NCBI GenBank assembly: GCA_963664305.2
Contig: CAXXLV010000002.1
Span: forward strand, 288,001-352,000
Source: an uncultured Aliarcobacter sp.
Lineage (GTDB): Bacteria > Campylobacterota > Campylobacteria > Campylobacterales > Arcobacteraceae
DNA: 64,000 bases
Reading direction: 5' to 3'
Made by a program: the position numbers and the translations under genes. Each line of letters opens with the position of its first letter. Positions within the stretch are counted from its first letter, which is position 1. Positions 1-64,000 of the stretch are shown piece by piece. The notes beneath the pieces are model-generated. The model searched no databases, had not been told where the DNA came from, and saw only the letters and a list, made by a program, of their open reading frames with translations.

Positions 1-1391
1 AAATATTTACTTTTTCCTATCTCTATAGGTTTAATATCTTTATTACTTTTAAACTTTTCATAACTTGTTTCATACTCTTTTTCTTCTTCATATTTTAAAA
101 TATTTACAAGTTCTTTTAGATTTATTTCTTCATTATTTGAAACTAGATTTTTTACGATATTAACGCTTTCTTCATGTATTAAGATTTCATTTAAAATTAC
201 TTTCAAAATATTTTTCATTCTAATAGTATGATGGGTAAAACTATTTAAAAGGTTCTTTTTATTGATTATATATTTATAACAGTTGATTTCATCAACTTGT
301 AAAATCTTGTCATTGATTGCAACTTCTAAAATATTGTCAAAAGCTTTGAATTTTTCATAAGAGATTAGATATATTAAATCTTTATTTATATCACTATCAT
401 AAAAGATATTTTTTTCTTTTATTTTAAAAATAGTTATATAAATTAATCTTTTGAAATATTCAATTTCTATTTCTTTTTTTGGAAATAAAAAAAGAATTAA
501 AACAAAAATATGGTCAAAATTTATAGTTAGAGATTCATAAATTTTATCCATAAAAGAGTGAGTTATTTCATATCTTAGTTTATTTATAATCTCTTCTTTT
601 GGTAAGTTTTTTTTATATAATTTTTCTAGAATATTTTTTGTTGAAATTGGTTCTAAAATTCTTATGGTAATTTTTGAGTTTAGTACTATATTACTCTCTA
701 TTTCTATCTCTTCTTTAAAATGATTTCCCATATCATCTAAAAGTTTATTTGTCATATCAACTAAAAAGTTTTTTCCATTTCTGATATTTGAGTAACTGAT
801 ATTTATTGGAACAATCATTGTTTCATGTTTGTTTATATCTGTGCATTTATTTACAAAATATTTTTTGCTAAATTCTTCATAATTTTCAAGCTCTTTATCA
901 AAATATTTTTGTCTAAAAAATTGAGAAAGTAGAGCAAAAACTGCAGCTCCTGTATGAACTCTTTGACAAGTTCCATCAATTTTCACACAAAAATTTTTAT
1001 CTATTTTTGAAATATCTTTTGATTTTACCATTATTCCTTCTGGAAAAATCATCCAATCTTTACACGAAGTTATTAAATCACCGATTATATGCTCATTTCT
1101 ATTGGGAGCACTTGTTCTTAATGCTCCTAAATTTTCTAAAAAATCTCCAAAAAAACTCTTAAATAAAGAATCAGCAGCAATAACTCCAACTTTTTTATTT
1201 GTTAGATTGTACAAAGTATAAGGAACAAGCATCGCTTCTGTTCTTGTAAAATGATTTGCAACAAACATTCTTGGATTCTCTTTTGGAATATTTTCAACTC
1301 CAATTACTTCAATATTTGCATCAAGAATTTTTTGAAGTAGACTTAAAACATAACCATTTGTGTTTATTAGCAAATCATTTTTATCAATCAT
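1..1391 (-). CDS. Glycerolipid acyltransferase family protein (PlsB/PlsC-like), partial, runs off the window
   Basis: Not in the ORF track, consistent with no stop inside the window. ATG at 1391 overlaps the fadE stop (ATGA). Manual translation: MIDKNDLLINTNGYVLSLLQKILDANIEVIGVENIPKENPRMFVANHFTRTE...WMIFPEG, matching acyltransferase block I (NH-x4-E) and the FPEG block. Confidence 0.8.
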   Translation of the reverse strand, partial: MIDKNDLLINTNGYVLSLLQKILDANIEVIGVENIPKENPRMFVANHFTRTEAMLVPYTLYNLTNKKVGVIAADSLFKSFFGDFLENLGALRTSAPNRNEHIIGDLITSCKDWMIFPEGIMVKSKDISKIDKNFCVKIDGTCQRVHTGAAVFALLSQFFRQKYFDKELENYEEFSKKYFVNKCTDINKHETMIVPINISYSNIRNGKNFLVDMTNKLLDDMGNHFKEEIEIESNIVLNSKITIRILEPISTKNILEKLYKKNLPKEEIINKLRYEITHSFMDKIYESLTINFDHIFVLILFLFPKKEIEIEYFKRLIYITIFKIKEKNIFYDSDINKDLIYLISYEKFKAFDNILEVAINDKILQVDEINCYKYIINKKNLLNSFTHHTIRMKNILKVILNEILIHEESVNIVKNLVSNNEEINLKELVNILKYEEEKEYETSYEKFKSNKDIKPIEIGKSKY

Positions 1392-3748
1392 TTTTGAGCC
1401 TTATAATCCTTTGCATCAAATGAATCAACACTTATTACTTCTTGTTTTAGTGCATGAGCTTCAAGCATTTTTTCTATCTCTTCTTTTGATAAAAGATTTT
1501 TTTCTAAAAGTTCTTTAGTCATATTTTCTGGACTATCTTTTTTTATAGTTCCATTTTTAATAGCATCTTTTAAAATTTTAAATGAACTCTCACACTCTTT
1601 ATTTAGTTTAACAGCTAGTTGAAGTTTTGTTAATCTATCTTTTTCATTTTTTGAAATAAATAAAGATGATGTTAATTTTTGTAAATAATCTTGATTTGAT
1701 AGATTTTTTACTATTTTTGCATTTAATTTATCTTTTGCTTTAACTGAAAAAGGATTGATTTTAAAAATCGGAAGTAAATAGTCTAAATAACCAATATTTG
1801 TGATTATCTCTTCTCTTGATATTTGAATTTCATTAAAACAATAGTTACAAATGTAATCAACTAAAAGTTCATCTTCTTCATTTGGATTATTTTCAAATTT
1901 TCTTAAAGTTGCAGTTATCAAATAGCAGTTTGATAAAATATCTCCAAATCTAGCACTTATATTTTCTCTTTTTTTTAGACTTGGTCCTAAAATTCCTAAA
2001 GCAACATTTGTTAAAAGAGTAAATTCAGCACTAACCCAAGCTAGTTTTTGTTTATATCTTTGGAAGTTTCCTTTTTGACAAGAGATATTTCCTCTTGTGA
2101 TATAAAAAATAAAAGATTTACAAAAAGATGAAAATACTAAACCAATGTGAGAAAAAAATGCTTTATCAAAATTTTCTACATTGTTACTATTTAATGCTGT
2201 AATTTGTTTGTAAATATATGGATGAGATTTTATTAATCCTTGTCCAAATTGCATTAAATTTCTAGTTAAAATATTTGCACCTTCAACAGTTATTGAAATA
2301 GGTAAGGCAAAATAAGCATGTGCTAGAAGGTTATTTTCTCCTCTAATAATCGCACTACCACCTAAAACATCCATAGAATCATTTATAACTGTTCTAAATT
2401 TTTCTGTTGCATGGTATTTCATAATAGAGTTTATAACACCTGGTTTTACACCATCATCAATTGCATCAAGTGTATAGTTTCTAGAAGCATTTAACATATA
2501 TGTAAGTGCAGCAATTTTTGCAATTTTTTCTTCAATACCTTCAAAATGATTGATACTTAATCCAAATTGCTCTCTAAGTTGTGAATATGAAGCTACAACA
2601 TTTAAAGCTAATTTACTTCCACCAAGACTAACGCTAGGAAGTGAAATTCCTCGTCCTATAGATAAAGATTCAACAAGCATTTGCCAACCTTTTCCTATAC
2701 CTTCACTTTCACCTATAATATTTTCTAAACCAATAATTACATCTTTTCCATAAAGTGGAGAGTTTACAAAAGGAATTCCAAGTGGGTCATGTCGTTTTGA
2801 GTTATCAATACCTTTTGTATTTGAATCAATTACAGCAAAAGTAATACCTAAATCTTCATTTTCACCAAGTAAATGTTCTGGGTCTTTTAAAACAAAAGCA
2901 AGTCCAATTAAAGTTGCGATATTTCCTAATGTGATATATCTTTTTTCAAAATTTAATTTGATTTTTATTTCACCATTTTCATCTTTAAATAAAACTCCAT
3001 TTGAAGTTATTGATGTTGCATCACTTCCTGCATTTGGTTCTGTTAATCCAAAACAAGGAACAAGTTTTCCTGTTGCTAAATCGCTTAAGTATTTATCTTT
3101 TTGAGCCTGACTTCCATGTTTTAAAATAAGTTCAGCAGGGCCTAGTGAGTTTGGAACCATTACAGTTATTGCTAAAACTTGAGATCTTGATACTAATTTT
3201 TCAATAACTTTTGAGTGAGCAGTTGCACTAAATCCAAGACCTCCATACTCTTTTGGAATAATCATCCCAAAAAATTTTTTATCTTTTATAAACTGCCAAA
3301 CTTCATTAGATAAATCTCTATTTTGGAAAATTTCCCAGTCAGTTGTTTTTTCACAAAGTTCATCAACAACATCATCTAAAAATGATTGTTCTTCAGCTGT
3401 AAGTGTTGTAACTTTTTGAGCATTTATCTCTTTGAAATTAACTTGAGCCTTGAAAAAATCAGCTTCTACCCAGTTTGTTCCAGCTTGAAGTGCAGCTTCT
3501 TCTGTTTTTGATATTTTTGGTAATAGACCATTTTTATTTATAAAATTTACTATTTTTGAAGTAATAAATTTTATTCTAAAAGTAGGGATTAATAATATAG
3601 TAGCAAGTACTATAAAAATAGCCCAAAAAACTGTTCCAACATCAAAAAATATTGCACTATAAATTCCTATTAAGGCAAAATAGCTGTAAAGTGGAAATGA
3701 AAAAAATCCAAAAGCTAAAATAATTAGTATTAAAATCAATGTTTCCAT
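1388..3748 (-). CDS. fadE: Acyl-CoA dehydrogenase, large membrane-anchored FadE type
   Basis: N-terminal TM helices, IPKEYGGLGFS, VMVPNSLGPAEL, FGLTEPNAGSDA, ITVEGANILTR. Confidence 0.92.
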   Translation of the reverse strand: METLILILIILAFGFFSFPLYSYFALIGIYSAIFFDVGTVFWAIFIVLATILLIPTFRIKFITSKIVNFINKNGLLPKISKTEEAALQAGTNWVEADFFKAQVNFKEINAQKVTTLTAEEQSFLDDVVDELCEKTTDWEIFQNRDLSNEVWQFIKDKKFFGMIIPKEYGGLGFSATAHSKVIEKLVSRSQVLAITVMVPNSLGPAELILKHGSQAQKDKYLSDLATGKLVPCFGLTEPNAGSDATSITSNGVLFKDENGEIKIKLNFEKRYITLGNIATLIGLAFVLKDPEHLLGENEDLGITFAVIDSNTKGIDNSKRHDPLGIPFVNSPLYGKDVIIGLENIIGESEGIGKGWQMLVESLSIGRGISLPSVSLGGSKLALNVVASYSQLREQFGLSINHFEGIEEKIAKIAALTYMLNASRNYTLDAIDDGVKPGVINSIMKYHATEKFRTVINDSMDVLGGSAIIRGENNLLAHAYFALPISITVEGANILTRNLMQFGQGLIKSHPYIYKQITALNSNNVENFDKAFFSHIGLVFSSFCKSFIFYITRGNISCQKGNFQRYKQKLAWVSAEFTLLTNVALGILGPSLKKRENISARFGDILSNCYLITATLRKFENNPNEEDELLVDYICNYCFNEIQISREEIITNIGYLDYLLPIFKINPFSVKAKDKLNAKIVKNLSNQDYLQKLTSSLFISKNEKDRLTKLQLAVKLNKECESSFKILKDAIKNGTIKKDSPENMTKELLEKNLLSKEEIEKMLEAHALKQEVISVDSFDAKDYKAQK

Positions 3749-5841
3749 AAAGCTTCTCCTGTTTCAAAATCTTCATACTCTTCAACCAATTTAACTAAAA
3801 GATTAGAAGGTTTAAATCTCTCTCCATACTCTTTTTCAAATTTTTTTAAAGATTCTAAGATGTTTTTTAGTCCAATTTCATTTGCATAACTTAATAATCC
3901 ACCTTTGTAAGCTGGGAAACCAGTTCCTGCAATCATTGCAAAATCAATGATAGAAGCCTCTGTTACGATGTTTTCTTCTAAACATCTACTAGCTTCATTT
4001 ATCATAATATATATACATCTTTGAACTATCTCTTCATCGTCAAAAATTCTACCATTGTTCTCTAGCATAGACGTAACATGTGAGTTTGGATATTTGTCCC
4101 GACCTGCATATTCATAAAATCCAGCTTTTGTTTTTGCTCCTAAAAGTTTTGTGTTATACATTTTTTCTATTAAAGAAGCTATTGGCATTCTACTTCCATA
4201 AGACTCGTTTAAAATACTAGCAACTTTATAACCTATATCAATTCCAACTGTATCAGCAAGTGTAAATGGACCCATAGGCATTCCAAAATCTTTTATAATT
4301 GAATCAATTCTTTCAATTCTTGAACCTTCTTCAAGTATAAATGCTGCTTCATTTAGATATGGAAGTAAAATTCTATTTACTATAAATCCCGCACAATCTT
4401 TTACAACAATCGGTGTTTTGCCACTTAAAATAAGCATTTCACAAACTTTATTTATACTCTCTTTTGAAGTTTGTTCTGTTGGGATTATTTCAACAAGAGG
4501 CATTAAATTTACTGGATTGAAAAAGTGAACTCCTAAGAAATTTTTTTTATTTTTGATTTCACTTCCTAGTTTTTCTATTGAAATAGATGAAGTATTCGTG
4601 GCAATTATTGTACTTTCACCTATAACATTTTCAAGTTCTTTATAAGTTTCTTTTTTTACTTTTTCATCTTCAATGATAGCTTCAATAACAAAATCAAAAT
4701 TTTTAAATCCTAGAAATTTATCTGTATAAGAGATTTTATTTAGTTTAAAATCCACTTGATTTTTAGTCATACTTCTTGATTTTATAGAGTGGTCATAGAT
4801 TTTTGCTACATCTTTTAAAATCTCATGAGCTTGAGTTAAATCTCTTAGTTTTATTCTTACGTCTTTTAGATATTTTGAGAATAGATAAATAATTCCTTTC
4901 CCCATTACTCCGTTTCCAAGAACTACAGCATTTGAAATTGGATTAGATGTTTTTTCATAATTTTTATTCAATTTCTCAAATAAGAAAAATAGTTTTATCA
5001 TATTTTTTGATTCTTTTGTAACAGCAAGTGCTGAGAACTCTTTTGCTTCAATTTTTATAGAATCTTCAAACTCTTTATTTATAGTCTTTTTTATCACTTC
5101 CAAAGCAACATAAGGAGCTTTAAAATCTTTATTTACTTTTGATTCTAAGTTTTTATATGCTTTTTTAAATACAAGTTCATTTAAAGGAGCATAATTTAAA
5201 AAGTTGAAAGTAAATCTCTCTTTTATTGTTCCATAAATAGCTTTTTTTACAAAATCATCTAACATAAACTCTTTTTGAGCATCATCAAAAATCATATCTG
5301 CAAGTTTGATTTTGTAAGCTTTTTTTGCATCTATTGTTTTTCCAGTTAAAATTAAATCTAAGGCATTAACTAAACCTATGATTTTTGGAGCTCTTATTGT
5401 TCCTGCAAAACCTGGGAAAATTCCTAGTTTTATTTCTGGAAATGCTATTCTTGTTTTTGGATTTGTACTCATTACTCTATATTTACAAGCAAGGGCAAGT
5501 TCAAGTCCTCCGCCCATACAAGCACCATTTATATATGCAATTGTTGGGATTGGTAAATTTTCTAGTTTATTAAATATCTCATGAACTTCCATTAAAGCAT
5601 CATAAACTTCTTTTTCATCTTTTAATTTTTCAATCTCTTTAATATCTGCGCCAGCTATAAAAATATCTTTTTTTGCACTATCAATTACTAATGCTTTTAT
5701 TGAAATATCATTTTTAATAAGATTTAGTTTTTCATCAAACTCTTTTAAAATTTCAAATGATAATTTATTTATTTTTTCATCTTTTAAATCAAAAGTTAGT
5801 GTTGCTATATTTTGTTTAATTTCTAAAATAATGTTACTCAT
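3736..5841 (-). CDS. fadJ: Multifunctional enoyl-CoA hydratase / 3-hydroxyacyl-CoA dehydrogenase (FadJ/FadB)
   Basis: FIAGADI, GGGLELALAC, PEIKLGIFPG, GNGVMG, HFFNPV. Start moved to ATG 5841 (MSNIILE), right after the thiolase stop. Confidence 0.88.
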   Translation of the reverse strand: MSNIILEIKQNIATLTFDLKDEKINKLSFEILKEFDEKLNLIKNDISIKALVIDSAKKDIFIAGADIKEIEKLKDEKEVYDALMEVHEIFNKLENLPIPTIAYINGACMGGGLELALACKYRVMSTNPKTRIAFPEIKLGIFPGFAGTIRAPKIIGLVNALDLILTGKTIDAKKAYKIKLADMIFDDAQKEFMLDDFVKKAIYGTIKERFTFNFLNYAPLNELVFKKAYKNLESKVNKDFKAPYVALEVIKKTINKEFEDSIKIEAKEFSALAVTKESKNMIKLFFLFEKLNKNYEKTSNPISNAVVLGNGVMGKGIIYLFSKYLKDVRIKLRDLTQAHEILKDVAKIYDHSIKSRSMTKNQVDFKLNKISYTDKFLGFKNFDFVIEAIIEDEKVKKETYKELENVIGESTIIATNTSSISIEKLGSEIKNKKNFLGVHFFNPVNLMPLVEIIPTEQTSKESINKVCEMLILSGKTPIVVKDCAGFIVNRILLPYLNEAAFILEEGSRIERIDSIIKDFGMPMGPFTLADTVGIDIGYKVASILNESYGSRMPIASLIEKMYNTKLLGAKTKAGFYEYAGRDKYPNSHVTSMLENNGRIFDDEEIVQRCIYIMINEASRCLEENIVTEASIIDFAMIAGTGFPAYKGGLLSYANEIGLKNILESLKKFEKEYGERFKPSNLLVKLVEEYEDFETGEALWKH

Positions 5842-5842
5842 G

Positions 5843-7117
5843 TTATATCTCCAATAAGAAAGATGCACCTTGTCCACCACCAATACAAAGTGTTGCAAGT
5901 GCCAATTTATCTTTTCTTCTTCTTAATTCTTTAAGTGCTGTTAAAACAATTCTAGCTCCACTCATTCCAACTGGATGACCAAGGGCAATTGCTCCACCGT
6001 TTACATTTAAAATTGATTCGTCAATTTCACCAAGAGCATTTGAATTAAAAGTTTTTTTACAAAAATCATTTGAAGCAAAAGCTTTTTGATTTGCAATCAT
6101 TTGAGCAGCAAAAGCTTCATTCATCTCAATTAAATCTATATCTTTTAAAGTAAGATTAGTTTTATCAAAAAGTTTTTTTGTTGCATAGATTGGACCTAAT
6201 CCCATTCTATTTGCATCAAGTCCTGCATAAGCATAATCTTTTATAAATCCAAGTGGTTCAAGATTTAATTCTTTTGCTTTTGATTCACTACAAACTATCA
6301 AACTACAAGCTCCATCTGAAACTTGTGAAGAATTACCAGCTGTTACTGTTCCACTTAATCTATCAAAAATAGGTTTTAACTTATTTAAGGCTTCGATATT
6401 TTGATTAAATCTTACTCCATCATCTTGTGTAATTGAAGCATTACTTGTCATAATTGGATGAATTTCATCTTTAAAAATCCCAGTTTCTATTGCTTTTTGA
6501 GCTTTTTGATGAGATTTTAACGCATATTCATCTTGAGCATCTCTACTTATTTTAAACTCATTTGCTAGATTTTCAGCTGTTAATCCCATGATTTTTCCTG
6601 AAATTGGGTCAGTAAGACCAGTTAGTAAACCAACAGTAGGTTTTAAAAAACTTGGTCTAAAAGAGCTTAATAGTTGGATTTTTTCAATAAATGATTTTGA
6701 ATATGTAAATTTTGTTATTAGATTTTTTAACTCATTACTATAATATAAAGGAAGATTACTCATAGATTCAATTCCTCCAACAAGGTATAAATCCCCTTGA
6801 TTTGAATGAATCTTTTCAATAGCACTTGATATTGCTTGCATTCCTGAAGCACAATTTCTATGAACTGTATAAGCAGGAGTTTGTGAAGGAAAACCAGCAC
6901 GGCTAGCCATAACTCTTGCGATATTTGTAGCATTTGCAGGATTTGCAACATTTCCCATAATTACTTCATCAAATTGTTCATATTCTAAATTATTTCTAAG
7001 AACTAACTCTTTTGTAATAATACTTCCTAAAATATCAGCACTTACATCATTTAATTTACCATTTGCTTTAGCTATTGGACTTCTTAATCCATCAATTATG
7101 GCAATTCTCTCTTTCAT
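5843..7117 (-). CDS. fadI: Acetyl-CoA C-acyltransferase (thiolase, FadI/FadA)
   Basis: NCASG, NEAFAAQ, GHPVGMSG, CIGGGQG. Confidence 0.88.
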   Translation of the reverse strand: MKERIAIIDGLRSPIAKANGKLNDVSADILGSIITKELVLRNNLEYEQFDEVIMGNVANPANATNIARVMASRAGFPSQTPAYTVHRNCASGMQAISSAIEKIHSNQGDLYLVGGIESMSNLPLYYSNELKNLITKFTYSKSFIEKIQLLSSFRPSFLKPTVGLLTGLTDPISGKIMGLTAENLANEFKISRDAQDEYALKSHQKAQKAIETGIFKDEIHPIMTSNASITQDDGVRFNQNIEALNKLKPIFDRLSGTVTAGNSSQVSDGACSLIVCSESKAKELNLEPLGFIKDYAYAGLDANRMGLGPIYATKKLFDKTNLTLKDIDLIEMNEAFAAQMIANQKAFASNDFCKKTFNSNALGEIDESILNVNGGAIALGHPVGMSGARIVLTALKELRRRKDKLALATLCIGGGQGASFLLEI

Positions 7118-8856
7118 TTTTGCTCCTCATACATGCTATTTATAAAACTAGCATATTTTTGTTCAATTTTACTTCTAGCAATTTTCATTGATGGAGTTAA
7201 TTCTCCACTTTCAATGGAAATATCGTTTGTTATAATTCTAAAATCAACAATTTTTTCCCATTGATTCAAGTCTTTATTGATATTTGATATGTGTTTAGAA
7301 ATGTTATCTAAAATTTCTGGTTGCTTATAATACTCTTCTATTGTTAAGTTATTATTTATTTTTTTTGCTAATTGATATTTCTCTTTATCTACAAAAAGTA
7401 GGGCAGTAGTGAATTTTTTATTTTCTGAAATGACTACAGCAAACTCTATATATCTATTTTTTGATAGTTTTTGTTCAATTGCAACTGCATTTACATATTC
7501 ACCAGTTGAAGTTTTAAATATCTCTTTTAATCTACTTGTTATAAATAAATAACCTTCTTCATCAAGATAGGCAATATCTCCTGTATGAAGCCAACCATCT
7601 TTATCTATTGTTTTTGCTGTTAATTCTTCTTGATTTAAATATCCTTTCATTAAAGATGGTCCAGATACTAGAAGTTCTTTGTTTTGGGCTATTTTTATTT
7701 TTGCACTTGGGATTACTTTTCCACAAGAACCTACTTTATTGGCAGATGGATAGTTTGTAGAAATAACTGGTGAAAATTCTGTTAAACCATAACCTTGATA
7801 AACGGGAACGCCAATATTTACAAAAAACTGTGCTATCTCTTTTGATAAAGGTGCACCTCCACTTACAAGTTTTTGAACTCTTGAACCAAATATTTCTCTA
7901 AATTTTGAATAAACAAGTTTGTCATAAATTTTAAATAAAATAGAACCTTTATCTAAGTTCTCTTTTAACGCATAAGAAAAGGCTAATGAAGCAATTATTT
8001 TACTAAAAAATGGTTTTTCTAAAATTTGAGTTTTTATTTTGTTAAATATTTTTTCAAGAAGTCTTGGAACAACAGTCATAATTGTTGGTTTTACAATCTT
8101 CATAAGATTTGCAACATTTAAAATATCATCTACAAAATAAATACTAATTCCACGACTTAGATAATAACTCATAACAGTTCGCTCAAATATGTGTGCTAAA
8201 GGAAGAAGTGAAAGTGCAACTTCATTTTGTGGTAAATCTATTAGTTTATTTATATCTTGAAGTTGTGAAATTATATTTTTATGTGTAAGCATCACTCCCT
8301 TTGGAGTTCCTGTATTTCCACTTGTATAGATAATAGAAAATGTTTCATCTTCTTCTGCTTTATGCGGAATAAACCCTTTTGAATCGCAAATTTGTTGTCC
8401 AATAACTAATATCTCATCATAATTATAAAAATTTGGCTCTTTTATACAAAAATTATGAGTTATAAAAGTTAGATGTGAATTTTTTTCTTCAATATCTTTT
8501 AATCTTTCAAGTGAATCAATAAACATATATTTCATATTTGAATCGTTTATTTCATAGTTTAAGTTTTCAGTTGAGATATTTGCAAAAATAGGCACACTTA
8601 TAGCTCCTACTTCATGAATTGCAAAATCAAAAATAAGCCAAAAAGGAGAACTTGAGGCAAAAATACCAACTGTATCACCTTTTTGTATTCCCATATCTTT
8701 TAAAGCAAGAGATAAACAAATAACTTTATTTTTAAAAGTAGTAGTTGAGATGTTTTTATAAGTTCCATTTGAAAGATAGTTTAAAAAATATTCATTATCT
8801 AAATTACAAATATGAGTGAAAAGTTCATTGTAGGTTTTAAAGTTGTAATTTTCCAC
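7114..8856 (-). CDS. fadD: Long-chain fatty acid-CoA ligase
   Basis: YTSGNTGTPKG, QGYGLTE, GWLHTGD. Start likely GTG at 8856 (AAAGGA SD 6 nt upstream) rather than TTG 8874. Confidence 0.88.
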   Translation of the reverse strand: MENYNFKTYNELFTHICNLDNEYFLNYLSNGTYKNISTTTFKNKVICLSLALKDMGIQKGDTVGIFASSSPFWLIFDFAIHEVGAISVPIFANISTENLNYEINDSNMKYMFIDSLERLKDIEEKNSHLTFITHNFCIKEPNFYNYDEILVIGQQICDSKGFIPHKAEEDETFSIIYTSGNTGTPKGVMLTHKNIISQLQDINKLIDLPQNEVALSLLPLAHIFERTVMSYYLSRGISIYFVDDILNVANLMKIVKPTIMTVVPRLLEKIFNKIKTQILEKPFFSKIIASLAFSYALKENLDKGSILFKIYDKLVYSKFREIFGSRVQKLVSGGAPLSKEIAQFFVNIGVPVYQGYGLTEFSPVISTNYPSANKVGSCGKVIPSAKIKIAQNKELLVSGPSLMKGYLNQEELTAKTIDKDGWLHTGDIAYLDEEGYLFITSRLKEIFKTSTGEYVNAVAIEQKLSKNRYIEFAVVISENKKFTTALLFVDKEKYQLAKKINNNLTIEEYYKQPEILDNISKHISNINKDLNQWEKIVDFRIITNDISIESGELTPSMKIARSKIEQKYASFINSMYEEQK

Positions 8857-8939
8857 TGTATATCCTTTATTCAAATATACAGTTTATTCTATAATGTTTA
8901 TTATAATAATAGCTTAAAAAATAATTTTTTATAAAAGAA

Positions 8940-9467
8940 TTAAATTAGAGAGCGATAAATCTCTTCACTTATGATATCTTTATTTGTTTCAACCCTATCA
9001 ATATATACATGTCCTATTAAATGGTCATATTCATGTTGAAAAATTCTTGCTATAAAGTCTTTGAAAACAATGGTTTTTTTCTCATTTTCTAAAGTTTTAT
9101 ACTTTACTTCAATTTTATTATATCTTGGAACTTTTGCTCTAATTCCTGGAATACTTAAACATCCTTCCCAATCTTTATTTTTACCTTTTGAAGTTTTTAT
9201 TATTTTTGGATTTATTAAAACTAAATCTTCCATAACTGGAGCGTTCGGATATCTTTCATTTGGTTTTGATGAGATAATCATAATTTGTTTTGAAATAAAT
9301 ATTTGAGGAGCAGCAAGACCAACACCATTTGATTTTTTTAGGGTTTCAAGCATAAGTGAAACGATGTTTTTTGTCTCTTCACTTTGTATATCTTTAACTT
9401 TTTTTGCTTTTTTTCTTAAAACTTTTTCACCAAGTTTTGCAATTTTTATTTCATTTGAATTTGACAT
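8940..9467 (-). CDS. def: Peptide deformylase
   Basis: GVGLAAPQ, EGCLS, QHEYDH. Confidence 0.95.
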   Translation of the reverse strand: MSNSNEIKIAKLGEKVLRKKAKKVKDIQSEETKNIVSLMLETLKKSNGVGLAAPQIFISKQIMIISSKPNERYPNAPVMEDLVLINPKIIKTSKGKNKDWEGCLSIPGIRAKVPRYNKIEVKYKTLENEKKTIVFKDFIARIFQHEYDHLIGHVYIDRVETNKDIISEEIYRSLI

Positions 9468-9589
9468 TTTTCACCTTTAAATTAAAAAATAAGATTTTAT
9501 TAAATCCTATTTAATGAGATATATTATATAGTACATAACGATAGAATTTAGTAAAATTACAATGATTTTCTAAATATTTTATAAGGAAA

Positions 9590-10588
9590 ATGATGAAAGA
9601 AGTTATAAATTATGAAGCATTAGTGATTAAAACAGCTTTTTTAGAAAAGGAAGTTAGATTTAACGACTCTTTTTTAAAAAAATTGTTTGATATTATTCCT
9701 AGTCCAATGTTTTATAAAGATAAAAATGGAGTTTACCAACACTGTAATGACGCTTTTTCAAAGTTGATTCTTGGTATTCCAAAAGAAGAAATAATTGGAA
9801 AAACACTTTATGATTTATCTCATGTTATTCCAAAAGAGAATGCAGATGTTTATTATGAAAAAGATAAAGAACTTTTTTTATCACAAAAAGAGCAATTTTA
9901 TGAAGGTAAAGTAAAATGTTCAGATGGAGAAACAAGAGATTATCAATTTTATAAATCATCATTTGTTTTAGATGGGGAAATAATTGGATTAGTTGGATTA
10001 ATGCTTGATGTTAGTGATTATAAAAAAGCTTTAAGAGAGTTGGATGAAAAAAATAGATTATTAAATGAATTATCAATTACTGATTCGTTAACAGGTTTAT
10101 ATAATAGACGATATTTTCAAACAATTTTTGACAAAAAAGTTAGTGCTTTGAGTCGATATAATCATCCATTCTGTTTTGCAATTATTGATATAGATTTTTT
10201 CAAAGATTATAATGATTCTTTTGGGCATTATGAAGGTGATTTAGTTTTAGAAAAATTAGGAAAAGTTTTTAAAGAGAGTTTTTTAAGACCTACGGATTAT
10301 GTTTTTAGATTAGGTGGAGAAGAGTTCGCAATACTATTTGATGTTATTGATTTTAAAGATGCGATTTCAGTAATGGAAAATTTAAGAAAAAAAGTTGAAG
10401 ATTTAAAGATAAAAGCTTCTCCAAATTCAACATATGAATATTTGACTGTTTCAATAGGATTAGGAAATATAAAAGAGTTGAAAAATGATATTAATCCTTC
10501 AAAAATCTACCATGAGGTAGATAATCTTTTGTATAAATCAAAAAGTGAAAATCGAAATAAAATTTCAGTATCTGAAATCAAATTTTAA
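9590..10588 (+). CDS. PAS-domain diguanylate cyclase
   Basis: N-terminal PAS-like region, DSLTGLYNRR, GGEEF with upstream RxxD I-site (RPTD). Confidence 0.92.
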   Translation: MMKEVINYEALVIKTAFLEKEVRFNDSFLKKLFDIIPSPMFYKDKNGVYQHCNDAFSKLILGIPKEEIIGKTLYDLSHVIPKENADVYYEKDKELFLSQKEQFYEGKVKCSDGETRDYQFYKSSFVLDGEIIGLVGLMLDVSDYKKALRELDEKNRLLNELSITDSLTGLYNRRYFQTIFDKKVSALSRYNHPFCFAIIDIDFFKDYNDSFGHYEGDLVLEKLGKVFKESFLRPTDYVFRLGGEEFAILFDVIDFKDAISVMENLRKKVEDLKIKASPNSTYEYLTVSIGLGNIKELKNDINPSKIYHEVDNLLYKSKSENRNKISVSEIKF

Positions 10589-11018
10589 TCACATAATATC
10601 CAGTAAAATCTACGCAAACTTCGTCATTTTCAATAATCTGAGATTCTATTTTTATAGAAGCACTTTTTTTAGAAAGCAATTTTTCTTTTAATCTTTCTAT
10701 TTCTTCTTTTGAAGGTTTTTTTGTAAAACAAACTATATCTTTTGTTACAGGTTTTTTATAAGAATGTTCATTTTTTATTACAACAATATTATTGCTATTA
10801 AAACCTAATTCTTTTGAAATTAGCCAACAAATACTCCAAGCAGAAATAATTGTTGTTGTTGCTAAACTTCCTCCAAAAGCAGTTCCTTTATCATTTATAT
10901 TTGGTCCAAGTGGTGCTGTTGTAATAAGTTGATTTTCATCGTAATTTTGGATTTTTAAATCCATAAATTTTGTTAATGGTATTTCATTATGTAGTTTTTT
11001 TTCTAGTTCAATTATCAT
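10578..11018 (-). CDS. Hot-dog fold thioesterase, YiiD C-terminal-like
   Basis: EIPLTKFM, APLGPNINDKGTAFGGS. Confidence 0.8.
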   Translation of the reverse strand: MIIELEKKLHNEIPLTKFMDLKIQNYDENQLITTAPLGPNINDKGTAFGGSLATTTIISAWSICWLISKELGFNSNNIVVIKNEHSYKKPVTKDIVCFTKKPSKEEIERLKEKLLSKKSASIKIESQIIENDEVCVDFTGYYVIKI

Positions 11019-11091
11019 ATTTTTCTCTTATTTTTATACTTTTTTAAATGTGAAAATATACAAAAAAACAATTGAACAAATAATAAAAATT

Positions 11092-11291
11092 ATGTACAAT
11101 TTTTGTACATTGAAAAAACAATAAGACTTAAACTAAATTTAATAAAAAGCCTTAAAAGATGAATTTTTGAATGACTAAAATTAATATTTGATAAATATAA
11201 AGATTTAGTGTAACTTTTATTTACATAAATAAAAACTTGTACAATTCTTTCCAAAAATTGTACATACTTATTTTTCTCTTTGTGATATAAT
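11092..11291 (+). promoter_or_regulatory. acnB promoter region: two TGTACA-based inverted repeats and an extended -10
   Basis: ATGTACAA-TTT-TTGTACAT 11092-11110; TGTACAATT-N9-AATTGTACA 11238-11264; TGATATAAT 11283-11291. Confidence 0.6.
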
Positions 11292-11325
11292 GACTAAACT
11301 TTCTAAAATCAAGAGGAGATAATAT

Positions 11326-13902
11326 ATGAGTTTATTAGCAAACTATAAAGCACATTCGCAAGAAAGACTTAATGAAGGTGGATTACCTGCATTACCTTTA
11401 ACTGCTGAGCAAGTTGCTGAATTAGTAGAATTATTAAAAGCTAATCCAGTTGTTGAAGCTGAATATGCATTAGATTTATTCAAAAATAAAATCAATCCAG
11501 GTGTTGATGATGCTGCTTATGTAAAAGCTGCATTTTTAAATGATATTGTTCAAGGAAATGTTTCTTGTTCAGTTATTTCAAAAACTGATGCAATTGAAAT
11601 TTTAGGAACAATGATGGGTGGATATAACGTACCACCATTAGTTGAAGCTTTAAAAATTGCTGAAGTTGCAGATGCTGCTGCTGAGCAATTAAAAAATACA
11701 ATCTTAGTTTATAATTCATTCAACGATGTAAAAGATTTAATGGATGCTGGAAATGCAAAAGCTAAAGAAGTAATCGAATCTTGGGCAAATGCTGAGTGGT
11801 TCACAAACAAACCAGCTTTAGAAAAAGAAATTACATTAACTGTATACAAAATTCCTGGTGAAACAAATACAGATGATTTATCTCCTGCTACAGTTGCATT
11901 TACAAGAGCAGATATTCCATTACACGCAACAGCAATGTTACAATCAAGAATGGAAAAACCATTAGAAAAAATGGCTGAATTAAAAACAAAAGGTCACCCT
12001 TTAGCATACGTTGGAGATGTTGTTGGAACTGGTTCATCAAGAAAATCAGGAATCAACTCTGTTCAATGGCATATGGGTAGAGATATTCCAGGTGTTCCTA
12101 ATAAAAGAACAGGTGGGGTTGTTATTGGTTCTATTATTGCTCCAATTTTCTTCAATACTGCAGAAGATTCAGGATGTTTACCAATTCAAGCTAATGTTGA
12201 TGCATTAGAAACTGGTGATGTAATTGTATTAAAACCATACGATGGTGTTATTGAAAAAGATGGAAAAGTAGTTTCTGAATTTAAATTAGCTCCAAATACA
12301 TTAACAGATGAAATGAGAGCAGGTGGAAGAATTCCATTAATTATTGGAAAAGGTTTAACTGCAAAAGCTAGAGCTGCATTAAAATTAGCTGCTTCTGATA
12401 TGTTTATTGCTCCTGAGCAACCAGCTGATAACGGTAAAGGATTTACTCAAGCACAAAAAATGGTTGGAAAAGCTTGTGGTATTGCTGGTGTTAAACCAGG
12501 TATGTATGTTGAGCCAATCGCTACAACTGTTGGATCACAAGATACAACTGGACCAATGACAAGAGATGAGATTAAAGAACTTGCTGCACTTTCTTTTGGT
12601 GCTGATATGGTTATGCAATCATTCTGTCACACTGCTGCTTATCCAAAACCAGCAGATATTAAATTAAGACATACTTTACCAGATTTCATCAACTCAAGAG
12701 GTGGAGTTACACTTAAGCCAGGTGATGGTGTTATTCACTCATGGTTAAATAGATTATGTTTACCAGATACAGTTGGAACTGGTGGAGATTCTCATACAAG
12801 ATTCCCAATTGGTATTTCATTCCCAGCTGGATCAGGATTAATTGCATTCGCAGGTGTTACAGGTATGATGCCTTTAACTATGCCAGAATCTGTATTAGTT
12901 AAATTTACAGGTGAAATGCAACCAGGTATTACTTTAAGAGATTTAGTAAATGCTATTCCATACCAAGCAATTAAAGATGGTTTATTAACTGTTCCTAAGA
13001 AAAATAAAAAGAATATCTTTGCTGGTACAATCATTGAAATCCAAGGTTTACCAAATTTAAAAGTTGAGCAAGCATTCGAATTATCTGATGCATCTGCAGA
13101 AAGATCAGCAGCAGCTTGTTCTGTTCAATTAAATAAAGAACCAATTATTGAATATTTATCTTCAAATATTGCATTAATTGAAAAAATGATTGAAGAAGGT
13201 TACGAAGACGCTAAAACTTTACAAAGAAGAGCTGACAAAATGAAAGAATGGATTGCTAATCCAGAATTATTAGAGCCAGATGCTGATGCAGAGTACTTAG
13301 CTACAATCGAAATCGACTTAAATAAAATTACTGAGCCAATTTTAGCTTGTCCAAACGATCCAGATGATGTTGCTACATTATCAGAAATCTTAGCTGACGA
13401 GTCTAGACCTAAAAAAATTGAAGAAGTATTCGTAGGTTCTTGTATGACTAATATCGGTCTATTCAGAGCTTTAGGAGAAGTATTAAAAGGTGAAGGTGTT
13501 GCTAAAGCTAAATTATGGGTTGCACCTCCTACAAAAATGGACGAAGCTCAATTAACTGAAGAAGGTTACTATGCTGCATTTGCTGCTGCTGGTGCTAGAA
13601 TTGAGATTCCAGGTTGTTCATTATGTATGGGTAACCAAGCACAAGTTTCTGAAGGATCAACTGTATTCTCTACATCTACAAGAAACTTTGATAACAGACT
13701 TGGTAAAAACTCTAAAGTTTATTTAGGTTCTGCTGAAGTTGCTGCAGTTGCTGCACTTTTAGGAAGATTACCATCTGTTGAAGAATATATGGAAATCGTT
13801 TCTAAAAAAATCAATGAATCAAACAAAGATGGTGTTTATAAATACTTAAACTTCCACCAAGTTTCTTCAGATTATTTAACTACATTAGTATCTTCAAGAT
13901 AA
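11326..13902 (+). CDS. acnB: Aconitate hydratase B
   Basis: [41 protein letters not shown]; strong GAGGAG SD. Confidence 0.97.
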
Positions 13903-13906
13903 TTTT

Positions 13907-13936
13907 AAAAGCTTAGGAATTTTCCTAAGCTTTTTT
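13907..13936 (+). terminator. Intrinsic terminator of acnB
   Basis: AAAAGCTTAGGAA-TT-TTCCTAAGCTTTTTT. Confidence 0.85.
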
Positions 13937-14012
13937 CTTTTCTAACCCTTTTCTTTTATTCTTATTTAAAAATTTGATATTATTCCTTACTAAAAAACTA
14001 AAAAGATGATAT

Positions 14013-14585
14013 ATGGCACAAAAAGATAAAATAAAATGGAATAAAAAATATCAAGAAACTACTTCATTATTAGAAGATAGAGAACCAAGTAAAAGACTGA
14101 TTAATATTGTTGAAAAAGTAAAAGGTAAAAAAGCACTTGATGTTGCAAGTGGGGCTGGAAGAAACTCTATATATTTAGCAAATAAAGGTTTTGAAGTTGA
14201 GGCTTTAGATATTTCAGAAGTTGCACTTGATAAATTAAAAAGCAAAGGTTTTACAAATATATTTTGCAATTTAGTAGATTTAGATGATTATGAGATAGCT
14301 AAAAATAGTTACGATTTAATAGTAATGACAAATTTTTTAGATAGAAATATAATTTCTAAACTTGCAAATGCATTAAATGTAAATGGTGTACTTTTTATAG
14401 AAACTTATATGGATGATGAAGTAAATGAAAAACCACCTTCAAATCCAGACTTTTTACTAAAAAAAGAGGAACTTAAAACATTTTTTAATGAAAATTTTAA
14501 AATATTGGATTATGAAGAATTTTTAAATGAAGAGTGTGAAATTTACAGAATGAAAAAACAATTTATTGCTGTTCAAAAACTTTAA
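14013..14585 (+). CDS. Class I SAM-dependent methyltransferase (TehB-like)
   Basis: ALDVASGAGRNSIYLA, ALDIS. Confidence 0.85.
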   Translation: MAQKDKIKWNKKYQETTSLLEDREPSKRLINIVEKVKGKKALDVASGAGRNSIYLANKGFEVEALDISEVALDKLKSKGFTNIFCNLVDLDDYEIAKNSYDLIVMTNFLDRNIISKLANALNVNGVLFIETYMDDEVNEKPPSNPDFLLKKEELKTFFNENFKILDYEEFLNEECEIYRMKKQFIAVQKL

Positions 14586-14675
14586 TAGAAGTTATAAAAG
14601 AAATATTTTTATAAAATTCATATTTTATTAACAATAAATGTATTATCATAGAGAAAATTTTTTTAAGGAAAAAAC

Positions 14676-15269
14676 ATTTCAGCGTCAAAAGAAAACAAAA
14701 AAAATACTATTATAGAAAATGCATTAAAGCTTTTCTCTCAAAAAGGTTTTTATAATACTACAATCCCAGACATTGCAAAAGCAATGAAAATGAGTGTTGG
14801 AAATATGTATAATTATTTTGCTTCAAAAGAAGAATTAGCTAAATTTGCAATAAAATATTCAACAAATATTTTAGCTGATGAATTAAGAGAAGTTAATAAT
14901 ATGGATATTTCATCAAAAGAGAAAATATATATATTTGTAAAAAAATATTTAGAAAATGTTCAAAAATCTCCTGAAATTATTGAGTATTTTTTAAGAGTTT
15001 ACTTATCAAATAGAGAAGTTTTCAAACAAGGATGTGAAGGCTTTTTATGTGTTGGAGAGTTTGTAACAGAAGTTATGATTTTACTTGATGATGGTGCACA
15101 AAAAAAAGAGTTTAGAGAACAAGAATTTTTTCCTGCATTTGGAATGATTATGGGATGTTTAGGTGGATTTGCATTTTTAAGTGGAGAAAATGTACTTGAT
15201 AAAGAACTATTAAGTTATTCAGATGCTGTTGCTGATAATATTTATCGAGCATTAAAGTATGATAAGTGA
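14676..15269 (+). CDS. TetR/AcrR family regulator, probable ATT start
   Basis: In-frame extension upstream of ATG 14784 gives ISASKENKKNTIIENALKLFSQKGFYNTTIPDIAKAMKMSVGNMYNYF, a complete TetR HTH. SD AAGGA 14665-14669; in-frame TAA at 14664-14666. Confidence 0.85.
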   Translation: MSASKENKKNTIIENALKLFSQKGFYNTTIPDIAKAMKMSVGNMYNYFASKEELAKFAIKYSTNILADELREVNNMDISSKEKIYIFVKKYLENVQKSPEIIEYFLRVYLSNREVFKQGCEGFLCVGEFVTEVMILLDDGAQKKEFREQEFFPAFGMIMGCLGGFAFLSGENVLDKELLSYSDAVADNIYRALKYDK

Positions 15270-16152
15270 ATCTAAACCAACAGTTGTATGGTTTCAAGCA
15301 ATAACATGTAATGGAAATACGCACTCATTATTGAGTGCAAATTCAAATAGATTTGAATTATTTTTAGATAATTTCGATTTTATTTATCATCCTAGTTTAA
15401 CAATTAACAAAACACTTGAAGATATTTTAGAAAATGAAGAAAAAATAGACTTTTTACTAATTGAAGGTTCAATTTCTTCAAATGAATATATATTTTCACT
15501 AACTAACAATTCTACAAAAACTTTATTAGAAAAATTAGCTTTAAAAACAAAATATATTATCTGTGTTGGTTCATGTGCCTCTTTTGGAGGGATACATGCA
15601 AAATTTACTCAACATAATGATATTTTTAGTGTAAAAAAATCTTTAGAAAAATCAATTTTAGATAATTTAGAACATCAAATCATAAATCTTTCAGGTTGTC
15701 CTGTTCATCCTGAGTGGATATTTCAAACACTTTTTATTCTAAAAAATTATGGAAAAATTTCTTTAGATGAACAAGGACGTCCAAAAGAACTTTATAGTTC
15801 TTTAACTCATCATGGTTGTACAAGAAATGAGTATTTTGAATGGAAAGTTGAAGGTGAATTTGGACAAAAAGAGGGATGTCTGTTTTACAATCAAGGATGT
15901 CGTGGTCCTATGACACATAGTTCTTGCAATAAAATTCTTTGGAATGAAATTAGCTCAAAAACAAGAGTAGGGATGCCTTGTATTGGTTGTACAGAAGCTG
16001 ATTTTCCAAGAACAGATTTACTTGAAACGAAAAAAAATATGGGAATACCACAAGATGTTCCTTTTGGAATTTCAAAAAGAGCTTATCTAACAATAAGTGG
16101 AGTTGCAAAAACTTTTAAAATAGATAGATTACATAAAAAATTAATGGAATAA
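15259..16152 (+). CDS. Cytoplasmic [NiFe] hydrogenase small subunit (group 2d-like)
   Basis: No Tat signal; WFQAITCNGN, GSCASFGGI, GCPVHP, CIGC. Confidence 0.88.
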   Translation: MISESKPTVVWFQAITCNGNTHSLLSANSNRFELFLDNFDFIYHPSLTINKTLEDILENEEKIDFLLIEGSISSNEYIFSLTNNSTKTLLEKLALKTKYIICVGSCASFGGIHAKFTQHNDIFSVKKSLEKSILDNLEHQIINLSGCPVHPEWIFQTLFILKNYGKISLDEQGRPKELYSSLTHHGCTRNEYFEWKVEGEFGQKEGCLFYNQGCRGPMTHSSCNKILWNEISSKTRVGMPCIGCTEADFPRTDLLETKKNMGIPQDVPFGISKRAYLTISGVAKTFKIDRLHKKLME

Positions 16153-16154
16153 AA

Positions 16155-17510
16155 GTGAAGACAGTAGATATAGTAGAAAGAATTGAAGGTGAAGCAAAAC
16201 TTAACTGTTCATGGGATAATGGAATTATTAGTGATGCACGAATTGATTTTCTAAATTTTAGAGGTTTTGAATATATTTTAGAAGGAAAATCACCTTTAGA
16301 TGCTTTGATTTATACTCCACGAATTTGTGGAATTTGTGGACAAGCACATTTAAAAGCTACTGTTGATGCTTTAGAAAATATATATGAAAACATTGGTGAA
16401 AAAATAGAAGTTTCAGAAAAAGCTAAACTTTTAAGACAAATTGGTTTAAATATAGAGATTATTGATTCTCATATAAAATGGTTTTATCTGTTTATAATGC
16501 CTGATATTATTAAACTTGACAAAAATGATTTAGGAATTTATGAACCTTTAAAAGGAAAAAGATGGCTAGAAGCTTGTAAAACTGCAAGCGAAACTATAAA
16601 AGCATTAGCTGTTATTGGAGGGCAATGGCCACATAGTTCTTATATGCTTCCTGGTGGGGTAATGAGTGATCCAACTTTAATGGATTTACTTACTATGCAA
16701 AATTATCTACAAACTGCTTTAAATTTTTTTGAAAATTCAATTGCAGGAGTTTCATTAGATAATTATTTATCATTTGATAGTTTTAAAGATATAGAAAAAC
16801 TTCAAAGTGATATGAGATATTTTAAAGAATTGTCTTTTAAATATGAGTTACATAATTTTGGAAAGTCATACAATAGATTTATAACTTTAGGAGAGTCAAA
16901 TCTATTTAAAAATGGGAAAATTAAAATAAAATTGGTAAATAGAATTGATTTATCAAAAATAAATGAAAATGAAGAATTTACTTTTTCATTAAATAAGCAA
17001 AATAATAGTGAAAATAAACATACTTGGAGTAAATCAGTTTCATATAATGATAATTTTTATGAAACTGGACCTTTATCAAGAGCAATTATATCAAATAGGA
17101 AATTTATAAAAGATATTCATAAAAATTTATCAGATAGTGTATTTACTAGAGTTATTGCAAGAATGGACGAACTTGCTTTTTTAATAGATGATACGAAGTC
17201 ATTAATTTCACAAGTAAATATTTCTGAACCATCATTTATTGAACCTAAAATTTCATTGATTGATATTGAAAAAGCAAATGGAAAATCTGCAATTGAAGCT
17301 ACAAGAGGTTCTTTATATCATAATGTAAACATTGAAAAAGGAAAAATTAAATCTTATGATGTAATAACACCTACTGTTTGGAACTTAGGACCACAAAACA
17401 AAAAACAAAAAGGAATTGCACAAAATGCAATTATTGGAGCTACATCAATTGAAATAGCTAAAATCATTTTGAGAAGTTTTGACGTCTGTTCAGTTTGTAC
17501 AACACATTAG
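16155..17510 (+). CDS. Cytoplasmic [NiFe] hydrogenase large subunit (group 2d-like), no C-terminal extension
   Basis: L1 RICGICGQAH; L2 SFDVCSVCTTH immediately followed by stop; GTG start. Confidence 0.9.
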   Translation: MKTVDIVERIEGEAKLNCSWDNGIISDARIDFLNFRGFEYILEGKSPLDALIYTPRICGICGQAHLKATVDALENIYENIGEKIEVSEKAKLLRQIGLNIEIIDSHIKWFYLFIMPDIIKLDKNDLGIYEPLKGKRWLEACKTASETIKALAVIGGQWPHSSYMLPGGVMSDPTLMDLLTMQNYLQTALNFFENSIAGVSLDNYLSFDSFKDIEKLQSDMRYFKELSFKYELHNFGKSYNRFITLGESNLFKNGKIKIKLVNRIDLSKINENEEFTFSLNKQNNSENKHTWSKSVSYNDNFYETGPLSRAIISNRKFIKDIHKNLSDSVFTRVIARMDELAFLIDDTKSLISQVNISEPSFIEPKISLIDIEKANGKSAIEATRGSLYHNVNIEKGKIKSYDVITPTVWNLGPQNKKQKGIAQNAIIGATSIEIAKIILRSFDVCSVCTTH

Positions 17511-17524
17511 TGAATATTCATTCA
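17511..17524. promoter_or_regulatory. Candidate operator TGAAT-N4-ATTCA (distal, upstream of hydA)
   Basis: TGAAT-ATTC-ATTCA. Confidence 0.55.
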
Positions 17525-17724
17525 AAAAAAGTGTATATTAGTAACAGAGTTAAAAAAAACTGAATTAATATACCACTTATATGAAATTCGAACAAAAAAA
17601 TCACCTAAATACCATAAAATCAAAGATAAAAACTATAAATATTTTTATAAAAACTTAAATGTTATTTTAATGCTATTTTTAAATGTTTATTATTAAGTAA
17701 GACCTAAGTTTCTTATTGTTACTT

Positions 17725-17751
17725 TACAATAAAGTAAATGAATATTCATTT
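17725..17751 (+). promoter_or_regulatory. hydA -10 box with adjacent palindromic operator
   Basis: TACAAT 17725-17730; TAAAT-GAAT-ATTCA 17735-17748 overlapping the perfect palindrome AAATGAATATTCATTT 17736-17751. Confidence 0.6.
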
Positions 17752-17765
17752 TAAGGAGCAAAACT

Positions 17766-19001
17766 ATGATTGATTCAACGGAAATGGTAAAAAAAGTTTT
17801 TACCCAAAAGTCAGGAAAAGTTGAAACAAATAAAGGTGAAGTTTACTACAACTCTTTATTTGAGAAAACTAAACAAAGATTAAAAGATTTAAGAGCACAA
17901 GAACCTCTTAAAGATATTGATATGATGGATATAATTGAAAGTGAAGGAATAAATAGAAGAGATTTTATGAAGTGGGTTAGTGCTACAACTGCTACACTTA
18001 TGCTTCCTCCTATGTTTGCTCCACTTGTTGCAGAAGCAACTGAACTTATGAATAGAGTTCCAGTTATCTGGATAGAGTTACAAGACTGTGCTGGAAACTC
18101 TGAAGCTCTTTTAAGAAGTTCAGCTCCAACAGTAGATGACTTATTATTTGATGTGTTAAGTTTAGAGTATCATGAAACGCTACAAGCTGCTGCTGGACAT
18201 GATGCAGATAAACAACTTGAAGAAGCTGTTGAACACTTCAAAGGTAAATATATATTATTTGTTGAAGGTGCTATTCCAATGGCTATGAATGGTCAATATG
18301 GAACAATTGGTGCTATGGGTGAAACTTTCCATGACCATCTTGTAAGAATGTCAAAAGATGCTGCAGCTGTTGTTGCTGTTGGTACTTGTGCAACATTTGG
18401 AGGAATTCCTGCTGCTGCTCCAAATCCAACTGGTGCTGTTGGTGTTATGGATATTGTAAAAGGTAAGCCAATTATTAATATTCCTGCATGTCCTGCAAAC
18501 CCAGCTAACATGGTTGGTGTTGTTTTACACTATGTATTAACTGGACAAATTCCAGAACTTGATTCTTTACTAAGACCTAAATTTGCATTTGGATATAGAA
18601 TTCATGATAACTGTGAAAGAAGAGCACACTTTGATGCTGGTGAATTCGTAGAAGAGTGGGGTGATGAAGGTGCTAAAAATAACTGGTGTTTATATAAAGT
18701 TGGATGTAAAGGTCCTATGACATTTAATAACTGTTCAATCATCAGATATAACGAAGGTACAAACTGGCCAATTGGGGTTGGAAGAGGATGTATTGGATGT
18801 TCTGAGCCAGATTTCTGGGATAAATATGCTTATGAAAGACCAATGGCTGATGCAAAAATTAAAGCACCAACAGGCGGAGTTGAAAAAACAGTTGATGAGT
18901 TTGGTCTTGGATTATTAACAGCAACGGCTGTAGGTATTGGAGTTCATGCAGTTGCAAGTGTTGTTGCTGGTAAAAAATCAAATGAAGGAGAAGAAAAATA
19001 A
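17766..19001 (+). CDS. hydA: Membrane-bound [NiFe] uptake hydrogenase small subunit (group 1b-like)
   Basis: Tat motif RRDFMK at residues 64-69, QDCAGNSE, FeS cysteines, C-terminal TM anchor. Confidence 0.93.
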   Translation: MIDSTEMVKKVFTQKSGKVETNKGEVYYNSLFEKTKQRLKDLRAQEPLKDIDMMDIIESEGINRRDFMKWVSATTATLMLPPMFAPLVAEATELMNRVPVIWIELQDCAGNSEALLRSSAPTVDDLLFDVLSLEYHETLQAAAGHDADKQLEEAVEHFKGKYILFVEGAIPMAMNGQYGTIGAMGETFHDHLVRMSKDAAAVVAVGTCATFGGIPAAAPNPTGAVGVMDIVKGKPIINIPACPANPANMVGVVLHYVLTGQIPELDSLLRPKFAFGYRIHDNCERRAHFDAGEFVEEWGDEGAKNNWCLYKVGCKGPMTFNNCSIIRYNEGTNWPIGVGRGCIGCSEPDFWDKYAYERPMADAKIKAPTGGVEKTVDEFGLGLLTATAVGIGVHAVASVVAGKKSNEGEEK

Positions 19002-20743
19002 TGGCAAAAAAACATTTAGTAATTGACCCAATTACAAGAATAGAAGGACATCTTAGAATTGAAGCAATCATTGATGAAAACAATGTTGTAACAGATGCTT
19101 ACTCTTCTTCAACTATGTTTAGAGGAATTGAAGAGATTTTAAAAGGAAGAGACCCAAGAGATTGTGGACTTTTAGCTATGAGAATTTGTGGAGTTTGTAC
19201 AGGAACTCACTATCAAAGAAGTATTGAAGCTGTTGAACATGCATTTAATATTACAATTCCTAAAAATGCAAGATTAGTAAGAAACCTAATCCAAGGTGCT
19301 TTATATGTTCATGACCATATTGTTCACTTCTATCATTTACATGCTCTTGACTGGGTTGATATCACAGAAGCTTTAAAAGCAGATCCTAAAGCAACAGTTG
19401 CAGAAGCTCAAAAATGGGCAGCAGTTTCAGGACATAGACCATGGAATGCAACAGAAGATGTTTATGCACAAGTTCAAGAAAGAGTTACAAAATATGTAAA
19501 ACAAGGAAGACTTGGGATTTTTGGAAATGCATATTGGGGAAGCAAAGGATTTAAACTTACTCCTGAGCAAAACTTAATTGGACTTTCACACTATTTAGAT
19601 GCACTTGAATTACAAAGAGATTTAGCAAAAATGATGGCTATTTTTGGTGGTAAAAATCCACATCCACAATCTTTCGTTGTTGGTGGAGTAACTTGTGTTC
19701 AAGATATTAAAAATCCTGCAAGAATTGCAGAATTTAAACAAATCTTAAAAAGAGGTCAAAAGTTCACTAAAGAAGCATATTTACCAGATGTTTATATGGC
19801 TGGAACAATGTATGCAGAAGAAGCATTAGAAGGAATTGGTGGTGGTTTAGGAAACTATATGTCTTATGGAGACTTTAGATTAGATGATTTACCATTCTAT
19901 GAATCTTCAAAATTATTCCCTTCAGGAATTGTAAAAAATAAAGATTTATCAAAAGTTTATGAAATTGACCAAACAAAAATTACAGAAGATGTAACTCATG
20001 CTTGGTATGAAGGAAATACAAATCTTCACCCATTTGATGGAGTAACAAAACCTAACTATACAGGATTTGGTAAAAAAGAAGATAATATCGCTTATTTAGA
20101 TACAACTAAAAAATATTCTTGGATTAAATCACCATTATATAATGATGAAAGAATGGAAGTTGGACCATTAGCAAGGATGATTGTTGGTGTTGCTAAAGGT
20201 GATGAAAGAATTACAAAATATGTAACAACTTTCTTAAAAAATGGTAATTTACCAACAAAAGTATTATTCTCAACAGTTGGAAGAACAGCTGCAAGAGCTA
20301 TTGAAACTGAATTAATGGCTGATGTTATGATGGAATGGGTTGATGAATTAGCATCAAACGTTGCACATGGTGATTTATCAACTTGGACAGAATTTAACTT
20401 TGAAAATGTTTCTAAAGATTGTCAAGGTTATGGAATGGCTGAAGCTCCAAGAGGTGGATTAGGTCACTGGATAAAAATAAAAGATGGTAAAGTTGTAAAT
20501 TATCAAGCAGTTGTTCCATCAACTTGGAATGCAGCACCAAGAGATTATAAAGGAAGATTAGGTGCTTATGAATCATCATTAATTGGTACAAAAGTAGCAA
20601 ATCCTGATCAACCACTTGAAATTTTAAGAACTGTTCATAGTTTTGACCCATGTATTGCTTGTGCAGTACATATTATTGATACTAACGGTAAAGAGTTAGG
20701 AGTTTATAAAGTAGATCCAATTGGAGGAACAAGCCGTGCCTAA
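19001..20743 (+). CDS. hydB: Membrane-bound [NiFe] hydrogenase large subunit
   Basis: DPITRIEGHL, RICGVCTGTH, DPCIACAVH plus cleavable C-terminal tail. Confidence 0.96.
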   Translation: MAKKHLVIDPITRIEGHLRIEAIIDENNVVTDAYSSSTMFRGIEEILKGRDPRDCGLLAMRICGVCTGTHYQRSIEAVEHAFNITIPKNARLVRNLIQGALYVHDHIVHFYHLHALDWVDITEALKADPKATVAEAQKWAAVSGHRPWNATEDVYAQVQERVTKYVKQGRLGIFGNAYWGSKGFKLTPEQNLIGLSHYLDALELQRDLAKMMAIFGGKNPHPQSFVVGGVTCVQDIKNPARIAEFKQILKRGQKFTKEAYLPDVYMAGTMYAEEALEGIGGGLGNYMSYGDFRLDDLPFYESSKLFPSGIVKNKDLSKVYEIDQTKITEDVTHAWYEGNTNLHPFDGVTKPNYTGFGKKEDNIAYLDTTKKYSWIKSPLYNDERMEVGPLARMIVGVAKGDERITKYVTTFLKNGNLPTKVLFSTVGRTAARAIETELMADVMMEWVDELASNVAHGDLSTWTEFNFENVSKDCQGYGMAEAPRGGLGHWIKIKDGKVVNYQAVVPSTWNAAPRDYKGRLGAYESSLIGTKVANPDQPLEILRTVHSFDPCIACAVHIIDTNGKELGVYKVDPIGGTSRA

Positions 20744-21437
20744 AATAAAAGAGGTTAAAAGAATGACAGGAACTATGAGAATCATACATTGGGCAAATGC
20801 TATATGTATGGTAGTTGCTGTTGTAACCGGTTTATATATAGGTCATCCATACTATCAAACATTTATAGCAGATCCAGCAGTGGATAAATATGTAATGGCA
20901 TGGAATAGATGGGGACATTTTATTGTTGCAATTATTTTTGACGTAACTGCTGTATTAATTGGTTATTTATACTTCTTTTCAAGATTTGAAAAACCATATA
21001 AAAAACTAATTCCTACAAAGAAAAATATTGTTGAATTTTGTGAGGTATTTTTAAATTTAATTACTTTTAATAGAAGAAAAAATTTTGATTCTTCTCATAG
21101 TGATAGTTATAATATTGTATTTTTTACAATATTTCACTTATTGTTAATATTTATGTTATTTACTGGACTTCAGTTATATGTTCATGGTTTAGCTTCAGGA
21201 AACAGCTCTATTGGTGCTTGGTGGCCTGCCATGTTACATTTAACAACAGATTGGACTATAACAGTTTTTGGTGGAAATATGGGAGTTAGAATTGCTCATC
21301 ATACATCAATGTATTTGATTTTAGTTTGGGTAATGTGTCATATTTATTATCAAATCTGGAGAACAATCTTCTGGAAAGAGGGAGATATTGCTATTGTTAT
21401 TGGTGGTAGTAAATTTGTAAGAGAAGAAGAGAAATAA
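20736..21437 (+). CDS. hydC: Hydrogenase b-type cytochrome subunit
   Basis: RIIHW, four TM segments with heme-ligating His. Start likely GTG 20736 after GGAGGA. Confidence 0.9.
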   Translation: MPKIKEVKRMTGTMRIIHWANAICMVVAVVTGLYIGHPYYQTFIADPAVDKYVMAWNRWGHFIVAIIFDVTAVLIGYLYFFSRFEKPYKKLIPTKKNIVEFCEVFLNLITFNRRKNFDSSHSDSYNIVFFTIFHLLLIFMLFTGLQLYVHGLASGNSSIGAWWPAMLHLTTDWTITVFGGNMGVRIAHHTSMYLILVWVMCHIYYQIWRTIFWKEGDIAIVIGGSKFVREEEK

Positions 21438-21506
21438 GACTAAGCGCAAAGCTTAGTCTTATAACTTTTTTATAAGTTTAAATTGTAGATTTATAAAAGA
21501 GTTATA
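21435..21506 (+). terminator. Tandem hairpins between hydC and hydD (terminator or processing element)
   Basis: TAAGACTAAGC-GCAAA-GCTTAGTCTTA 21435-21461, then a 21-bp stem 21460-21480/21486-21506. Confidence 0.65.
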
Positions 21507-21519
21507 AAGGGTGTAATTT

Positions 21520-22110
21520 ATGAAAAAAAATATTGTTGTTGGCGTTGGAAATATGCTTTTTAAAGATGAAGGCATAGGAATTTATGCAAGTGAATATATC
21601 AAACAAAATTATGAGTTTGATGATAAAGATTTAGAAATCATTGATGGTGGAACATTAGGATTTAAATTAATGGCATATTTTCAAGAGTATGATAATGTAA
21701 TTATTTTAGATACAGTTTCTATAGAAGATGAAGTTGGAGGCATCTATAGACTTCCAAGTGATGTTCTTTTAGGACTTGGAAATTATAGAAAAACAGCTCA
21801 CGAAGTTGAAATTGTTGAGATGTTAGAGATAGTTTCTGTTTTAGATTCTCATGCAAATGTAACAATCATTGGAATTATTCCACAAGATATTGAAAGTGTT
21901 GAAATAGGGCTTACAAAAGCTATGGAAGATAAGTTTGAAGAGTTTATTCTAAATGGTATCAAAGAGATAGAATCTTTAGGTATTAAAGCAACAAAAATCA
22001 ATGATATAAAAATTAGTGATGTTGTAAAAAGCATGATTGGTAGTTACAATGGTGAACACTTAACTAGAATTCCAAATGAGGAAGATTTTACACATGCAAT
22101 TAATTTATAA
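21520..22110 (+). CDS. hydD: Hydrogenase maturation endopeptidase
   Basis: GVGNMLFKDEGIG, IDGGT, TAHE. Confidence 0.93.
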   Translation: MKKNIVVGVGNMLFKDEGIGIYASEYIKQNYEFDDKDLEIIDGGTLGFKLMAYFQEYDNVIILDTVSIEDEVGGIYRLPSDVLLGLGNYRKTAHEVEIVEMLEIVSVLDSHANVTIIGIIPQDIESVEIGLTKAMEDKFEEFILNGIKEIESLGIKATKINDIKISDVVKSMIGSYNGEHLTRIPNEEDFTHAINL

Positions 22111-23626
22111 AATAGAATTTAATACAACAAATTTATATTTTAAATATATTATAAACTCTTTAATAAAAGAAGCTAATGTAAATGCTGTTTGTAAACAATA
22201 TAAAGGCTTTATATTAATTATTTTAGAAGAAACATCAGAAAATATAGAGAGTTTTTTTGCTTTATTAGAAAAAAAACTTCCTATGTCTATTTTCATTGGA
22301 AATTCTTATGTAGTTGAAAGTTATGATGAAAATTTAGAAGAATTAGAAGATTTTGAAATAAAACAAAATCTTCATTTACTTACAAATGATGAAATAAAAA
22401 AGATTATAGAAGAAAACAATATTGATTTTTTAAATGATATTGTAAAAATATCAAAAGGTGAGATTTCAAGATTTGAAACACATAATGGTCTAAAAGACTA
22501 CTTTCTACCAAATAAAGATATTAGAGAAGATTTTGAAAGAAGAGGTTTTGAAGTTAAACTTCTTATTACTGATGTGTCAAAATTAGATGAACTTTTTGAT
22601 TTAAATATGAAAGATTTTCAACTTCTTTGTTCGATAGAAAGACCATTGGTAAAACTTAAATTTAAACTTTTAAAAAATGCTAATAAAGAGTTTAGTTCAA
22701 CAAATTTTATTTATGCAAAAATTCCTGATGATAAAGAAGTAGTTTTATTTGCAAAAGCTTTAAAAGAAAATGGCATAAACTATGTTTTATATACAAATGA
22801 TGAAGTTTATCAAGATGGATTAAAAGTTACATATACAAAAGAACAAAACATTATTATCTCAGGAGATAAAGGTTTATTCCCTAAATATGATTTTATTGCA
22901 AGAGAAAAGTTTAATAGTTCAAAAGAGTATTTTGATGCAAATGGTGGAGTTTACAAAGCAATTCTTGCTCAAACTGCAAAAAGATTAATTCCAACTGTTG
23001 GAGTATATTTTTCTTTAAATTCTCAAAATAGTTCAATTTCAATAAATATCCCAACAAAAGGTATTAAACAGATTATTGAAATACCAAATATTCATAATAG
23101 TATTAAAAATTGTTTTGAAGAAATAGCTGATATTGATGAACATTGTTCAAGATTAATTACTAATTTTTCTAAAAAATTTCCAAAAGTATTGGAAAATGAT
23201 GTTCCTGCAAATGCAAATGGATTTGAATCTATTATAAATTTATGTGCAAAAGTTTTAGGCGTAAATAGTGCTAAAGAGTTTGAAGATTATGCTTTAAGTA
23301 CAAGTTTATCAAGTGGTATTCAAATAGATATGAAACTTATAAATTTTAATGGGACTAATTATTTAGATTATAGAAGAGTAGTTCAATCAATCATGGCTTA
23401 TAAAATGGCAGATGTTGATAATATAACTCTAATTTATTCATTTTATGAAAGCTTGAGTGAATTTATTAGTAACTATGTAAATGAAATTGCAAAAGAGACA
23501 AAAGCAAATGATGTTGTTTTGTGTGGAAATATGTTTGCAAACTTAATTTTACTTTCAAAAACAACAAAAGCTTTAAGTAAAACTTACAATCTTATCCTTC
23601 CAAAAGAGTATCCATTAGATTATTAA
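22094..23626 (+). CDS. hydE: HydE-like protein (degenerate HypF fold)
   Basis: Follows hydD as in Campylobacterota hyd operons; SIERPLVKL and VVLCGNMFAN resemble HypF segments. Start likely ATG 22094. Confidence 0.65.
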   Translation: MQLIYKIEFNTTNLYFKYIINSLIKEANVNAVCKQYKGFILIILEETSENIESFFALLEKKLPMSIFIGNSYVVESYDENLEELEDFEIKQNLHLLTNDEIKKIIEENNIDFLNDIVKISKGEISRFETHNGLKDYFLPNKDIREDFERRGFEVKLLITDVSKLDELFDLNMKDFQLLCSIERPLVKLKFKLLKNANKEFSSTNFIYAKIPDDKEVVLFAKALKENGINYVLYTNDEVYQDGLKVTYTKEQNIIISGDKGLFPKYDFIAREKFNSSKEYFDANGGVYKAILAQTAKRLIPTVGVYFSLNSQNSSISINIPTKGIKQIIEIPNIHNSIKNCFEEIADIDEHCSRLITNFSKKFPKVLENDVPANANGFESIINLCAKVLGVNSAKEFEDYALSTSLSSGIQIDMKLINFNGTNYLDYRRVVQSIMAYKMADVDNITLIYSFYESLSEFISNYVNEIAKETKANDVVLCGNMFANLILLSKTTKALSKTYNLILPKEYPLDY

Positions 23627-23655
23627 GAATAAAATTTATCTTTTGATATTCTTTT

Positions 23656-23689
23656 TTCATAATTATTATAGTAATATAATAATTATGAA
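23656..23689. promoter_or_regulatory. 15-bp perfect inverted repeat over the -10, Fur/PerR-like boxes
   Basis: TTCATAATTATTATA-GTAA-TATAATAATTATGAA. Confidence 0.55.
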
Positions 23690-23706
23690 TTATAAAAGGA
23701 AATATT

Positions 23707-24588
23707 ATGGATACTACATTTGACACACAAAATCTAAAAAAAGCACTTAGACAGCAACAAAATGAGATAAATGACCATACTATTTATAAGATTTTAGCAA
23801 CCTATCAAGATGATGAAAACAACAAAAAAATTTTTGAAAAAATATCAAAAGAAGAAAAAGCACACTATGATTTTTGGGTAAAAATTACAAATAAAGAGAT
23901 AAAAGCACAAAAATTTGTAGTATTGTGGTTTGTTTTTCTAGTAAAAATTTTTGGAACATCTTTTGCTTTAAAATCTTTGGAAAAAAGAGAAGCGGGAGCA
24001 GAGGAGTTTTACAAAGAACTTTTTGAAATCTATCCTGAATCACAAAAAATATATAAACAAGAAACTGAACATGAGTTTGAACTTATTGATATGTTAAATG
24101 ATAAAAAACTTTTATATGCTGGAGCTATAGTTTTAGGAATGAATGATGCTTTAGTTGAATTAACTGGAACATTAAGCGGAATAGCATTAGCTTTTGATAA
24201 AAGTTTGGTTGTTGGATTAACAGGATTGATTATGGGAATAGCTGCATCTTTATCAATGGCGGGATCAGCTTATCTTGAAGCTAAAGAAAATCCAATTGAA
24301 GAGATAAATCCTTTAGTTTATTCACTTTATACAGGTGTTTCTTATATTTTAACAACAGCTATTTTAGTTATTCCATTTTTTATATTTGATTCAATGATAG
24401 AATCATTAATAATGATGTTTATTGGTGCATTTATAGCTATTCTTTCTTATAATTTTTATATTAGTGTAGCAAAAGATTTAAGTTTTAGTAAAAGAGTGCT
24501 TCAAATGTCAGCAATTACATTTGGAGTTGCAATAATCTCATTTTTGATAGGTTACTTAGTAAAATATTATTTTGGACTTGAAATATAA
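23707..24588 (+). CDS. Ferritin/rubrerythrin-like domain fused to a VIT1/CCC1 transporter
   Basis: EEKAH and ETEHE diiron-like motifs; IVLGMNDALVE and GIAASLSMAGSAYL VIT1 motifs. Confidence 0.85.
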   Translation: MDTTFDTQNLKKALRQQQNEINDHTIYKILATYQDDENNKKIFEKISKEEKAHYDFWVKITNKEIKAQKFVVLWFVFLVKIFGTSFALKSLEKREAGAEEFYKELFEIYPESQKIYKQETEHEFELIDMLNDKKLLYAGAIVLGMNDALVELTGTLSGIALAFDKSLVVGLTGLIMGIAASLSMAGSAYLEAKENPIEEINPLVYSLYTGVSYILTTAILVIPFFIFDSMIESLIMMFIGAFIAILSYNFYISVAKDLSFSKRVLQMSAITFGVAIISFLIGYLVKYYFGLEI

Positions 24589-24614
24589 ATAAGGTTTCTA
24601 TAAAACCTTATTTA
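24586..24614 (+). terminator. Intrinsic terminator
   Basis: TAAATAAGGTTT-CTATA-AAACCTTATTTA. Confidence 0.7.
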
Positions 24615-24646
24615 GTTTCAAAGAATAAAACTCTCTTTTTTTATTG

Positions 24647-24730
24647 AAATGAATCTTTATTCATTTAGTCAAGAAAATTTAACCAAAAAGATTATAGAAT
24701 GCTTTTAATAAAAAAGTGAATACCTATTCA
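24647..24730 (+). promoter_or_regulatory. Two TGAAT-N4-ATTCA sites flanking a -10 box
   Basis: AAATGAAT-CTTT-ATTCATTT 24647-24666; TAGAAT 24695-24700; TGAAT-ACCT-ATTCA 24717-24730. Confidence 0.65.
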
Positions 24731-24745
24731 TAAAAGAGAGAAGCA

Positions 24746-26146
24746 ATGGTTAAAGAACTTCCTAATAAAAGTTCAATTTCTTTATTTGAAGAGAAAAAAA
24801 TCCCCTTTTGTCAGACTTGTTTAAAAGAAGTAGAAGAAGAGGGAAATAAAGAGTATTACAATGCTTTTAAATCTTGTAAAAATTGTACGGGATTTGAAGA
24901 AGCAAAATTTATTTTTGAAAAAAAAGAGATAGCTTCAAATAAAATATTATTTGAAAAACTTGCTTCATTAATAAATGAAGATAAAAAGATAAAAATAAAA
25001 ACATTAAGTGGAATATTTATCTTTTCTAAACTAAAAAACATTGAGAATAGTTCAAAATTATTAGTAACAAATCTAAAAAATATCAATACTCTAGTTATTG
25101 AAAAAAAAGTAGAAATAGAAGCTTTATCCAGCGTGGAAAAACCATCTATTGATTTTGAAATAAATGAGAGTTATAAACAAAAGAACAATATAAAAAAAGA
25201 GAAGATTAATATCAGATTTTCAAATGATTTAACTTTATTTTTATTGTCAAAAAAGTTAGAGAAATATGAGATAAATTTTTTAAATATTGAAGAAACTGGT
25301 GAATTTGACTATTTTTTAGATGTAAAATGTAAAAAAGATATTTATATAGATATTCCAAAAATCAAATGTTTTGATGATAAAAAATTGATTTTAGAATCAA
25401 ATTCTTATCCAAAAAAGTTAGATTTGGTATTTGAAAAATTTAAAGAAAAAAATAAAGCTCAATTTATGACAGTTTTATGGGAAAATAATCTTTTTAAAGA
25501 GTCAATATTAAACTTTTATATTAGTAGTAAAAATAATGATGGAATAAGTTACTATTCTGAAGAAATAGATGGCTTAGTTGATATTATAGAGCCATTACCT
25601 ATTCCAAAATCTATAAAAAAGATATTTGAAGAAATAGAAAAAGAGTCAAAAGGTAAAAAGCTTATTTCAAGCTATAAAAAAAAGTTTCCAGAAGATTATA
25701 AAATAGCTTTAAATAGTCCAATATCTTTCGTAAATAATTCCTTTTTTACATACTTTCAAATAGCTAAAATAGTTTTAAATTTTGAAAAAGAGATACTTGA
25801 AAATGCAACAGAATGTTTGTTAGAAAAAGGACTTAGAATAGATTATAAATTATTTGATTCTAAAAAGATATTTCATAGAAAATTTGATTATATAGCACTG
25901 TTTAGCTCAGCAATTAGTTTTAAACTAGCAGGTGTGGATGAAAGAGCTATATCTCTAGGATTTATTGAAAGTTTAGCGAATTTTATTGCAAATGAAATAG
26001 ATAATATAAATAGTGTTTATGCTATTTCAGGAATTAGTTTATGTGGAGATATGTTTACTAATGATAAGTTCAATTTTTTAGTAGAAAAAAATATAACAAA
26101 GAGTTTTAAAATCTATTACAATAAAGAGTTTGTCATTCAAAAATAG
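24746..26146 (+). CDS. Second HypF/HydE-like degenerate protein with one zinc finger
   Basis: CQTC-x18-CKNC aligns with HypF CEDC-x18-CTNC; KIKTLSGIF, SVEKPSI, ISLCGDMF. Confidence 0.65.
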   Translation: MVKELPNKSSISLFEEKKIPFCQTCLKEVEEEGNKEYYNAFKSCKNCTGFEEAKFIFEKKEIASNKILFEKLASLINEDKKIKIKTLSGIFIFSKLKNIENSSKLLVTNLKNINTLVIEKKVEIEALSSVEKPSIDFEINESYKQKNNIKKEKINIRFSNDLTLFLLSKKLEKYEINFLNIEETGEFDYFLDVKCKKDIYIDIPKIKCFDDKKLILESNSYPKKLDLVFEKFKEKNKAQFMTVLWENNLFKESILNFYISSKNNDGISYYSEEIDGLVDIIEPLPIPKSIKKIFEEIEKESKGKKLISSYKKKFPEDYKIALNSPISFVNNSFFTYFQIAKIVLNFEKEILENATECLLEKGLRIDYKLFDSKKIFHRKFDYIALFSSAISFKLAGVDERAISLGFIESLANFIANEIDNINSVYAISGISLCGDMFTNDKFNFLVEKNITKSFKIYYNKEFVIQK

Positions 26147-26179
26147 GTATAGTTTTAAAATTGTACAAAAAGTGAAGAA

Positions 26180-28426
26180 ATGATAAATTTAAAAATAGAA
26201 GTTACAGGTATAGTTCAAGGGGTAGGTTTTCGTCCTTTTATATATAATCTAGCGATAAAACATAATATAAAAGGCTGGGTTAATAATGACGAAAAAGGTG
26301 TAAATATTTTTCTTTATGCAAAAGAAGAAGATATAGAAAACTTTACAGATGAACTAAAATCAAATCCTCCAATCTTGGCAAAAATAGATTCAATAAAAAT
26401 TGAAAAAATAACTAATAAAACTGACTATAAAGATTTCCAAATAATAGAGAGTTCAAGCTCAAATAATAAAACTACAATTATCTCTCCTGACATTGCAATA
26501 TGTGAAGATTGTATCAATGAAATCAATGATATGTCTAACTTTAGATACAATTATTGTTTAACAAATTGTACAAATTGTGGCCCTAGATATTCTATAATAA
26601 AAACTGTACCTTATGATAGAGAAAATACCTCTATGAGAGAGTTTAAATTATGCAAAAAATGCCAAGAAGAGTATGAAAATCCTACAAATAGAAGATATCA
26701 TGCTCAGCCAGTTTCTTGTGAAGTTTGTGGCCCTAATGCAACTTTGTATAATAAAAAAAATATAGAAATATCTAACAATATAGAAGCGATAGAAAAAACA
26801 GCTAAATTAATAGATGAAGGTTACATCGTAGCTGTAAAAGGAATGGGTGGTTTTCATTTAATATGTGATGCTACAAATGATAAAATTGTAAGTAAATTAA
26901 GGACTATTAAGAATAGACCAACTAAGCCATATGCACTACTTTTTAATAATATTAATACTATTAAAGAATATACAAATATAGATTTTATAGAAGAAGAGAT
27001 TTTAAACTCTAAAGAGAAACCAATTGTTCTTGTAAATAAAAAAGAAAATAGCTCCTTATCAAAATACATAGCACCAAATGTTAATAAATTAGGATGCTTT
27101 ATAGCTTATACACCTTTACACCATTTGTTATTTAGATATATAAACAAACCACTTGTTGCAACAAGTGCAAATCTTAAAGATGAACCAATAATAAGAAGTA
27201 AAAAAGAGATTTTTGAGAAGTTGATAGATGTTGTTGATTTTATTTTAGATTTTAATAGAGAAATCGTAAATGCATGTGATGATTCTATTATACAAGTTGT
27301 TAAAAAATATAATATAAAACTAAGAAATGCTAGAGGTTATGCACCAACTGCAATAAAATTGGATAAAAAAGTTGATAAAAAGATTTTATCTTTAGGTGCA
27401 AATCAAAAATCTACTATCTCATTAGCCTTTGAAAATAATTTAATTTTATCTCCTCATATTGGAGATTTAAACTCTATAGAATCAGTTGAATATTTTGAAA
27501 GAACAATTAATACTTTTAAAAATTTTTATGATTTTGAACCAGAAGTTGTAATTTGCGATAAACATCCAAATTATGAATCTACAAAAATAGCTTTAAAACT
27601 AAAAGAAAATAATCCAAATATTAAATTGGTTCAAATACAGCATCATTATGCACATATTCTTTCTGTAATGGCTGAAAATAGACTTGATGAAGAAGTTTTA
27701 GGCTTTGCATTTGATGGAACAGGTTATGGAGATGATGGGAATATTTGGGGAGGTGAAGTATTATTAACTACAAGAAAAGAGTATAAAAGGGTTAAGTATA
27801 TCAAATACTTTAGACTTTTTGGTGGAGAAATGGCAGTAAAAGAGCCAAAAAGAGTTGCTTTGAGTCTTTTATTTGATACTTTTTCATTAGATGAAATTTT
27901 AGCTTTAGATATTCCAACTGTAAAGGCATTTAAAGAAGCAGAAATCAAAATGTTTTATACAATGTGGCAAAAAGGATTAAATGCACCTTTATGTAGCTCT
28001 ATAGGGCGTTTATTTGATGCAATTTCTTCTTTTGCAGATATTTTACATACTCAAACTTATGAAGGTGAAACGGGCTTACAAATAGAGCAAAACTATGATA
28101 GTTCGATAACTTCATCATATTCTTATGAAATAACTGAAAATGAAATAGATTTAAGACCAATAATAAAAGAATTAATTAAAGAAAAAGATAAAAAAATCAT
28201 CTGTTCTAAATTCATAAATACTATTGTAAATCTTATTTTAGAAATCTCAAATTCATACAAAAATTTACCTGTTATTTTAAGTGGTGGAGTTTTTCAAAAT
28301 AAAACTTTACTTGAAATTTTAATTGATAAATTTGAAGAGCAGGGTAGAGTTCTTTACTTCAATATTGATATTCCATCAAATGATGGTGGTATCAGTATAG
28401 GACAAATATATCATCAATACATATAA
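26180..28426 (+). CDS. hypF: Carbamoyltransferase HypF
   Basis: GIVQGVGFRPF, two CxxC-x18-CxxC fingers, QHHYAH, DGTGYG, PSNDGG. Confidence 0.97.
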   Translation: MINLKIEVTGIVQGVGFRPFIYNLAIKHNIKGWVNNDEKGVNIFLYAKEEDIENFTDELKSNPPILAKIDSIKIEKITNKTDYKDFQIIESSSSNNKTTIISPDIAICEDCINEINDMSNFRYNYCLTNCTNCGPRYSIIKTVPYDRENTSMREFKLCKKCQEEYENPTNRRYHAQPVSCEVCGPNATLYNKKNIEISNNIEAIEKTAKLIDEGYIVAVKGMGGFHLICDATNDKIVSKLRTIKNRPTKPYALLFNNINTIKEYTNIDFIEEEILNSKEKPIVLVNKKENSSLSKYIAPNVNKLGCFIAYTPLHHLLFRYINKPLVATSANLKDEPIIRSKKEIFEKLIDVVDFILDFNREIVNACDDSIIQVVKKYNIKLRNARGYAPTAIKLDKKVDKKILSLGANQKSTISLAFENNLILSPHIGDLNSIESVEYFERTINTFKNFYDFEPEVVICDKHPNYESTKIALKLKENNPNIKLVQIQHHYAHILSVMAENRLDEEVLGFAFDGTGYGDDGNIWGGEVLLTTRKEYKRVKYIKYFRLFGGEMAVKEPKRVALSLLFDTFSLDEILALDIPTVKAFKEAEIKMFYTMWQKGLNAPLCSSIGRLFDAISSFADILHTQTYEGETGLQIEQNYDSSITSSYSYEITENEIDLRPIIKELIKEKDKKIICSKFINTIVNLILEISNSYKNLPVILSGGVFQNKTLLEILIDKFEEQGRVLYFNIDIPSNDGGISIGQIYHQYI

Positions 28427-28738
28427 AGTGAAAAATATCAAAAATTTCGCACTTTATATAAAAATAAATATTATACAAATAATTAAATATTAATATATAT
28501 AATAATACATACAAAATGTAATAAAAATATTTTAAATTGCTATAAAATAGGCTTTTATTGGAAAAATAATTTTTTTAAAAAATCAATAAAATTTTAACTT
28601 TCAAATAATCAAATAAAAATAAAAATGTAGTATACAAAATGAATATATTTAAATATATAAAATACTATACATAAATTCAAATTAGTAGATATAAATTTAT
28701 TGTATGTTAGAATAAAAATAAAATTAGGAAACAATTTT

Positions 28739-29155
28739 ATGATTAAAACAACCTCTTTAATATCTGATGAAAATGGATATAAGAAATATAATCTTTTTGA
28801 AATACATGAAGATTTAGAATCAATTATTGCAGATGATTATCTTGACTTTTCATCTAAGGAATTTAAAAAAGATTCATATTGTGAATTGATGTATAAAAAG
28901 AATTTCTATGATAAATATGATAAAGAAATTTATAAAGAAGTATATGAAAAATATATTGATAACGAAAAATTTAAAGATAAAGCAAAATTTGTTTATAGCA
29001 TTATTGATTATGATAAATATATAAAGTTTGTTGAACTTAATGAAACAATAGAAAATCCAGATGAATTGATTATTTCCTATAGTGTTGTTGATAGTGAGGG
29101 AGTAAAAGTTAATATTTATAATATTGGAATTAGGGATATAGCTTTTGTATTTTAA
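28739..29155 (+). CDS. Hypothetical acidic, Tyr/Lys-rich protein
   Basis: ORF with AGGA SD before ATG 28739, followed by a hairpin and T-run (about 29154-29184); no motif recognised. Confidence 0.65.
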   Translation: MIKTTSLISDENGYKKYNLFEIHEDLESIIADDYLDFSSKEFKKDSYCELMYKKNFYDKYDKEIYKEVYEKYIDNEKFKDKAKFVYSIIDYDKYIKFVELNETIENPDELIISYSVVDSEGVKVNIYNIGIRDIAFVF

Positions 29156-29322
29156 AAGAAAGGAAATTTATTTTCTTTCTTTTTCTTCATTTATTTCATT
29201 ATCTTTTTTACTATTCGAATAACAATTAAAACTAAGTAATTTAATTTTTTCTTTTGATTTTACCTAAAGCTATTTTTGATAAAATCTTAAACTTTAAATA
29301 AACCTAACATTGGAGATTATCA

Positions 29323-31419
29323 ATGCATCATAGCTCTGATATAAATTCAGTTTGTACATATTGCGGTACAGGATGTGATATTACAGCACAAGTTGAAGAT
29401 AACAAAATTATAAAGATATATGCTCAAAACGATGGATATGTATCTCAGGGAAAACTTTGTATAAAAGGTGCACAAGGTTTTACTTTTGTTGATTCAAAAG
29501 AGAGAATTAGAAATGCAAGAGTGAAAAAACTTTTCATTGAAAAAAATAGTGAAGAATTACCAAGAGAATTAAAAGCTAGAGTTAAAACATTAAAAGAGTT
29601 TGATGAAACATATTATGAAGTTCCGTATGAGTTTGCTACATCATTAGCAGCATGGAAACTAATGGATATAAAAGAAAAATATGGAAGACATGCTTTTTGT
29701 GGAATGGGAGGAGCTAGAACTTCATGTGAGAGTGCTTATGTTTTCCAAAAATTTGTAAGAGATGCTATGAATTCTCCTCATGTTGATAACTGTGCTAGGG
29801 TTTGTCACTCACCATCACTAAAAGGTATGAGAACAACTATTGGAGAAGGAGCTGCTACTAATCCTTTTGATGATATTTATCAAACTGAAAATATCATCGT
29901 AATGGGTTCAAATACAACTGAAGCTCATCCAATTGTTGCAAATAGAATTATCAAAGCTGTTAGAGATAAAACAGCAACATTGAGTGTACTTGATGTTAGA
30001 GAAACACAACTTGCTAAGTTTGGTGAAGCAGTTGTAATTCCATATGAAGCAAATCTATTAGTTTTAAATATGATGGCATATGTAATTTTAAAAGAGGAAC
30101 TTTATAATAAAGAGTTTATAAATTCAAGATGTATTGGTTTTGAAGATTATAAAGAATCAATTTTAAATGACCCTTATGCAAATCCTGAATTTATGGCTCA
30201 AGTTAAAGGTTATGAATATTTAGTAGAACAAATTCCTACTGTTGCAAGACTTTATGCAACAAAAAAATCAATGTTCTTTTGGGGACTTGGAATTACTGAG
30301 CATTTAGATGGAAGTTATGCTGTTATGGCAATTACACATTTAGCAATGCTAACTGGAAATATTGGAAAAACTGGTGCTGGATTAATGCCACTTCGAGGTC
30401 AAAACAATGTTCAAGGTGCATGTGATACGGGTTGTTTACCATATTATGGACCTGATTATTCTGTTCCTGAAGAAATTGGATTAATGACACCACAACTAAT
30501 TGATGAAATGATAGCTGGACGTGTAAAAGCTATGTATGTAATGGGTGAAGATATCGCTCATATTCATCCAAATCAAAATAAAGTTCATAAAGGTTTAGCA
30601 AATTTAGAATTAATCATTTCAAATGAATTATTTATGAATGAAGTTACAAAAATGGCAGATATTATCTTTGGTGTAAAATCAGCTTATGAAAAAACAGGTG
30701 TTTATGTAAATGCTATGAGAAGATTACATCTTTCTCAACCTTTAGTTGATACAGATTTACCTGATGATTGGGAAGTTTTAAGAGATATTGAAAATAAAAT
30801 CAATGGAGAGTTTGAGTTCAAAGATAGTGAAGATGTTTGGAATGAAGCAAAAGAAGCAGTTGGTTCTAGATTCTCAGGAGCAACATATCACAAACTTTCA
30901 AAAAATAGAAATAGAGGAATGCTTTGGCCAATTAAAAAAGATGATACTCCAATACTTCACGTTGAAGATTTTAGAACAGAAGATGGAAAAGGAAAGTTTG
31001 CTTATCATCAATATCAATTAAGAGAGCAAATCAAAAAACTTGTAAACAACGAAGAGTTTGCTTCAAATGAGTTTTATTTAACAACAGGAAGAACTATTGT
31101 TCAATATAATAACGCAGCTCAAACACAAAGAAGTGAAGCTTTAAATTCAAGATATGATAGAGATGTTGTTTTAGCTTCAATTGAAGATAAAGATAGAATT
31201 GGAAGTAATGAAATCATAATGAGAACACAGTATGGTGAAACAGCAATTTTACCTGTAAAATTTGTTAAAACTATAAAACCTGGAACTCTATTTACAACAT
31301 TCCATCATGCAGCATCAAAAGTAAACTATATTTTTGGTGATGAGGCTGATGAATTGATTATGACTGCAAAGTTTAAATCAATTAGAGTAGAAATAGAACC
31401 AATTTCAAATGCATCATAA
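29323..31419 (+). CDS. Cytoplasmic Mo/W-bisPGD formate dehydrogenase catalytic subunit (FdhF-like, Cys form)
   Basis: CTYCGTGC, LCIKG, DNCARVCH, PLRGQNNVQG; no Tat signal. Confidence 0.85.
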   Translation: MHHSSDINSVCTYCGTGCDITAQVEDNKIIKIYAQNDGYVSQGKLCIKGAQGFTFVDSKERIRNARVKKLFIEKNSEELPRELKARVKTLKEFDETYYEVPYEFATSLAAWKLMDIKEKYGRHAFCGMGGARTSCESAYVFQKFVRDAMNSPHVDNCARVCHSPSLKGMRTTIGEGAATNPFDDIYQTENIIVMGSNTTEAHPIVANRIIKAVRDKTATLSVLDVRETQLAKFGEAVVIPYEANLLVLNMMAYVILKEELYNKEFINSRCIGFEDYKESILNDPYANPEFMAQVKGYEYLVEQIPTVARLYATKKSMFFWGLGITEHLDGSYAVMAITHLAMLTGNIGKTGAGLMPLRGQNNVQGACDTGCLPYYGPDYSVPEEIGLMTPQLIDEMIAGRVKAMYVMGEDIAHIHPNQNKVHKGLANLELIISNELFMNEVTKMADIIFGVKSAYEKTGVYVNAMRRLHLSQPLVDTDLPDDWEVLRDIENKINGEFEFKDSEDVWNEAKEAVGSRFSGATYHKLSKNRNRGMLWPIKKDDTPILHVEDFRTEDGKGKFAYHQYQLREQIKKLVNNEEFASNEFYLTTGRTIVQYNNAAQTQRSEALNSRYDRDVVLASIEDKDRIGSNEIIMRTQYGETAILPVKFVKTIKPGTLFTTFHHAASKVNYIFGDEADELIMTAKFKSIRVEIEPISNAS

Positions 31420-31449
31420 AAAAGATAAACCTTTATAGGTTTGTCTTTT
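31420..31449. terminator. Bidirectional terminator
   Basis: AAAAGATAAACCT-TTAT-AGGTTTGTCTTTT between convergent genes. Confidence 0.8.
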
Positions 31450-31452
31450 AAT

Positions 31453-31848
31453 TTATATACTACAAAGAGCTGTTAAATAAGCTTGCTCTTGATATTTCTT
31501 TAACTCTTTTGGAAAACTAATCTGATTCTTTTTTTCATAACTAGTTATAGTTTGACTTGAAACTAAATCAACATTACAAAACGGATTTAGTTGTATTAAT
31601 CCTTCAATTTTAAAAGTAACTGCTCCACCTGAAAAAGCACCTTTTTTTGCTCGTTTTTTTATAAATACTTTTTCTATCTCATTTTTTTGTAAGAAATCTA
31701 AAAACTCATTACAAAACTTTCTAATATCTTCTTGTTTTTCATCATCTTCAACTATAATTTTTTTAATTTTTGTTTCTATATAACTACCATTTTTTAATAT
31801 AACTAAAATCACATTATTAGCTTTTAATTCAATTCCACAAATATTCAT
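31453..31848 (-). CDS. DUF3010-like protein
   Basis: MNICGIELK, IKKRAKKGAFSGGAVTFKIEGLIQL, KKYQEQA; start at ATG 31848. Confidence 0.75.
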   Translation of the reverse strand: MNICGIELKANNVILVILKNGSYIETKIKKIIVEDDEKQEDIRKFCNEFLDFLQKNEIEKVFIKKRAKKGAFSGGAVTFKIEGLIQLNPFCNVDLVSSQTITSYEKKNQISFPKELKKYQEQAYLTALCSI

Positions 31849-32008
31849 TTTATACCTTGATTTTTTAATATTAAACAAATTATAGTCAAGAATTTTTTTC
31901 TAAATGGATTTTATTGCAAATTGTAATAAAAGTAAAAAAAATTATTTATAACTAATGGTTAACTTTTTTATTTTAAAATCTAATAATAAAATAATTTAGG
32001 AGTACATT

Positions 32009-32854
32009 ATGAATAAAAATAAAATATTAGTCTTAAGTGATCTTAAGGATTTTACTAAAATTGTTGCTCAAAAAGCTATTTTTTTAGCAAAAGAATATAA
32101 AAATGAAATAGATGTACTTCATGTGGAAGATGAATCTTTTTTAAAATTTTTTAAAGAAAAAACAGAGTGTTCATTAAATAATAGTAAAGAGATTTTAAAA
32201 TCAATTTATAACAATGAAGCAAAAGTTTTTTCAAAATGTGGTAATTTTATAAAAACAGTAAAAGAGCATATTTCCAAAAATGATATTTCATTGATTATTG
32301 TAGGGTTCAAAAGAGAAAGAACTTTGTTGGAAGATATTTTTAATGGTTCAAATCTAAGTTCAATTATTAGAAAAGTGGAATTACCTGTTTTGGTTGTAAA
32401 AACAGAAGATGAACCAATATATAAAAATATTTTAATACCTACTGATTTATCAAAGGCTTCAAAAAAAAATATAGAGTATTTAACAACAATGTTTCCTGAG
32501 TCAAATTTTTATATTGAACACTATTACAAAGTTTTTTTTGAAGATAGAGTTAAATTATATGGATTTAATGATGATGAAGCACATGACTTTGTAGATTTTT
32601 ATGAGGAAGAGGCTAAAAAAGATTTAGATAAATTTGTTAAAAGTTTAAAAATACCAAAAGAGATAAAATTATTTGTTAAAGCTAAAAAATATGTAGATAT
32701 GAAATCAATGGTTGAGGAATCTATTGAATATAAAACAATTGATTTATTAAGTCTTTCTGTTGGGACAAGTTTGAGCATTTTTTCTTTTGATTTATTAGAA
32801 CATTCAACAAAAGATGTAATTATCTATAGAATAGATGAGGACAGTATAGAATAA
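32009..32854 (+). CDS. Universal stress protein, tandem USP domains
   Basis: KILVLSDL, IFNGS, LPVLVVK, YKNILIPTDLS. Confidence 0.85.
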   Translation: MNKNKILVLSDLKDFTKIVAQKAIFLAKEYKNEIDVLHVEDESFLKFFKEKTECSLNNSKEILKSIYNNEAKVFSKCGNFIKTVKEHISKNDISLIIVGFKRERTLLEDIFNGSNLSSIIRKVELPVLVVKTEDEPIYKNILIPTDLSKASKKNIEYLTTMFPESNFYIEHYYKVFFEDRVKLYGFNDDEAHDFVDFYEEEAKKDLDKFVKSLKIPKEIKLFVKAKKYVDMKSMVEESIEYKTIDLLSLSVGTSLSIFSFDLLEHSTKDVIIYRIDEDSIE

Positions 32855-32985
32855 AAAACAAGCATAAAAATTATTGATTTTATGCTAAAACAAAACAAAT
32901 ATTGCTTTTTATTTTATATTTTTCTATTTACAGTCAAGTTATATTATAGTTACAAATTTAAAAATAGAAAGCAAGAAAGGATTTT

Positions 32986-34440
32986 ATGGCATCTATTGAA
33001 TTTTATTTATTAATTACTGCATTTTTGATGCTTTTAAGCGTATTTGCAAGTAAATTATCAAGTAAATATGGAATACCTTCACTATTTATATTTTTAGGAC
33101 TAGGAATGCTTGCTGGTTCAGATGGAATTTTAGGTATTTATTTTGATAATGTTGAATTAGCTCAAAACATAGGAACTTTAGCTTTAATATTTATTTTATT
33201 TGGTGGTGGTTTAGATACTGCATGGAAAAGTATAAAACCTGTTTTAAAAGATGGTTTGATTTTAGCAACACTTGGAGTATTTTTAACAGCATTTTTTGCA
33301 GCAATTTGTGTTTACTATATACTTCATTTTACTTTTTTAGAATCTTTACTTGTTGGAGCGATTATTTCTTCAACAGACGCAGCAGCAGTTTTTGCAATAT
33401 TAAGAGCAAAAGGGATTTCTTTAAAAAAGAGACTTACTCCACTTTTAGAACTAGAATCAGGAAGTAATGACCCAATGGCAATTTTTTTAACAGTTGCTAT
33501 TTTACAAATATTGATGTTACCAGAAAGTTCAAGTGTTACAGAATGGATTTTTAAATTTTTTCTACAATTTATAATTGGAGGTATTCTTGGTTATATTTTT
33601 GGAATATTATTACCTTCAATATTAAATAGAATTCATTTGAGTTTTTATGGACTTTATCCTGTTTTTACTATTGGTTGGATTTTATTTTTATTTTCAAGTG
33701 CTTCTTTATTAGAAGGAAATGGATTTTTAGCTGTTTATATTGCTGGAATTGTTGCAAATACAAAAGAGTTTGTACATAAGAAAAATTTAATTGGTTTTCA
33801 TGAAGGTTTATCATGGATTATGCAAATTACAGTTTTCTTGGCTCTTGGTCTTTTAGTTTTTCCTTCAGAACTTCCTGATGTAATGATTTCAGGTTTAGTA
33901 ATTGCTTTTTGGTTAATGTTTGTAGCAAGACCAGCTGGAGTTTTTATAAGTACAAGTTTTAGTTCATTTTCTTTTAAAGAAAAAGCTTTTATTTCATGGG
34001 TTGGATTAAGAGGTGCTGTTCCTATTATTTTGGCTACATATCCATATTTACAAGGATTTGAAAAATCAAATTTGATTTTTAATATTGTATTTTTTATTGT
34101 TTTATTTTCAATTTTGATACAAGGAACAACTCTTCCTCTTATGGCAAAGTGGTTAAAAGTTGAATCAAAAAGTAAAGATTTTAAACCTGAAAATGTTTTG
34201 GCTTCACCTCTGTTTTATCATACATTAAAACAATTTTATATTGAAGAGAATTCAAAGGTTATTGGTTTGAGTATTGTTGAGTTAAATTTACCAGCTGATT
34301 TTTTAATTCTTCTAATAAAAAGAGAGAATGATTATATAAAACCAACTGGTTCTACAATACTTGAAGAGAATGATATGTTACTTATTCAATGTAATAGTGA
34401 GAATAGATATAAAAAAGTTTTAAAAAGATTTAAAAGTTAA
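32986..34440 (+). CDS. cvrA: K+/H+ antiporter (CvrA/NhaP2 family) with RCK_C domain
   Basis: ILFGGGL, SSTDAAAVF, LELESGSNDPMA, WVGLRGAVPI. Confidence 0.88.
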   Translation: MASIEFYLLITAFLMLLSVFASKLSSKYGIPSLFIFLGLGMLAGSDGILGIYFDNVELAQNIGTLALIFILFGGGLDTAWKSIKPVLKDGLILATLGVFLTAFFAAICVYYILHFTFLESLLVGAIISSTDAAAVFAILRAKGISLKKRLTPLLELESGSNDPMAIFLTVAILQILMLPESSSVTEWIFKFFLQFIIGGILGYIFGILLPSILNRIHLSFYGLYPVFTIGWILFLFSSASLLEGNGFLAVYIAGIVANTKEFVHKKNLIGFHEGLSWIMQITVFLALGLLVFPSELPDVMISGLVIAFWLMFVARPAGVFISTSFSSFSFKEKAFISWVGLRGAVPIILATYPYLQGFEKSNLIFNIVFFIVLFSILIQGTTLPLMAKWLKVESKSKDFKPENVLASPLFYHTLKQFYIEENSKVIGLSIVELNLPADFLILLIKRENDYIKPTGSTILEENDMLLIQCNSENRYKKVLKRFKS

Positions 34441-34490
34441 ACATTTTGAATTTTAAAAAGAGTTATAATTAACAAAAAAGAAGGAAGATT

Positions 34491-34838
34491 ATGTACTGTA
34501 AAAATTCTCAAAATTATGAGTCAACTTGTATCCCAAAAACTGTAAATGCTTCAATTGCAGTTTTATCTCCAAAAGAAGATAAAGATTTCATAGTTAGAAA
34601 AGTAACTTTAGCAAAAGATGGTTCGATGCCAAATCATACAAATGAAATTCAACATCAACAATATGTTTTAAAAGGTGAAGCAAAAGTTGTTGTTGGTGGA
34701 GAAGAGTATCATGCAAAAGCTGGAGATTTTATCTATATTCCAGCTGGTGTATCTCACTATTATGAAGCTTGTTATGGTAGTGAATATGAGTTCTTATGTA
34801 TGATTACAACTAAAGAAGATAAAATCACTATGTTATAA
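34491..34838 (+). CDS. Cupin domain protein
   Basis: MPNHTNEIQHQQYVLKG and GDFIYIPAGVSH. Confidence 0.85.
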   Translation: MYCKNSQNYESTCIPKTVNASIAVLSPKEDKDFIVRKVTLAKDGSMPNHTNEIQHQQYVLKGEAKVVVGGEEYHAKAGDFIYIPAGVSHYYEACYGSEYEFLCMITTKEDKITML

Positions 34839-34860
34839 AAGATAGGCTTTTGCCTATCTT
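34839..34860. terminator. Hairpin between convergent genes
   Basis: AAGATAGGC-TTTT-GCCTATCTT. Confidence 0.75.
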
Positions 34861-35207
34861 GTTAAATAGTTGTATTCTTCTTTTATTTTAGTCAATTTAT
34901 CTAACATAGTTTTATCCCCACTATAAAGACAATCGTTTGCAAAAAAGCTTGGATTTATGTCATAAATCATAAGTAATATAGCTTTTTCTTCATTTTCATT
35001 CAGAAATTTTTCATCTATACTGATTAGACCGTAATTCTTTTTAGAACTTATCCATTCTTGTTTTAAATTTAGGTCATAATCAATTGATTCTATGTCAAAA
35101 GTAATTTTAGTTATTAGATGGTTTGATTTATATTTAATTTTAAAAATTCTTTGTATTTTTTGTTTAAAATTGTTTGTATAAATATAGGAAAATTCAAAAT
35201 TCTTCAT
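34854..35207 (-). CDS. Hypothetical protein
   Basis: 117-aa ORF with GAGG SD; fills the intergenic space. Confidence 0.65.
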   Translation of the reverse strand: MKNFEFSYIYTNNFKQKIQRIFKIKYKSNHLITKITFDIESIDYDLNLKQEWISSKKNYGLISIDEKFLNENEEKAILLMIYDINPSFFANDCLYSGDKTMLDKLTKIKEEYNYLTR

Positions 35208-35317
35208 AATACCTCTTGTTTAGGTTTTTACTATTCTATCTAAAGCTGGTTAAATATGATGAAATATCTTTGAAATAAACTAAAATATAATAAAATAAGT
35301 CCTATACGAAACTTATT

Positions 35318-35569
35318 TTAGAATTCTTCCTCATCATCTGTGTCACAACAATAAATACATTTTTCATCAAAGAAAGAATATTCATCATAACAATAAAATT
35401 TATGGCAACTTTCACATTTGAAACAATCATGCTCTTTTGATAAAACTTGTTCAAGTTTATCTTCACTTATGTTGTTTACTCTTGCGTATTCTTCAAAAAG
35501 TTCAATTACATTTTCATTTTCATCAGATTTTAGCTCTTTTGCCAAATCTTCTAAAGTATCTATATCCAT
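35318..35569 (-). CDS. Small acidic Cys-rich protein
   Basis: 83 aa, GAGGA SD, CFKCESC...CIYCC. Confidence 0.7.
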   Translation of the reverse strand: MDIDTLEDLAKELKSDENENVIELFEEYARVNNISEDKLEQVLSKEHDCFKCESCHKFYCYDEYSFFDEKCIYCCDTDDEEEF

Positions 35570-35579
35570 ATTTTCCTCT

Positions 35580-35771
35580 TTATTTTAATAAGTCATCTCT
35601 CATTTTTGTAATATCAATAACGAGTCTTTCTTTCATATCTTTTGTTATTGATGGATTTGCTTCAAAAACTTGATTTATTAGATTCTCAAATTCATCAGTT
35701 GTTAATTCTTTAGTTTCAGCAATTAGCTTAAAAAATAACAATCTAATTTTTTCATATTGGTTTTCTTGCAT
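35580..35771 (-). CDS. Small hypothetical protein
   Basis: 63 aa, AAGGA SD, ends 10 nt before the next start. Confidence 0.6.
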   Translation of the reverse strand: MQENQYEKIRLLFFKLIAETKELTTDEFENLINQVFEANPSITKDMKERLVIDITKMRDDLLK

Positions 35772-35911
35772 ACTTCATTCCTTTTTAACAAACGCGTATT
35801 ATCTCAAAAAAATATTAGAAAAAAATAAAAGCCCCAATATAAACTTTTCCTTTACCACTGTTATGTTATAATTCGCGCCAATAATTAAAACAAATAAGGT
35901 CTTCAAAATAT

Positions 35912-37387
35912 ATGGATAAATCACAAATCAAAACACAAAAATTTATTATCAAATACTTCACTGAAATTATGATAAAAGGTACGACAGCAAAAAGACAAAT
36001 GATATCTCAGGTTTATAATAATCTAGTATCTTTATTATCAAAAATTTCAACTGATATAAAAATAAAAAAGTTTTTTGACAAGGTAGAAGTAATTTGTCCC
36101 ATAGAAGTAGTTGATTTAGTTCGAACAAAATTACTTGATACTCCAGGAATTGAGCAAATTTTAGAAGCAATTCAGTTTGATAACATGACAACTTTAGATG
36201 AAATAAAAGAAAAAGTAAATGAAGTTATGAAAGATGAAATCATCGGTAAAACTTATGTAGTAAGAGCAAAAAGAACTGGAACACAAGAGTTTAAATCAAT
36301 GGATATTGAAAAAACTGTTGGTGGATATATGCTTGCTATGAATGAAGGAAAAACAAAAGGTGTTGCTTTAAAAAATGCAGAAGTTACTATCAATGTAGAA
36401 CTTGAACACACACAATTAAATATAATCACTCAGAAACATTTAGGTTTAAGAGGTTTTCCTATTGGTACTCAAGGAAGTGTATTATCTTTAATGTCTGGGG
36501 GATTTGACTCAACAGTTGCTTCATATTTAACAATGAAAAGAGGAATAAAAACTCACTTTATTTTCTTTAATCTTGGTGGATTAGCTCATGAAATTGGAGT
36601 AAAACAAGTAGCATATTATCTTTGGAATAAATTTGGAAGTTCTCATAGAGTTTCATTTATTAGTGTTCCTTTTGATGATGTTGTAACTGAGATTTTTAAA
36701 AGTGTGAGTCAACCTTATATGGGAGTTATGTTAAAAAGATTAATGTTACTTGCTAGTGAAAAAATAGCAAATAGTATGGGAATAGATGCTTTAGTTACAG
36801 GTGAAAGTGTAGCACAAGTTTCGAGTCAAACATTAAGAAATCTAGCATTAATTGACCAATGCACAAATAAACTTGTTTTACGACCACTTGCAATGATGAG
36901 TAAACCAGATATTATTGATATTGCTTATAAAATAGGAACAAGAAGATTTGCAGAGTCTATGCCTGAATATTGTGGTGTTATTTCAAAAAATCCAGTAACT
37001 CATGGAAGTTATGAAAGAATGGAAAAAGAGGCAAATGCTTTTGATTATTCTATTTTAGATGAGTCTGTTAAAAAATCTGTATTTGTAAATGTAGATGAAA
37101 TAGACCAAGATGTAAATGAAATAGGGCAAATGGAGATAGTTACAGATTTAAACAGTGGTGATTATACAGTTATAGATATTAGACAAACTCCTGATTGTAT
37201 AGAAACTTCTTGTGAAACTTTAAAAATTCCATTTTATGAGTTAAAAAATGAGTTAAAAAAGCTACCTCAAGATAAAACTTATTTATTCTATTGTGATAAA
37301 GGAATAATGAGTCAATTACATGCACAATATCTAAGAGATAGTGAAGGTTATACAAATATCAAAGTTTATAGACCAGAGAGTAAATAA
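35912..37387 (+). CDS. thiI: tRNA 4-thiouridine synthase ThiI with rhodanese domain
   Basis: THUMP region, SGGFDS PP-loop, GESVAQVSSQTL, PEYCG, YLFYC. Confidence 0.95.
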   Translation: MDKSQIKTQKFIIKYFTEIMIKGTTAKRQMISQVYNNLVSLLSKISTDIKIKKFFDKVEVICPIEVVDLVRTKLLDTPGIEQILEAIQFDNMTTLDEIKEKVNEVMKDEIIGKTYVVRAKRTGTQEFKSMDIEKTVGGYMLAMNEGKTKGVALKNAEVTINVELEHTQLNIITQKHLGLRGFPIGTQGSVLSLMSGGFDSTVASYLTMKRGIKTHFIFFNLGGLAHEIGVKQVAYYLWNKFGSSHRVSFISVPFDDVVTEIFKSVSQPYMGVMLKRLMLLASEKIANSMGIDALVTGESVAQVSSQTLRNLALIDQCTNKLVLRPLAMMSKPDIIDIAYKIGTRRFAESMPEYCGVISKNPVTHGSYERMEKEANAFDYSILDESVKKSVFVNVDEIDQDVNEIGQMEIVTDLNSGDYTVIDIRQTPDCIETSCETLKIPFYELKNELKKLPQDKTYLFYCDKGIMSQLHAQYLRDSEGYTNIKVYRPESK

Positions 37388-37779
37388 TGAAAAAGTTTTT
37401 AATAGCACTTTTTACAACATTTTGTTTATCAACAAGTTTAGTTTTTGCAAATCCAATTATAGACAAAGCATATCATAACAAACAAAGTGATGTTCAGGTT
37501 CAAGGAAGTGGAAAAGTTGTTAAAATATTAAGTGATGATAATAATGGAAGTCGTCATCAAAGATTTATTTTAAAACTATCTTCAAATTTGACAATTTTAG
37601 TTGCACATAATATTGATTTATCAAATAAAATAAAAGATTTGAGAGTTGGTGATAGTGTTGAATTTTATGGTGAATATGAATGGAATAATAAAGGTGGAGT
37701 AATTCATTGGACTCATCATGACCCAAGAAAAAAACACAAAGATGGTTGGTTGAAGCATAAAGGAAAAATTTATCAATAA
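37387..37779 (+). CDS. Exported DUF3465-like protein
   Basis: Signal peptide; GSRHQRFIL, AHNIDL, GGVIHWTHHDP. Confidence 0.8.
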   Translation: MKKFLIALFTTFCLSTSLVFANPIIDKAYHNKQSDVQVQGSGKVVKILSDDNNGSRHQRFILKLSSNLTILVAHNIDLSNKIKDLRVGDSVEFYGEYEWNNKGGVIHWTHHDPRKKHKDGWLKHKGKIYQ

Positions 37780-37819
37780 AATTTGGTAAAATATTATTTA
37801 GTTATTAAAAAGGGGAAAT

Positions 37820-39670
37820 ATGAAAAAGCTTGTCTTGGGTGTAGTAGCTATTTTGGTAGTTATTATTGCTGTAGTAGTTGGATTTAAAATAAAATCTGAT
37901 AGTTTTATAAATGCAAAAATTGAAGAGTTAAATAGTAATGGTTTTGTGGTTAAACATCAACAAACATCTAATTATTTAAAAACAAATGGTAATGGTCAAA
38001 TTGAAGTTGTTTATCCAGATAAAGTTACTTCTTATCTATTTGCTAAGATAAAAGATGATGAGTTAAGAAAAACTTTAGAAAAACAATATAATCTTCTTGA
38101 TACAGTAGAAAAAGTAGAAATTTTTGAGGGAATTACTTTTGATTATGATTTTGCTATTAATAATCTAAGTTTTGATGTAAACGCTAATGTATATTTATCT
38201 GCATTATCTAAAAAAGCTATGTATACTCTAACTCAAGAAGCAACAAATATTCCATCAAGTAAATGGTTAGTAGATTTCTTAAAAGATAAAAAACTAAAAA
38301 TCAGTATTGATAAAAATGCAAATTATAAACTAGCAGACATTGATACAGTTATTCCAAATTTAATGTTCTTCACTCTTAGAGGTTTAGAAGGAAATAGTAA
38401 GAATATGAAATTGGCTTTAGTAAAAATATCTGGTACAGAAAAATCAGATAAAGACTTTTTCCAATTAAATGATTTAAATCTTGATTATGATTTTGATGAT
38501 AAAAAAGAAGTTTCAAATGCAACTATTAAAAATATTGAGTTCCAAGATTATGATAATTCATTTAATGTAAAAAATATTTTAATAAGTTCAAATACAATAA
38601 AAGACGATGTTAATATCTCAGGAAAAAGTGGAATAGCTTTTGATGAGGTTAATGTAAAAAAATATGGTGAAGAAGTTGCAAATCTTAAAAAAACATCTTT
38701 AAATTTTGTTGTTGATAAATTACCAATAAAAAAATTAGATGAAATAACAAGTTATTTAGAAAATGAAAACTATCAAGATTATTTAAAAACATTGTTCCAA
38801 AGTGGTATATCAGTATCTTCAAATGGAAGTGCGACAAATTATATGGTTAAAGGTCAAAAAATATTTGATACTTTAAAATATGATTTATCTTTAGGATTAA
38901 ATAAAAATGGTTCAATTGAAGATGCAAAAAATATTAAAGATATTTTTGAAACTATCAAGTTAGTTATTAATTTAGATAATGAAACAGCACAAAATCTAAA
39001 AAATCTTTTAAATCTAAAACAACCTGATTCTCAAATAGATTTTATAGATGGACAAGATAATCTAAAAAAATTTGAAGCAGAGTTAAAAACTGATGGTGTT
39101 TATGTAAATGGTAAAAAAGTATTAGATGAAAAAGAGTTAGACCTTCCAAAGAAAAAAAGTTTTGATGATTCTCAATATTTAGGACAAAACACAAATGGTA
39201 AAGGTGTATTCTATGATTATGAATTAATTGGAAAAGACCTTTTAAAAGTGACTTTTAGATATATCCCTGATATGAATACAATTACAAGTGGTGGAATATC
39301 TGTATCTTTCCCTGAGTTAAAAGACGCAACTAGAATAAAAAAACATACAACAAATAGTTTTGATAAAATCAATTTTTATGATGCTGGAAGTGAAATCTGG
39401 AATGGTGGATTAGAAAAAAATATAATTTCATCATATTTATTAGTTGAAGGTTGGGATGAAAACTGGACAGATCCTACTATTGAAAAAGAGTTTAGTTTAG
39501 AAATTGATGTAAAAGATTTAGATGTTTTACAAATCAATTTAAGAGCAGGTGCTTTAAATGACTCAAATAATGGTGAAAAAGCATCAGAGATTGTTCCAGT
39601 TGATGGAGAATTAGATCAACAAAATTATCCTATCCAAATAGCTGACATTGAAATTTATAATCTAAAATAA
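37820..39670 (+). CDS. Membrane-anchored periplasmic protein, possibly YdgA/DUF945-like, with extra C-terminal domain
   Basis: N-terminal TM helix, beta-rich body ending VYVNGK, then about 170 more residues. Confidence 0.55.
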   Translation: MKKLVLGVVAILVVIIAVVVGFKIKSDSFINAKIEELNSNGFVVKHQQTSNYLKTNGNGQIEVVYPDKVTSYLFAKIKDDELRKTLEKQYNLLDTVEKVEIFEGITFDYDFAINNLSFDVNANVYLSALSKKAMYTLTQEATNIPSSKWLVDFLKDKKLKISIDKNANYKLADIDTVIPNLMFFTLRGLEGNSKNMKLALVKISGTEKSDKDFFQLNDLNLDYDFDDKKEVSNATIKNIEFQDYDNSFNVKNILISSNTIKDDVNISGKSGIAFDEVNVKKYGEEVANLKKTSLNFVVDKLPIKKLDEITSYLENENYQDYLKTLFQSGISVSSNGSATNYMVKGQKIFDTLKYDLSLGLNKNGSIEDAKNIKDIFETIKLVINLDNETAQNLKNLLNLKQPDSQIDFIDGQDNLKKFEAELKTDGVYVNGKKVLDEKELDLPKKKSFDDSQYLGQNTNGKGVFYDYELIGKDLLKVTFRYIPDMNTITSGGISVSFPELKDATRIKKHTTNSFDKINFYDAGSEIWNGGLEKNIISSYLLVEGWDENWTDPTIEKEFSLEIDVKDLDVLQINLRAGALNDSNNGEKASEIVPVDGELDQQNYPIQIADIEIYNLK

Positions 39671-39677
39671 TAAAAAG

Positions 39678-39703
39678 ATATTAAGGTTTTTTAACCTTAA
39701 TAT
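39678..39703. terminator. Hairpin between convergent genes
   Basis: ATATTAAGGTT-TTTT-AACCTTAATAT. Confidence 0.75.
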
Positions 39704-40168
39704 TTAAAATACAAATAGAAATAGATACATAAAAATACCCATAATTGAACTTACTGTTAAAGCAAAAAATATAGCTTTAGCAATTTTTCTATGTTTTTTT
39801 CCATTAAAATGATGATTTATATAATCTTTATAAGATGAAATAAATAAAAATAACCAACCACCTACAGCTGCAATTGCTATTAAAATATGTATTACTAAAA
39901 AAATTATCATAAAGTCATAAGAGATATTACTATATTTTGAATACTCTTCAAAACCACCTGTAATTCTAACTCCAATTTCAAAAATAACAATTATAAATAA
40001 AGATATACCTAAGATTATTGCTTGTGAAATTAGATGTTTTTCATACATCTTTTTTTTTGCAAGATAAATGCTAAAAGCTAACAAAAATGGAAGTATTGCA
40101 AAATAAACTGTTGCTAAATCTAAATAAAATGGAGCTTGTGTTCCTAAAAAACCTTCTGTAAAAAACAT
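39704..40168 (-). CDS. DUF420-like membrane protein
   Basis: Four TM helices, conserved His (KHLISQ, IHILIA, KHRK). Confidence 0.7.
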   Translation of the reverse strand: MFFTEGFLGTQAPFYLDLATVYFAILPFLLAFSIYLAKKKMYEKHLISQAIILGISLFIIVIFEIGVRITGGFEEYSKYSNISYDFMIIFLVIHILIAIAAVGGWLFLFISSYKDYINHHFNGKKHRKIAKAIFFALTVSSIMGIFMYLFLFVF

Positions 40169-40471
40169 CTATTTTAACTTTTTAGGAGGATTTTTCATTA
40201 TAACTTTTTCAATTAAAATAAATCCAAATGGAATAAGTGAATAAACAAAAAGTTGGAATCCTAAAAATTTCCATTTATATTTTTTCATAACCATATATAA
40301 GGCAATACAAAATAGAATAAATAAAATACCATGAGTCATTCCAGCAACTTTTACTGCTATTGGATAACCACCAAAATATTTTAAAGGCATTGCTATAAAT
40401 ACTAAGATTAAATATGAAAGACCTTCTACAAATGAAATCACTCTAAATCTAGTAAAAGTATCGTTTGTCAT
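40169..40471 (-). CDS. DUF3817-like membrane protein
   Basis: FRVISFVEGLSYL, AMPLKY, GMTHG, SLIPFG. Confidence 0.8.
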   Translation of the reverse strand: MTNDTFTRFRVISFVEGLSYLILVFIAMPLKYFGGYPIAVKVAGMTHGILFILFCIALYMVMKKYKWKFLGFQLFVYSLIPFGFILIEKVIMKNPPKKLK

Positions 40472-40553
40472 GATTCTCCTTTTTTAAAAGATGTAGTATA
40501 GTGAACTTTGGTTTATGAAAGGTTAATATAGCGACATTATGTTACAATCGCGA

Positions 40554-42062
40554 ATGAAAAAAATTATACTTACAACATTAAACGCGAGATATTCTCACAC
40601 ATCTTTAGCTTTGAGATATTTATATGCAAATTTAAAAGAATTTAAAGAAGAAGCTAAAATTTTAGAGTTTGTTATAAACTCATCAAATCAAACAATAGCA
40701 GAACAAATACTTGAACATAAACCAAAGATAGTTGGAATTGCTGTTTATATTTGGAATGCAAGTGATGTTGCTGAACTTGTACAAACTATTAAAAAAGTAT
40801 CACCTGAAACGATAGTTGTTCTTGGAGGTCCTGAGGTTAGTTATACTCCTTTACGAGTAAATTTTGATATGGCTGATTATATAATCACAGGTGAGGGAGA
40901 AATAAGTTTTTACAATTTGTGTTTTGATATTTTAAATGGAAATTGTAAAGAAACAAGAGTTATAAATTCACCAAAAGTTGATTTAGAAAATATTGTTCTA
41001 CCATATGATGACTATACAGATTTTGATATCAAAAATAGACATATATATGTGGAAATGGCAAGAGGTTGTCCTTTTGAGTGTGAGTTTTGTTTATCATCAA
41101 TTGATTCAAAAATGAGATATTTATCAATTGAAGTTTTTTTAGAACAAATTGATAAATTATGGCAAAGAGGTGCAAGAAATTTCAAATTTATTGATAGAAC
41201 TTTTAATATCAAAATCTCTTATGCAAAAGCTATTTTAAACTATTTTTTAGAAAAAGAAGAAGAGTATTTTTTACACTTTGAAGTAATACCTGATAATTTC
41301 CCTGAAGAATTAAGAGAGTTAATCAAACAGTTTAAAGCTGGAAGTTTACAACTTGAAGTTGGTATTCAAACTCTAAATTTAGATGTTGCAAAAGAGATTC
41401 ATAGAAATCTAAGAATTGATAAAATAAAAGACAATCTAAAGTTTTTATCAACGGAAACACATGCTCATATGCATATAGATTTGATTATTGGGCTTCCAAG
41501 TGAAACTATTGAGAGTTTTGGGAAAAATCTTGATTTACTTTATACCCTTTCAACTGGTGAAATTCAAGTTGGAATTTTGAAGAAGTTATCAGGAACAACG
41601 CTAGATAGACATGACAAAATTTATGGAATGGTTTATAGTGATTTACCTCCTTATGATATTTTAAAAAATGATTTAATCGATTTTTCACAAATGCAAGAGA
41701 TGAAAAGATTTGCTAGATTTTGGGATATTGTTTACAATAGTGGAAATTTCCAAAAAACAACAGCTTTACTTTTTGAAGATGGAAAAGTTTTTGAAAATTT
41801 TTATGATTTAAGTAAGTGGCTTTATAGAAGAAGTGAATCTACTTATAAAATCTCACTTGATAGAATGGCTGAGTTTTTATTTGAATATATGAGTGCAAAA
41901 TTTGATAAAGAAAAAATTGCAAATATAATTTTGGAAGATGTTATGAAAGTAGGGGGAAGAAAAATTCCACCATTTTTAAAGAAAATTATTCCCGAAAACT
42001 ATGATTTTGCTCAAAAAGATGTATCAAAAGCAAATAAAAGGCAAGAGTTAAGAAAAGGATAA
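40554..42062 (+). CDS. B12-binding-domain radical SAM protein
   Basis: LNARYSHTSLALRYL, LGGPE, RGCPFECEFC; start likely ATG 40554. Confidence 0.88.
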   Translation: MKKIILTTLNARYSHTSLALRYLYANLKEFKEEAKILEFVINSSNQTIAEQILEHKPKIVGIAVYIWNASDVAELVQTIKKVSPETIVVLGGPEVSYTPLRVNFDMADYIITGEGEISFYNLCFDILNGNCKETRVINSPKVDLENIVLPYDDYTDFDIKNRHIYVEMARGCPFECEFCLSSIDSKMRYLSIEVFLEQIDKLWQRGARNFKFIDRTFNIKISYAKAILNYFLEKEEEYFLHFEVIPDNFPEELRELIKQFKAGSLQLEVGIQTLNLDVAKEIHRNLRIDKIKDNLKFLSTETHAHMHIDLIIGLPSETIESFGKNLDLLYTLSTGEIQVGILKKLSGTTLDRHDKIYGMVYSDLPPYDILKNDLIDFSQMQEMKRFARFWDIVYNSGNFQKTTALLFEDGKVFENFYDLSKWLYRRSESTYKISLDRMAEFLFEYMSAKFDKEKIANIILEDVMKVGGRKIPPFLKKIIPENYDFAQKDVSKANKRQELRKG

Positions 42063-42146
42063 TCTTTTATTCTTTGAATTAAAAAAGAGTTTTTTTTGAG
42101 TTATTTGTTTTATATAATTTAGTAAATTATATAAAAAGGCTAGTAT

Positions 42147-42929
42147 ATGTATACAAAGTTGATGAATGAATCTTTGAAAACTCTTATTGAAAATAGACAG
42201 GCTTTATTTAAAGCTTTAATTATTCCTTTAATCTTTTTACTTATTATAAATATTTTTTTCCCAAAATTAATTATGTTAGATGGAAAATTAGTATTCGCAA
42301 ATGATGCTGAAAAATATATTGCAATTTTATTTTTTTTACTTTCTTTTATTGTAAATTTATCAATTGCTATTTCTGTACATAGAATAATTTTAATAAACGA
42401 TAATATTTCACCATGGAATAGTGTAAAAACAACAAAAAGAGAATGGAAGTTTTTTTATAGGTCATCACTTCTTGGGATTATTTCTATTATAGCCTTTTTA
42501 ATAATCTTCTTTTTCTCAACAGCATTGTTTAATATGTTTATGGGAAAGCTCTCAGTAGTTTTTGCAACTATTCTTTCTTCTACAGTTACTTTAATTATTT
42601 TGAGTAGATTTTCTATGATTCTTCCTGCTGTTGCAATTGATGAAAAAATGGATTTTTATGATACTTGGACTTTAACAAAAAATTATAAATTTTTATCTAT
42701 GTTTATGGTAATTATTTTTCCAATTTTAATTTCTATTTTAATAGCCGTTGTTTATGGTTTAATTATAAAATTTCTTACAGGTATTTCTCCTCATTTCGAA
42801 ATCTTATATGTATTATTAAATCTTTTTATTACAACATTAGTTATTAGTTGTTTATCTGTTACATACTCATATATAAAAGAACAAACAAATAAAGATATGA
42901 TAGAAAACTTTGAAAAAATTGATAGTTAG
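42147..42929 (+). CDS. Hypothetical integral membrane protein
   Basis: About six TM segments, ISVHRIIL, PAVAID. Confidence 0.7.
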   Translation: MYTKLMNESLKTLIENRQALFKALIIPLIFLLIINIFFPKLIMLDGKLVFANDAEKYIAILFFLLSFIVNLSIAISVHRIILINDNISPWNSVKTTKREWKFFYRSSLLGIISIIAFLIIFFFSTALFNMFMGKLSVVFATILSSTVTLIILSRFSMILPAVAIDEKMDFYDTWTLTKNYKFLSMFMVIIFPILISILIAVVYGLIIKFLTGISPHFEILYVLLNLFITTLVISCLSVTYSYIKEQTNKDMIENFEKIDS

Positions 42930-42953
42930 TTTTTGAAAAAGTATTTTTTAGCT

Positions 42954-42987
42954 AAGATAATCTTATGAATTACAATAAGATTATCTT
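42954..42987. terminator. 13-bp inverted repeat between convergent genes
   Basis: AAGATAATCTTAT-GAATTACA-ATAAGATTATCTT. Confidence 0.7.
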
Positions 42988-43022
42988 CACTTTACTGATG
43001 TTATATATCTTAGCAGATATTA

Positions 43023-44135
43023 TTAAGAGTTACTTTTTTTAAATTTTGAAAAGATATTTGAAATAAATGGAACTATTAAAACAACAACATAACCTACAAT
43101 CGCCCCTAAAACAATCTCACTTAAAAATCCTCCAAGAGGAATAGCTTTTAAAATCTCATCAAATGAGTGTAAAATATGTGTTTCGTGAGAGATAATTCCT
43201 CCTCCAACAGCAAGCATAGCAATCGTTCCTAAAATACCAATAGTTTTTATGATATAAGGCATTGATTTTACAAATCCATCACCAATAGTTTTTAATATTG
43301 CACTTTTTTTCTCTTGTAAATAAAATCCTATATCATCAAGTTTTATAATAAATGCAACAATCCCATATACAAAGATTGTTGTTAAAATCCCAACAAGAAA
43401 TAAAACAGAAACTTTTGTTAAAAAATCAGTATTTTCTATCAAACTAAGACTTATAACTATAATTTCAAAAGATAAAATAAAGTCAGTTTTTACTGCACTT
43501 TTTACTTTTGCATCTTCTAATTTTTCACTTGAAAGTTCTTTTATAGTCTCTTTAACATCATCTACTTCATGATGATTTCCAAATTTTTCTAAGATACTTT
43601 CAACCCCTTCATAAGCTAGATAGGCTCCCCCTAAAATTAAAATAGGACCAATAAGCCAAGGAGAGATATAACTTAAAAGTAAAACAACAGGAATAATGAT
43701 AAATTTATTTTTAAAACTTCCAAGTGCAATTTTATAAACAATAGGAAGTTCTCTAAGTGCTGCTTTTCTTTTTGCTTCAAGAATTGCTAAATTTCTAATA
43801 TTTTCAAGTTCAGCTAAAATCTTTTTTTGTTCATTAACATCAAGTTTTTCAATATTTTCTTTAAACTCTTCAACAGATTTTGCTTTTTCTAACTCTTTTT
43901 TCAAAATATCAGAAGTTGTTTCATTTGTAAAATTTGCAATAGCAGCTAAGTCATCAACTAAAAGACCACTAGATTTTACACTTGCAAGTTTTGTGTAAGT
44001 CGCAATATCATCAAACAGCAATCCTATATCATCGAGTGATGTTGCTAAACTTTTGGCAGTTGTTGCCATAGTTTTTCCAGCAAGTGAACTTATATCATCT
44101 GCTAAAACTGATAAATAGCCTAATATTCCAGCCAA
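43023..44135 (-). CDS. DUF808/YedI family membrane protein
   Basis: RELPIVYKIALGSFKNK, GGAYLAYEGVE, TDFILSFEI, AMLAVGGGI; TTG start. Confidence 0.85.
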   Translation of the reverse strand: MAGILGYLSVLADDISSLAGKTMATTAKSLATSLDDIGLLFDDIATYTKLASVKSSGLLVDDLAAIANFTNETTSDILKKELEKAKSVEEFKENIEKLDVNEQKKILAELENIRNLAILEAKRKAALRELPIVYKIALGSFKNKFIIIPVVLLLSYISPWLIGPILILGGAYLAYEGVESILEKFGNHHEVDDVKETIKELSSEKLEDAKVKSAVKTDFILSFEIIVISLSLIENTDFLTKVSVLFLVGILTTIFVYGIVAFIIKLDDIGFYLQEKKSAILKTIGDGFVKSMPYIIKTIGILGTIAMLAVGGGIISHETHILHSFDEILKAIPLGGFLSEIVLGAIVGYVVVLIVPFISNIFSKFKKSNS

Positions 44136-44315
44136 TTATAATCCTTCAAAATAATTTAATATGTAATGATATTTAATAGTTACTTAGAAAGATTTTTTAT
44201 TAAAAAATTTATTTGTATATTTTTTAAACACTAAAACTATTCAATAAAGATTAATTTTTATTTATAATTACTTTATCAAACATGTTAGAGGCAATTTCGC
44301 CTCTTGAAGAACTGC

Positions 44316-44422
44316 AAAGATGGCTAGGGTTCCGAACTTTTTAAGTTGACTGGTCCGAGAGCTATCGACTCTTAAATTAGAGTTACACGGAGGGATAAAA
44401 GCCCGGGAGGTGAAAACCTCTT
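44316..44422 (+). ncRNA. Guanidine-I (ykkC-yxkD) riboswitch
   Basis: GGCTAGGGTTCCG...CTGGTCCGAGAGCT...ACACGGAGGGATAAAAGCCCGGGAG matches the ykkC consensus; sits upstream of guanidine genes; TATAAT at 44263-44268. Confidence 0.95.
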
Positions 44423-44451
44423 ACGTGTTTAATTTTATTTAGGAGTAATAC

Positions 44452-45528
44452 ATGAAACTTTCGATTTCAAAAATCTTTAAACTATTGTCATTGGCTGTTC
44501 TATTTTTAGGATTAACATCAACTTCGCTTTTTGCTGGAACAAAAAAAGATTTCAAAGTTGCTTGGAGTATCTATGTTGGTTGGATGCCTTGGGATGTTAT
44601 CGAATCTCAAAAAATCATGGATAAATGGGCTAAAAAATATGGAATTAATGTGCAAATAGTTCAAATAAATGATTATATAGAATCAATCAATCAATATAGT
44701 TCAGGTGAATTTGATGGTTGTGTAATGGCAAATACTGATGCATTAGGAATTCCTGCTGCTGGTGGAGTTGATTCAACTGCTTTAATCATTGGAGATTATT
44801 CAAACGGAAATGATGCTGTTATTTCTAAAACTGCAAAATCAATCAAAGATTTAAAAGGAACAAATATAAACCTTGTTGAGTTATCAATTTCTCACTATTT
44901 ATTAGCTCGAGCTTTAGAAAAAAATGGAATGAGTGAAAAAGATATAAAAGTTGTAAATACAAGTGATGCTGATATGGTTTCTGCTTATGCAACTGCTGAT
45001 GTTACAAGTGTTGTTACTTGGAAACCACAAGTGAGTGAAATTCAAAAAATGCCAAAAGCAAATACTATTTTTGATAGTTCAAAAATTCCTGGTGAGATTA
45101 TAGATTTAATGGTAGCTAACACTCAAACTTTAAAAGAAAATCCAGAATTTGGAAAAGCATTAGTTGGTGCTTGGTATGAAATGATGACTTTAATGACTTC
45201 TAACTCAAAAGAATCAATCGAAGCTAAAACAATTATGGCAAAGGCTTCTGGAACGGATTTAGCTGGATTTGAAGACCAATTAAAAACTACAAATATGTAT
45301 TACACACCAGCAGAAGCTGTAAAATTTAACAATAGTGATGAAATAGTAAAAACTATGGAGTTTGTTGCTAAATTCTCTTTTGACCATGGTTTATATGGTG
45401 AGGGTGCTAGTGATTATGGATTTGTAGGAATTGAGTTTCCAAATGGAAAAGTTATTGGAGATAAAGGAAATATCAAACTTAGATTTGATGATACATATAT
45501 GAAAATGGCACTAGAGGGAAAACTTTAA
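44452..45528 (+). CDS. Guanidine/urea-carboxylase-associated ABC transporter substrate-binding protein
   Basis: Signal peptide; WSIYVGWMPW, DYIESINQY, DYSNGND, IPGEIIDL. Confidence 0.92.
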   Translation: MKLSISKIFKLLSLAVLFLGLTSTSLFAGTKKDFKVAWSIYVGWMPWDVIESQKIMDKWAKKYGINVQIVQINDYIESINQYSSGEFDGCVMANTDALGIPAAGGVDSTALIIGDYSNGNDAVISKTAKSIKDLKGTNINLVELSISHYLLARALEKNGMSEKDIKVVNTSDADMVSAYATADVTSVVTWKPQVSEIQKMPKANTIFDSSKIPGEIIDLMVANTQTLKENPEFGKALVGAWYEMMTLMTSNSKESIEAKTIMAKASGTDLAGFEDQLKTTNMYYTPAEAVKFNNSDEIVKTMEFVAKFSFDHGLYGEGASDYGFVGIEFPNGKVIGDKGNIKLRFDDTYMKMALEGKL

Positions 45529-45543
45529 TTTTTAGGAAAAAAT

Positions 45544-46356
45544 ATGAAAAGGTTAATAAATGAAATTCCATCAAAAACAACAAATATTTTTTTGGGATTA
45601 TTACCTTTTCTATTAATAGTGATAGTTTATATAGGTTCTTCAAATGCTAGACTTGCTGAAAATCCAAATGATAAACTATTGCCATCAATAGAAAAATGTA
45701 TTGAAAGTATGAGTAAATTGGCTTTTGAAGAGGATAAAAGAACTGGAAGTTATATCCTTTATGATGACACAGTTTCAAGTTTAAAAAGATTGGCTTTAGG
45801 TGTAGGAATTAGTGCAGTTATTGCTTTAGTTGTTGGTATTTCAATTGGAGTTATTCCTATGATTACTTCAACTTTATCGCCACTTATTTGGTTTTTTTCA
45901 CTGATTCCAACAATGGCAATTTTACCGATACTTTTTATAGTATTTGGTTTAGGTGAGATTTCAAAAGTAGTTTTGATTATCTTAGGAATTACACCAATTA
46001 TGATAAGAGATATTTATCAAAGAGTAAGAGAAATACCAAGTGAACAAATCATAAAAGTTCAAACTTTGGGAGCTAATACTTGGCAAATAATAACAAGAGT
46101 TGTAACTCCTCAAATATTTCCAAGATTGATTGATTCTATTAGATTGACTTTAGGAACTGCTTGGATATTTTTGATTTCAGCTGAAGCAATAGCTGCAACT
46201 GAGGGTTTAGGTTATAGAATATTTTTAGTACGAAGATATTTAGCTATGGATGTGATTTTACCTTATGTTGTATGGATTACACTTTTAGCATTTTTAATAG
46301 ATTTTGTTTTAAGACAATTTAATCAAAAACTATTTCCTTGGTTTGGAAAGGAGTGA
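45544..46356 (+). CDS. ABC transporter permease (NitT/TauT type)
   Basis: NPNDKLLP, AWIFLISAEAIAATEGLGYRIFLVRRY. Confidence 0.92.
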   Translation: MKRLINEIPSKTTNIFLGLLPFLLIVIVYIGSSNARLAENPNDKLLPSIEKCIESMSKLAFEEDKRTGSYILYDDTVSSLKRLALGVGISAVIALVVGISIGVIPMITSTLSPLIWFFSLIPTMAILPILFIVFGLGEISKVVLIILGITPIMIRDIYQRVREIPSEQIIKVQTLGANTWQIITRVVTPQIFPRLIDSIRLTLGTAWIFLISAEAIAATEGLGYRIFLVRRYLAMDVILPYVVWITLLAFLIDFVLRQFNQKLFPWFGKE

Positions 46357-46358
46357 TT

Positions 46359-47096
46359 ATGGGATTAATTAAAGCAAAAAATATTTGGAAAAATTACGGT
46401 GATAATATAATCTTAGAAAAATTAAATTTTTCTATGAATAGTGGCGAGTTTTGTACTTTAGTTGGACCATCTGGTTGTGGTAAAAGTACATTTTTAAGAA
46501 TGTTATTAGGAATTGAACAACCCTCACGAGGTGAGTTGTTTTTTGAAGATAAAGAGTATCCAAAAGAGCCAAGTGATGATAGAGGAATAGTGTTTCAAAG
46601 ATATTCAACACTAAATCACTTAAATGTGATTGATAATGTAATTATTGGTTTAGAGTTCAAAAAGTCGCCATTTCTTGGGAAACTTTTTGGAAAAGCAAAA
46701 AAAGAGGCTTATGAAAAAGCTGATGAGATTTTAAAGGCAGTTGGTTTATATCACTCAAGAACTAAATATCCATATGAGTTAAGTGGTGGAATGAAACAAA
46801 GATTATCAATCGCTCAATCACTTGTAAAAGAGCCAAAACTTCTACTTTTAGATGAGCCATTTGGTGCACTTGACCCTGGAATTAGTAAAGATATGCATGA
46901 ATTACTTTTGGATATTCATTCAAAACTAAATTTTGGAGTTGTGATGGTAACTCATGATATTAGTGAAGCTTTTAAATTAGGAACAAGAGTTTTGGTATTT
47001 GACAAAATAAAAGTTGACGAGGATTTTCCAAATAGATATGGGTCAACAATTGTAAATGATATAGATTCAAGTAAGGAAAGAAAAAATGAGAAGTAA
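46359..47096 (+). CDS. ABC transporter ATP-binding protein
   Basis: GPSGCGKST, LSGGMKQR, LLLDEPFGALD; start ATG 46359 after AAGGAG. Confidence 0.93.
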   Translation: MGLIKAKNIWKNYGDNIILEKLNFSMNSGEFCTLVGPSGCGKSTFLRMLLGIEQPSRGELFFEDKEYPKEPSDDRGIVFQRYSTLNHLNVIDNVIIGLEFKKSPFLGKLFGKAKKEAYEKADEILKAVGLYHSRTKYPYELSGGMKQRLSIAQSLVKEPKLLLLDEPFGALDPGISKDMHELLLDIHSKLNFGVVMVTHDISEAFKLGTRVLVFDKIKVDEDFPNRYGSTIVNDIDSSKERKNEK

Positions 47097-47805
47097 TAAA
47101 GTGGTTTTAAATGAAATTTTCCCTTCAAGTGTAAAATGGTCAAAAATCATTAAAAGAGGGCAAACAATACAACTAAAAGCAAAAGGTGAAAATGCAAGTT
47201 TAAGTGCTATGTTTTACAACGCTTCAAATGTAGCAGAAAGATTTAATAGTGCAGATACAGTAAAAATCCAATGGAATGCATTTTTAGGAAAAGAAAAAGT
47301 TCTGTTTTCTGAAATGGGTAGAGTTTTATTTGCAATTACGGAAGATTCTACTGATGGTTTATTTGATATTTTAGGTGGAATTTCAAATGAAAGAGTTATC
47401 AAAGAGAATTTTGGAGGAGAAGCAACTTATCAAAGTTGTAGAAATGGTTACTATAAAAGTGATAAAGAAAACTTTTTAATAGAGCTTGGAAAATATGGAA
47501 TGACAAAAAAAGATTTAATTCCAGCACTAAATCTATTTAGAAAAGTAGATGTAAAAGATGGTTCAAAACTTGTATTAAGTGATAGAAAAGCAAAGAAAGA
47601 TGATGTTATAGAATTAACAGCACACATGGATGTTTTACTTGTATTATCAAATACACCTCACGCTATGGATAAAAGTGGAGTTTATGAGCCAAGTGATATT
47701 GAAATTACTATTTTTGATAGTGTTGAATTTAAAGATGAAGATTATAAAAACTATAGTGATGAAGCTAAAAGAGGCTTTATAAATACAAATAGATATTTTG
47801 TGTAA
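47086..47805 (+). CDS. cgdA: Carboxyguanidine deiminase subunit A (DUF1989 family)
   Basis: ERFNSADTVKIQW, LFSEMGRVL, LSNTPH; operon context. Confidence 0.85.
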   Translation: MRSNKVVLNEIFPSSVKWSKIIKRGQTIQLKAKGENASLSAMFYNASNVAERFNSADTVKIQWNAFLGKEKVLFSEMGRVLFAITEDSTDGLFDILGGISNERVIKENFGGEATYQSCRNGYYKSDKENFLIELGKYGMTKKDLIPALNLFRKVDVKDGSKLVLSDRKAKKDDVIELTAHMDVLLVLSNTPHAMDKSGVYEPSDIEITIFDSVEFKDEDYKNYSDEAKRGFINTNRYFV

Positions 47806-47815
47806 GGATTAAAAG

Positions 47816-48436
47816 ATGTCAAAAAATATAGAAAATGCAATTTATAATGAAAAATTACCATCAGGTCTTCCATGGGCAGGTGTTATTAAAAAAGGGCAAA
47901 CTTTCAGAATTGTTGATTTAGAAGGTTGTCAAGCAGTAGATACACTTTTTTACAATAACGATAATTACAATGATAGATATAGTGCAAATGATACTATTAG
48001 AGAACAAGGAAGTATTTTTATTACTACTGGAACAAAACTTATTTCAATAGATGATAATGTGTTAATGGAAATTACAGAAGATACTTGTGGAAATCACGAT
48101 ACTTTAGGTGGACATTGTAGTGCTGAAAGTAATAGTGTTAGATTTGGTTTAGATAAAAAATATATGCATTCTTGTAGAGATAATTACTTAACAATTGCGG
48201 CACAACTTGAAATGAGTCCAAAAGATATTACAAATAATATTAACTTTTTTATGAATGTACCAGTTGAAGAAAATGGACATTTAGCAATAGTTGATGGTAT
48301 CTCAAAACCAGGTGATTATGTGGAAATGGTAGCACATATGGATACATTAGTTTTAATTTCAAATTGTCCACAATTAAACAATCCATGTAATGGATATAAC
48401 CCAACTCCAATACAATTAATTATTTGGGACAAATAG
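47816..48436 (+). CDS. cgdB: Carboxyguanidine deiminase subunit B (DUF1989 family)
   Basis: DTCGNHDTLGGHCSAESN, NINFFMNVP, SNCPQLNNPCN. Confidence 0.9.
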   Translation: MSKNIENAIYNEKLPSGLPWAGVIKKGQTFRIVDLEGCQAVDTLFYNNDNYNDRYSANDTIREQGSIFITTGTKLISIDDNVLMEITEDTCGNHDTLGGHCSAESNSVRFGLDKKYMHSCRDNYLTIAAQLEMSPKDITNNINFFMNVPVEENGHLAIVDGISKPGDYVEMVAHMDTLVLISNCPQLNNPCNGYNPTPIQLIIWDK

Positions 48437-48468
48437 TTAGTTAAAAGCCCAAAAGAGCTAATTCTTTT

Positions 48469-48513
48469 TATCTTATTAGACGACTTATAAGATATATTCA
48501 TACGGGACGGCCC
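48469..48513 (+). ncRNA. Guanidine-II (mini-ykkC) riboswitch inside the operon
   Basis: P1 TATCTTATTAG-ACGA-CTTATAAGATA (48469-48494), 9-nt linker, P2 GGG-ACGG-CCC (48504-48513): two ACGR-capped hairpins just upstream of the carboxylase SD. Confidence 0.85.
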
Positions 48514-48537
48514 CAAATTATACTTCAAGGATATAAA

Positions 48538-51500
48538 GTGTTTAAAAGAGTATTAATTGCAAATAGAGCTGAGATTGCAAATAGAGTAATTAGAACTTTA
48601 AAAAAGATGGGTATTGAGTCAGTTGCGATTTATAGTGAGGCAGATAAACATGCTTCATTTGTACGAAATGCAAATATAAGTGTACAACTTCATGGAACTA
48701 CACTAGAAGAGACTTACCTAAACTATAAAAAAATTATTGAGATTTGTAAAGAGTATAATGTTGATGCTATTCATCCAGGATATGGGTTTTTAAGTGAAAA
48801 TGTAAATTTTGTAAAAGAGTGTGAAAAAAATGGAATTATATTTATTGGTCCCACTTCTAAACAGATAGAAGATTTTGGATTAAAACATACAGCACGAGAT
48901 ATTGCAAAAGCAAATAATGTACCATTGTTAGAGGGAAGTGAACTTCTTACTAGTTTAGAAATGGCAAAAGAAGTTGCAAACACTATTTATTATCCAGTTA
49001 TGTTAAAAAGTACTGCAGGTGGTGGTGGAATAGGAATGAAACTTTGCTTTAATGAAGAAGAGTTAGTTCAAGCTTATGAAAGTGTTATAAAACTTGCTAC
49101 TTCAAACTTTAGTAATGGTGGAGTTTTTTTAGAAAAATATATCGAAACTGCACGTCATATTGAAGTTCAAATCTTTGGTGATGGAAATGGGAATGTTAAA
49201 ACTTTAGGTGAGAGAGATTGTTCAATTCAAAGAAGAAATCAAAAAGTTATAGAAGAAACACCAGCACCAAATATTAGTGATGAGTTAAGAAAAGAGTTAT
49301 TTGAAGCTTCAAAAAAACTAGCACTTGCAGTAAATTATAAAAGTGCTGGAACTGTTGAGTATATCTATGATACAAAAACAAATAAGTTTTACTTTCTAGA
49401 AGTTAATACAAGATTACAAGTTGAACATGGAATTACTGAAGAGGTATGTGGGGTTGATTTAGTTGAGTGGATGATAAGAATTGCATATGGTGATAACAAA
49501 CCACTACTTGATTATATTCATAATCCAAAAGGTCATGCAATACAACTAAGAGTTTATGCAGAAGATGCAAGTAAAAATTTCCAACCAAGTACTGGACTAA
49601 TTACAAAAGTTGAGTTTCCAAAAGATTTAAGAATAGATACATGGATTGAAGATGGATGTGAGGTAAGTCCATTTTATGACCCACTTTTAGCAAAACTTAT
49701 TTCTTATGGAAAAAATAGAGAAGAAAATTTAGAAAAACTACAAGAGGTTTTAAAAACTTCAAAAATCTATGGAATTGAATCAAATCTATCATATTTAGAA
49801 GCAATTTTAAAACAAGATTTTTTTAAAAATTCAAGCTTTTACACAAAAGTATTAGAGAAGTTAGAATACAAACCTTTTAAAGTTGATATTTTAAAATCAG
49901 GAACAATGACATCAATCCAAGATTATCCTGCACGTCAAAACTTCTGGGCAGTTGGTATTCCACCATCTGGAGCTATGGACAATCTAACACCAAGACTTTT
50001 AAATCATTTACTAAAAAATGATGAAAAAGCTGCTTTTATAGAGATGACTTTTATGGGAGCTACTTTTAAATTTAGAAATTCTACAACTATTTCTTTTGGT
50101 GGAGCAGATATGCAAGCAACATTAAATGGAAATAGTGTAGAGATGTATAAAGCTATAAATGTAAAAGAAAACGATGTTTTAGAGTTTAAAAAAGTTATTG
50201 GAAATGGAAATAGAACATATTTAGCTATCAAAGGTGGTTTTGATGTTGCTTCATATCTAGGAAGCTCTTCAACATTTACTTTAGGTGAGTTTGGAGGACA
50301 CTCAGGACGTGCGCTTAAAGCTGGTGACGTGTTAAACTATTTTGAAACTAAAGATGAGGTTTATGAAGAGCTTGCAAATAAAATAAATTTAGTAAATGAG
50401 TGGGAAATTGGTGTTGTTTATGGTCCTCATGGAAGCCCAGATTTCTTTACAACTGAAGATATAAAAGAGTTTTTTGCTACTTCTTGGGAAGTTCACTTTA
50501 ACTCAAGTAGAACAGGAGTTAGATTAATAGGACCAACTCCAAAATGGGCAAGAAATGATGGAGGAGAAGCTGGACTTCATCCTTCAAATATCCATGACAA
50601 TGCTTACGCTTTTGGAACAATAGATTTTACAGGAGATATGCCAGTAATATTAGGACCTGATGGTCCAAGTCTTGGAGGATTTGTTTGTCCTGCAACAATT
50701 ATCTCTTGTGAATTACATAAAATTGGTCAGCTTAAAACTGGTGATAAAATAAAGTTTAAACCTCTTTGTTTAGAAAACGCAGATTTGATGAATTTAGCTT
50801 TTGAAAAAGCAATTAAAGCAAATGAAGTTTTACCAAATTTGGCTGATTTTATTATTGATTTTGATGAAGAAAAAGCAACGCCAATTATAAAAACTTTTAA
50901 TTATAAAGAGTTAGATTTAGATATTGTTATTAGAAGTGCTGGAAATGAGTTTGTATTAGTTGAAGCTGGAGAGTTAAAACTTGATATTGAATTAAGATTT
51001 TTTATTCATGCTCTAATGACTTATATTGAAGAGAAAAATTTAACTTCAATCATTGATTTAACTCCAGGTATTAGAAGTTTACAAATCCATTTTAACTCTT
51101 TAGAGATAGATAGAAGTGAGATTTTAAAACTTGTAGAAGAAGCGATAAATTCTTTAAAAGATATTGAAAATTTAGAAGTAGAATCACGAACAGTTTATTT
51201 ACCACTTTCTTGGAATGACCCATCAATCCAATTAGCAATTGATAAATATCAACAAGGAGTACGACCAAATGCACCTTGGTGTCCTTCAAATATTGAGTTT
51301 ATTAGAAGAATAAATGGACTTAAAGATGTTGATGAAGTACAAAGAATTATTTTAGATGCGTCCTATTTAGTTATGGGATTAGGAGATGTTTATTTAGGAG
51401 CTCCTGTTGCTACTCCACTAAATCCAGCTCATAGAATGGTTACAACAAAATATAATCCAGCAAGAACTTGGACAGCTCAAAATTCTGTTGGAATTGGTGG

Positions 51501-52134
51501 AGCTTATATGTGTGTTTATGGTATGGAAGGACCAGGAGGTTATCAACTTTTTGGAAGAACTTTACAAATGTGGAACACATATAGAAGTACAAATGAGTTT
51601 ACAAAACCTTGGTTATTAAGATTCTTTGACCAAGTTCGGTTTTATTTAGTTTCAAGTGATGAGTTACATGATATTAGAGAGAAGTTTTTATATGGAAAAT
51701 ATCCTTTAAAAATTGAAAATGGAACATTTAAACTAAAAGAGTATAAAGAGTTTTTAGAAAACAACAAAAAAGAGCATACAAGTTTCCAATCAATGCGAAA
51801 ACAAGCTTTTGAAGATGAAAGATTGATGTGGAAAGAAAAAGGACTTGATAAATTTAATGTTCAAGCTGATGTTATTGAAGTAAAAAATGAGATTGTTTTA
51901 AATGAGAATGAAGAAGCCGTTGAATCTATCATGTCTGGAAATATTTGGAAAATTGAAGTTAAAGAGGGAGATAAAGTAAAAGCTGGTGAAGTTTTAGTTA
52001 TTTTAGAATCAATGAAAATGGAAGTTGATATTGAAACAAATATTAGTGGAACGGTTGAAAAAATTCTTTTTAAAGAGGGTGATAATATAAATTCTGGTGA
52101 TGTTTTAGTAATCATCAAAAAGGATGAAAAATGA
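48538..52134 (+). CDS. uca: Guanidine (urea) carboxylase
   Basis: Biotin carboxylase, carboxyltransferase and biotinyl (ESMKME) domains; HPSNIHD...TIDFTGD; GTG start. Confidence 0.95.
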   Translation: MFKRVLIANRAEIANRVIRTLKKMGIESVAIYSEADKHASFVRNANISVQLHGTTLEETYLNYKKIIEICKEYNVDAIHPGYGFLSENVNFVKECEKNGIIFIGPTSKQIEDFGLKHTARDIAKANNVPLLEGSELLTSLEMAKEVANTIYYPVMLKSTAGGGGIGMKLCFNEEELVQAYESVIKLATSNFSNGGVFLEKYIETARHIEVQIFGDGNGNVKTLGERDCSIQRRNQKVIEETPAPNISDELRKELFEASKKLALAVNYKSAGTVEYIYDTKTNKFYFLEVNTRLQVEHGITEEVCGVDLVEWMIRIAYGDNKPLLDYIHNPKGHAIQLRVYAEDASKNFQPSTGLITKVEFPKDLRIDTWIEDGCEVSPFYDPLLAKLISYGKNREENLEKLQEVLKTSKIYGIESNLSYLEAILKQDFFKNSSFYTKVLEKLEYKPFKVDILKSGTMTSIQDYPARQNFWAVGIPPSGAMDNLTPRLLNHLLKNDEKAAFIEMTFMGATFKFRNSTTISFGGADMQATLNGNSVEMYKAINVKENDVLEFKKVIGNGNRTYLAIKGGFDVASYLGSSSTFTLGEFGGHSGRALKAGDVLNYFETKDEVYEELANKINLVNEWEIGVVYGPHGSPDFFTTEDIKEFFATSWEVHFNSSRTGVRLIGPTPKWARNDGGEAGLHPSNIHDNAYAFGTIDFTGDMPVILGPDGPSLGGFVCPATIISCELHKIGQLKTGDKIKFKPLCLENADLMNLAFEKAIKANEVLPNLADFIIDFDEEKATPIIKTFNYKELDLDIVIRSAGNEFVLVEAGELKLDIELRFFIHALMTYIEEKNLTSIIDLTPGIRSLQIHFNSLEIDRSEILKLVEEAINSLKDIENLEVESRTVYLPLSWNDPSIQLAIDKYQQGVRPNAPWCPSNIEFIRRINGLKDVDEVQRIILDASYLVMGLGDVYLGAPVATPLNPAHRMVTTKYNPARTWTAQNSVGIGGAYMCVYGMEGPGGYQLFGRTLQMWNTYRSTNEFTKPWLLRFFDQVRFYLVSSDELHDIREKFLYGKYPLKIENGTFKLKEYKEFLENNKKEHTSFQSMRKQAFEDERLMWKEKGLDKFNVQADVIEVKNEIVLNENEEAVESIMSGNIWKIEVKEGDKVKAGEVLVILESMKMEVDIETNISGTVEKILFKEGDNINSGDVLVIIKKDEK

Positions 52135-53459
52135 ATTTAAATATTAAAGATTTAAGAGCAAAATATTTAAGTGGTGAAGTTACAGTAAAAGAAGTAATTT
52201 TATCTATTTTTGAAAAAATTGAGCAAACAAGAGATTCTAATATTTGGATTTATACTTTAACTGAAGATGAAATAAGTTTTTATTTAAAAAATTTAGAAAA
52301 TAAAAATATAGAGGATTTACCACTTTATGGTATTCCTTTTGCTATAAAAGATAATATTGATTTAGTAAATATTCCTACAACAGCTGCTTGTCCTGAATTT
52401 TCTTATACTCCAAAAAAATCAGCTTTTGTGGTTGAAAAGTTAATCCAAGCTGGAGCTATTCCAATTGGAAAAACAAATCTTGACCAATTTGCAACAGGAC
52501 TTGTGGGAACACGAAGTCCTTATGGAGAGTGTAGAAATTCAATAAACAAAGAGTATATCTCTGGTGGTTCAAGCTCAGGAAGTGCAGTTGCAGTAGCACT
52601 TGAAATGGCTAGTTTTTCACTTGGAACTGATACTGCTGGAAGTGGAAGAGTTCCAGCTGCTTTTAATAATCTAATAGGATTAAAAGCTACAAAAGGAGTT
52701 ATTAGTACAAGTGGTGTAGTTCCTGCTTGTAGAAGTTTGGACTGTGTGACGGTTTTTGCAAAAGATTTAAGTTCGATAGAAGAGGTATTTAAAGTTGCAA
52801 ATGCTTATGATGAAGAGGATATTTATAGTAGACATTATGAAAAAGTAGAGTTTGAAGAAAAAGCAAAATTTTCTTTTGCTATTCCAAAAAAAGAGCAATT
52901 AAAATTCTTTGGTGATGAGGAATCAAAAAATCTATTTGAAGAAGCTATTAAAAAGTTTGAAAGTCTAGGTGGAAAGGCTTTTGAAATTGATTATGAACCA
53001 TTTAATGAAAGTGCAAACTTACTTTATAGTGGACCTTGGGTAACGGAGAGATTTATAGCTATAAAAGAGGTTATTACAAAAACTTCAGATGTTGTTGAGC
53101 AAACAGTTAGAAAAATCATAAGTGGTGGAGAAAATATAAATGCTATCAACTATTTTGAATCAGAATATATCTTGAAAAAGAATAGAAAAAAAGCTGAAAA
53201 GTTGTTTGAAGAGTTTGATTTTATGTTAACACCAACAACAGGAACAATTTATAAAATAGAAGAAGTAAACAACAATCCAATAGAACTTAATACAAATCTT
53301 GGATATTACACAAATTATATGAATCTACTTGATTTATCTGCAATTGCAGTTCCTGCTGGAAATAGAGTAAATGGTTTGCCTTTTGGAGTTACGGTTGTAG
53401 CAAAAAACTTTGAAGAAGAAAAACTATTAAGTTATGCTTCAAAATATCTAGGAGTTTAA
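52131..53459 (+). CDS. atzF: Allophanate hydrolase, amidase domain
   Basis: KDNID, GKTNLDQFATGLVGTRSPYG, GGSSSGS, GTDTAGSGRVPA. Confidence 0.92.
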   Translation: MNLNIKDLRAKYLSGEVTVKEVILSIFEKIEQTRDSNIWIYTLTEDEISFYLKNLENKNIEDLPLYGIPFAIKDNIDLVNIPTTAACPEFSYTPKKSAFVVEKLIQAGAIPIGKTNLDQFATGLVGTRSPYGECRNSINKEYISGGSSSGSAVAVALEMASFSLGTDTAGSGRVPAAFNNLIGLKATKGVISTSGVVPACRSLDCVTVFAKDLSSIEEVFKVANAYDEEDIYSRHYEKVEFEEKAKFSFAIPKKEQLKFFGDEESKNLFEEAIKKFESLGGKAFEIDYEPFNESANLLYSGPWVTERFIAIKEVITKTSDVVEQTVRKIISGGENINAINYFESEYILKKNRKKAEKLFEEFDFMLTPTTGTIYKIEEVNNNPIELNTNLGYYTNYMNLLDLSAIAVPAGNRVNGLPFGVTVVAKNFEEEKLLSYASKYLGV

Positions 53460-53460
53460 A

Positions 53461-53862
53461 ATGAATGAAAATGAGATTTTAATCGGTGTTTGTGGAGCTC
53501 ATATGAGTGGATTGCCTTTAAATTGGCAATTAATAGATTTAGAAGCTACTTTTGTAAAAAAATGTAAAACAAAAAAAGGTTATAGACTTTTTTTACTTGA
53601 AAATAAAACTCCTATTAGACCTGGTATGATTTATGATAGTTCTGTTAAAAGTCAATTAGAACTTGAAGTTTGGTCTATGAATGTGGAAAACTTTGGAAAG
53701 TTTATGAAACAAATAGCAAGTCCACTTGGAATAGGAACAGTATTTTTAGAAGATGAAAGTAGTGTTTATGGCTTTTTATGTGAAGCAGATTATGTAAAAA
53801 ACTCAAAAGAGATAACAAGTTTAGGAAGCTGGAGAAACTTCTTATGTCAGCAACAACAATAG
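53461..53862 (+). CDS. Stand-alone allophanate hydrolase C-terminal domain
   Basis: VCGAHMSGLPLNWQL, ELEVW, PLGIGTV, GFLCE; own AGGAG SD. Confidence 0.88.
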   Translation: MNENEILIGVCGAHMSGLPLNWQLIDLEATFVKKCKTKKGYRLFLLENKTPIRPGMIYDSSVKSQLELEVWSMNVENFGKFMKQIASPLGIGTVFLEDESSVYGFLCEADYVKNSKEITSLGSWRNFLCQQQQ

Positions 53863-54170
53863 CTTGGATTTATCTTTTTATAGCTGGACTTCTTGAAGCT
53901 TTTTGGGCAATTGGTTTGAAATATAGTGAAGGCTTTTCAAAACCAATTCCTACTATTTTGACTTTATGTTTGGTAGTTTCAAGTTTTTTTCTTCTTTCAA
54001 AAGCTATGAAAGTATTACCAGTTAGTTTTGCTTATGCAATTTGGTGTGCAATAGGAATAGTTAGTTTGGTTTTAATAGAGTATTTTTATCTAAATGGTGT
54101 TTTGAATTTTCAAAAAATCATCTCTATACTTTTTATTTTGATTGGAATTGTAGGTTTAAAAATATCATAG
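53844..54170 (+). CDS. gdx: SMR family guanidinium exporter (Gdx/SugE)
   Basis: WIYLFIAGLLEAFWAIGLKYSEGF, AYAIW; operon context. Confidence 0.82.
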   Translation: MSATTIAWIYLFIAGLLEAFWAIGLKYSEGFSKPIPTILTLCLVVSSFFLLSKAMKVLPVSFAYAIWCAIGIVSLVLIEYFYLNGVLNFQKIISILFILIGIVGLKIS

Positions 54171-54230
54171 TATTAAGAAGATGCACTTAAAGCTTTATAT
54201 ATAATACGAAAAAAATATAAAGAGATTGAT

Positions 54231-55466
54231 TTGAATGATATTTATGATTGTATAGTTATTGGTGGTGGACCTGCTGGAATTTTAGCCAGTATTAGTTGTG
54301 CTAGTGAAAAGAACTCCGTTTTACTTCTTGAAAAACTTCCAAAAATTGCAGCTAAACTAAAAGCTACTGGTGGAGGAAAATGTAATCTTACAAACACTCT
54401 TTCAACTGAAGAATTTATGGCAAAATTTGGTAAAAATGGTCGTTTTATGAGCCATGCAATAGATACTTTTAATGCAACAGATTTAAGAGATTTTTTTGCT
54501 AAAATTGGAGTTGAAACAATCGCCCGAGATGGATTTAGAGTATTTCCTGTAAATCATAGTTCAAGTATAATTTTAAGTGCATTAGATGAAGAGTTAGAAA
54601 GAGTTGGAGTGGAAGTTGAGTGTTCAGTTGCTATTGAAACTATAAAAAAAGAAGAAGATATTTTTATCATTATTTCAAAAGATAAAATCTACAAATCAAA
54701 AAATATCATCATAGCAACTGGAGGTTTGGGTTATCCAATCTTAGGAGCAACTGGTGATGGATATATTTATGCTAAAGATTTTGGTCATAAAATCACTTCA
54801 ACTCATCCTGCTATGATGCCACTTATTACAAAAGAAAAAAACTTCGCTTCATGTAAAGCTGATACAATCGCAAAAGCTATATTAAAAGTAAATATTCCAA
54901 AATACAAAAACTTAAAACTTGTTGGTGATTTGATTTTTACAAAAGAGGGTTTACGAGGTCCAGTTATTTTGGATTTTGCTAGAGAAATTACTCCTATTTT
55001 AGAAAAACACAATGAAGTTCCACTTTTGATAAACTTTTTAAAAGGTAAAAATGAAGAAGAGATTTTTACTCACTTAAAAAATGAAATAGCAAAAAATCCA
55101 ACAAATACTATCTTAGAAAATTTAGAAACTCTACTTGCAACTGGTGTAGCAACTGAGATTTTAAATATTTGTGAAATAGAAACAAGTTTAAGATTTAAAC
55201 AAATAGAAGGAATTAAAAGAGAAAAATTAGTTAAAACATTAGCTTGGACACCTTTTACAATTGTAGGACATGAAGGTTTTAAAAATGCCATGATAACAAG
55301 AGGTGGAGTTGAACTAAAAGAGATTGATTCAAAAACAATGCAAAGTAAAATAATAGATGGTTTGTACTTTTGTGGGGAAGTTGTAAATATAGATGGACCA
55401 TGTGGTGGATATAATCTTCAATGGTCTTTTTCAAGTGGCTTTTTAGCAGGAAAATTAAGAAAATAA
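54231..55466 (+). CDS. HI0933/YhiN/BaiN family flavoprotein
   Basis: GGGPAG, TGGGKCNLTN, TGDGY, TRGGV, GGYNLQ. Confidence 0.9.
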   Translation: MNDIYDCIVIGGGPAGILASISCASEKNSVLLLEKLPKIAAKLKATGGGKCNLTNTLSTEEFMAKFGKNGRFMSHAIDTFNATDLRDFFAKIGVETIARDGFRVFPVNHSSSIILSALDEELERVGVEVECSVAIETIKKEEDIFIIISKDKIYKSKNIIIATGGLGYPILGATGDGYIYAKDFGHKITSTHPAMMPLITKEKNFASCKADTIAKAILKVNIPKYKNLKLVGDLIFTKEGLRGPVILDFAREITPILEKHNEVPLLINFLKGKNEEEIFTHLKNEIAKNPTNTILENLETLLATGVATEILNICEIETSLRFKQIEGIKREKLVKTLAWTPFTIVGHEGFKNAMITRGGVELKEIDSKTMQSKIIDGLYFCGEVVNIDGPCGGYNLQWSFSSGFLAGKLRK

Positions 55467-56260
55467 TGGAAAATTTATCTAAAAAAGAGATTGAAAATGC
55501 AACTGTTTTTTTAGATTTATCTCAAATAGTTTATTTTGATAAAATTGAAAAAATTACAGAAGAGATAAAAACAAAATATGCTTATGATGAAGTATATTTT
55601 TTCGATAAAAAAAATCATAAAAGAGTTTCTAATAATCTTTTTAAAAAGATATTTTTTAAACTACGTTCAAACTACGATTTAATTGATTTACAATTTATTG
55701 TAAGTATAAAAAAAATGAATGAGAATGAAAAGGGAGAAATTTCTATTATATTTAGAGGAAGTCAAGAAAAAGAAGATTGGCTTACAAATCTTAGTTTAAA
55801 ATATGTATCTCATAACAAATTCAAAAAATGTGTTCATTCTGGATTTTACAGAAGTTTTAAAATATTTAGAAAATCAGTTAAATCAAAAAAAGTTGATAAA
55901 GAGATAGATTTTTTAGAGGATATAAACTCAATAAATGAAAATTATAAACTTACTTTATCAGGACATAGTTTGGGTGGAGCTATTGCCACAATTGTAGGAT
56001 GTTATTTTATTGATAAAGGAATAAATAAAGATAATCTTTCAATTTTTACTTTTGGCGCACCTCCTATTGCTAAAAAAGAGTTTTGTGATTATTATGAAGA
56101 TAATTTAAATATCTTTCGTTTTGTAAATAAAGAAGACCCTGTACCAAATATTTCAAAACTTACAAAACTAAAACATATAGGAAAAACTATTTTGTTAAAT
56201 ACAAAAGAGGTAAACTTTCATTCTTTGAATGATTATAAAAAGATATTAAAAAATTTATAA
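55466..56260 (+). CDS. Class 3 lipase family protein
   Basis: FRGS, VHSGF, GHSLGG, TFGAP, DPVP; ATG 55466 overlaps the upstream TAA. Confidence 0.85.
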   Translation: MENLSKKEIENATVFLDLSQIVYFDKIEKITEEIKTKYAYDEVYFFDKKNHKRVSNNLFKKIFFKLRSNYDLIDLQFIVSIKKMNENEKGEISIIFRGSQEKEDWLTNLSLKYVSHNKFKKCVHSGFYRSFKIFRKSVKSKKVDKEIDFLEDINSINENYKLTLSGHSLGGAIATIVGCYFIDKGINKDNLSIFTFGAPPIAKKEFCDYYEDNLNIFRFVNKEDPVPNISKLTKLKHIGKTILLNTKEVNFHSLNDYKKILKNL

Positions 56261-56270
56261 AAGGTTATAT

Positions 56271-57107
56271 ATGAAATTTGATATTAAACAATATATTTTA
56301 ATAGTTTTAGGAGCATTCTTCTTATCTTTTGGGACAGTTTCTTTTTTATCACCAAATGAGATAATTACTGGTGGTGGAGTAGGAATTTCATTATTATTAC
56401 ATAGTTTATTTCCCTCAATTACTTTAGGTATTATTATGGCATTAGTAAGTGTTCCATTTTTGGTATTGTCATATATTTATTATGGGAAATATTACTTATT
56501 TAAAACTTTTATAGTTGTAATTCTTCTATCAACTTTTACAGATGTTTTAAAAGAGTTTTTTCAAATAAAAGCTATAACACATGACATTTTATTGGCTGCA
56601 ATTTTTGGAGGAATTTTTATAGGTTTAGGTGTTGGTTTAATTATCAAAGGAAGAGCATCAACTGGAAGTACTTCTGTTGTAGGAGAAATAGTAGCTAAAA
56701 AAACAAAATATAAAGCAGCAGAAGTTTTACTTGCAATTGATGCAACAATTATGTTTGCTTCAATATTTGTTTATAACGATATTGAAAAGTCTTTATATAG
56801 TACATTAAGCGTATATGTTGGAATTAGAGTTATTGATATGATATTAACTGGACGTCCATCTAAAAAAATAGTTAATATTGTTTCAAATAATGTAGAAATA
56901 TTAAAAGAACAAATTAGAGAAAAGATAGAAGAACATGGAACTATAATGAAAGGAATAGGGCTTCATCAACATCAAGATAAAACAGTGATTTTTGTAACAG
57001 TTGAAGCTTCTAAAATAGACCTTTTAAAAAATCTGATAAGAGAATATGATCCAGATGCATTTATGATTATAACTGAGGCTTCGGAGTTTTTAGGTAGAGG
57101 AAATTAA
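56271..57107 (+). CDS. YitT family membrane protein
   Basis: TGGGVG, GRASTGS, DPDAFMII. Confidence 0.88.
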   Translation: MKFDIKQYILIVLGAFFLSFGTVSFLSPNEIITGGGVGISLLLHSLFPSITLGIIMALVSVPFLVLSYIYYGKYYLFKTFIVVILLSTFTDVLKEFFQIKAITHDILLAAIFGGIFIGLGVGLIIKGRASTGSTSVVGEIVAKKTKYKAAEVLLAIDATIMFASIFVYNDIEKSLYSTLSVYVGIRVIDMILTGRPSKKIVNIVSNNVEILKEQIREKIEEHGTIMKGIGLHQHQDKTVIFVTVEASKIDLLKNLIREYDPDAFMIITEASEFLGRGN

Positions 57108-57119
57108 TTGGGACAAGTT

Positions 57120-59093
57120 TTAAAAACTTGTCCACTCATCTTCATCATTTGAAGTTGCTTTTATCTCATTTTGAGGTTTTTTTGCAGGAACTTCTTGTTT
57201 TTTAATTGTAGGTTTTTTAATATTTATTACAGGTGCATTTGACTTTGTATCATCTAATGTTTTTGCTTTAACATCTTCTTTCCCAATAAATTCTTTAGCA
57301 TTAGCATTTGAAAGTACTAATTTTGCAATAGTATCAGTTTGAACAGCAACACTATATGTTTGTGATGCAATTTGTGCATTTTGTTGTGTTTGTTGGTCAA
57401 GTGATGTGATAGCATGATTTATTTGTTCAATTCCAGCTAGTTGTTCTTTACTTGAAGATTCAACTCCTTTGATTAAATCAATAGTTTGAATAATACTTTC
57501 ATTTAAAGCTTTATAACCACTTATCATATCTTCTGAAATTCTTTTCCCTTGGTCAGCTTTTTTTGTAGCATTTTCAACTAAGTCTTTAATCTCTTTAGCT
57601 GCTTCTGCACTTCTACTTGCAAGGTTTCTAACTTCTTGAGCAACAACAGCAAATCCTTTTCCAGCTTCACCTGCAGTTGCAGCTTCAACGGCTGCATTTA
57701 GAGATAAAATATTTGTTTGGAAAGCTATTTGGTCGATAACTGTAATAGCTTCATTAATTGCATTTACTTCTCTATCAATTTCATTCATAGCTTCTGTAGT
57801 TTGACTTGCAAGTGTTTGACCTTGTGATACAGAACTTGTAACACTAGAAGCTAATTTAGACATTTGAACAATATTGTCTGTGTTATTTGAAATATTACTT
57901 GAAATCTCTTCAACAGCAGCTGCAGTCTCTTCTAGTGCAACAGCAGCTTCATTTGAATTTCTATTTAGAGTATCAACATTTTTAAGTAAGATATGACTAC
58001 TATCGCCTAATGTTAAACCATTTGATTTATTTTCAACAAGCATTTCATTTATGATATCAGCTAAGTTATTTAATCCAACAGTAACTCCACTATTACACCC
58101 TTTAATTCTATGCGTAAAGTCAAGTTTTGCATATCTTTCTAGTGCATAAGAGATATCATTGATATTTGTACAAACTCTTAGTTGTAAGCTATACATCATT
58201 TCATTGATATGAATTCTAAGTTTTTCCATACTTTCAGATTCAACTTTGTTATCAAGCCTTTTATTTAAAAATCCATTTTTTACAACTTGAGCCATCTCAT
58301 TTATTTCAGCTAGGAATTTATTGTCTGAATCAATAGTTGTTTTTGTTTTTCTAATATTCTCATTTACAACTTTTGCCATATTTCCAAATTCATCGTTTGA
58401 GCTATCATCTAACATTTCAACAGATGAATTTTCTTTGTTTACATAACCAAAAAAGCTTAATAAACCTTTTTGAAAATTGTTTAAAGAGTTGATTAGCTGA
58501 TTTGATAATAAAACAGAGAAAGTAACAAAAAATAAAATAGATATTACGGCAATAATAACTAAAACACTATCCATCGTTTCATCAGCTGAAATTTTCAATT
58601 TTATAGCATTCTCATTTATGTCAGATAATTTTTTTTCAAGTTTTAAACCAACTTCAACCATCTCTTTTATGATAGTTTTTATTTCTTCATTTTCTTTTAA
58701 AATATCGTTATTATATTCACTGATTTTTTTAGCATAAAATTTATCAAAACTACTAATATAATTTTTAGATAAATCTAAAATTTCATCAGATAATTGAATA
58801 TTTTCTTTCTCAACTAATTGAGGTTTTAAAGCTTTAACATATTCATCAAACTTTTTAAAGTCATCCCTTACGCTTTGAGCACTTTGTTCAGTTGGAGTTC
58901 TTAAAAACTGATAAACTGAAATACGACCTTTTAAAAGTTGTTGTATAAATAAGTCAGTTTGGGAAGCTACATTTATTCTTCCATTTGCAACACCATTGAA
59001 ATAACTATAAACGGCAGCAGACACAATAACAATAATGATAAATGTTATTGGTAACAGTAACAGTTTCTTTTTTGTAGAGAAATTTTTTAACAC
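57120..59093 (-). CDS. Methyl-accepting chemotaxis protein
   Basis: Two TM segments, [38 protein letters not shown]-terminal EWTSF pentapeptide. Confidence 0.95.
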
Positions 59094-59214
59094 AAGAAGC
59101 CCTTTGAAGAAAAAATAAAATAATCAAGCAATTTATAAAAAACAAACATAAAGTTAGCTTAAATGGTAAAGAAAAATTTATGATTTTAATTAAAAAAATT
59201 TATGGGATAATATT

Positions 59215-59859
59215 TTATTTTTGAAAAAATAATTGATTTAAAATACTTATTTGTTCTTCTTTTGTGTAGTTAAATTTGAATTCATACTCTTTTAAATAAA
59301 AAAAGAAATTATCTTCATCTATTCCTTTGTATTTTCTCAAATTTGTTTCAAGATATTTCCAAAATTCATTTAGTTTTGTTTGATGAGAGTTTTTAGAGTG
59401 AATTTTATACCAATTTAGATATTGGATAAATCCATCTTCCATATCAAAAGCACGATTTCCAATTTTTGGCATCAAAAGAGTATATACTTTTTCATTTGAG
59501 TAAAAACCTATAATATTTACAGCTTCACTAAGAGATTTTCTTTTTTTCTTTTTTTCTCTTTCTTTTATATAATAAAACTCTTCATATTCTGTATAATCTT
59601 TTATTGAACTATGATACTCTTCTTCTAAAAAAACAGCTATTTTTTTTCTAAATAAATCAAATCTATCTTTTATTGTTTTGTAGTTTAATTCTAATTCTTT
59701 CGAAGTTTCAAGAGCATTTTTATCTTCACAAAACTCTTTTATTATTATCTTATCTTTTTCTATTTTTTTTAGTGATAATTTTTTTGCACAAGTTTTGCAT
59801 TTGATATAATCATCAGCAAGAAGATAAAATGTTGTATTGTTACAGTTTGGGCAAATCAT
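59215..59859 (-). CDS. IS1595-family transposase-derived protein lacking the catalytic core
   Basis: CPNC-x14-CKTC zinc ribbon, HTH-like NALETSKELELNYKTI, C-terminal NEFWKYL...KYKGI...FFFYLKEYEFKFN; only 214 aa. Confidence 0.75.
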   Translation of the reverse strand: MICPNCNNTTFYLLADDYIKCKTCAKKLSLKKIEKDKIIIKEFCEDKNALETSKELELNYKTIKDRFDLFRKKIAVFLEEEYHSSIKDYTEYEEFYYIKEREKKKKRKSLSEAVNIIGFYSNEKVYTLLMPKIGNRAFDMEDGFIQYLNWYKIHSKNSHQTKLNEFWKYLETNLRKYKGIDEDNFFFYLKEYEFKFNYTKEEQISILNQLFFQK

Positions 59860-59874
59860 GGTTTTATTTTAGCA
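59860..59874 (-). promoter_or_regulatory. Extended -10 promoter giving a probable leaderless mRNA
   Basis: Minus strand reads TGCTAAAAT-AAAACC-ATG, with no SD. Confidence 0.65.
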
Positions 59875-59975
59875 TTTTAATATTATAAATTGGTATTAAA
59901 GGATTGATAATTGCATAGTTTAAACAATAAGAGTAATATACTTTTAAATAAAAAAATAATGAAAGGTTGAAAAAA

Positions 59976-60368
59976 GTGAAAATAGCAATTCCAGTAAAAG
60001 ATGAGAATTTGACATTTTTTAGCAATGCAGGACATACTCCAAAATTTGCTATATACGAATTGACTGGTTCAGGTATGTTTAAATCTTTTAAACTAAATTC
60101 AATAATAGTAAATCCAAGAACTGATATTGACCATGACCATGCAGAAGAAGACCACGTTTGTGACCATGGGCATGATGATGAAGAACATATAAAAGAACAC
60201 AATAAAATGGGAATTGCATTAAAAGATTGTAATTACATAGTTGTTAAAAAAGCATGTAAAAATACTGCAAACTCTTTTACTTCTGTTGGGATAAAACTTG
60301 TTAAATATAGTGGTGAAGCACTAGATGTAAATACTATATTAAAAGAGACATCATCTTCATTTAAATAA
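59976..60368 (+). CDS. NifB/NifX-like metallocluster-binding protein with His-rich insert
   Basis: MKIAIPV (GTG 59976), AGHTPKFAIYE, HDHAEEDHVCDHGHDDEEH, LKDCNYIV. Confidence 0.72.
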   Translation: MKIAIPVKDENLTFFSNAGHTPKFAIYELTGSGMFKSFKLNSIIVNPRTDIDHDHAEEDHVCDHGHDDEEHIKEHNKMGIALKDCNYIVVKKACKNTANSFTSVGIKLVKYSGEALDVNTILKETSSSFK

Positions 60369-60448
60369 AAAAATCTTGTTCTATAAATATATAAGTGATA
60401 CAAAATTGTCAGATGTAATTTAGACTTTTTGAGTTAAACTATCTAAAA

Positions 60449-60462
60449 TGAATAAATATTCA
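60449..60462. promoter_or_regulatory. TGAAT-N4-ATTCA site upstream of hypB
   Basis: TGAAT-AAAT-ATTCA, abutting TAAAAT at 60444-60449. Confidence 0.65.
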
Positions 60463-60495
60463 CTATAAATAGTTTAAAACAAAAAGGAAAAATAT

Positions 60496-61320
60496 ATGTG
60501 TAAAGATTGCGGTTGTACAATAGCAGGAAGTGAACATCATCACCACCATCACCATGATGACCATGAACACGGAATTGTTCATGACCATGACCATCCACAT
60601 GATAATACAACTTGGAGTGCTACACATCAAGCAGCACATGAAACACTTCATCATAACCCTCAACTAAATGATGCAAAAACAATCTCAGTTATTCAAAAAA
60701 TTTTAGATAAAAATGACCATGAAGCAGCTCACAATAGAGCTCATTTTGATAACCACAAAGTTTTAGGAATAAATCTTATGAGTAGTCCTGGAAGTGGAAA
60801 AACAACACTTTTAGAAAATATTGCTGATATGGTAGATTTTAAATTTGCAGTTGTTGAGGGTGACTTAGAAACTTCAAGAGATGCAGATAGACTTAAAGCA
60901 AAAGGAATAAATGCAGTTCAAATACAAACAGGAAGTGCTTGTCATTTAGATGCATTTATGGTTCATAAAGGACTTCATGATATTCCACTTGATGATTTAG
61001 ATGTATGTTTTGTGGAAAATGTAGGAAATCTAGTATGTCCAGCATCTTATGATGTGGGAACTCACTTAAATATCGTATTAGTTTCAGTTCCTGAAGGAGA
61101 AGATAAGATAGCAAAATATCCAGTTATGTTTAGAAGTGCTGATTTAATACTTATTACAAAAACAGATTTACTTCCATACTTTGATTATGATATTGAAAAA
61201 GAGAAGATGGAAGCTAGAAAACTAAAACCAAATGTGGATATTTTAGAAGTAAATATCAAAGATAAACAATCACTTCAAAATGTAATTGATTGGATTAATT
61301 TCAAAAGAAAGATGAGATAA
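60496..61320 (+). CDS. hypB: Hydrogenase nickel-insertion GTPase HypB
   Basis: MCKDCGC, His-rich region, SSPGSGKT, CHLDA, ENVGNLVCP. Confidence 0.97.
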   Translation: MCKDCGCTIAGSEHHHHHHHDDHEHGIVHDHDHPHDNTTWSATHQAAHETLHHNPQLNDAKTISVIQKILDKNDHEAAHNRAHFDNHKVLGINLMSSPGSGKTTLLENIADMVDFKFAVVEGDLETSRDADRLKAKGINAVQIQTGSACHLDAFMVHKGLHDIPLDDLDVCFVENVGNLVCPASYDVGTHLNIVLVSVPEGEDKIAKYPVMFRSADLILITKTDLLPYFDYDIEKEKMEARKLKPNVDILEVNIKDKQSLQNVIDWINFKRKMR

Positions 61321-61326
61321 AAGTAT

Positions 61327-61608
61327 ATGTGTTTATCAATACCTTCAAAAATTAAAAGTATAGATACAGAAATGAATACTTGCGTAGTTGATACTATGGG
61401 AGTTGAAAGAAGTGCTAGTTTAGATTTAATAGACCAAGATGTAAAAATTGGGGATTATGTTTTAATTCATATTGGTTTTGCTATGAATAAAATAGATGAA
61501 GAGGATGCTTTAGAGTCTTTAAAAGTCTATCAAGAAATCATAGATAAGATGGAAGAAAATGACCGACTTGCAGCCATTGAAGAAGCTGAAAATTGCCCAA
61601 ATAGGTAA
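61327..61608 (+). CDS. hypC: Hydrogenase maturation chaperone HypC
   Basis: MCLSIP, GDYVLIHIGFA. Confidence 0.97.
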   Translation: MCLSIPSKIKSIDTEMNTCVVDTMGVERSASLDLIDQDVKIGDYVLIHIGFAMNKIDEEDALESLKVYQEIIDKMEENDRLAAIEEAENCPNR

Positions 61609-61611
61609 GTT

Positions 61612-62736
61612 ATGGAAAAAGAGTTACAACTAAAAGATTTATATGATGGTTTTAGAGATGCAAAAGTTATAAAAGCATATAAAAAACTAATAGATGAAGA
61701 TTTAAAAGATTATGATGGAACAATAAATATCATGGAAGTTTGTGGAGGACACACTCATACTATTATGAAGTATGGAATACCACAACTTTTAAATAAAAAA
61801 ATAAATTTTATCCATGGTCCTGGCTGTCCTGTTTGTGTTATGCCAAAAGATAGAATAGATAGTGCTTATGAGTTAAGTTTACAAAAAGATGTAATACTTG
61901 TAACCCTTGGAGATATGATAAAAGTTCCAGGAAGTAAGGGAAGTTTACAAAAAGCAAGAAGTGAAGGTGCTGATGTAAGATTTGTTTATTCTCCTATGGA
62001 TTGTTTGAAAATTGCAGATGAGAACAAAGATAAAACAGTAGTATTTTTTGCAATAGGTTTTGAAACAACAACTCCAATGACTTGTGCTTTAATGGAACAA
62101 GTTATAAAACAAGATATAAAAAATATTCTGTTTCATATAAATCATATAACAGTACCTGAAGTAATGCGTGTATTAGTACAAAATAGTGATTGTAAAATAA
62201 ATGCTTTTTTAGGACCATCACATGTTAGCGTAATAAGTGGAAGTAAAATATATGAAGAGTTTCCACGAGATTATAATAAACCAGTTGTTGTAAGTGGATT
62301 TGAACCAGTAGATGTTATGCAAAGTATCTCTATGATTGTAAAACAGTTCAAAGAAAAAAGGGCTGATTTAGAAGTGGAGTATAAAAGACTTGTTTCTTAT
62401 GAGGGAAATCTAAAAGCTCAAGAACTTATAAATAAATACTTCAAAAAAGTTCCTTTCAAATTTAGAGGAGTGGGTGAGGTAGAAGATAGTGGTTATGAAC
62501 TAAAAGATGAGTTTGATAAATACAACGCAAAAATAGTTTATAAAGATATATTACCAACACAAGAAGTAAAAGAGAACAAAGCTTGTAAATGTCCTGAGAT
62601 TTTAATGGGAGTTGCAAAACCAACTGATTGTAAAATCTTTGGAAATGTATGTACTCCAACAAACCCTGTTGGTTCTTGTATGGTTAGTAGTGAAGGTGCT
62701 TGTAGTGCTTATTATAAATATGGGAATTTGTTGTAA
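61612..62736 (+). CDS. hypD: Hydrogenase maturation protein HypD
   Basis: EVCGGHTH, GPGCPVC, GFETT, CMVSSEGAC. Confidence 0.97.
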   Translation: MEKELQLKDLYDGFRDAKVIKAYKKLIDEDLKDYDGTINIMEVCGGHTHTIMKYGIPQLLNKKINFIHGPGCPVCVMPKDRIDSAYELSLQKDVILVTLGDMIKVPGSKGSLQKARSEGADVRFVYSPMDCLKIADENKDKTVVFFAIGFETTTPMTCALMEQVIKQDIKNILFHINHITVPEVMRVLVQNSDCKINAFLGPSHVSVISGSKIYEEFPRDYNKPVVVSGFEPVDVMQSISMIVKQFKEKRADLEVEYKRLVSYEGNLKAQELINKYFKKVPFKFRGVGEVEDSGYELKDEFDKYNAKIVYKDILPTQEVKENKACKCPEILMGVAKPTDCKIFGNVCTPTNPVGSCMVSSEGACSAYYKYGNLL

Positions 62737-63951
62737 ATGAGGAATGATAATCAAGATTTATTAATTTCATATTTAGATTATGAATTTAGTCAATTAAACT
62801 TGTATTTAACAGAAAAACAATTAAATAGTATTTCTAAACAATTAGTTACACCAAATCTAAATTCTATAAATTTTAGTTTTACAAAAGAACAATTGTTAAA
62901 TACAAAATATTCTAAAGAAGAAGATACGGTTGAAGATGTTTTAAATATATTAAGAAATAAAGAACAACAATTAGAAAAATTTATTAATTTATCTGATGAT
63001 GAAAGAGGAGAATATAGTACTTCTTTAGCTAAAAGAATTGCTAAAGAAAGATTATCTTTTTTATATAAAAATATTCCTAATTATTTCATTGAATTAAAAA
63101 ATGCTAATTATATGGTAAAAGAGAATGTAGATAAGATATGGGGACAAGCATTAGATTTATTTGAATTATTAATAAATACAGCTATAGATATAACTACACA
63201 TTTTGATGTATCAAAACTAGAATACTTTAATGAGAATATTGATTTGTATGATGCTTTACAAAGATTACAAGGAAGAGCTTGTTTATTATCAAATGAAATA
63301 TTAGTACTTTTAAGAGCAGGTTTTGCAGATGGTGCATATGCTAGATGTAGAACATTATATGAAACAATGGTAATAAGTTGTTTTATAGCTGATAATGGAA
63401 ATGAAACTGCTAAAAGATATTTAGATTATAGTATTGTTAATGGCTTAAATGAAGCAAGACTGTTTACTAAATATAATGAGATATTTGAAGATGACATGAA
63501 TGATGAAGAAATTGAAGAATTAGAAAAAGAAGTAGATAAGTTAAAACAACAATATAGTGAACAATTTATTAAGGGTGATTATAATTGGGCATTAAATATA
63601 ATTCAACCTAAAAATGGAAAGAAAATTCAATTTTGGGAAATAGAAGCCAAAGTTGATTTTAAAAATATGAAATCATTTCATAAATCATCAAGTAATAATA
63701 TACATTCCGCTTCTTCTAGTTTATATTTTCATAGAGCTTTACATAATGCAGATTCACATAAAATTCTTATGGGTGCAAGTGATTTAGGAATAGGAATTCC
63801 TTGTGAATTAGCTTCTTACTTCATTAATATTGCTACTTCAAATTTAATATTATATAAAGCAGAAAAAATTGAACATCTAATAGAAATATCTTTATTGAAT
63901 CTACTAAGAGAAGATTTACAAAAGTGTTTAGATAAAATTGAAGTAAATTAA
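62737..63951 (+). CDS. Hypothetical helical protein, DUF5677-like
   Basis: GFADGAYARCRTLYE and FHKSSSNNIH resemble DUF5677 motifs as recalled; not verified by search. Confidence 0.55.
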   Translation: MRNDNQDLLISYLDYEFSQLNLYLTEKQLNSISKQLVTPNLNSINFSFTKEQLLNTKYSKEEDTVEDVLNILRNKEQQLEKFINLSDDERGEYSTSLAKRIAKERLSFLYKNIPNYFIELKNANYMVKENVDKIWGQALDLFELLINTAIDITTHFDVSKLEYFNENIDLYDALQRLQGRACLLSNEILVLLRAGFADGAYARCRTLYETMVISCFIADNGNETAKRYLDYSIVNGLNEARLFTKYNEIFEDDMNDEEIEELEKEVDKLKQQYSEQFIKGDYNWALNIIQPKNGKKIQFWEIEAKVDFKNMKSFHKSSSNNIHSASSSLYFHRALHNADSHKILMGASDLGIGIPCELASYFINIATSNLILYKAEKIEHLIEISLLNLLREDLQKCLDKIEVN

Positions 63952-63961
63952 GGAAATAAAA

Positions 63962-64000
63962 ATGAAAAAACTAGCATTCATTGGCGTTGGTGTTATGGGA
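63962..64000 (+). CDS. NAD(P)-dependent dehydrogenase (3-hydroxyisobutyrate dehydrogenase-like), 5' fragment
   Basis: AAGGA SD; MKKLAFIGVGVMG Rossmann start. Confidence 0.65.
   Translation, partial: MKKLAFIGVGVMG

Follow-up and report, generated by a model that had tools for sequence, protein, structure and literature searches.

H2-sensing regulatory hydrogenases act through a two-component relay in which HupUV or HoxBC signals to a kinase, HupT or HoxJ, which in turn signals to HupR or HoxA. Regulatory hydrogenases share two traits: they have no C-terminal extension, and they carry a CGIC motif. Outside this relay, CmeR of C. jejuni, a TetR-family dimer, represses cmeABC from a promoter-overlapping repeat (PMC7062675), and NikR of Helicobacter pylori (Campylobacterota) is a single regulator that couples [NiFe]-hydrogenase genes to nickel handling (PMC6682613). 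The closest precedent by position comes from S. multivorans, for which a "TetR-like repressor upstream of hupSL" was noted and suggested to repress hupSL itself; hupSL comes immediately after this gene and is itself followed by hydABC (Kruse et al. 2017, PMC5357620). The part of that report on which we draw contains neither an operator nor a connection to hydA, hyp or nickel-uptake genes, and offers no phylogenetic survey. Within the sources cited here, published mentions are limited to the adjacency of TetR and hydrogenase genes. Here, we argue that TGAAT-N4-ATTCA is likely to be the operator of the TetR-family protein encoded at 14676–15269, which would control a regulon of hydrogenase, maturation and electron-donor genes. 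The pairing of this TetR with its putative operator is conserved over two bacterial phyla and is not known to have been described as a regulon.

The relevant features of the window (i.e., the whole 64,000-nucleotide stretch of DNA analysed) are as follows.

14676..15269, plus strand: tetR-family regulator gene, 197 aa, ATT start (Pfam TetR_N, AF2, Foldseek, orthologs)
15259..16152, plus strand: cytoplasmic [NiFe] hydrogenase small subunit, huaS/hupS-like, 297 aa, no Tat signal (Pfam Oxidored_q6, NiFe_hyd_SSU_C)
16155..17510, plus strand: cytoplasmic [NiFe] hydrogenase large subunit, huaL/hupL-like, 451 aa (Pfam NiFeSe_Hases)
17511..17524, no strand: putative distal operator copy, TGAATATTCATTCA, exact match, 255 nt upstream of hydA
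17725..17730, plus strand: -10-like hexamer TACAAT of the predicted hydA promoter (sequence; TTTACA(A/T)T conserved in a 24-genome alignment)
17735..17748, no strand: putative proximal hydA operator, TAAATGAATATTCA, one-mismatch copy, the most widely conserved copy
17766..22110, plus strand: hydABC (Tat-exported uptake hydrogenase, large subunit, cytochrome b) and hydD maturation protease, an operon presumably governed by the proximal operator (Pfam)
24650..24663, no strand: putative operator copy, TGAATCTTTATTCA, exact, about 32–45 nt upstream of the TAGAAT hexamer
24717..24730, no strand: putative operator copy, TGAATACCTATTCA, exact, 17 nt after TAGAAT (24695–24700) and 16 nt before ATG
24746..28426, plus strand: 466-aa HypF-like gene, then hypF (Pfam)
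60449..60462, no strand: putative hypB operator, TGAATAAATATTCA, exact, abutting TAAAAT (60444–60449)
60496..62736, plus strand: hypB (His-rich N-terminus), hypC, hypD (Pfam cobW/HypB, HupF_HypC, HypD)

The four exact copies of TGAAT-N4-ATTCA, at 17511, 24650, 24717 and 60449, are those of the original prediction, and the window has no fifth. The accompanying estimate of about 0.4 chance hits was also right: exact sites averaged 0.39 (maximum 2) in 100 dinucleotide-preserving shuffles of the window, none of which reached the observed four. The predicted one-mismatch copy is present at 17735–17748; as a class, one-mismatch copies are not enriched in the window (10 observed versus 13.0 expected). 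All five sites are intergenic, as had been claimed, and all lie in hyd/hyp DNA. Scanning the 2.78-Mb genome yielded only 10 exact sites, versus five for a reversed-pattern control; three are within ORFs and seven are intergenic, and four of the seven are the hyd/hyp sites, such that ~540 nt of hyd/hyp intergenic DNA contains 4/10 of the genomic total. In most relatives, the bare pattern is about as frequent genome-wide as its reversed control, as would be expected if AT-rich DNA simply generated such words. Nonetheless, the palindromes are excluded as chance products by the shuffles and by an exact copy upstream of hydA in the 53% G+C DNA of an Aquificaceae record (L241).

Three of the sites had been placed just behind -10 boxes. 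The hexamers TACAAT (17725–17730), TAGAAT (24695–24700) and TAAAAT (60444–60449) can be read in the sequence, but because a sigma-70 scan does not separate promoters from background in this AT-rich window (77 found versus 74.3 expected), we treat them as putative -10 elements. At hydA, the site is 2–5 nt behind a -10-like hexamer in most relatives with the tetR-huaSL module, a spacing kept within the genus, in further families of the order and in named records from Nautiliales and Aquificota. At the order-level hydA loci examined for this spacing, the hexamer is TACAAT- or TAAAAT-like, the site comes 2–4 nt after it, and the RBS lies beyond the site.

Conservation is widest at hydA, whose product scores 455.9 bits against the NCBIfam hydA subfamily. 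The proximal site, which sits within a perfect 16-bp palindrome, AAATGAATATTCATTT (17736–17751), is found with at most one mismatch in 23/24 module-carrying genomes of the genus, with only the central positions varying. Among 17 regions that come from other genera and families, an exact copy, mostly TGAATGAnnATTCA, lies 15–45 nt upstream of hydA in 11, and five more have a one-mismatch copy; an exact copy is likewise found in 8 of the 12 named records that reach hydA, Aquificota included. Exceptions are G056, with only degenerate copies, and L157, with none within 330 nt of hydA. The distal copy begins at the base directly after the huaL stop codon, and the interval from huaL to hydA yielded no terminator-like site. 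A second copy is exact in 15/24 module-carrying genus genomes and has one mismatch in 2/24, with a variable N4, and is located either at the position equivalent to 17511 or about 70 nt downstream. Upstream of the HypF-like gene (weak zf-HYPF and HypF_C_2 matches only) and hypF (26180–28426, full Pfam HypF domain set), both copies are exact in the closest relative, G046, the 24717 copy with spacer ACCT changed to ACTT. Among the 22 TetR-carrying genus genomes examined at hypB, the site is exact in 19, has one mismatch in one, and is absent from G001 and G008. The palindrome is a conserved cis-element in which the half-sites are fixed and the spacer is free.

That the palindromes are instead RNA hairpins in 5′ leaders, or mere chance, is very improbable. 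Some copies do lie within or beside predicted leaders, and the hypB copy is at the centre of a longer inverted repeat (AAACTAT, 60436–60442; ATAGTTT, 60469–60475). However, the 17511 and 24650 copies are outside any leader, a stem of five mostly A-U pairs would be weak, and the arms keep their sequence without covariation while the four-base centre varies freely, which is the signature of protein recognition.

The presence of the site follows the presence of TetR. Orthologs of TetR (87–98% identity) occur in 26/44 genus genomes, G000 included, in each case on the contig that carries hydA and, for genomes with both coordinates listed, some 3 kb upstream of that gene. In genus genomes without TetR, the hydA site is found in 0/6, although other promoter blocks are kept. 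The same holds near hypB, 43 kb away (0/8 without TetR versus 20/22 with it; TetR-less G023 has a one-mismatch word 284 nt upstream of hypB), and for a SorA-like molybdoenzyme/cytochrome c operon in another part of the chromosome (9/10 with TetR versus 0/5 without; the G056 copy is degenerate). Across the order, 65 of 150 sampled genomes besides G000 have a TetR ortholog (47–83% identity, mostly >50%). The cytoplasmic small subunit is encoded directly after TetR in 19/19 loci from other genera, and the large subunit next in 16/19, i.e., in all loci reaching that far. Conversely, the hydA site is missing in 19/20 order genomes with no TetR match; the exception, G098, has a huaL C-terminus upstream on a truncated contig. 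These contrasts are seen inside the genus and inside at least four families (f4, f6, f8 and f15). Outside the phylum, both TetR (54–61% identity) and the site upstream of hydA occur in records from Persephonella, Aquificales and Aquificaceae, and two Aquificota records have a copy upstream of hypB, exact in L220 and with one mismatch in L219 (Persephonella). In every case, TetR and the cytoplasmic hydrogenase are in synteny with hydA, and the pattern seen at this gene, taken by itself, might simply mark a different intergenic region. The contrasts at hypB and SorA answer this objection, but only within one genus, whose members are not independent.

Candidate targets beyond the window would broaden the regulon. 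With the site upstream of the SorA-like operon, it is wider than H2 metabolism in this clade. Two genus members, G008 and G042, encode a second uptake hydrogenase, with an exact site abutting its small-subunit gene, and other genera have the same site ahead of a second uptake hydrogenase, hypB and Ni/Co ECF uptake operons. Five distant complete genomes have 15 exact sites versus five control matches; five of the 15 are at hydA, and another five lie ahead of hypB, of Ni/Co ECF uptake operons or of a gene for a membrane protein that is itself followed by hypB. The idea that one site-specific factor joins structural and maturation genes is supported by comparative genomics, given the conservation of the palindrome at hydA, hypB and HypF-like/hypF.

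The tetR gene is the first of the tetR-huaS-huaL operon, and its 3′ end overlaps the next gene start by 11 nt. The ORF list gives it only in a shortened ATG form (14784–15269) that begins downstream of the helix-turn-helix. Because of an in-frame TAA at 14664, the frame can only open at the non-canonical ATT at 14676, ahead of which is AAGGA (14665–14669). The full-length protein matches TetR_N at 55.6 bits (Pfam; cut-off 24), and its AF2 model is all-helical (pLDDT 89) and aligns with TetR-family structures at a TM of about 0.8 (Foldseek). At the sequence level, similarity to solved TetRs is mostly in the N-terminal domain (best E 1.2e-09). Orthologs hardly differ in the recognition helix, MSVGNxYNYFxSK, as expected if the operator is fixed. 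The choice of this TetR as the best candidate regulator is supported, both by the helix and by the way in which the site follows TetR at three unlinked loci in the genus and at hydA across the order.

FNR-type sites also have 5-N4-5 geometry. It is conceivable, if unlikely, that another transcription factor (e.g., CRP/FNR-type) binds the palindrome and that TetR regulates something else. Further conserved promoter blocks show that additional factors act at these promoters, and a full operator was not seen upstream of tetR itself in most genomes, which is unusual for TetR repressors (L143, L144 and L155 have one-mismatch copies there). Against this, the site follows TetR in the genus, the order and Aquificota, including families with both kinds of genome, the conserved module encodes no DNA-binding protein other than TetR, and a search of this genome for the NikR_C domain found none.

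If TetR is the regulator, the palindrome, located on or immediately behind the putative -10 elements of hydABCD, HypF-like/hypF and hypBCD, would be occupied by a TetR dimer, which would prevent transcription until freed by a signal. The binding of TetR, its repressive effect and the locations of the promoters are all predictions from sequence. The extra copies at 17511 and 24650 may be second binding sites for cooperative repression, and the 17511 copy might act as a roadblock to read-through from the hua operon. Candidate releasing signals are H2, read through the co-encoded cytoplasmic hydrogenase, and a redox or metal signal, read by an invariant GCEGxxC loop in TetR; alternatively, the level of TetR itself, set by the hua promoter, could be what changes.

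The first of these, in which the group-2d HuaSL serves as an H2 sensor, is a tentative refinement of the TetR-operator explanation, not a replacement for it. With H2 present, HuaSL would reduce or contact TetR via the GCEGxxC loop, TetR would leave the DNA, and genes for the uptake hydrogenase, maturation and, in other genera, nickel uptake would be switched on together. The tetR, huaS and huaL genes overlap or abut, in keeping with the TetR-HuaS adjacency in all 19 loci from other genera. TetR is better conserved than either subunit, both across families (TetR 54–61% identity, HuaS 44–53%, HuaL 31–43%) and in two genera of the same family (81–83%, 63–65% and 57–58%). HuaS has no N-terminal RRxF motif, which HydA has. 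HuaL shows both traits of regulatory hydrogenases: it ends at the His after the C-terminal CxxC (...FDVCSVCTTH*) with no cleavable extension, whereas HydB continues for 24 residues beyond ...CIACAVH, and it has CGIC where HydB has CGVC. Among solved structures, its closest relative is 7UTD (deposited as "Hydrogenase-2, large subunit"; E 1.7e-46), which we take to be mycobacterial Huc, group 2a. A regulon of structural genes, HypB and nickel uptake is more in line with a "make hydrogenase now" signal than with nickel homeostasis. In A. butzleri, whose huaSL is assigned to group 2d, both group-1b hynAB sets are up 2.3- to 6.2-fold with H2, in cultures that also differed in electron donor and nitrogen end product (PMC12286921). 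The function of group 2d enzymes is described as open (PMC5357620). Other observations do not fit H2 sensing by HuaSL. In two Aquificaceae records (L241 and L260), TetR and the site stand next to hydAB, and the 5.5–5.9 kb examined include no huaSL; the SorA-like operon has no link to H2; and A. butzleri huaSL transcripts drop with H2 (PMC12286921). In S. multivorans, hupL is barely detectable and hydB constitutively transcribed, as reported in the part of the study used here (PMC5357620), meaning that simple on/off repression does not fit there.

It is equally possible, though again doubtful, that TetR itself senses metal or redox state (nickel, an Fe-S cluster or a thiol switch) through the Cys-x4-Cys loop, with HuaSL only a co-regulated or co-located enzyme. 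G119, C120, G122 and C125 are invariant in 20/20 orthologs, and the loop is kept in Aquificota, also where huaSL is not alongside; it is lost in one tandem TetR paralog of Hydrogenimonas. Residues 112–126 are the lowest-confidence, non-helical part of an otherwise confident model. No NikR was found in this genome, so a different regulator linked to nickel would fill a gap, and the regulon has HypB and, elsewhere, Ni/Co ECF transporters. However, a nickel-released repressor would induce nickel uptake, which is not homeostatic, and the strict linkage to huaSL in Campylobacterales is left without explanation.

How does the TetR-operator system compare with those described? Judged by its position, the S. 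multivorans gene appears to be this same gene, and a named S. cavolei record has a 58% identical TetR ortholog in the same tetR-hupSL-hydABC arrangement. NikR likewise couples hydrogenase genes and nickel handling, but it is a ribbon-helix-helix protein with other operators, and its C-terminal domain was not found here. Like HupUV/HoxBC, HuaSL is a cytoplasmic group-2 [NiFe] hydrogenase without a C-terminal extension, encoded beside a regulator and the uptake hydrogenase that is regulated. Unlike the group 2b HupUV/HoxBC, the enzyme here is of the Aquificae type, its signalling with TetR is hypothetical, and the module has a one-component TetR in place of a kinase and response regulator. CmeR, from the same bacterial order, is alike in geometry, with 5–6 bp arms around the same spacer (TGTAAT-N4-ATTACA versus (A)TGAAT-N4-ATTCA(T)) (PMC7062675). 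The half-site sequences differ, and CmeR controls an efflux pump, whereas the candidate targets here are hydrogenase, maturation, nickel-uptake and SorA-like genes. Also unlike CmeR, this TetR mostly lacks a copy at its own promoter, its Cys-x4-Cys loop is invariant, and it is consistently partnered with a hydrogenase operon.

The window has four exact copies of the palindrome TGAAT-N4-ATTCA, the proposed operator, which start at 17511, 24650, 24717 and 60449, as the original prediction had claimed. Its estimate that chance would supply ~0.4 exact matches is also accurate: 100 dinucleotide-preserving shuffles give a mean of 0.39 and a maximum of 2. The one-mismatch copy claimed at 17735 is present too; as a class, one-mismatch copies are not enriched in the window (10 found, 13.0 expected). 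The whole 2.78-Mb genome has 10 exact sites, compared with five for a reversed-pattern control; three lie within ORFs and seven are intergenic, four of the latter being the window's own. The hexamers that had been read as −10 boxes (TACAAT at 17725, TAGAAT at 24695 and TAAAAT at 60444) are found in those places. Their role as −10 elements is only presumed, because a sigma-70 consensus scan cannot tell promoters from background in this 27% G+C DNA (77 promoter-like matches in the window vs 74.3 expected from shuffles); hence, we did not use the scan to place promoters. RNA-labelled runs for this organism contain at most 0.17 of the sampled words.

Genes associated with the sites (window coordinates; Pfam assignments)
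14676–15269: tetR, TetR-family regulator
15259–16152: huaS, cytoplasmic [NiFe] hydrogenase small subunit, without Tat motif
16155–17510: huaL, cytoplasmic large subunit, C-terminus CSVCTTH-stop
17766–22110: hydA (with Tat motif), hydB, hydC and the hydD protease gene
22076–23626: 516-aa HypF_C_2-like protein
23707–24588: VIT-like membrane protein
24746–26146: 466-aa HypF-like protein
26180–28426: hypF
60496–62736: hypB, hypC and hypD

The tetR and huaS ORFs overlap by 11 nt and huaS is followed by huaL after a gap of 2 nt, so the three genes can be treated as one operon. The tetR reading frame is closed by an in-frame TAA at 14664, and the helix-turn-helix precedes the first ATG; therefore, the start must be the ATT at 14676, which lies six bases behind AAGGA (window 14664–14678). 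Indeed, the full-length, ATT-initiated protein matches PF00440 (TetR_N) with 55.6 bits over residues 12–55 (cut-off 24), whereas the ATG-initiated ORF alone reaches just 15.2 bits. Among 26 orthologs in the genus, the start is mostly ATT at the same place, with ATA in a few. Conservation of this weak start may hold repressor levels down.

Several features of the neighborhood are worth recording in their own right. The true hypF has two HypF-like paralogs next to it: the 516-aa protein has the HypF_C_2 part alone, and the 466-aa protein has faint zf-HYPF and HypF_C_2 matches. HydA has ~63 residues ahead of its twin-arginine motif (RRDFMKW, residues 64–70; window 17766–17975), an unusually long leader that is conserved, since alignments with other families begin at residues 1–6. 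A DUF5677 gene (window 62737–63951) follows hypD, in the usual place of hypE; a Pfam search of the window located neither hypE nor hypA. Lastly, the genes at 44452–53862 look like an ordinary ATP-dependent urea-degradation cluster: they encode a 1198-aa urea carboxylase-like biotin enzyme and a split allophanate hydrolase, along with two DUF1989 proteins, an ABC transporter and an NMT1-type binding protein.

We compared 44 genomes of the GTDB genus, including the window's own. A TetR ortholog with 87–98% identity is present in 26 of them and, where both coordinates are listed, shares a contig with hydA and precedes it by ~3 kb. In an alignment of the region upstream of hydA from 24 genomes that carry the tetR-huaS-huaL module, the proximal element (window 17735–17748) reads AAATGA-N4-TCATTT with at most one mismatch in 23/24, and its central bases alone vary; this is the element (TAAAT-N4-ATTCA in the window) that the original prediction listed as a one-mismatch copy. 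The second, more distant copy is exact in 15 genomes and has one mismatch in two, with a variable spacer (AATC, ACTT, GATT, AAAC and others) and two alternative positions. Six TetR-less genomes of the genus have no copy upstream of hydA; some retain the remnant GAATATTTAC, and the other promoter blocks are conserved.

The same association is seen at hypB, 43 kb from tetR. An exact copy precedes hypB in 19/22 TetR-carrying genomes and a one-mismatch copy in one more, at positions −31 to −47 and with six different spacers; the TetR-carrying genomes G001 and G008 have no copy upstream of hypB. No copy is found near hypB in any of eight TetR-less genomes, four of which conserve the block TTTAGACTTTTTGRGTTAAACT ahead of the gene, with the block altered in the other four; in one of the eight, G023, a word with one mismatch at −284 is unrelated. 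The original prediction had staked itself on the motif being conserved in relatives, and within the genus it is conserved at both hydA and hypB. The hypB operator is also the center of a 40-bp inverted repeat (window 60436–60475), AAACTAT-N6-TGAAT-N4-ATTCA-N6-ATAGTTT. This larger repeat is kept in most TetR-carrying genomes of the genus and may provide room for a second dimer or form a leader hairpin.

A genome-wide scan with a position weight matrix yielded a third unlinked candidate target outside the window, a SorA-like operon encoding a Tat-exported molybdoenzyme and cytochrome c. Its upstream copy is exact in 8/10 TetR-carrying genomes, has one mismatch in another (G016) and is degenerate in the last (G056). 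All five TetR-less genomes lack the copy; the ATGCTA-N5-ATGCTA, TTAAGT and CTATAAT blocks are still there. The pair of sites upstream of the 466-aa HypF-like gene is exact at both copies in the relative G046, with one spacer changed. True orthologs of this gene occur in only three of 24 genus genomes (G001, G008 and G012), where they are ~74 residues longer at the N-terminus and have no intergenic region upstream, so G046 alone permits comparison. G008 and G042 each have a second uptake hydrogenase, whose small-subunit gene is abutted by an exact copy. Because the bare pattern is about as frequent as the control in most genomes of the genus, just a handful of copies per genome are likely to be functional. 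Relatives are non-independent samples, and the TetR-less genomes of the genus may form few clades.

The association extends across the order. In a sample of 151 genomes, including the window's own, a TetR ortholog is present in 65 of the 150 others (47–83% identity, mostly >50%) and in 31/69 genera, counting that of the window. The cytoplasmic small subunit follows TetR at once in 19/19 loci, and the large subunit comes next in all 16 that extend that far. Of 20 longer regions, 17 reach hydA; the copy is exact and 15–45 nt upstream of the hydA start in 11 of these, has one mismatch and lies near the start in five, and is missing from one (L157). In loci with a visible −10-like hexamer (TACAAT or TAAAAT), the copy lies 2–4 nt behind it and ahead of the ribosome-binding site. 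The order-level consensus is TGAATGAnnATTCA. As a control, we considered regions upstream of hydA from 20 genomes without a TetR match (families f4, f5, f6, f8, f11, f14, f15, f16, f22, f24, f25 and f26). No copy with one mismatch or fewer is found in 19/20; the exception, G098, evidently carries the module, since the huaL C-terminus lies directly upstream and the contig ends before the tetR position.

TetR orthologs with 52–61% identity are also found in named records of Sulfurimonas, Sulfurovum, Sulfuricurvum, Sulfurospirillum, Hydrogenimonas, Poseidonibacter and Nautiliales, and, within the Aquificota, of Persephonella, Aquificales, Hydrogenothermaceae and Aquificaceae. We examined 14 such records, 12 of which extend to hydA; the hydA copy is exact in eight and has one mismatch in the other four. 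One of the exact copies is in 53% G+C DNA of an Aquificaceae record (L241). Aquificota also have copies at hypB, exact in L220 and with one mismatch in Persephonella. The choice of TetR as the best candidate repressor thus gains from the way that site presence follows TetR in both genus and order; against it, none of the 26 genus genomes has a full site upstream of tetR itself, i.e., there is no sign of autoregulation in the genus.

Five distant complete genomes contain 15 exact copies, compared with five for the control, and indicate what else may belong to the regulon.

Positions of exact copies in the five distant complete genomes
Upstream of hydA: all five genomes
Directly before hypB (TATAATT, site, ribosome-binding site, MCKDCGC): G137
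Before a DUF4198-...-CbiM-...-ABC operon beside tetR: G137
Before a CbiM-...-ABC operon between hypF and hypB: G071
Before a 213–217-aa membrane protein gene preceding hypB: G027 and G040

The Ni/Co ECF (CbiM) operon of the window's own genome has no upstream site with one mismatch or fewer; other genera have one. A further exact or high-scoring site in this genome is at C2:704997 (malic enzyme; C1 and C2 are contigs of this genome). Two more candidates were set aside. The site at C1:615073, in a spacer between nfo-like and Pyr_redox_2 genes, is the same in G046 and uninformative, because the entire spacer is nearly identical there. The site at C2:1491214 (L193 2515–2528), ~47 nt upstream of a gene for a cytoplasmic MCP with a CZB zinc-binding domain and followed by a CheY-like gene, has one mismatch in the window's genome, is exact in G046 and is present in 0/4 other relatives; it is probably not a conserved target.

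The region upstream of hydA also has blocks that are independent of TetR (window 17530–17545, 17649–17664 and 17692–17710): GTGTA-N5/6-GTAACA, a direct repeat (A)TGCTA-N5/6-(A)TGCTA, and TTAAG-N7/8-TAAGTT. Since the TGCTA repeat and the TTAAGT block are also found upstream of the SorA-like operon, whether or not the genome carries TetR, they suggest a second, shared regulator of electron-donor enzymes. Our guess is that the 11-bp spacing fits a response regulator.

The TetR protein has the features expected of its family. Its AF2 model (pLDDT 89) has nine helices in an all-helical, two-domain fold, and Foldseek aligns it with FadR (3whb), 2gen, 4me9 and RutR at TM 0.74–0.80 with probability 1.00; solved TetRs resemble it mainly in the N-terminal domain. 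It falls outside the named, characterized subfamilies, with no NCBIfam equivalog at cut-off (the best is BetI, 46.1 vs 201.3 bits). Across 20 orthologs, the recognition helix region has invariant S40, G42, Y45-N46-Y47-F48, S50 and K51, with at least 90% conservation of M39, V41 and N43. A loop between helices 6 and 7, G119-C120-E-G122-x-x-C125 (GCEGxxC), is likewise nearly invariant and is the sole long non-helical, lower-confidence stretch in the model. Both elements are kept in the Aquificota orthologs. In a Hydrogenimonas record (L262), two tandem TetR paralogs have this cysteine loop altered by an insertion in one and lost in the other, with no huaSL beside them in the stretch examined.

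Binding of a palindromic operator by a TetR dimer, with release by a ligand or signal, is predicted, and is supported indirectly by the co-occurrence of 14–16-bp palindromes with the gene. The fixed half-sites, the free spacer, the position on or just behind the −10 and the co-occurring invariant reading head indicate, at the level of sequence, that a TetR dimer represses by occlusion. Cooperative binding would be favored by the additional copies at 17511 and 24650. A further possible role of the 17511 copy is to block transcription that runs on from the hua operon into hydA, since a terminator scan finds no terminator-like site between huaL and hydA.

HuaS and HuaL have the small- and large-subunit domains (Pfam) and no Tat signal, as expected for a group 2 cytoplasmic [NiFe] hydrogenase; HuaS lacks the RRxF motif represented in HydA by RRDFMKW. 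Among solved structures, HuaL is closest to 7UTD (E 1.7e-46), which was deposited as “Hydrogenase-2, large subunit” and which we take to be mycobacterial Huc, of group 2a. HuaL has no C-terminal extension, with HydB running 24 residues further; an extension-less large subunit is a mark of sensor hydrogenases. The genes tetR, huaS, huaL and hydA have no kinase gene among them or as a direct neighbor, either in the window or in 19/19 loci of other genera, unlike the group 2b H2-sensing systems, in which a cognate PAS-histidine kinase and an NtrC-type response regulator are encoded with the sensor. The group 2d label that we use comes from a study of A. butzleri, in which huaSL is so classed and huaS has 894 nt, the same length as in the window (PMC12286921).

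The predicted grouping of structural and maturation genes under one control, joined in other genera by nickel-uptake genes, points to a signal meaning “hydrogenase wanted” rather than to nickel homeostasis. The original prediction was more specific, proposing that TetR and HuaSL form a circuit that senses H2, an idea that we regard as somewhat doubtful. It draws on the linkage of tetR with huaSL, which is fixed in Campylobacterales; however, two Aquificaceae records (L241 and L260) have TetR beside hydAB, keep the operator and the GCEGxxC loop, and have no huaSL within the 5.5–5.9 kb examined. These records are a natural test case for TetR's need of the cytoplasmic hydrogenase. HuaL itself, with CGIC as its active-site motif and no extension, is sensor-like; the SorA-like operon among the targets is harder to accommodate. 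Transcript data also divide: with H2, both hynAB sets of A. butzleri rise 2.3- to 6.2-fold, but its huaSL transcripts fall (PMC12286921), and in S. multivorans hydB is constitutive and hupL barely detectable (PMC5357620). A prediction of the TetR-HuaS-HuaL complex, using our own alignments, scored 0.26 against a mark of 0.32, which weighs neither for nor against the circuit. Alternatively, no ligand need be involved: because tetR is co-transcribed with huaSL, an H2-linked fall of this transcript would by itself lower the level of repressor.

Repression by TetR until hydrogenase is wanted could also be given a fuller, though in our judgment unlikely, form, in which the Aquificae-type (group 2d) hydrogenase is the H2 sensor of a one-component circuit and signals, via electrons or contact at GCEGxxC, to a TetR that holds the uptake hydrogenase, Hyp, Ni-uptake and other electron-donor genes off until H2 appears. 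If true, H2 sensing would have a third route, which needs no histidine kinase and is common to Campylobacterota and Aquificota, and this TetR would be the first whose readout comes from a metalloenzyme partner.

Regulation of H2 oxidation in Campylobacterota outside Helicobacter is described as poorly understood in a 2019 review (PMC6682613). The gain from our analysis is a concrete candidate regulator with a 14-bp predicted operator, and a predicted regulon of the uptake hydrogenase(s), the hypB and hypF operons, Ni/Co uptake in some genera and the SorA-like operon in this clade. Its membership is predictable from sequence in relatives of Arcobacter, in Sulfurimonas, Sulfurovum and Sulfurospirillum, and in Nautiliales and Aquificota, which inhabit vents, sediments, wastewater and animal hosts. 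The role of group 2d hydrogenases, tied to TetR in 19 Campylobacterales loci, becomes directly testable. The pairing of operator and TetR may serve as a sequence marker of regulated H2 use in metagenomes and, if the signal is H2, as a starting point for an H2-responsive genetic switch.

Among known systems, the HupUV/HoxBC kinase routes regulate hydrogenases in another way. NikR is a hydrogenase regulator of a different kind as well (PMC6682613), and PF08753 (NikR_C) has no match in the window's own genome (99.96% complete, minus 8000 bases), with matches in 5/14 genomes as positive controls. For S. multivorans, a TetR-like repressor upstream of hupSL has been suggested as a possible repressor of hupSL (PMC5357620). 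The supplement of PMC12286921 has gene annotations, without expression values for hyp or tetR, and our search of open-access texts brought up no paper that describes a TetR operator or regulon for the hydrogenases of these bacteria. Since the hupSL remark is the only one that we found in open-access print, we take the operator and regulon to be new. The nearest characterized system is CmeR, with the box TGTAAT-N4-ATTACA (PMC7062675); what we propose as novel is a one-component repressor of the TetR family at the head of a regulon of hydrogenase, maturation and electron-donor genes that is conserved across two phyla.
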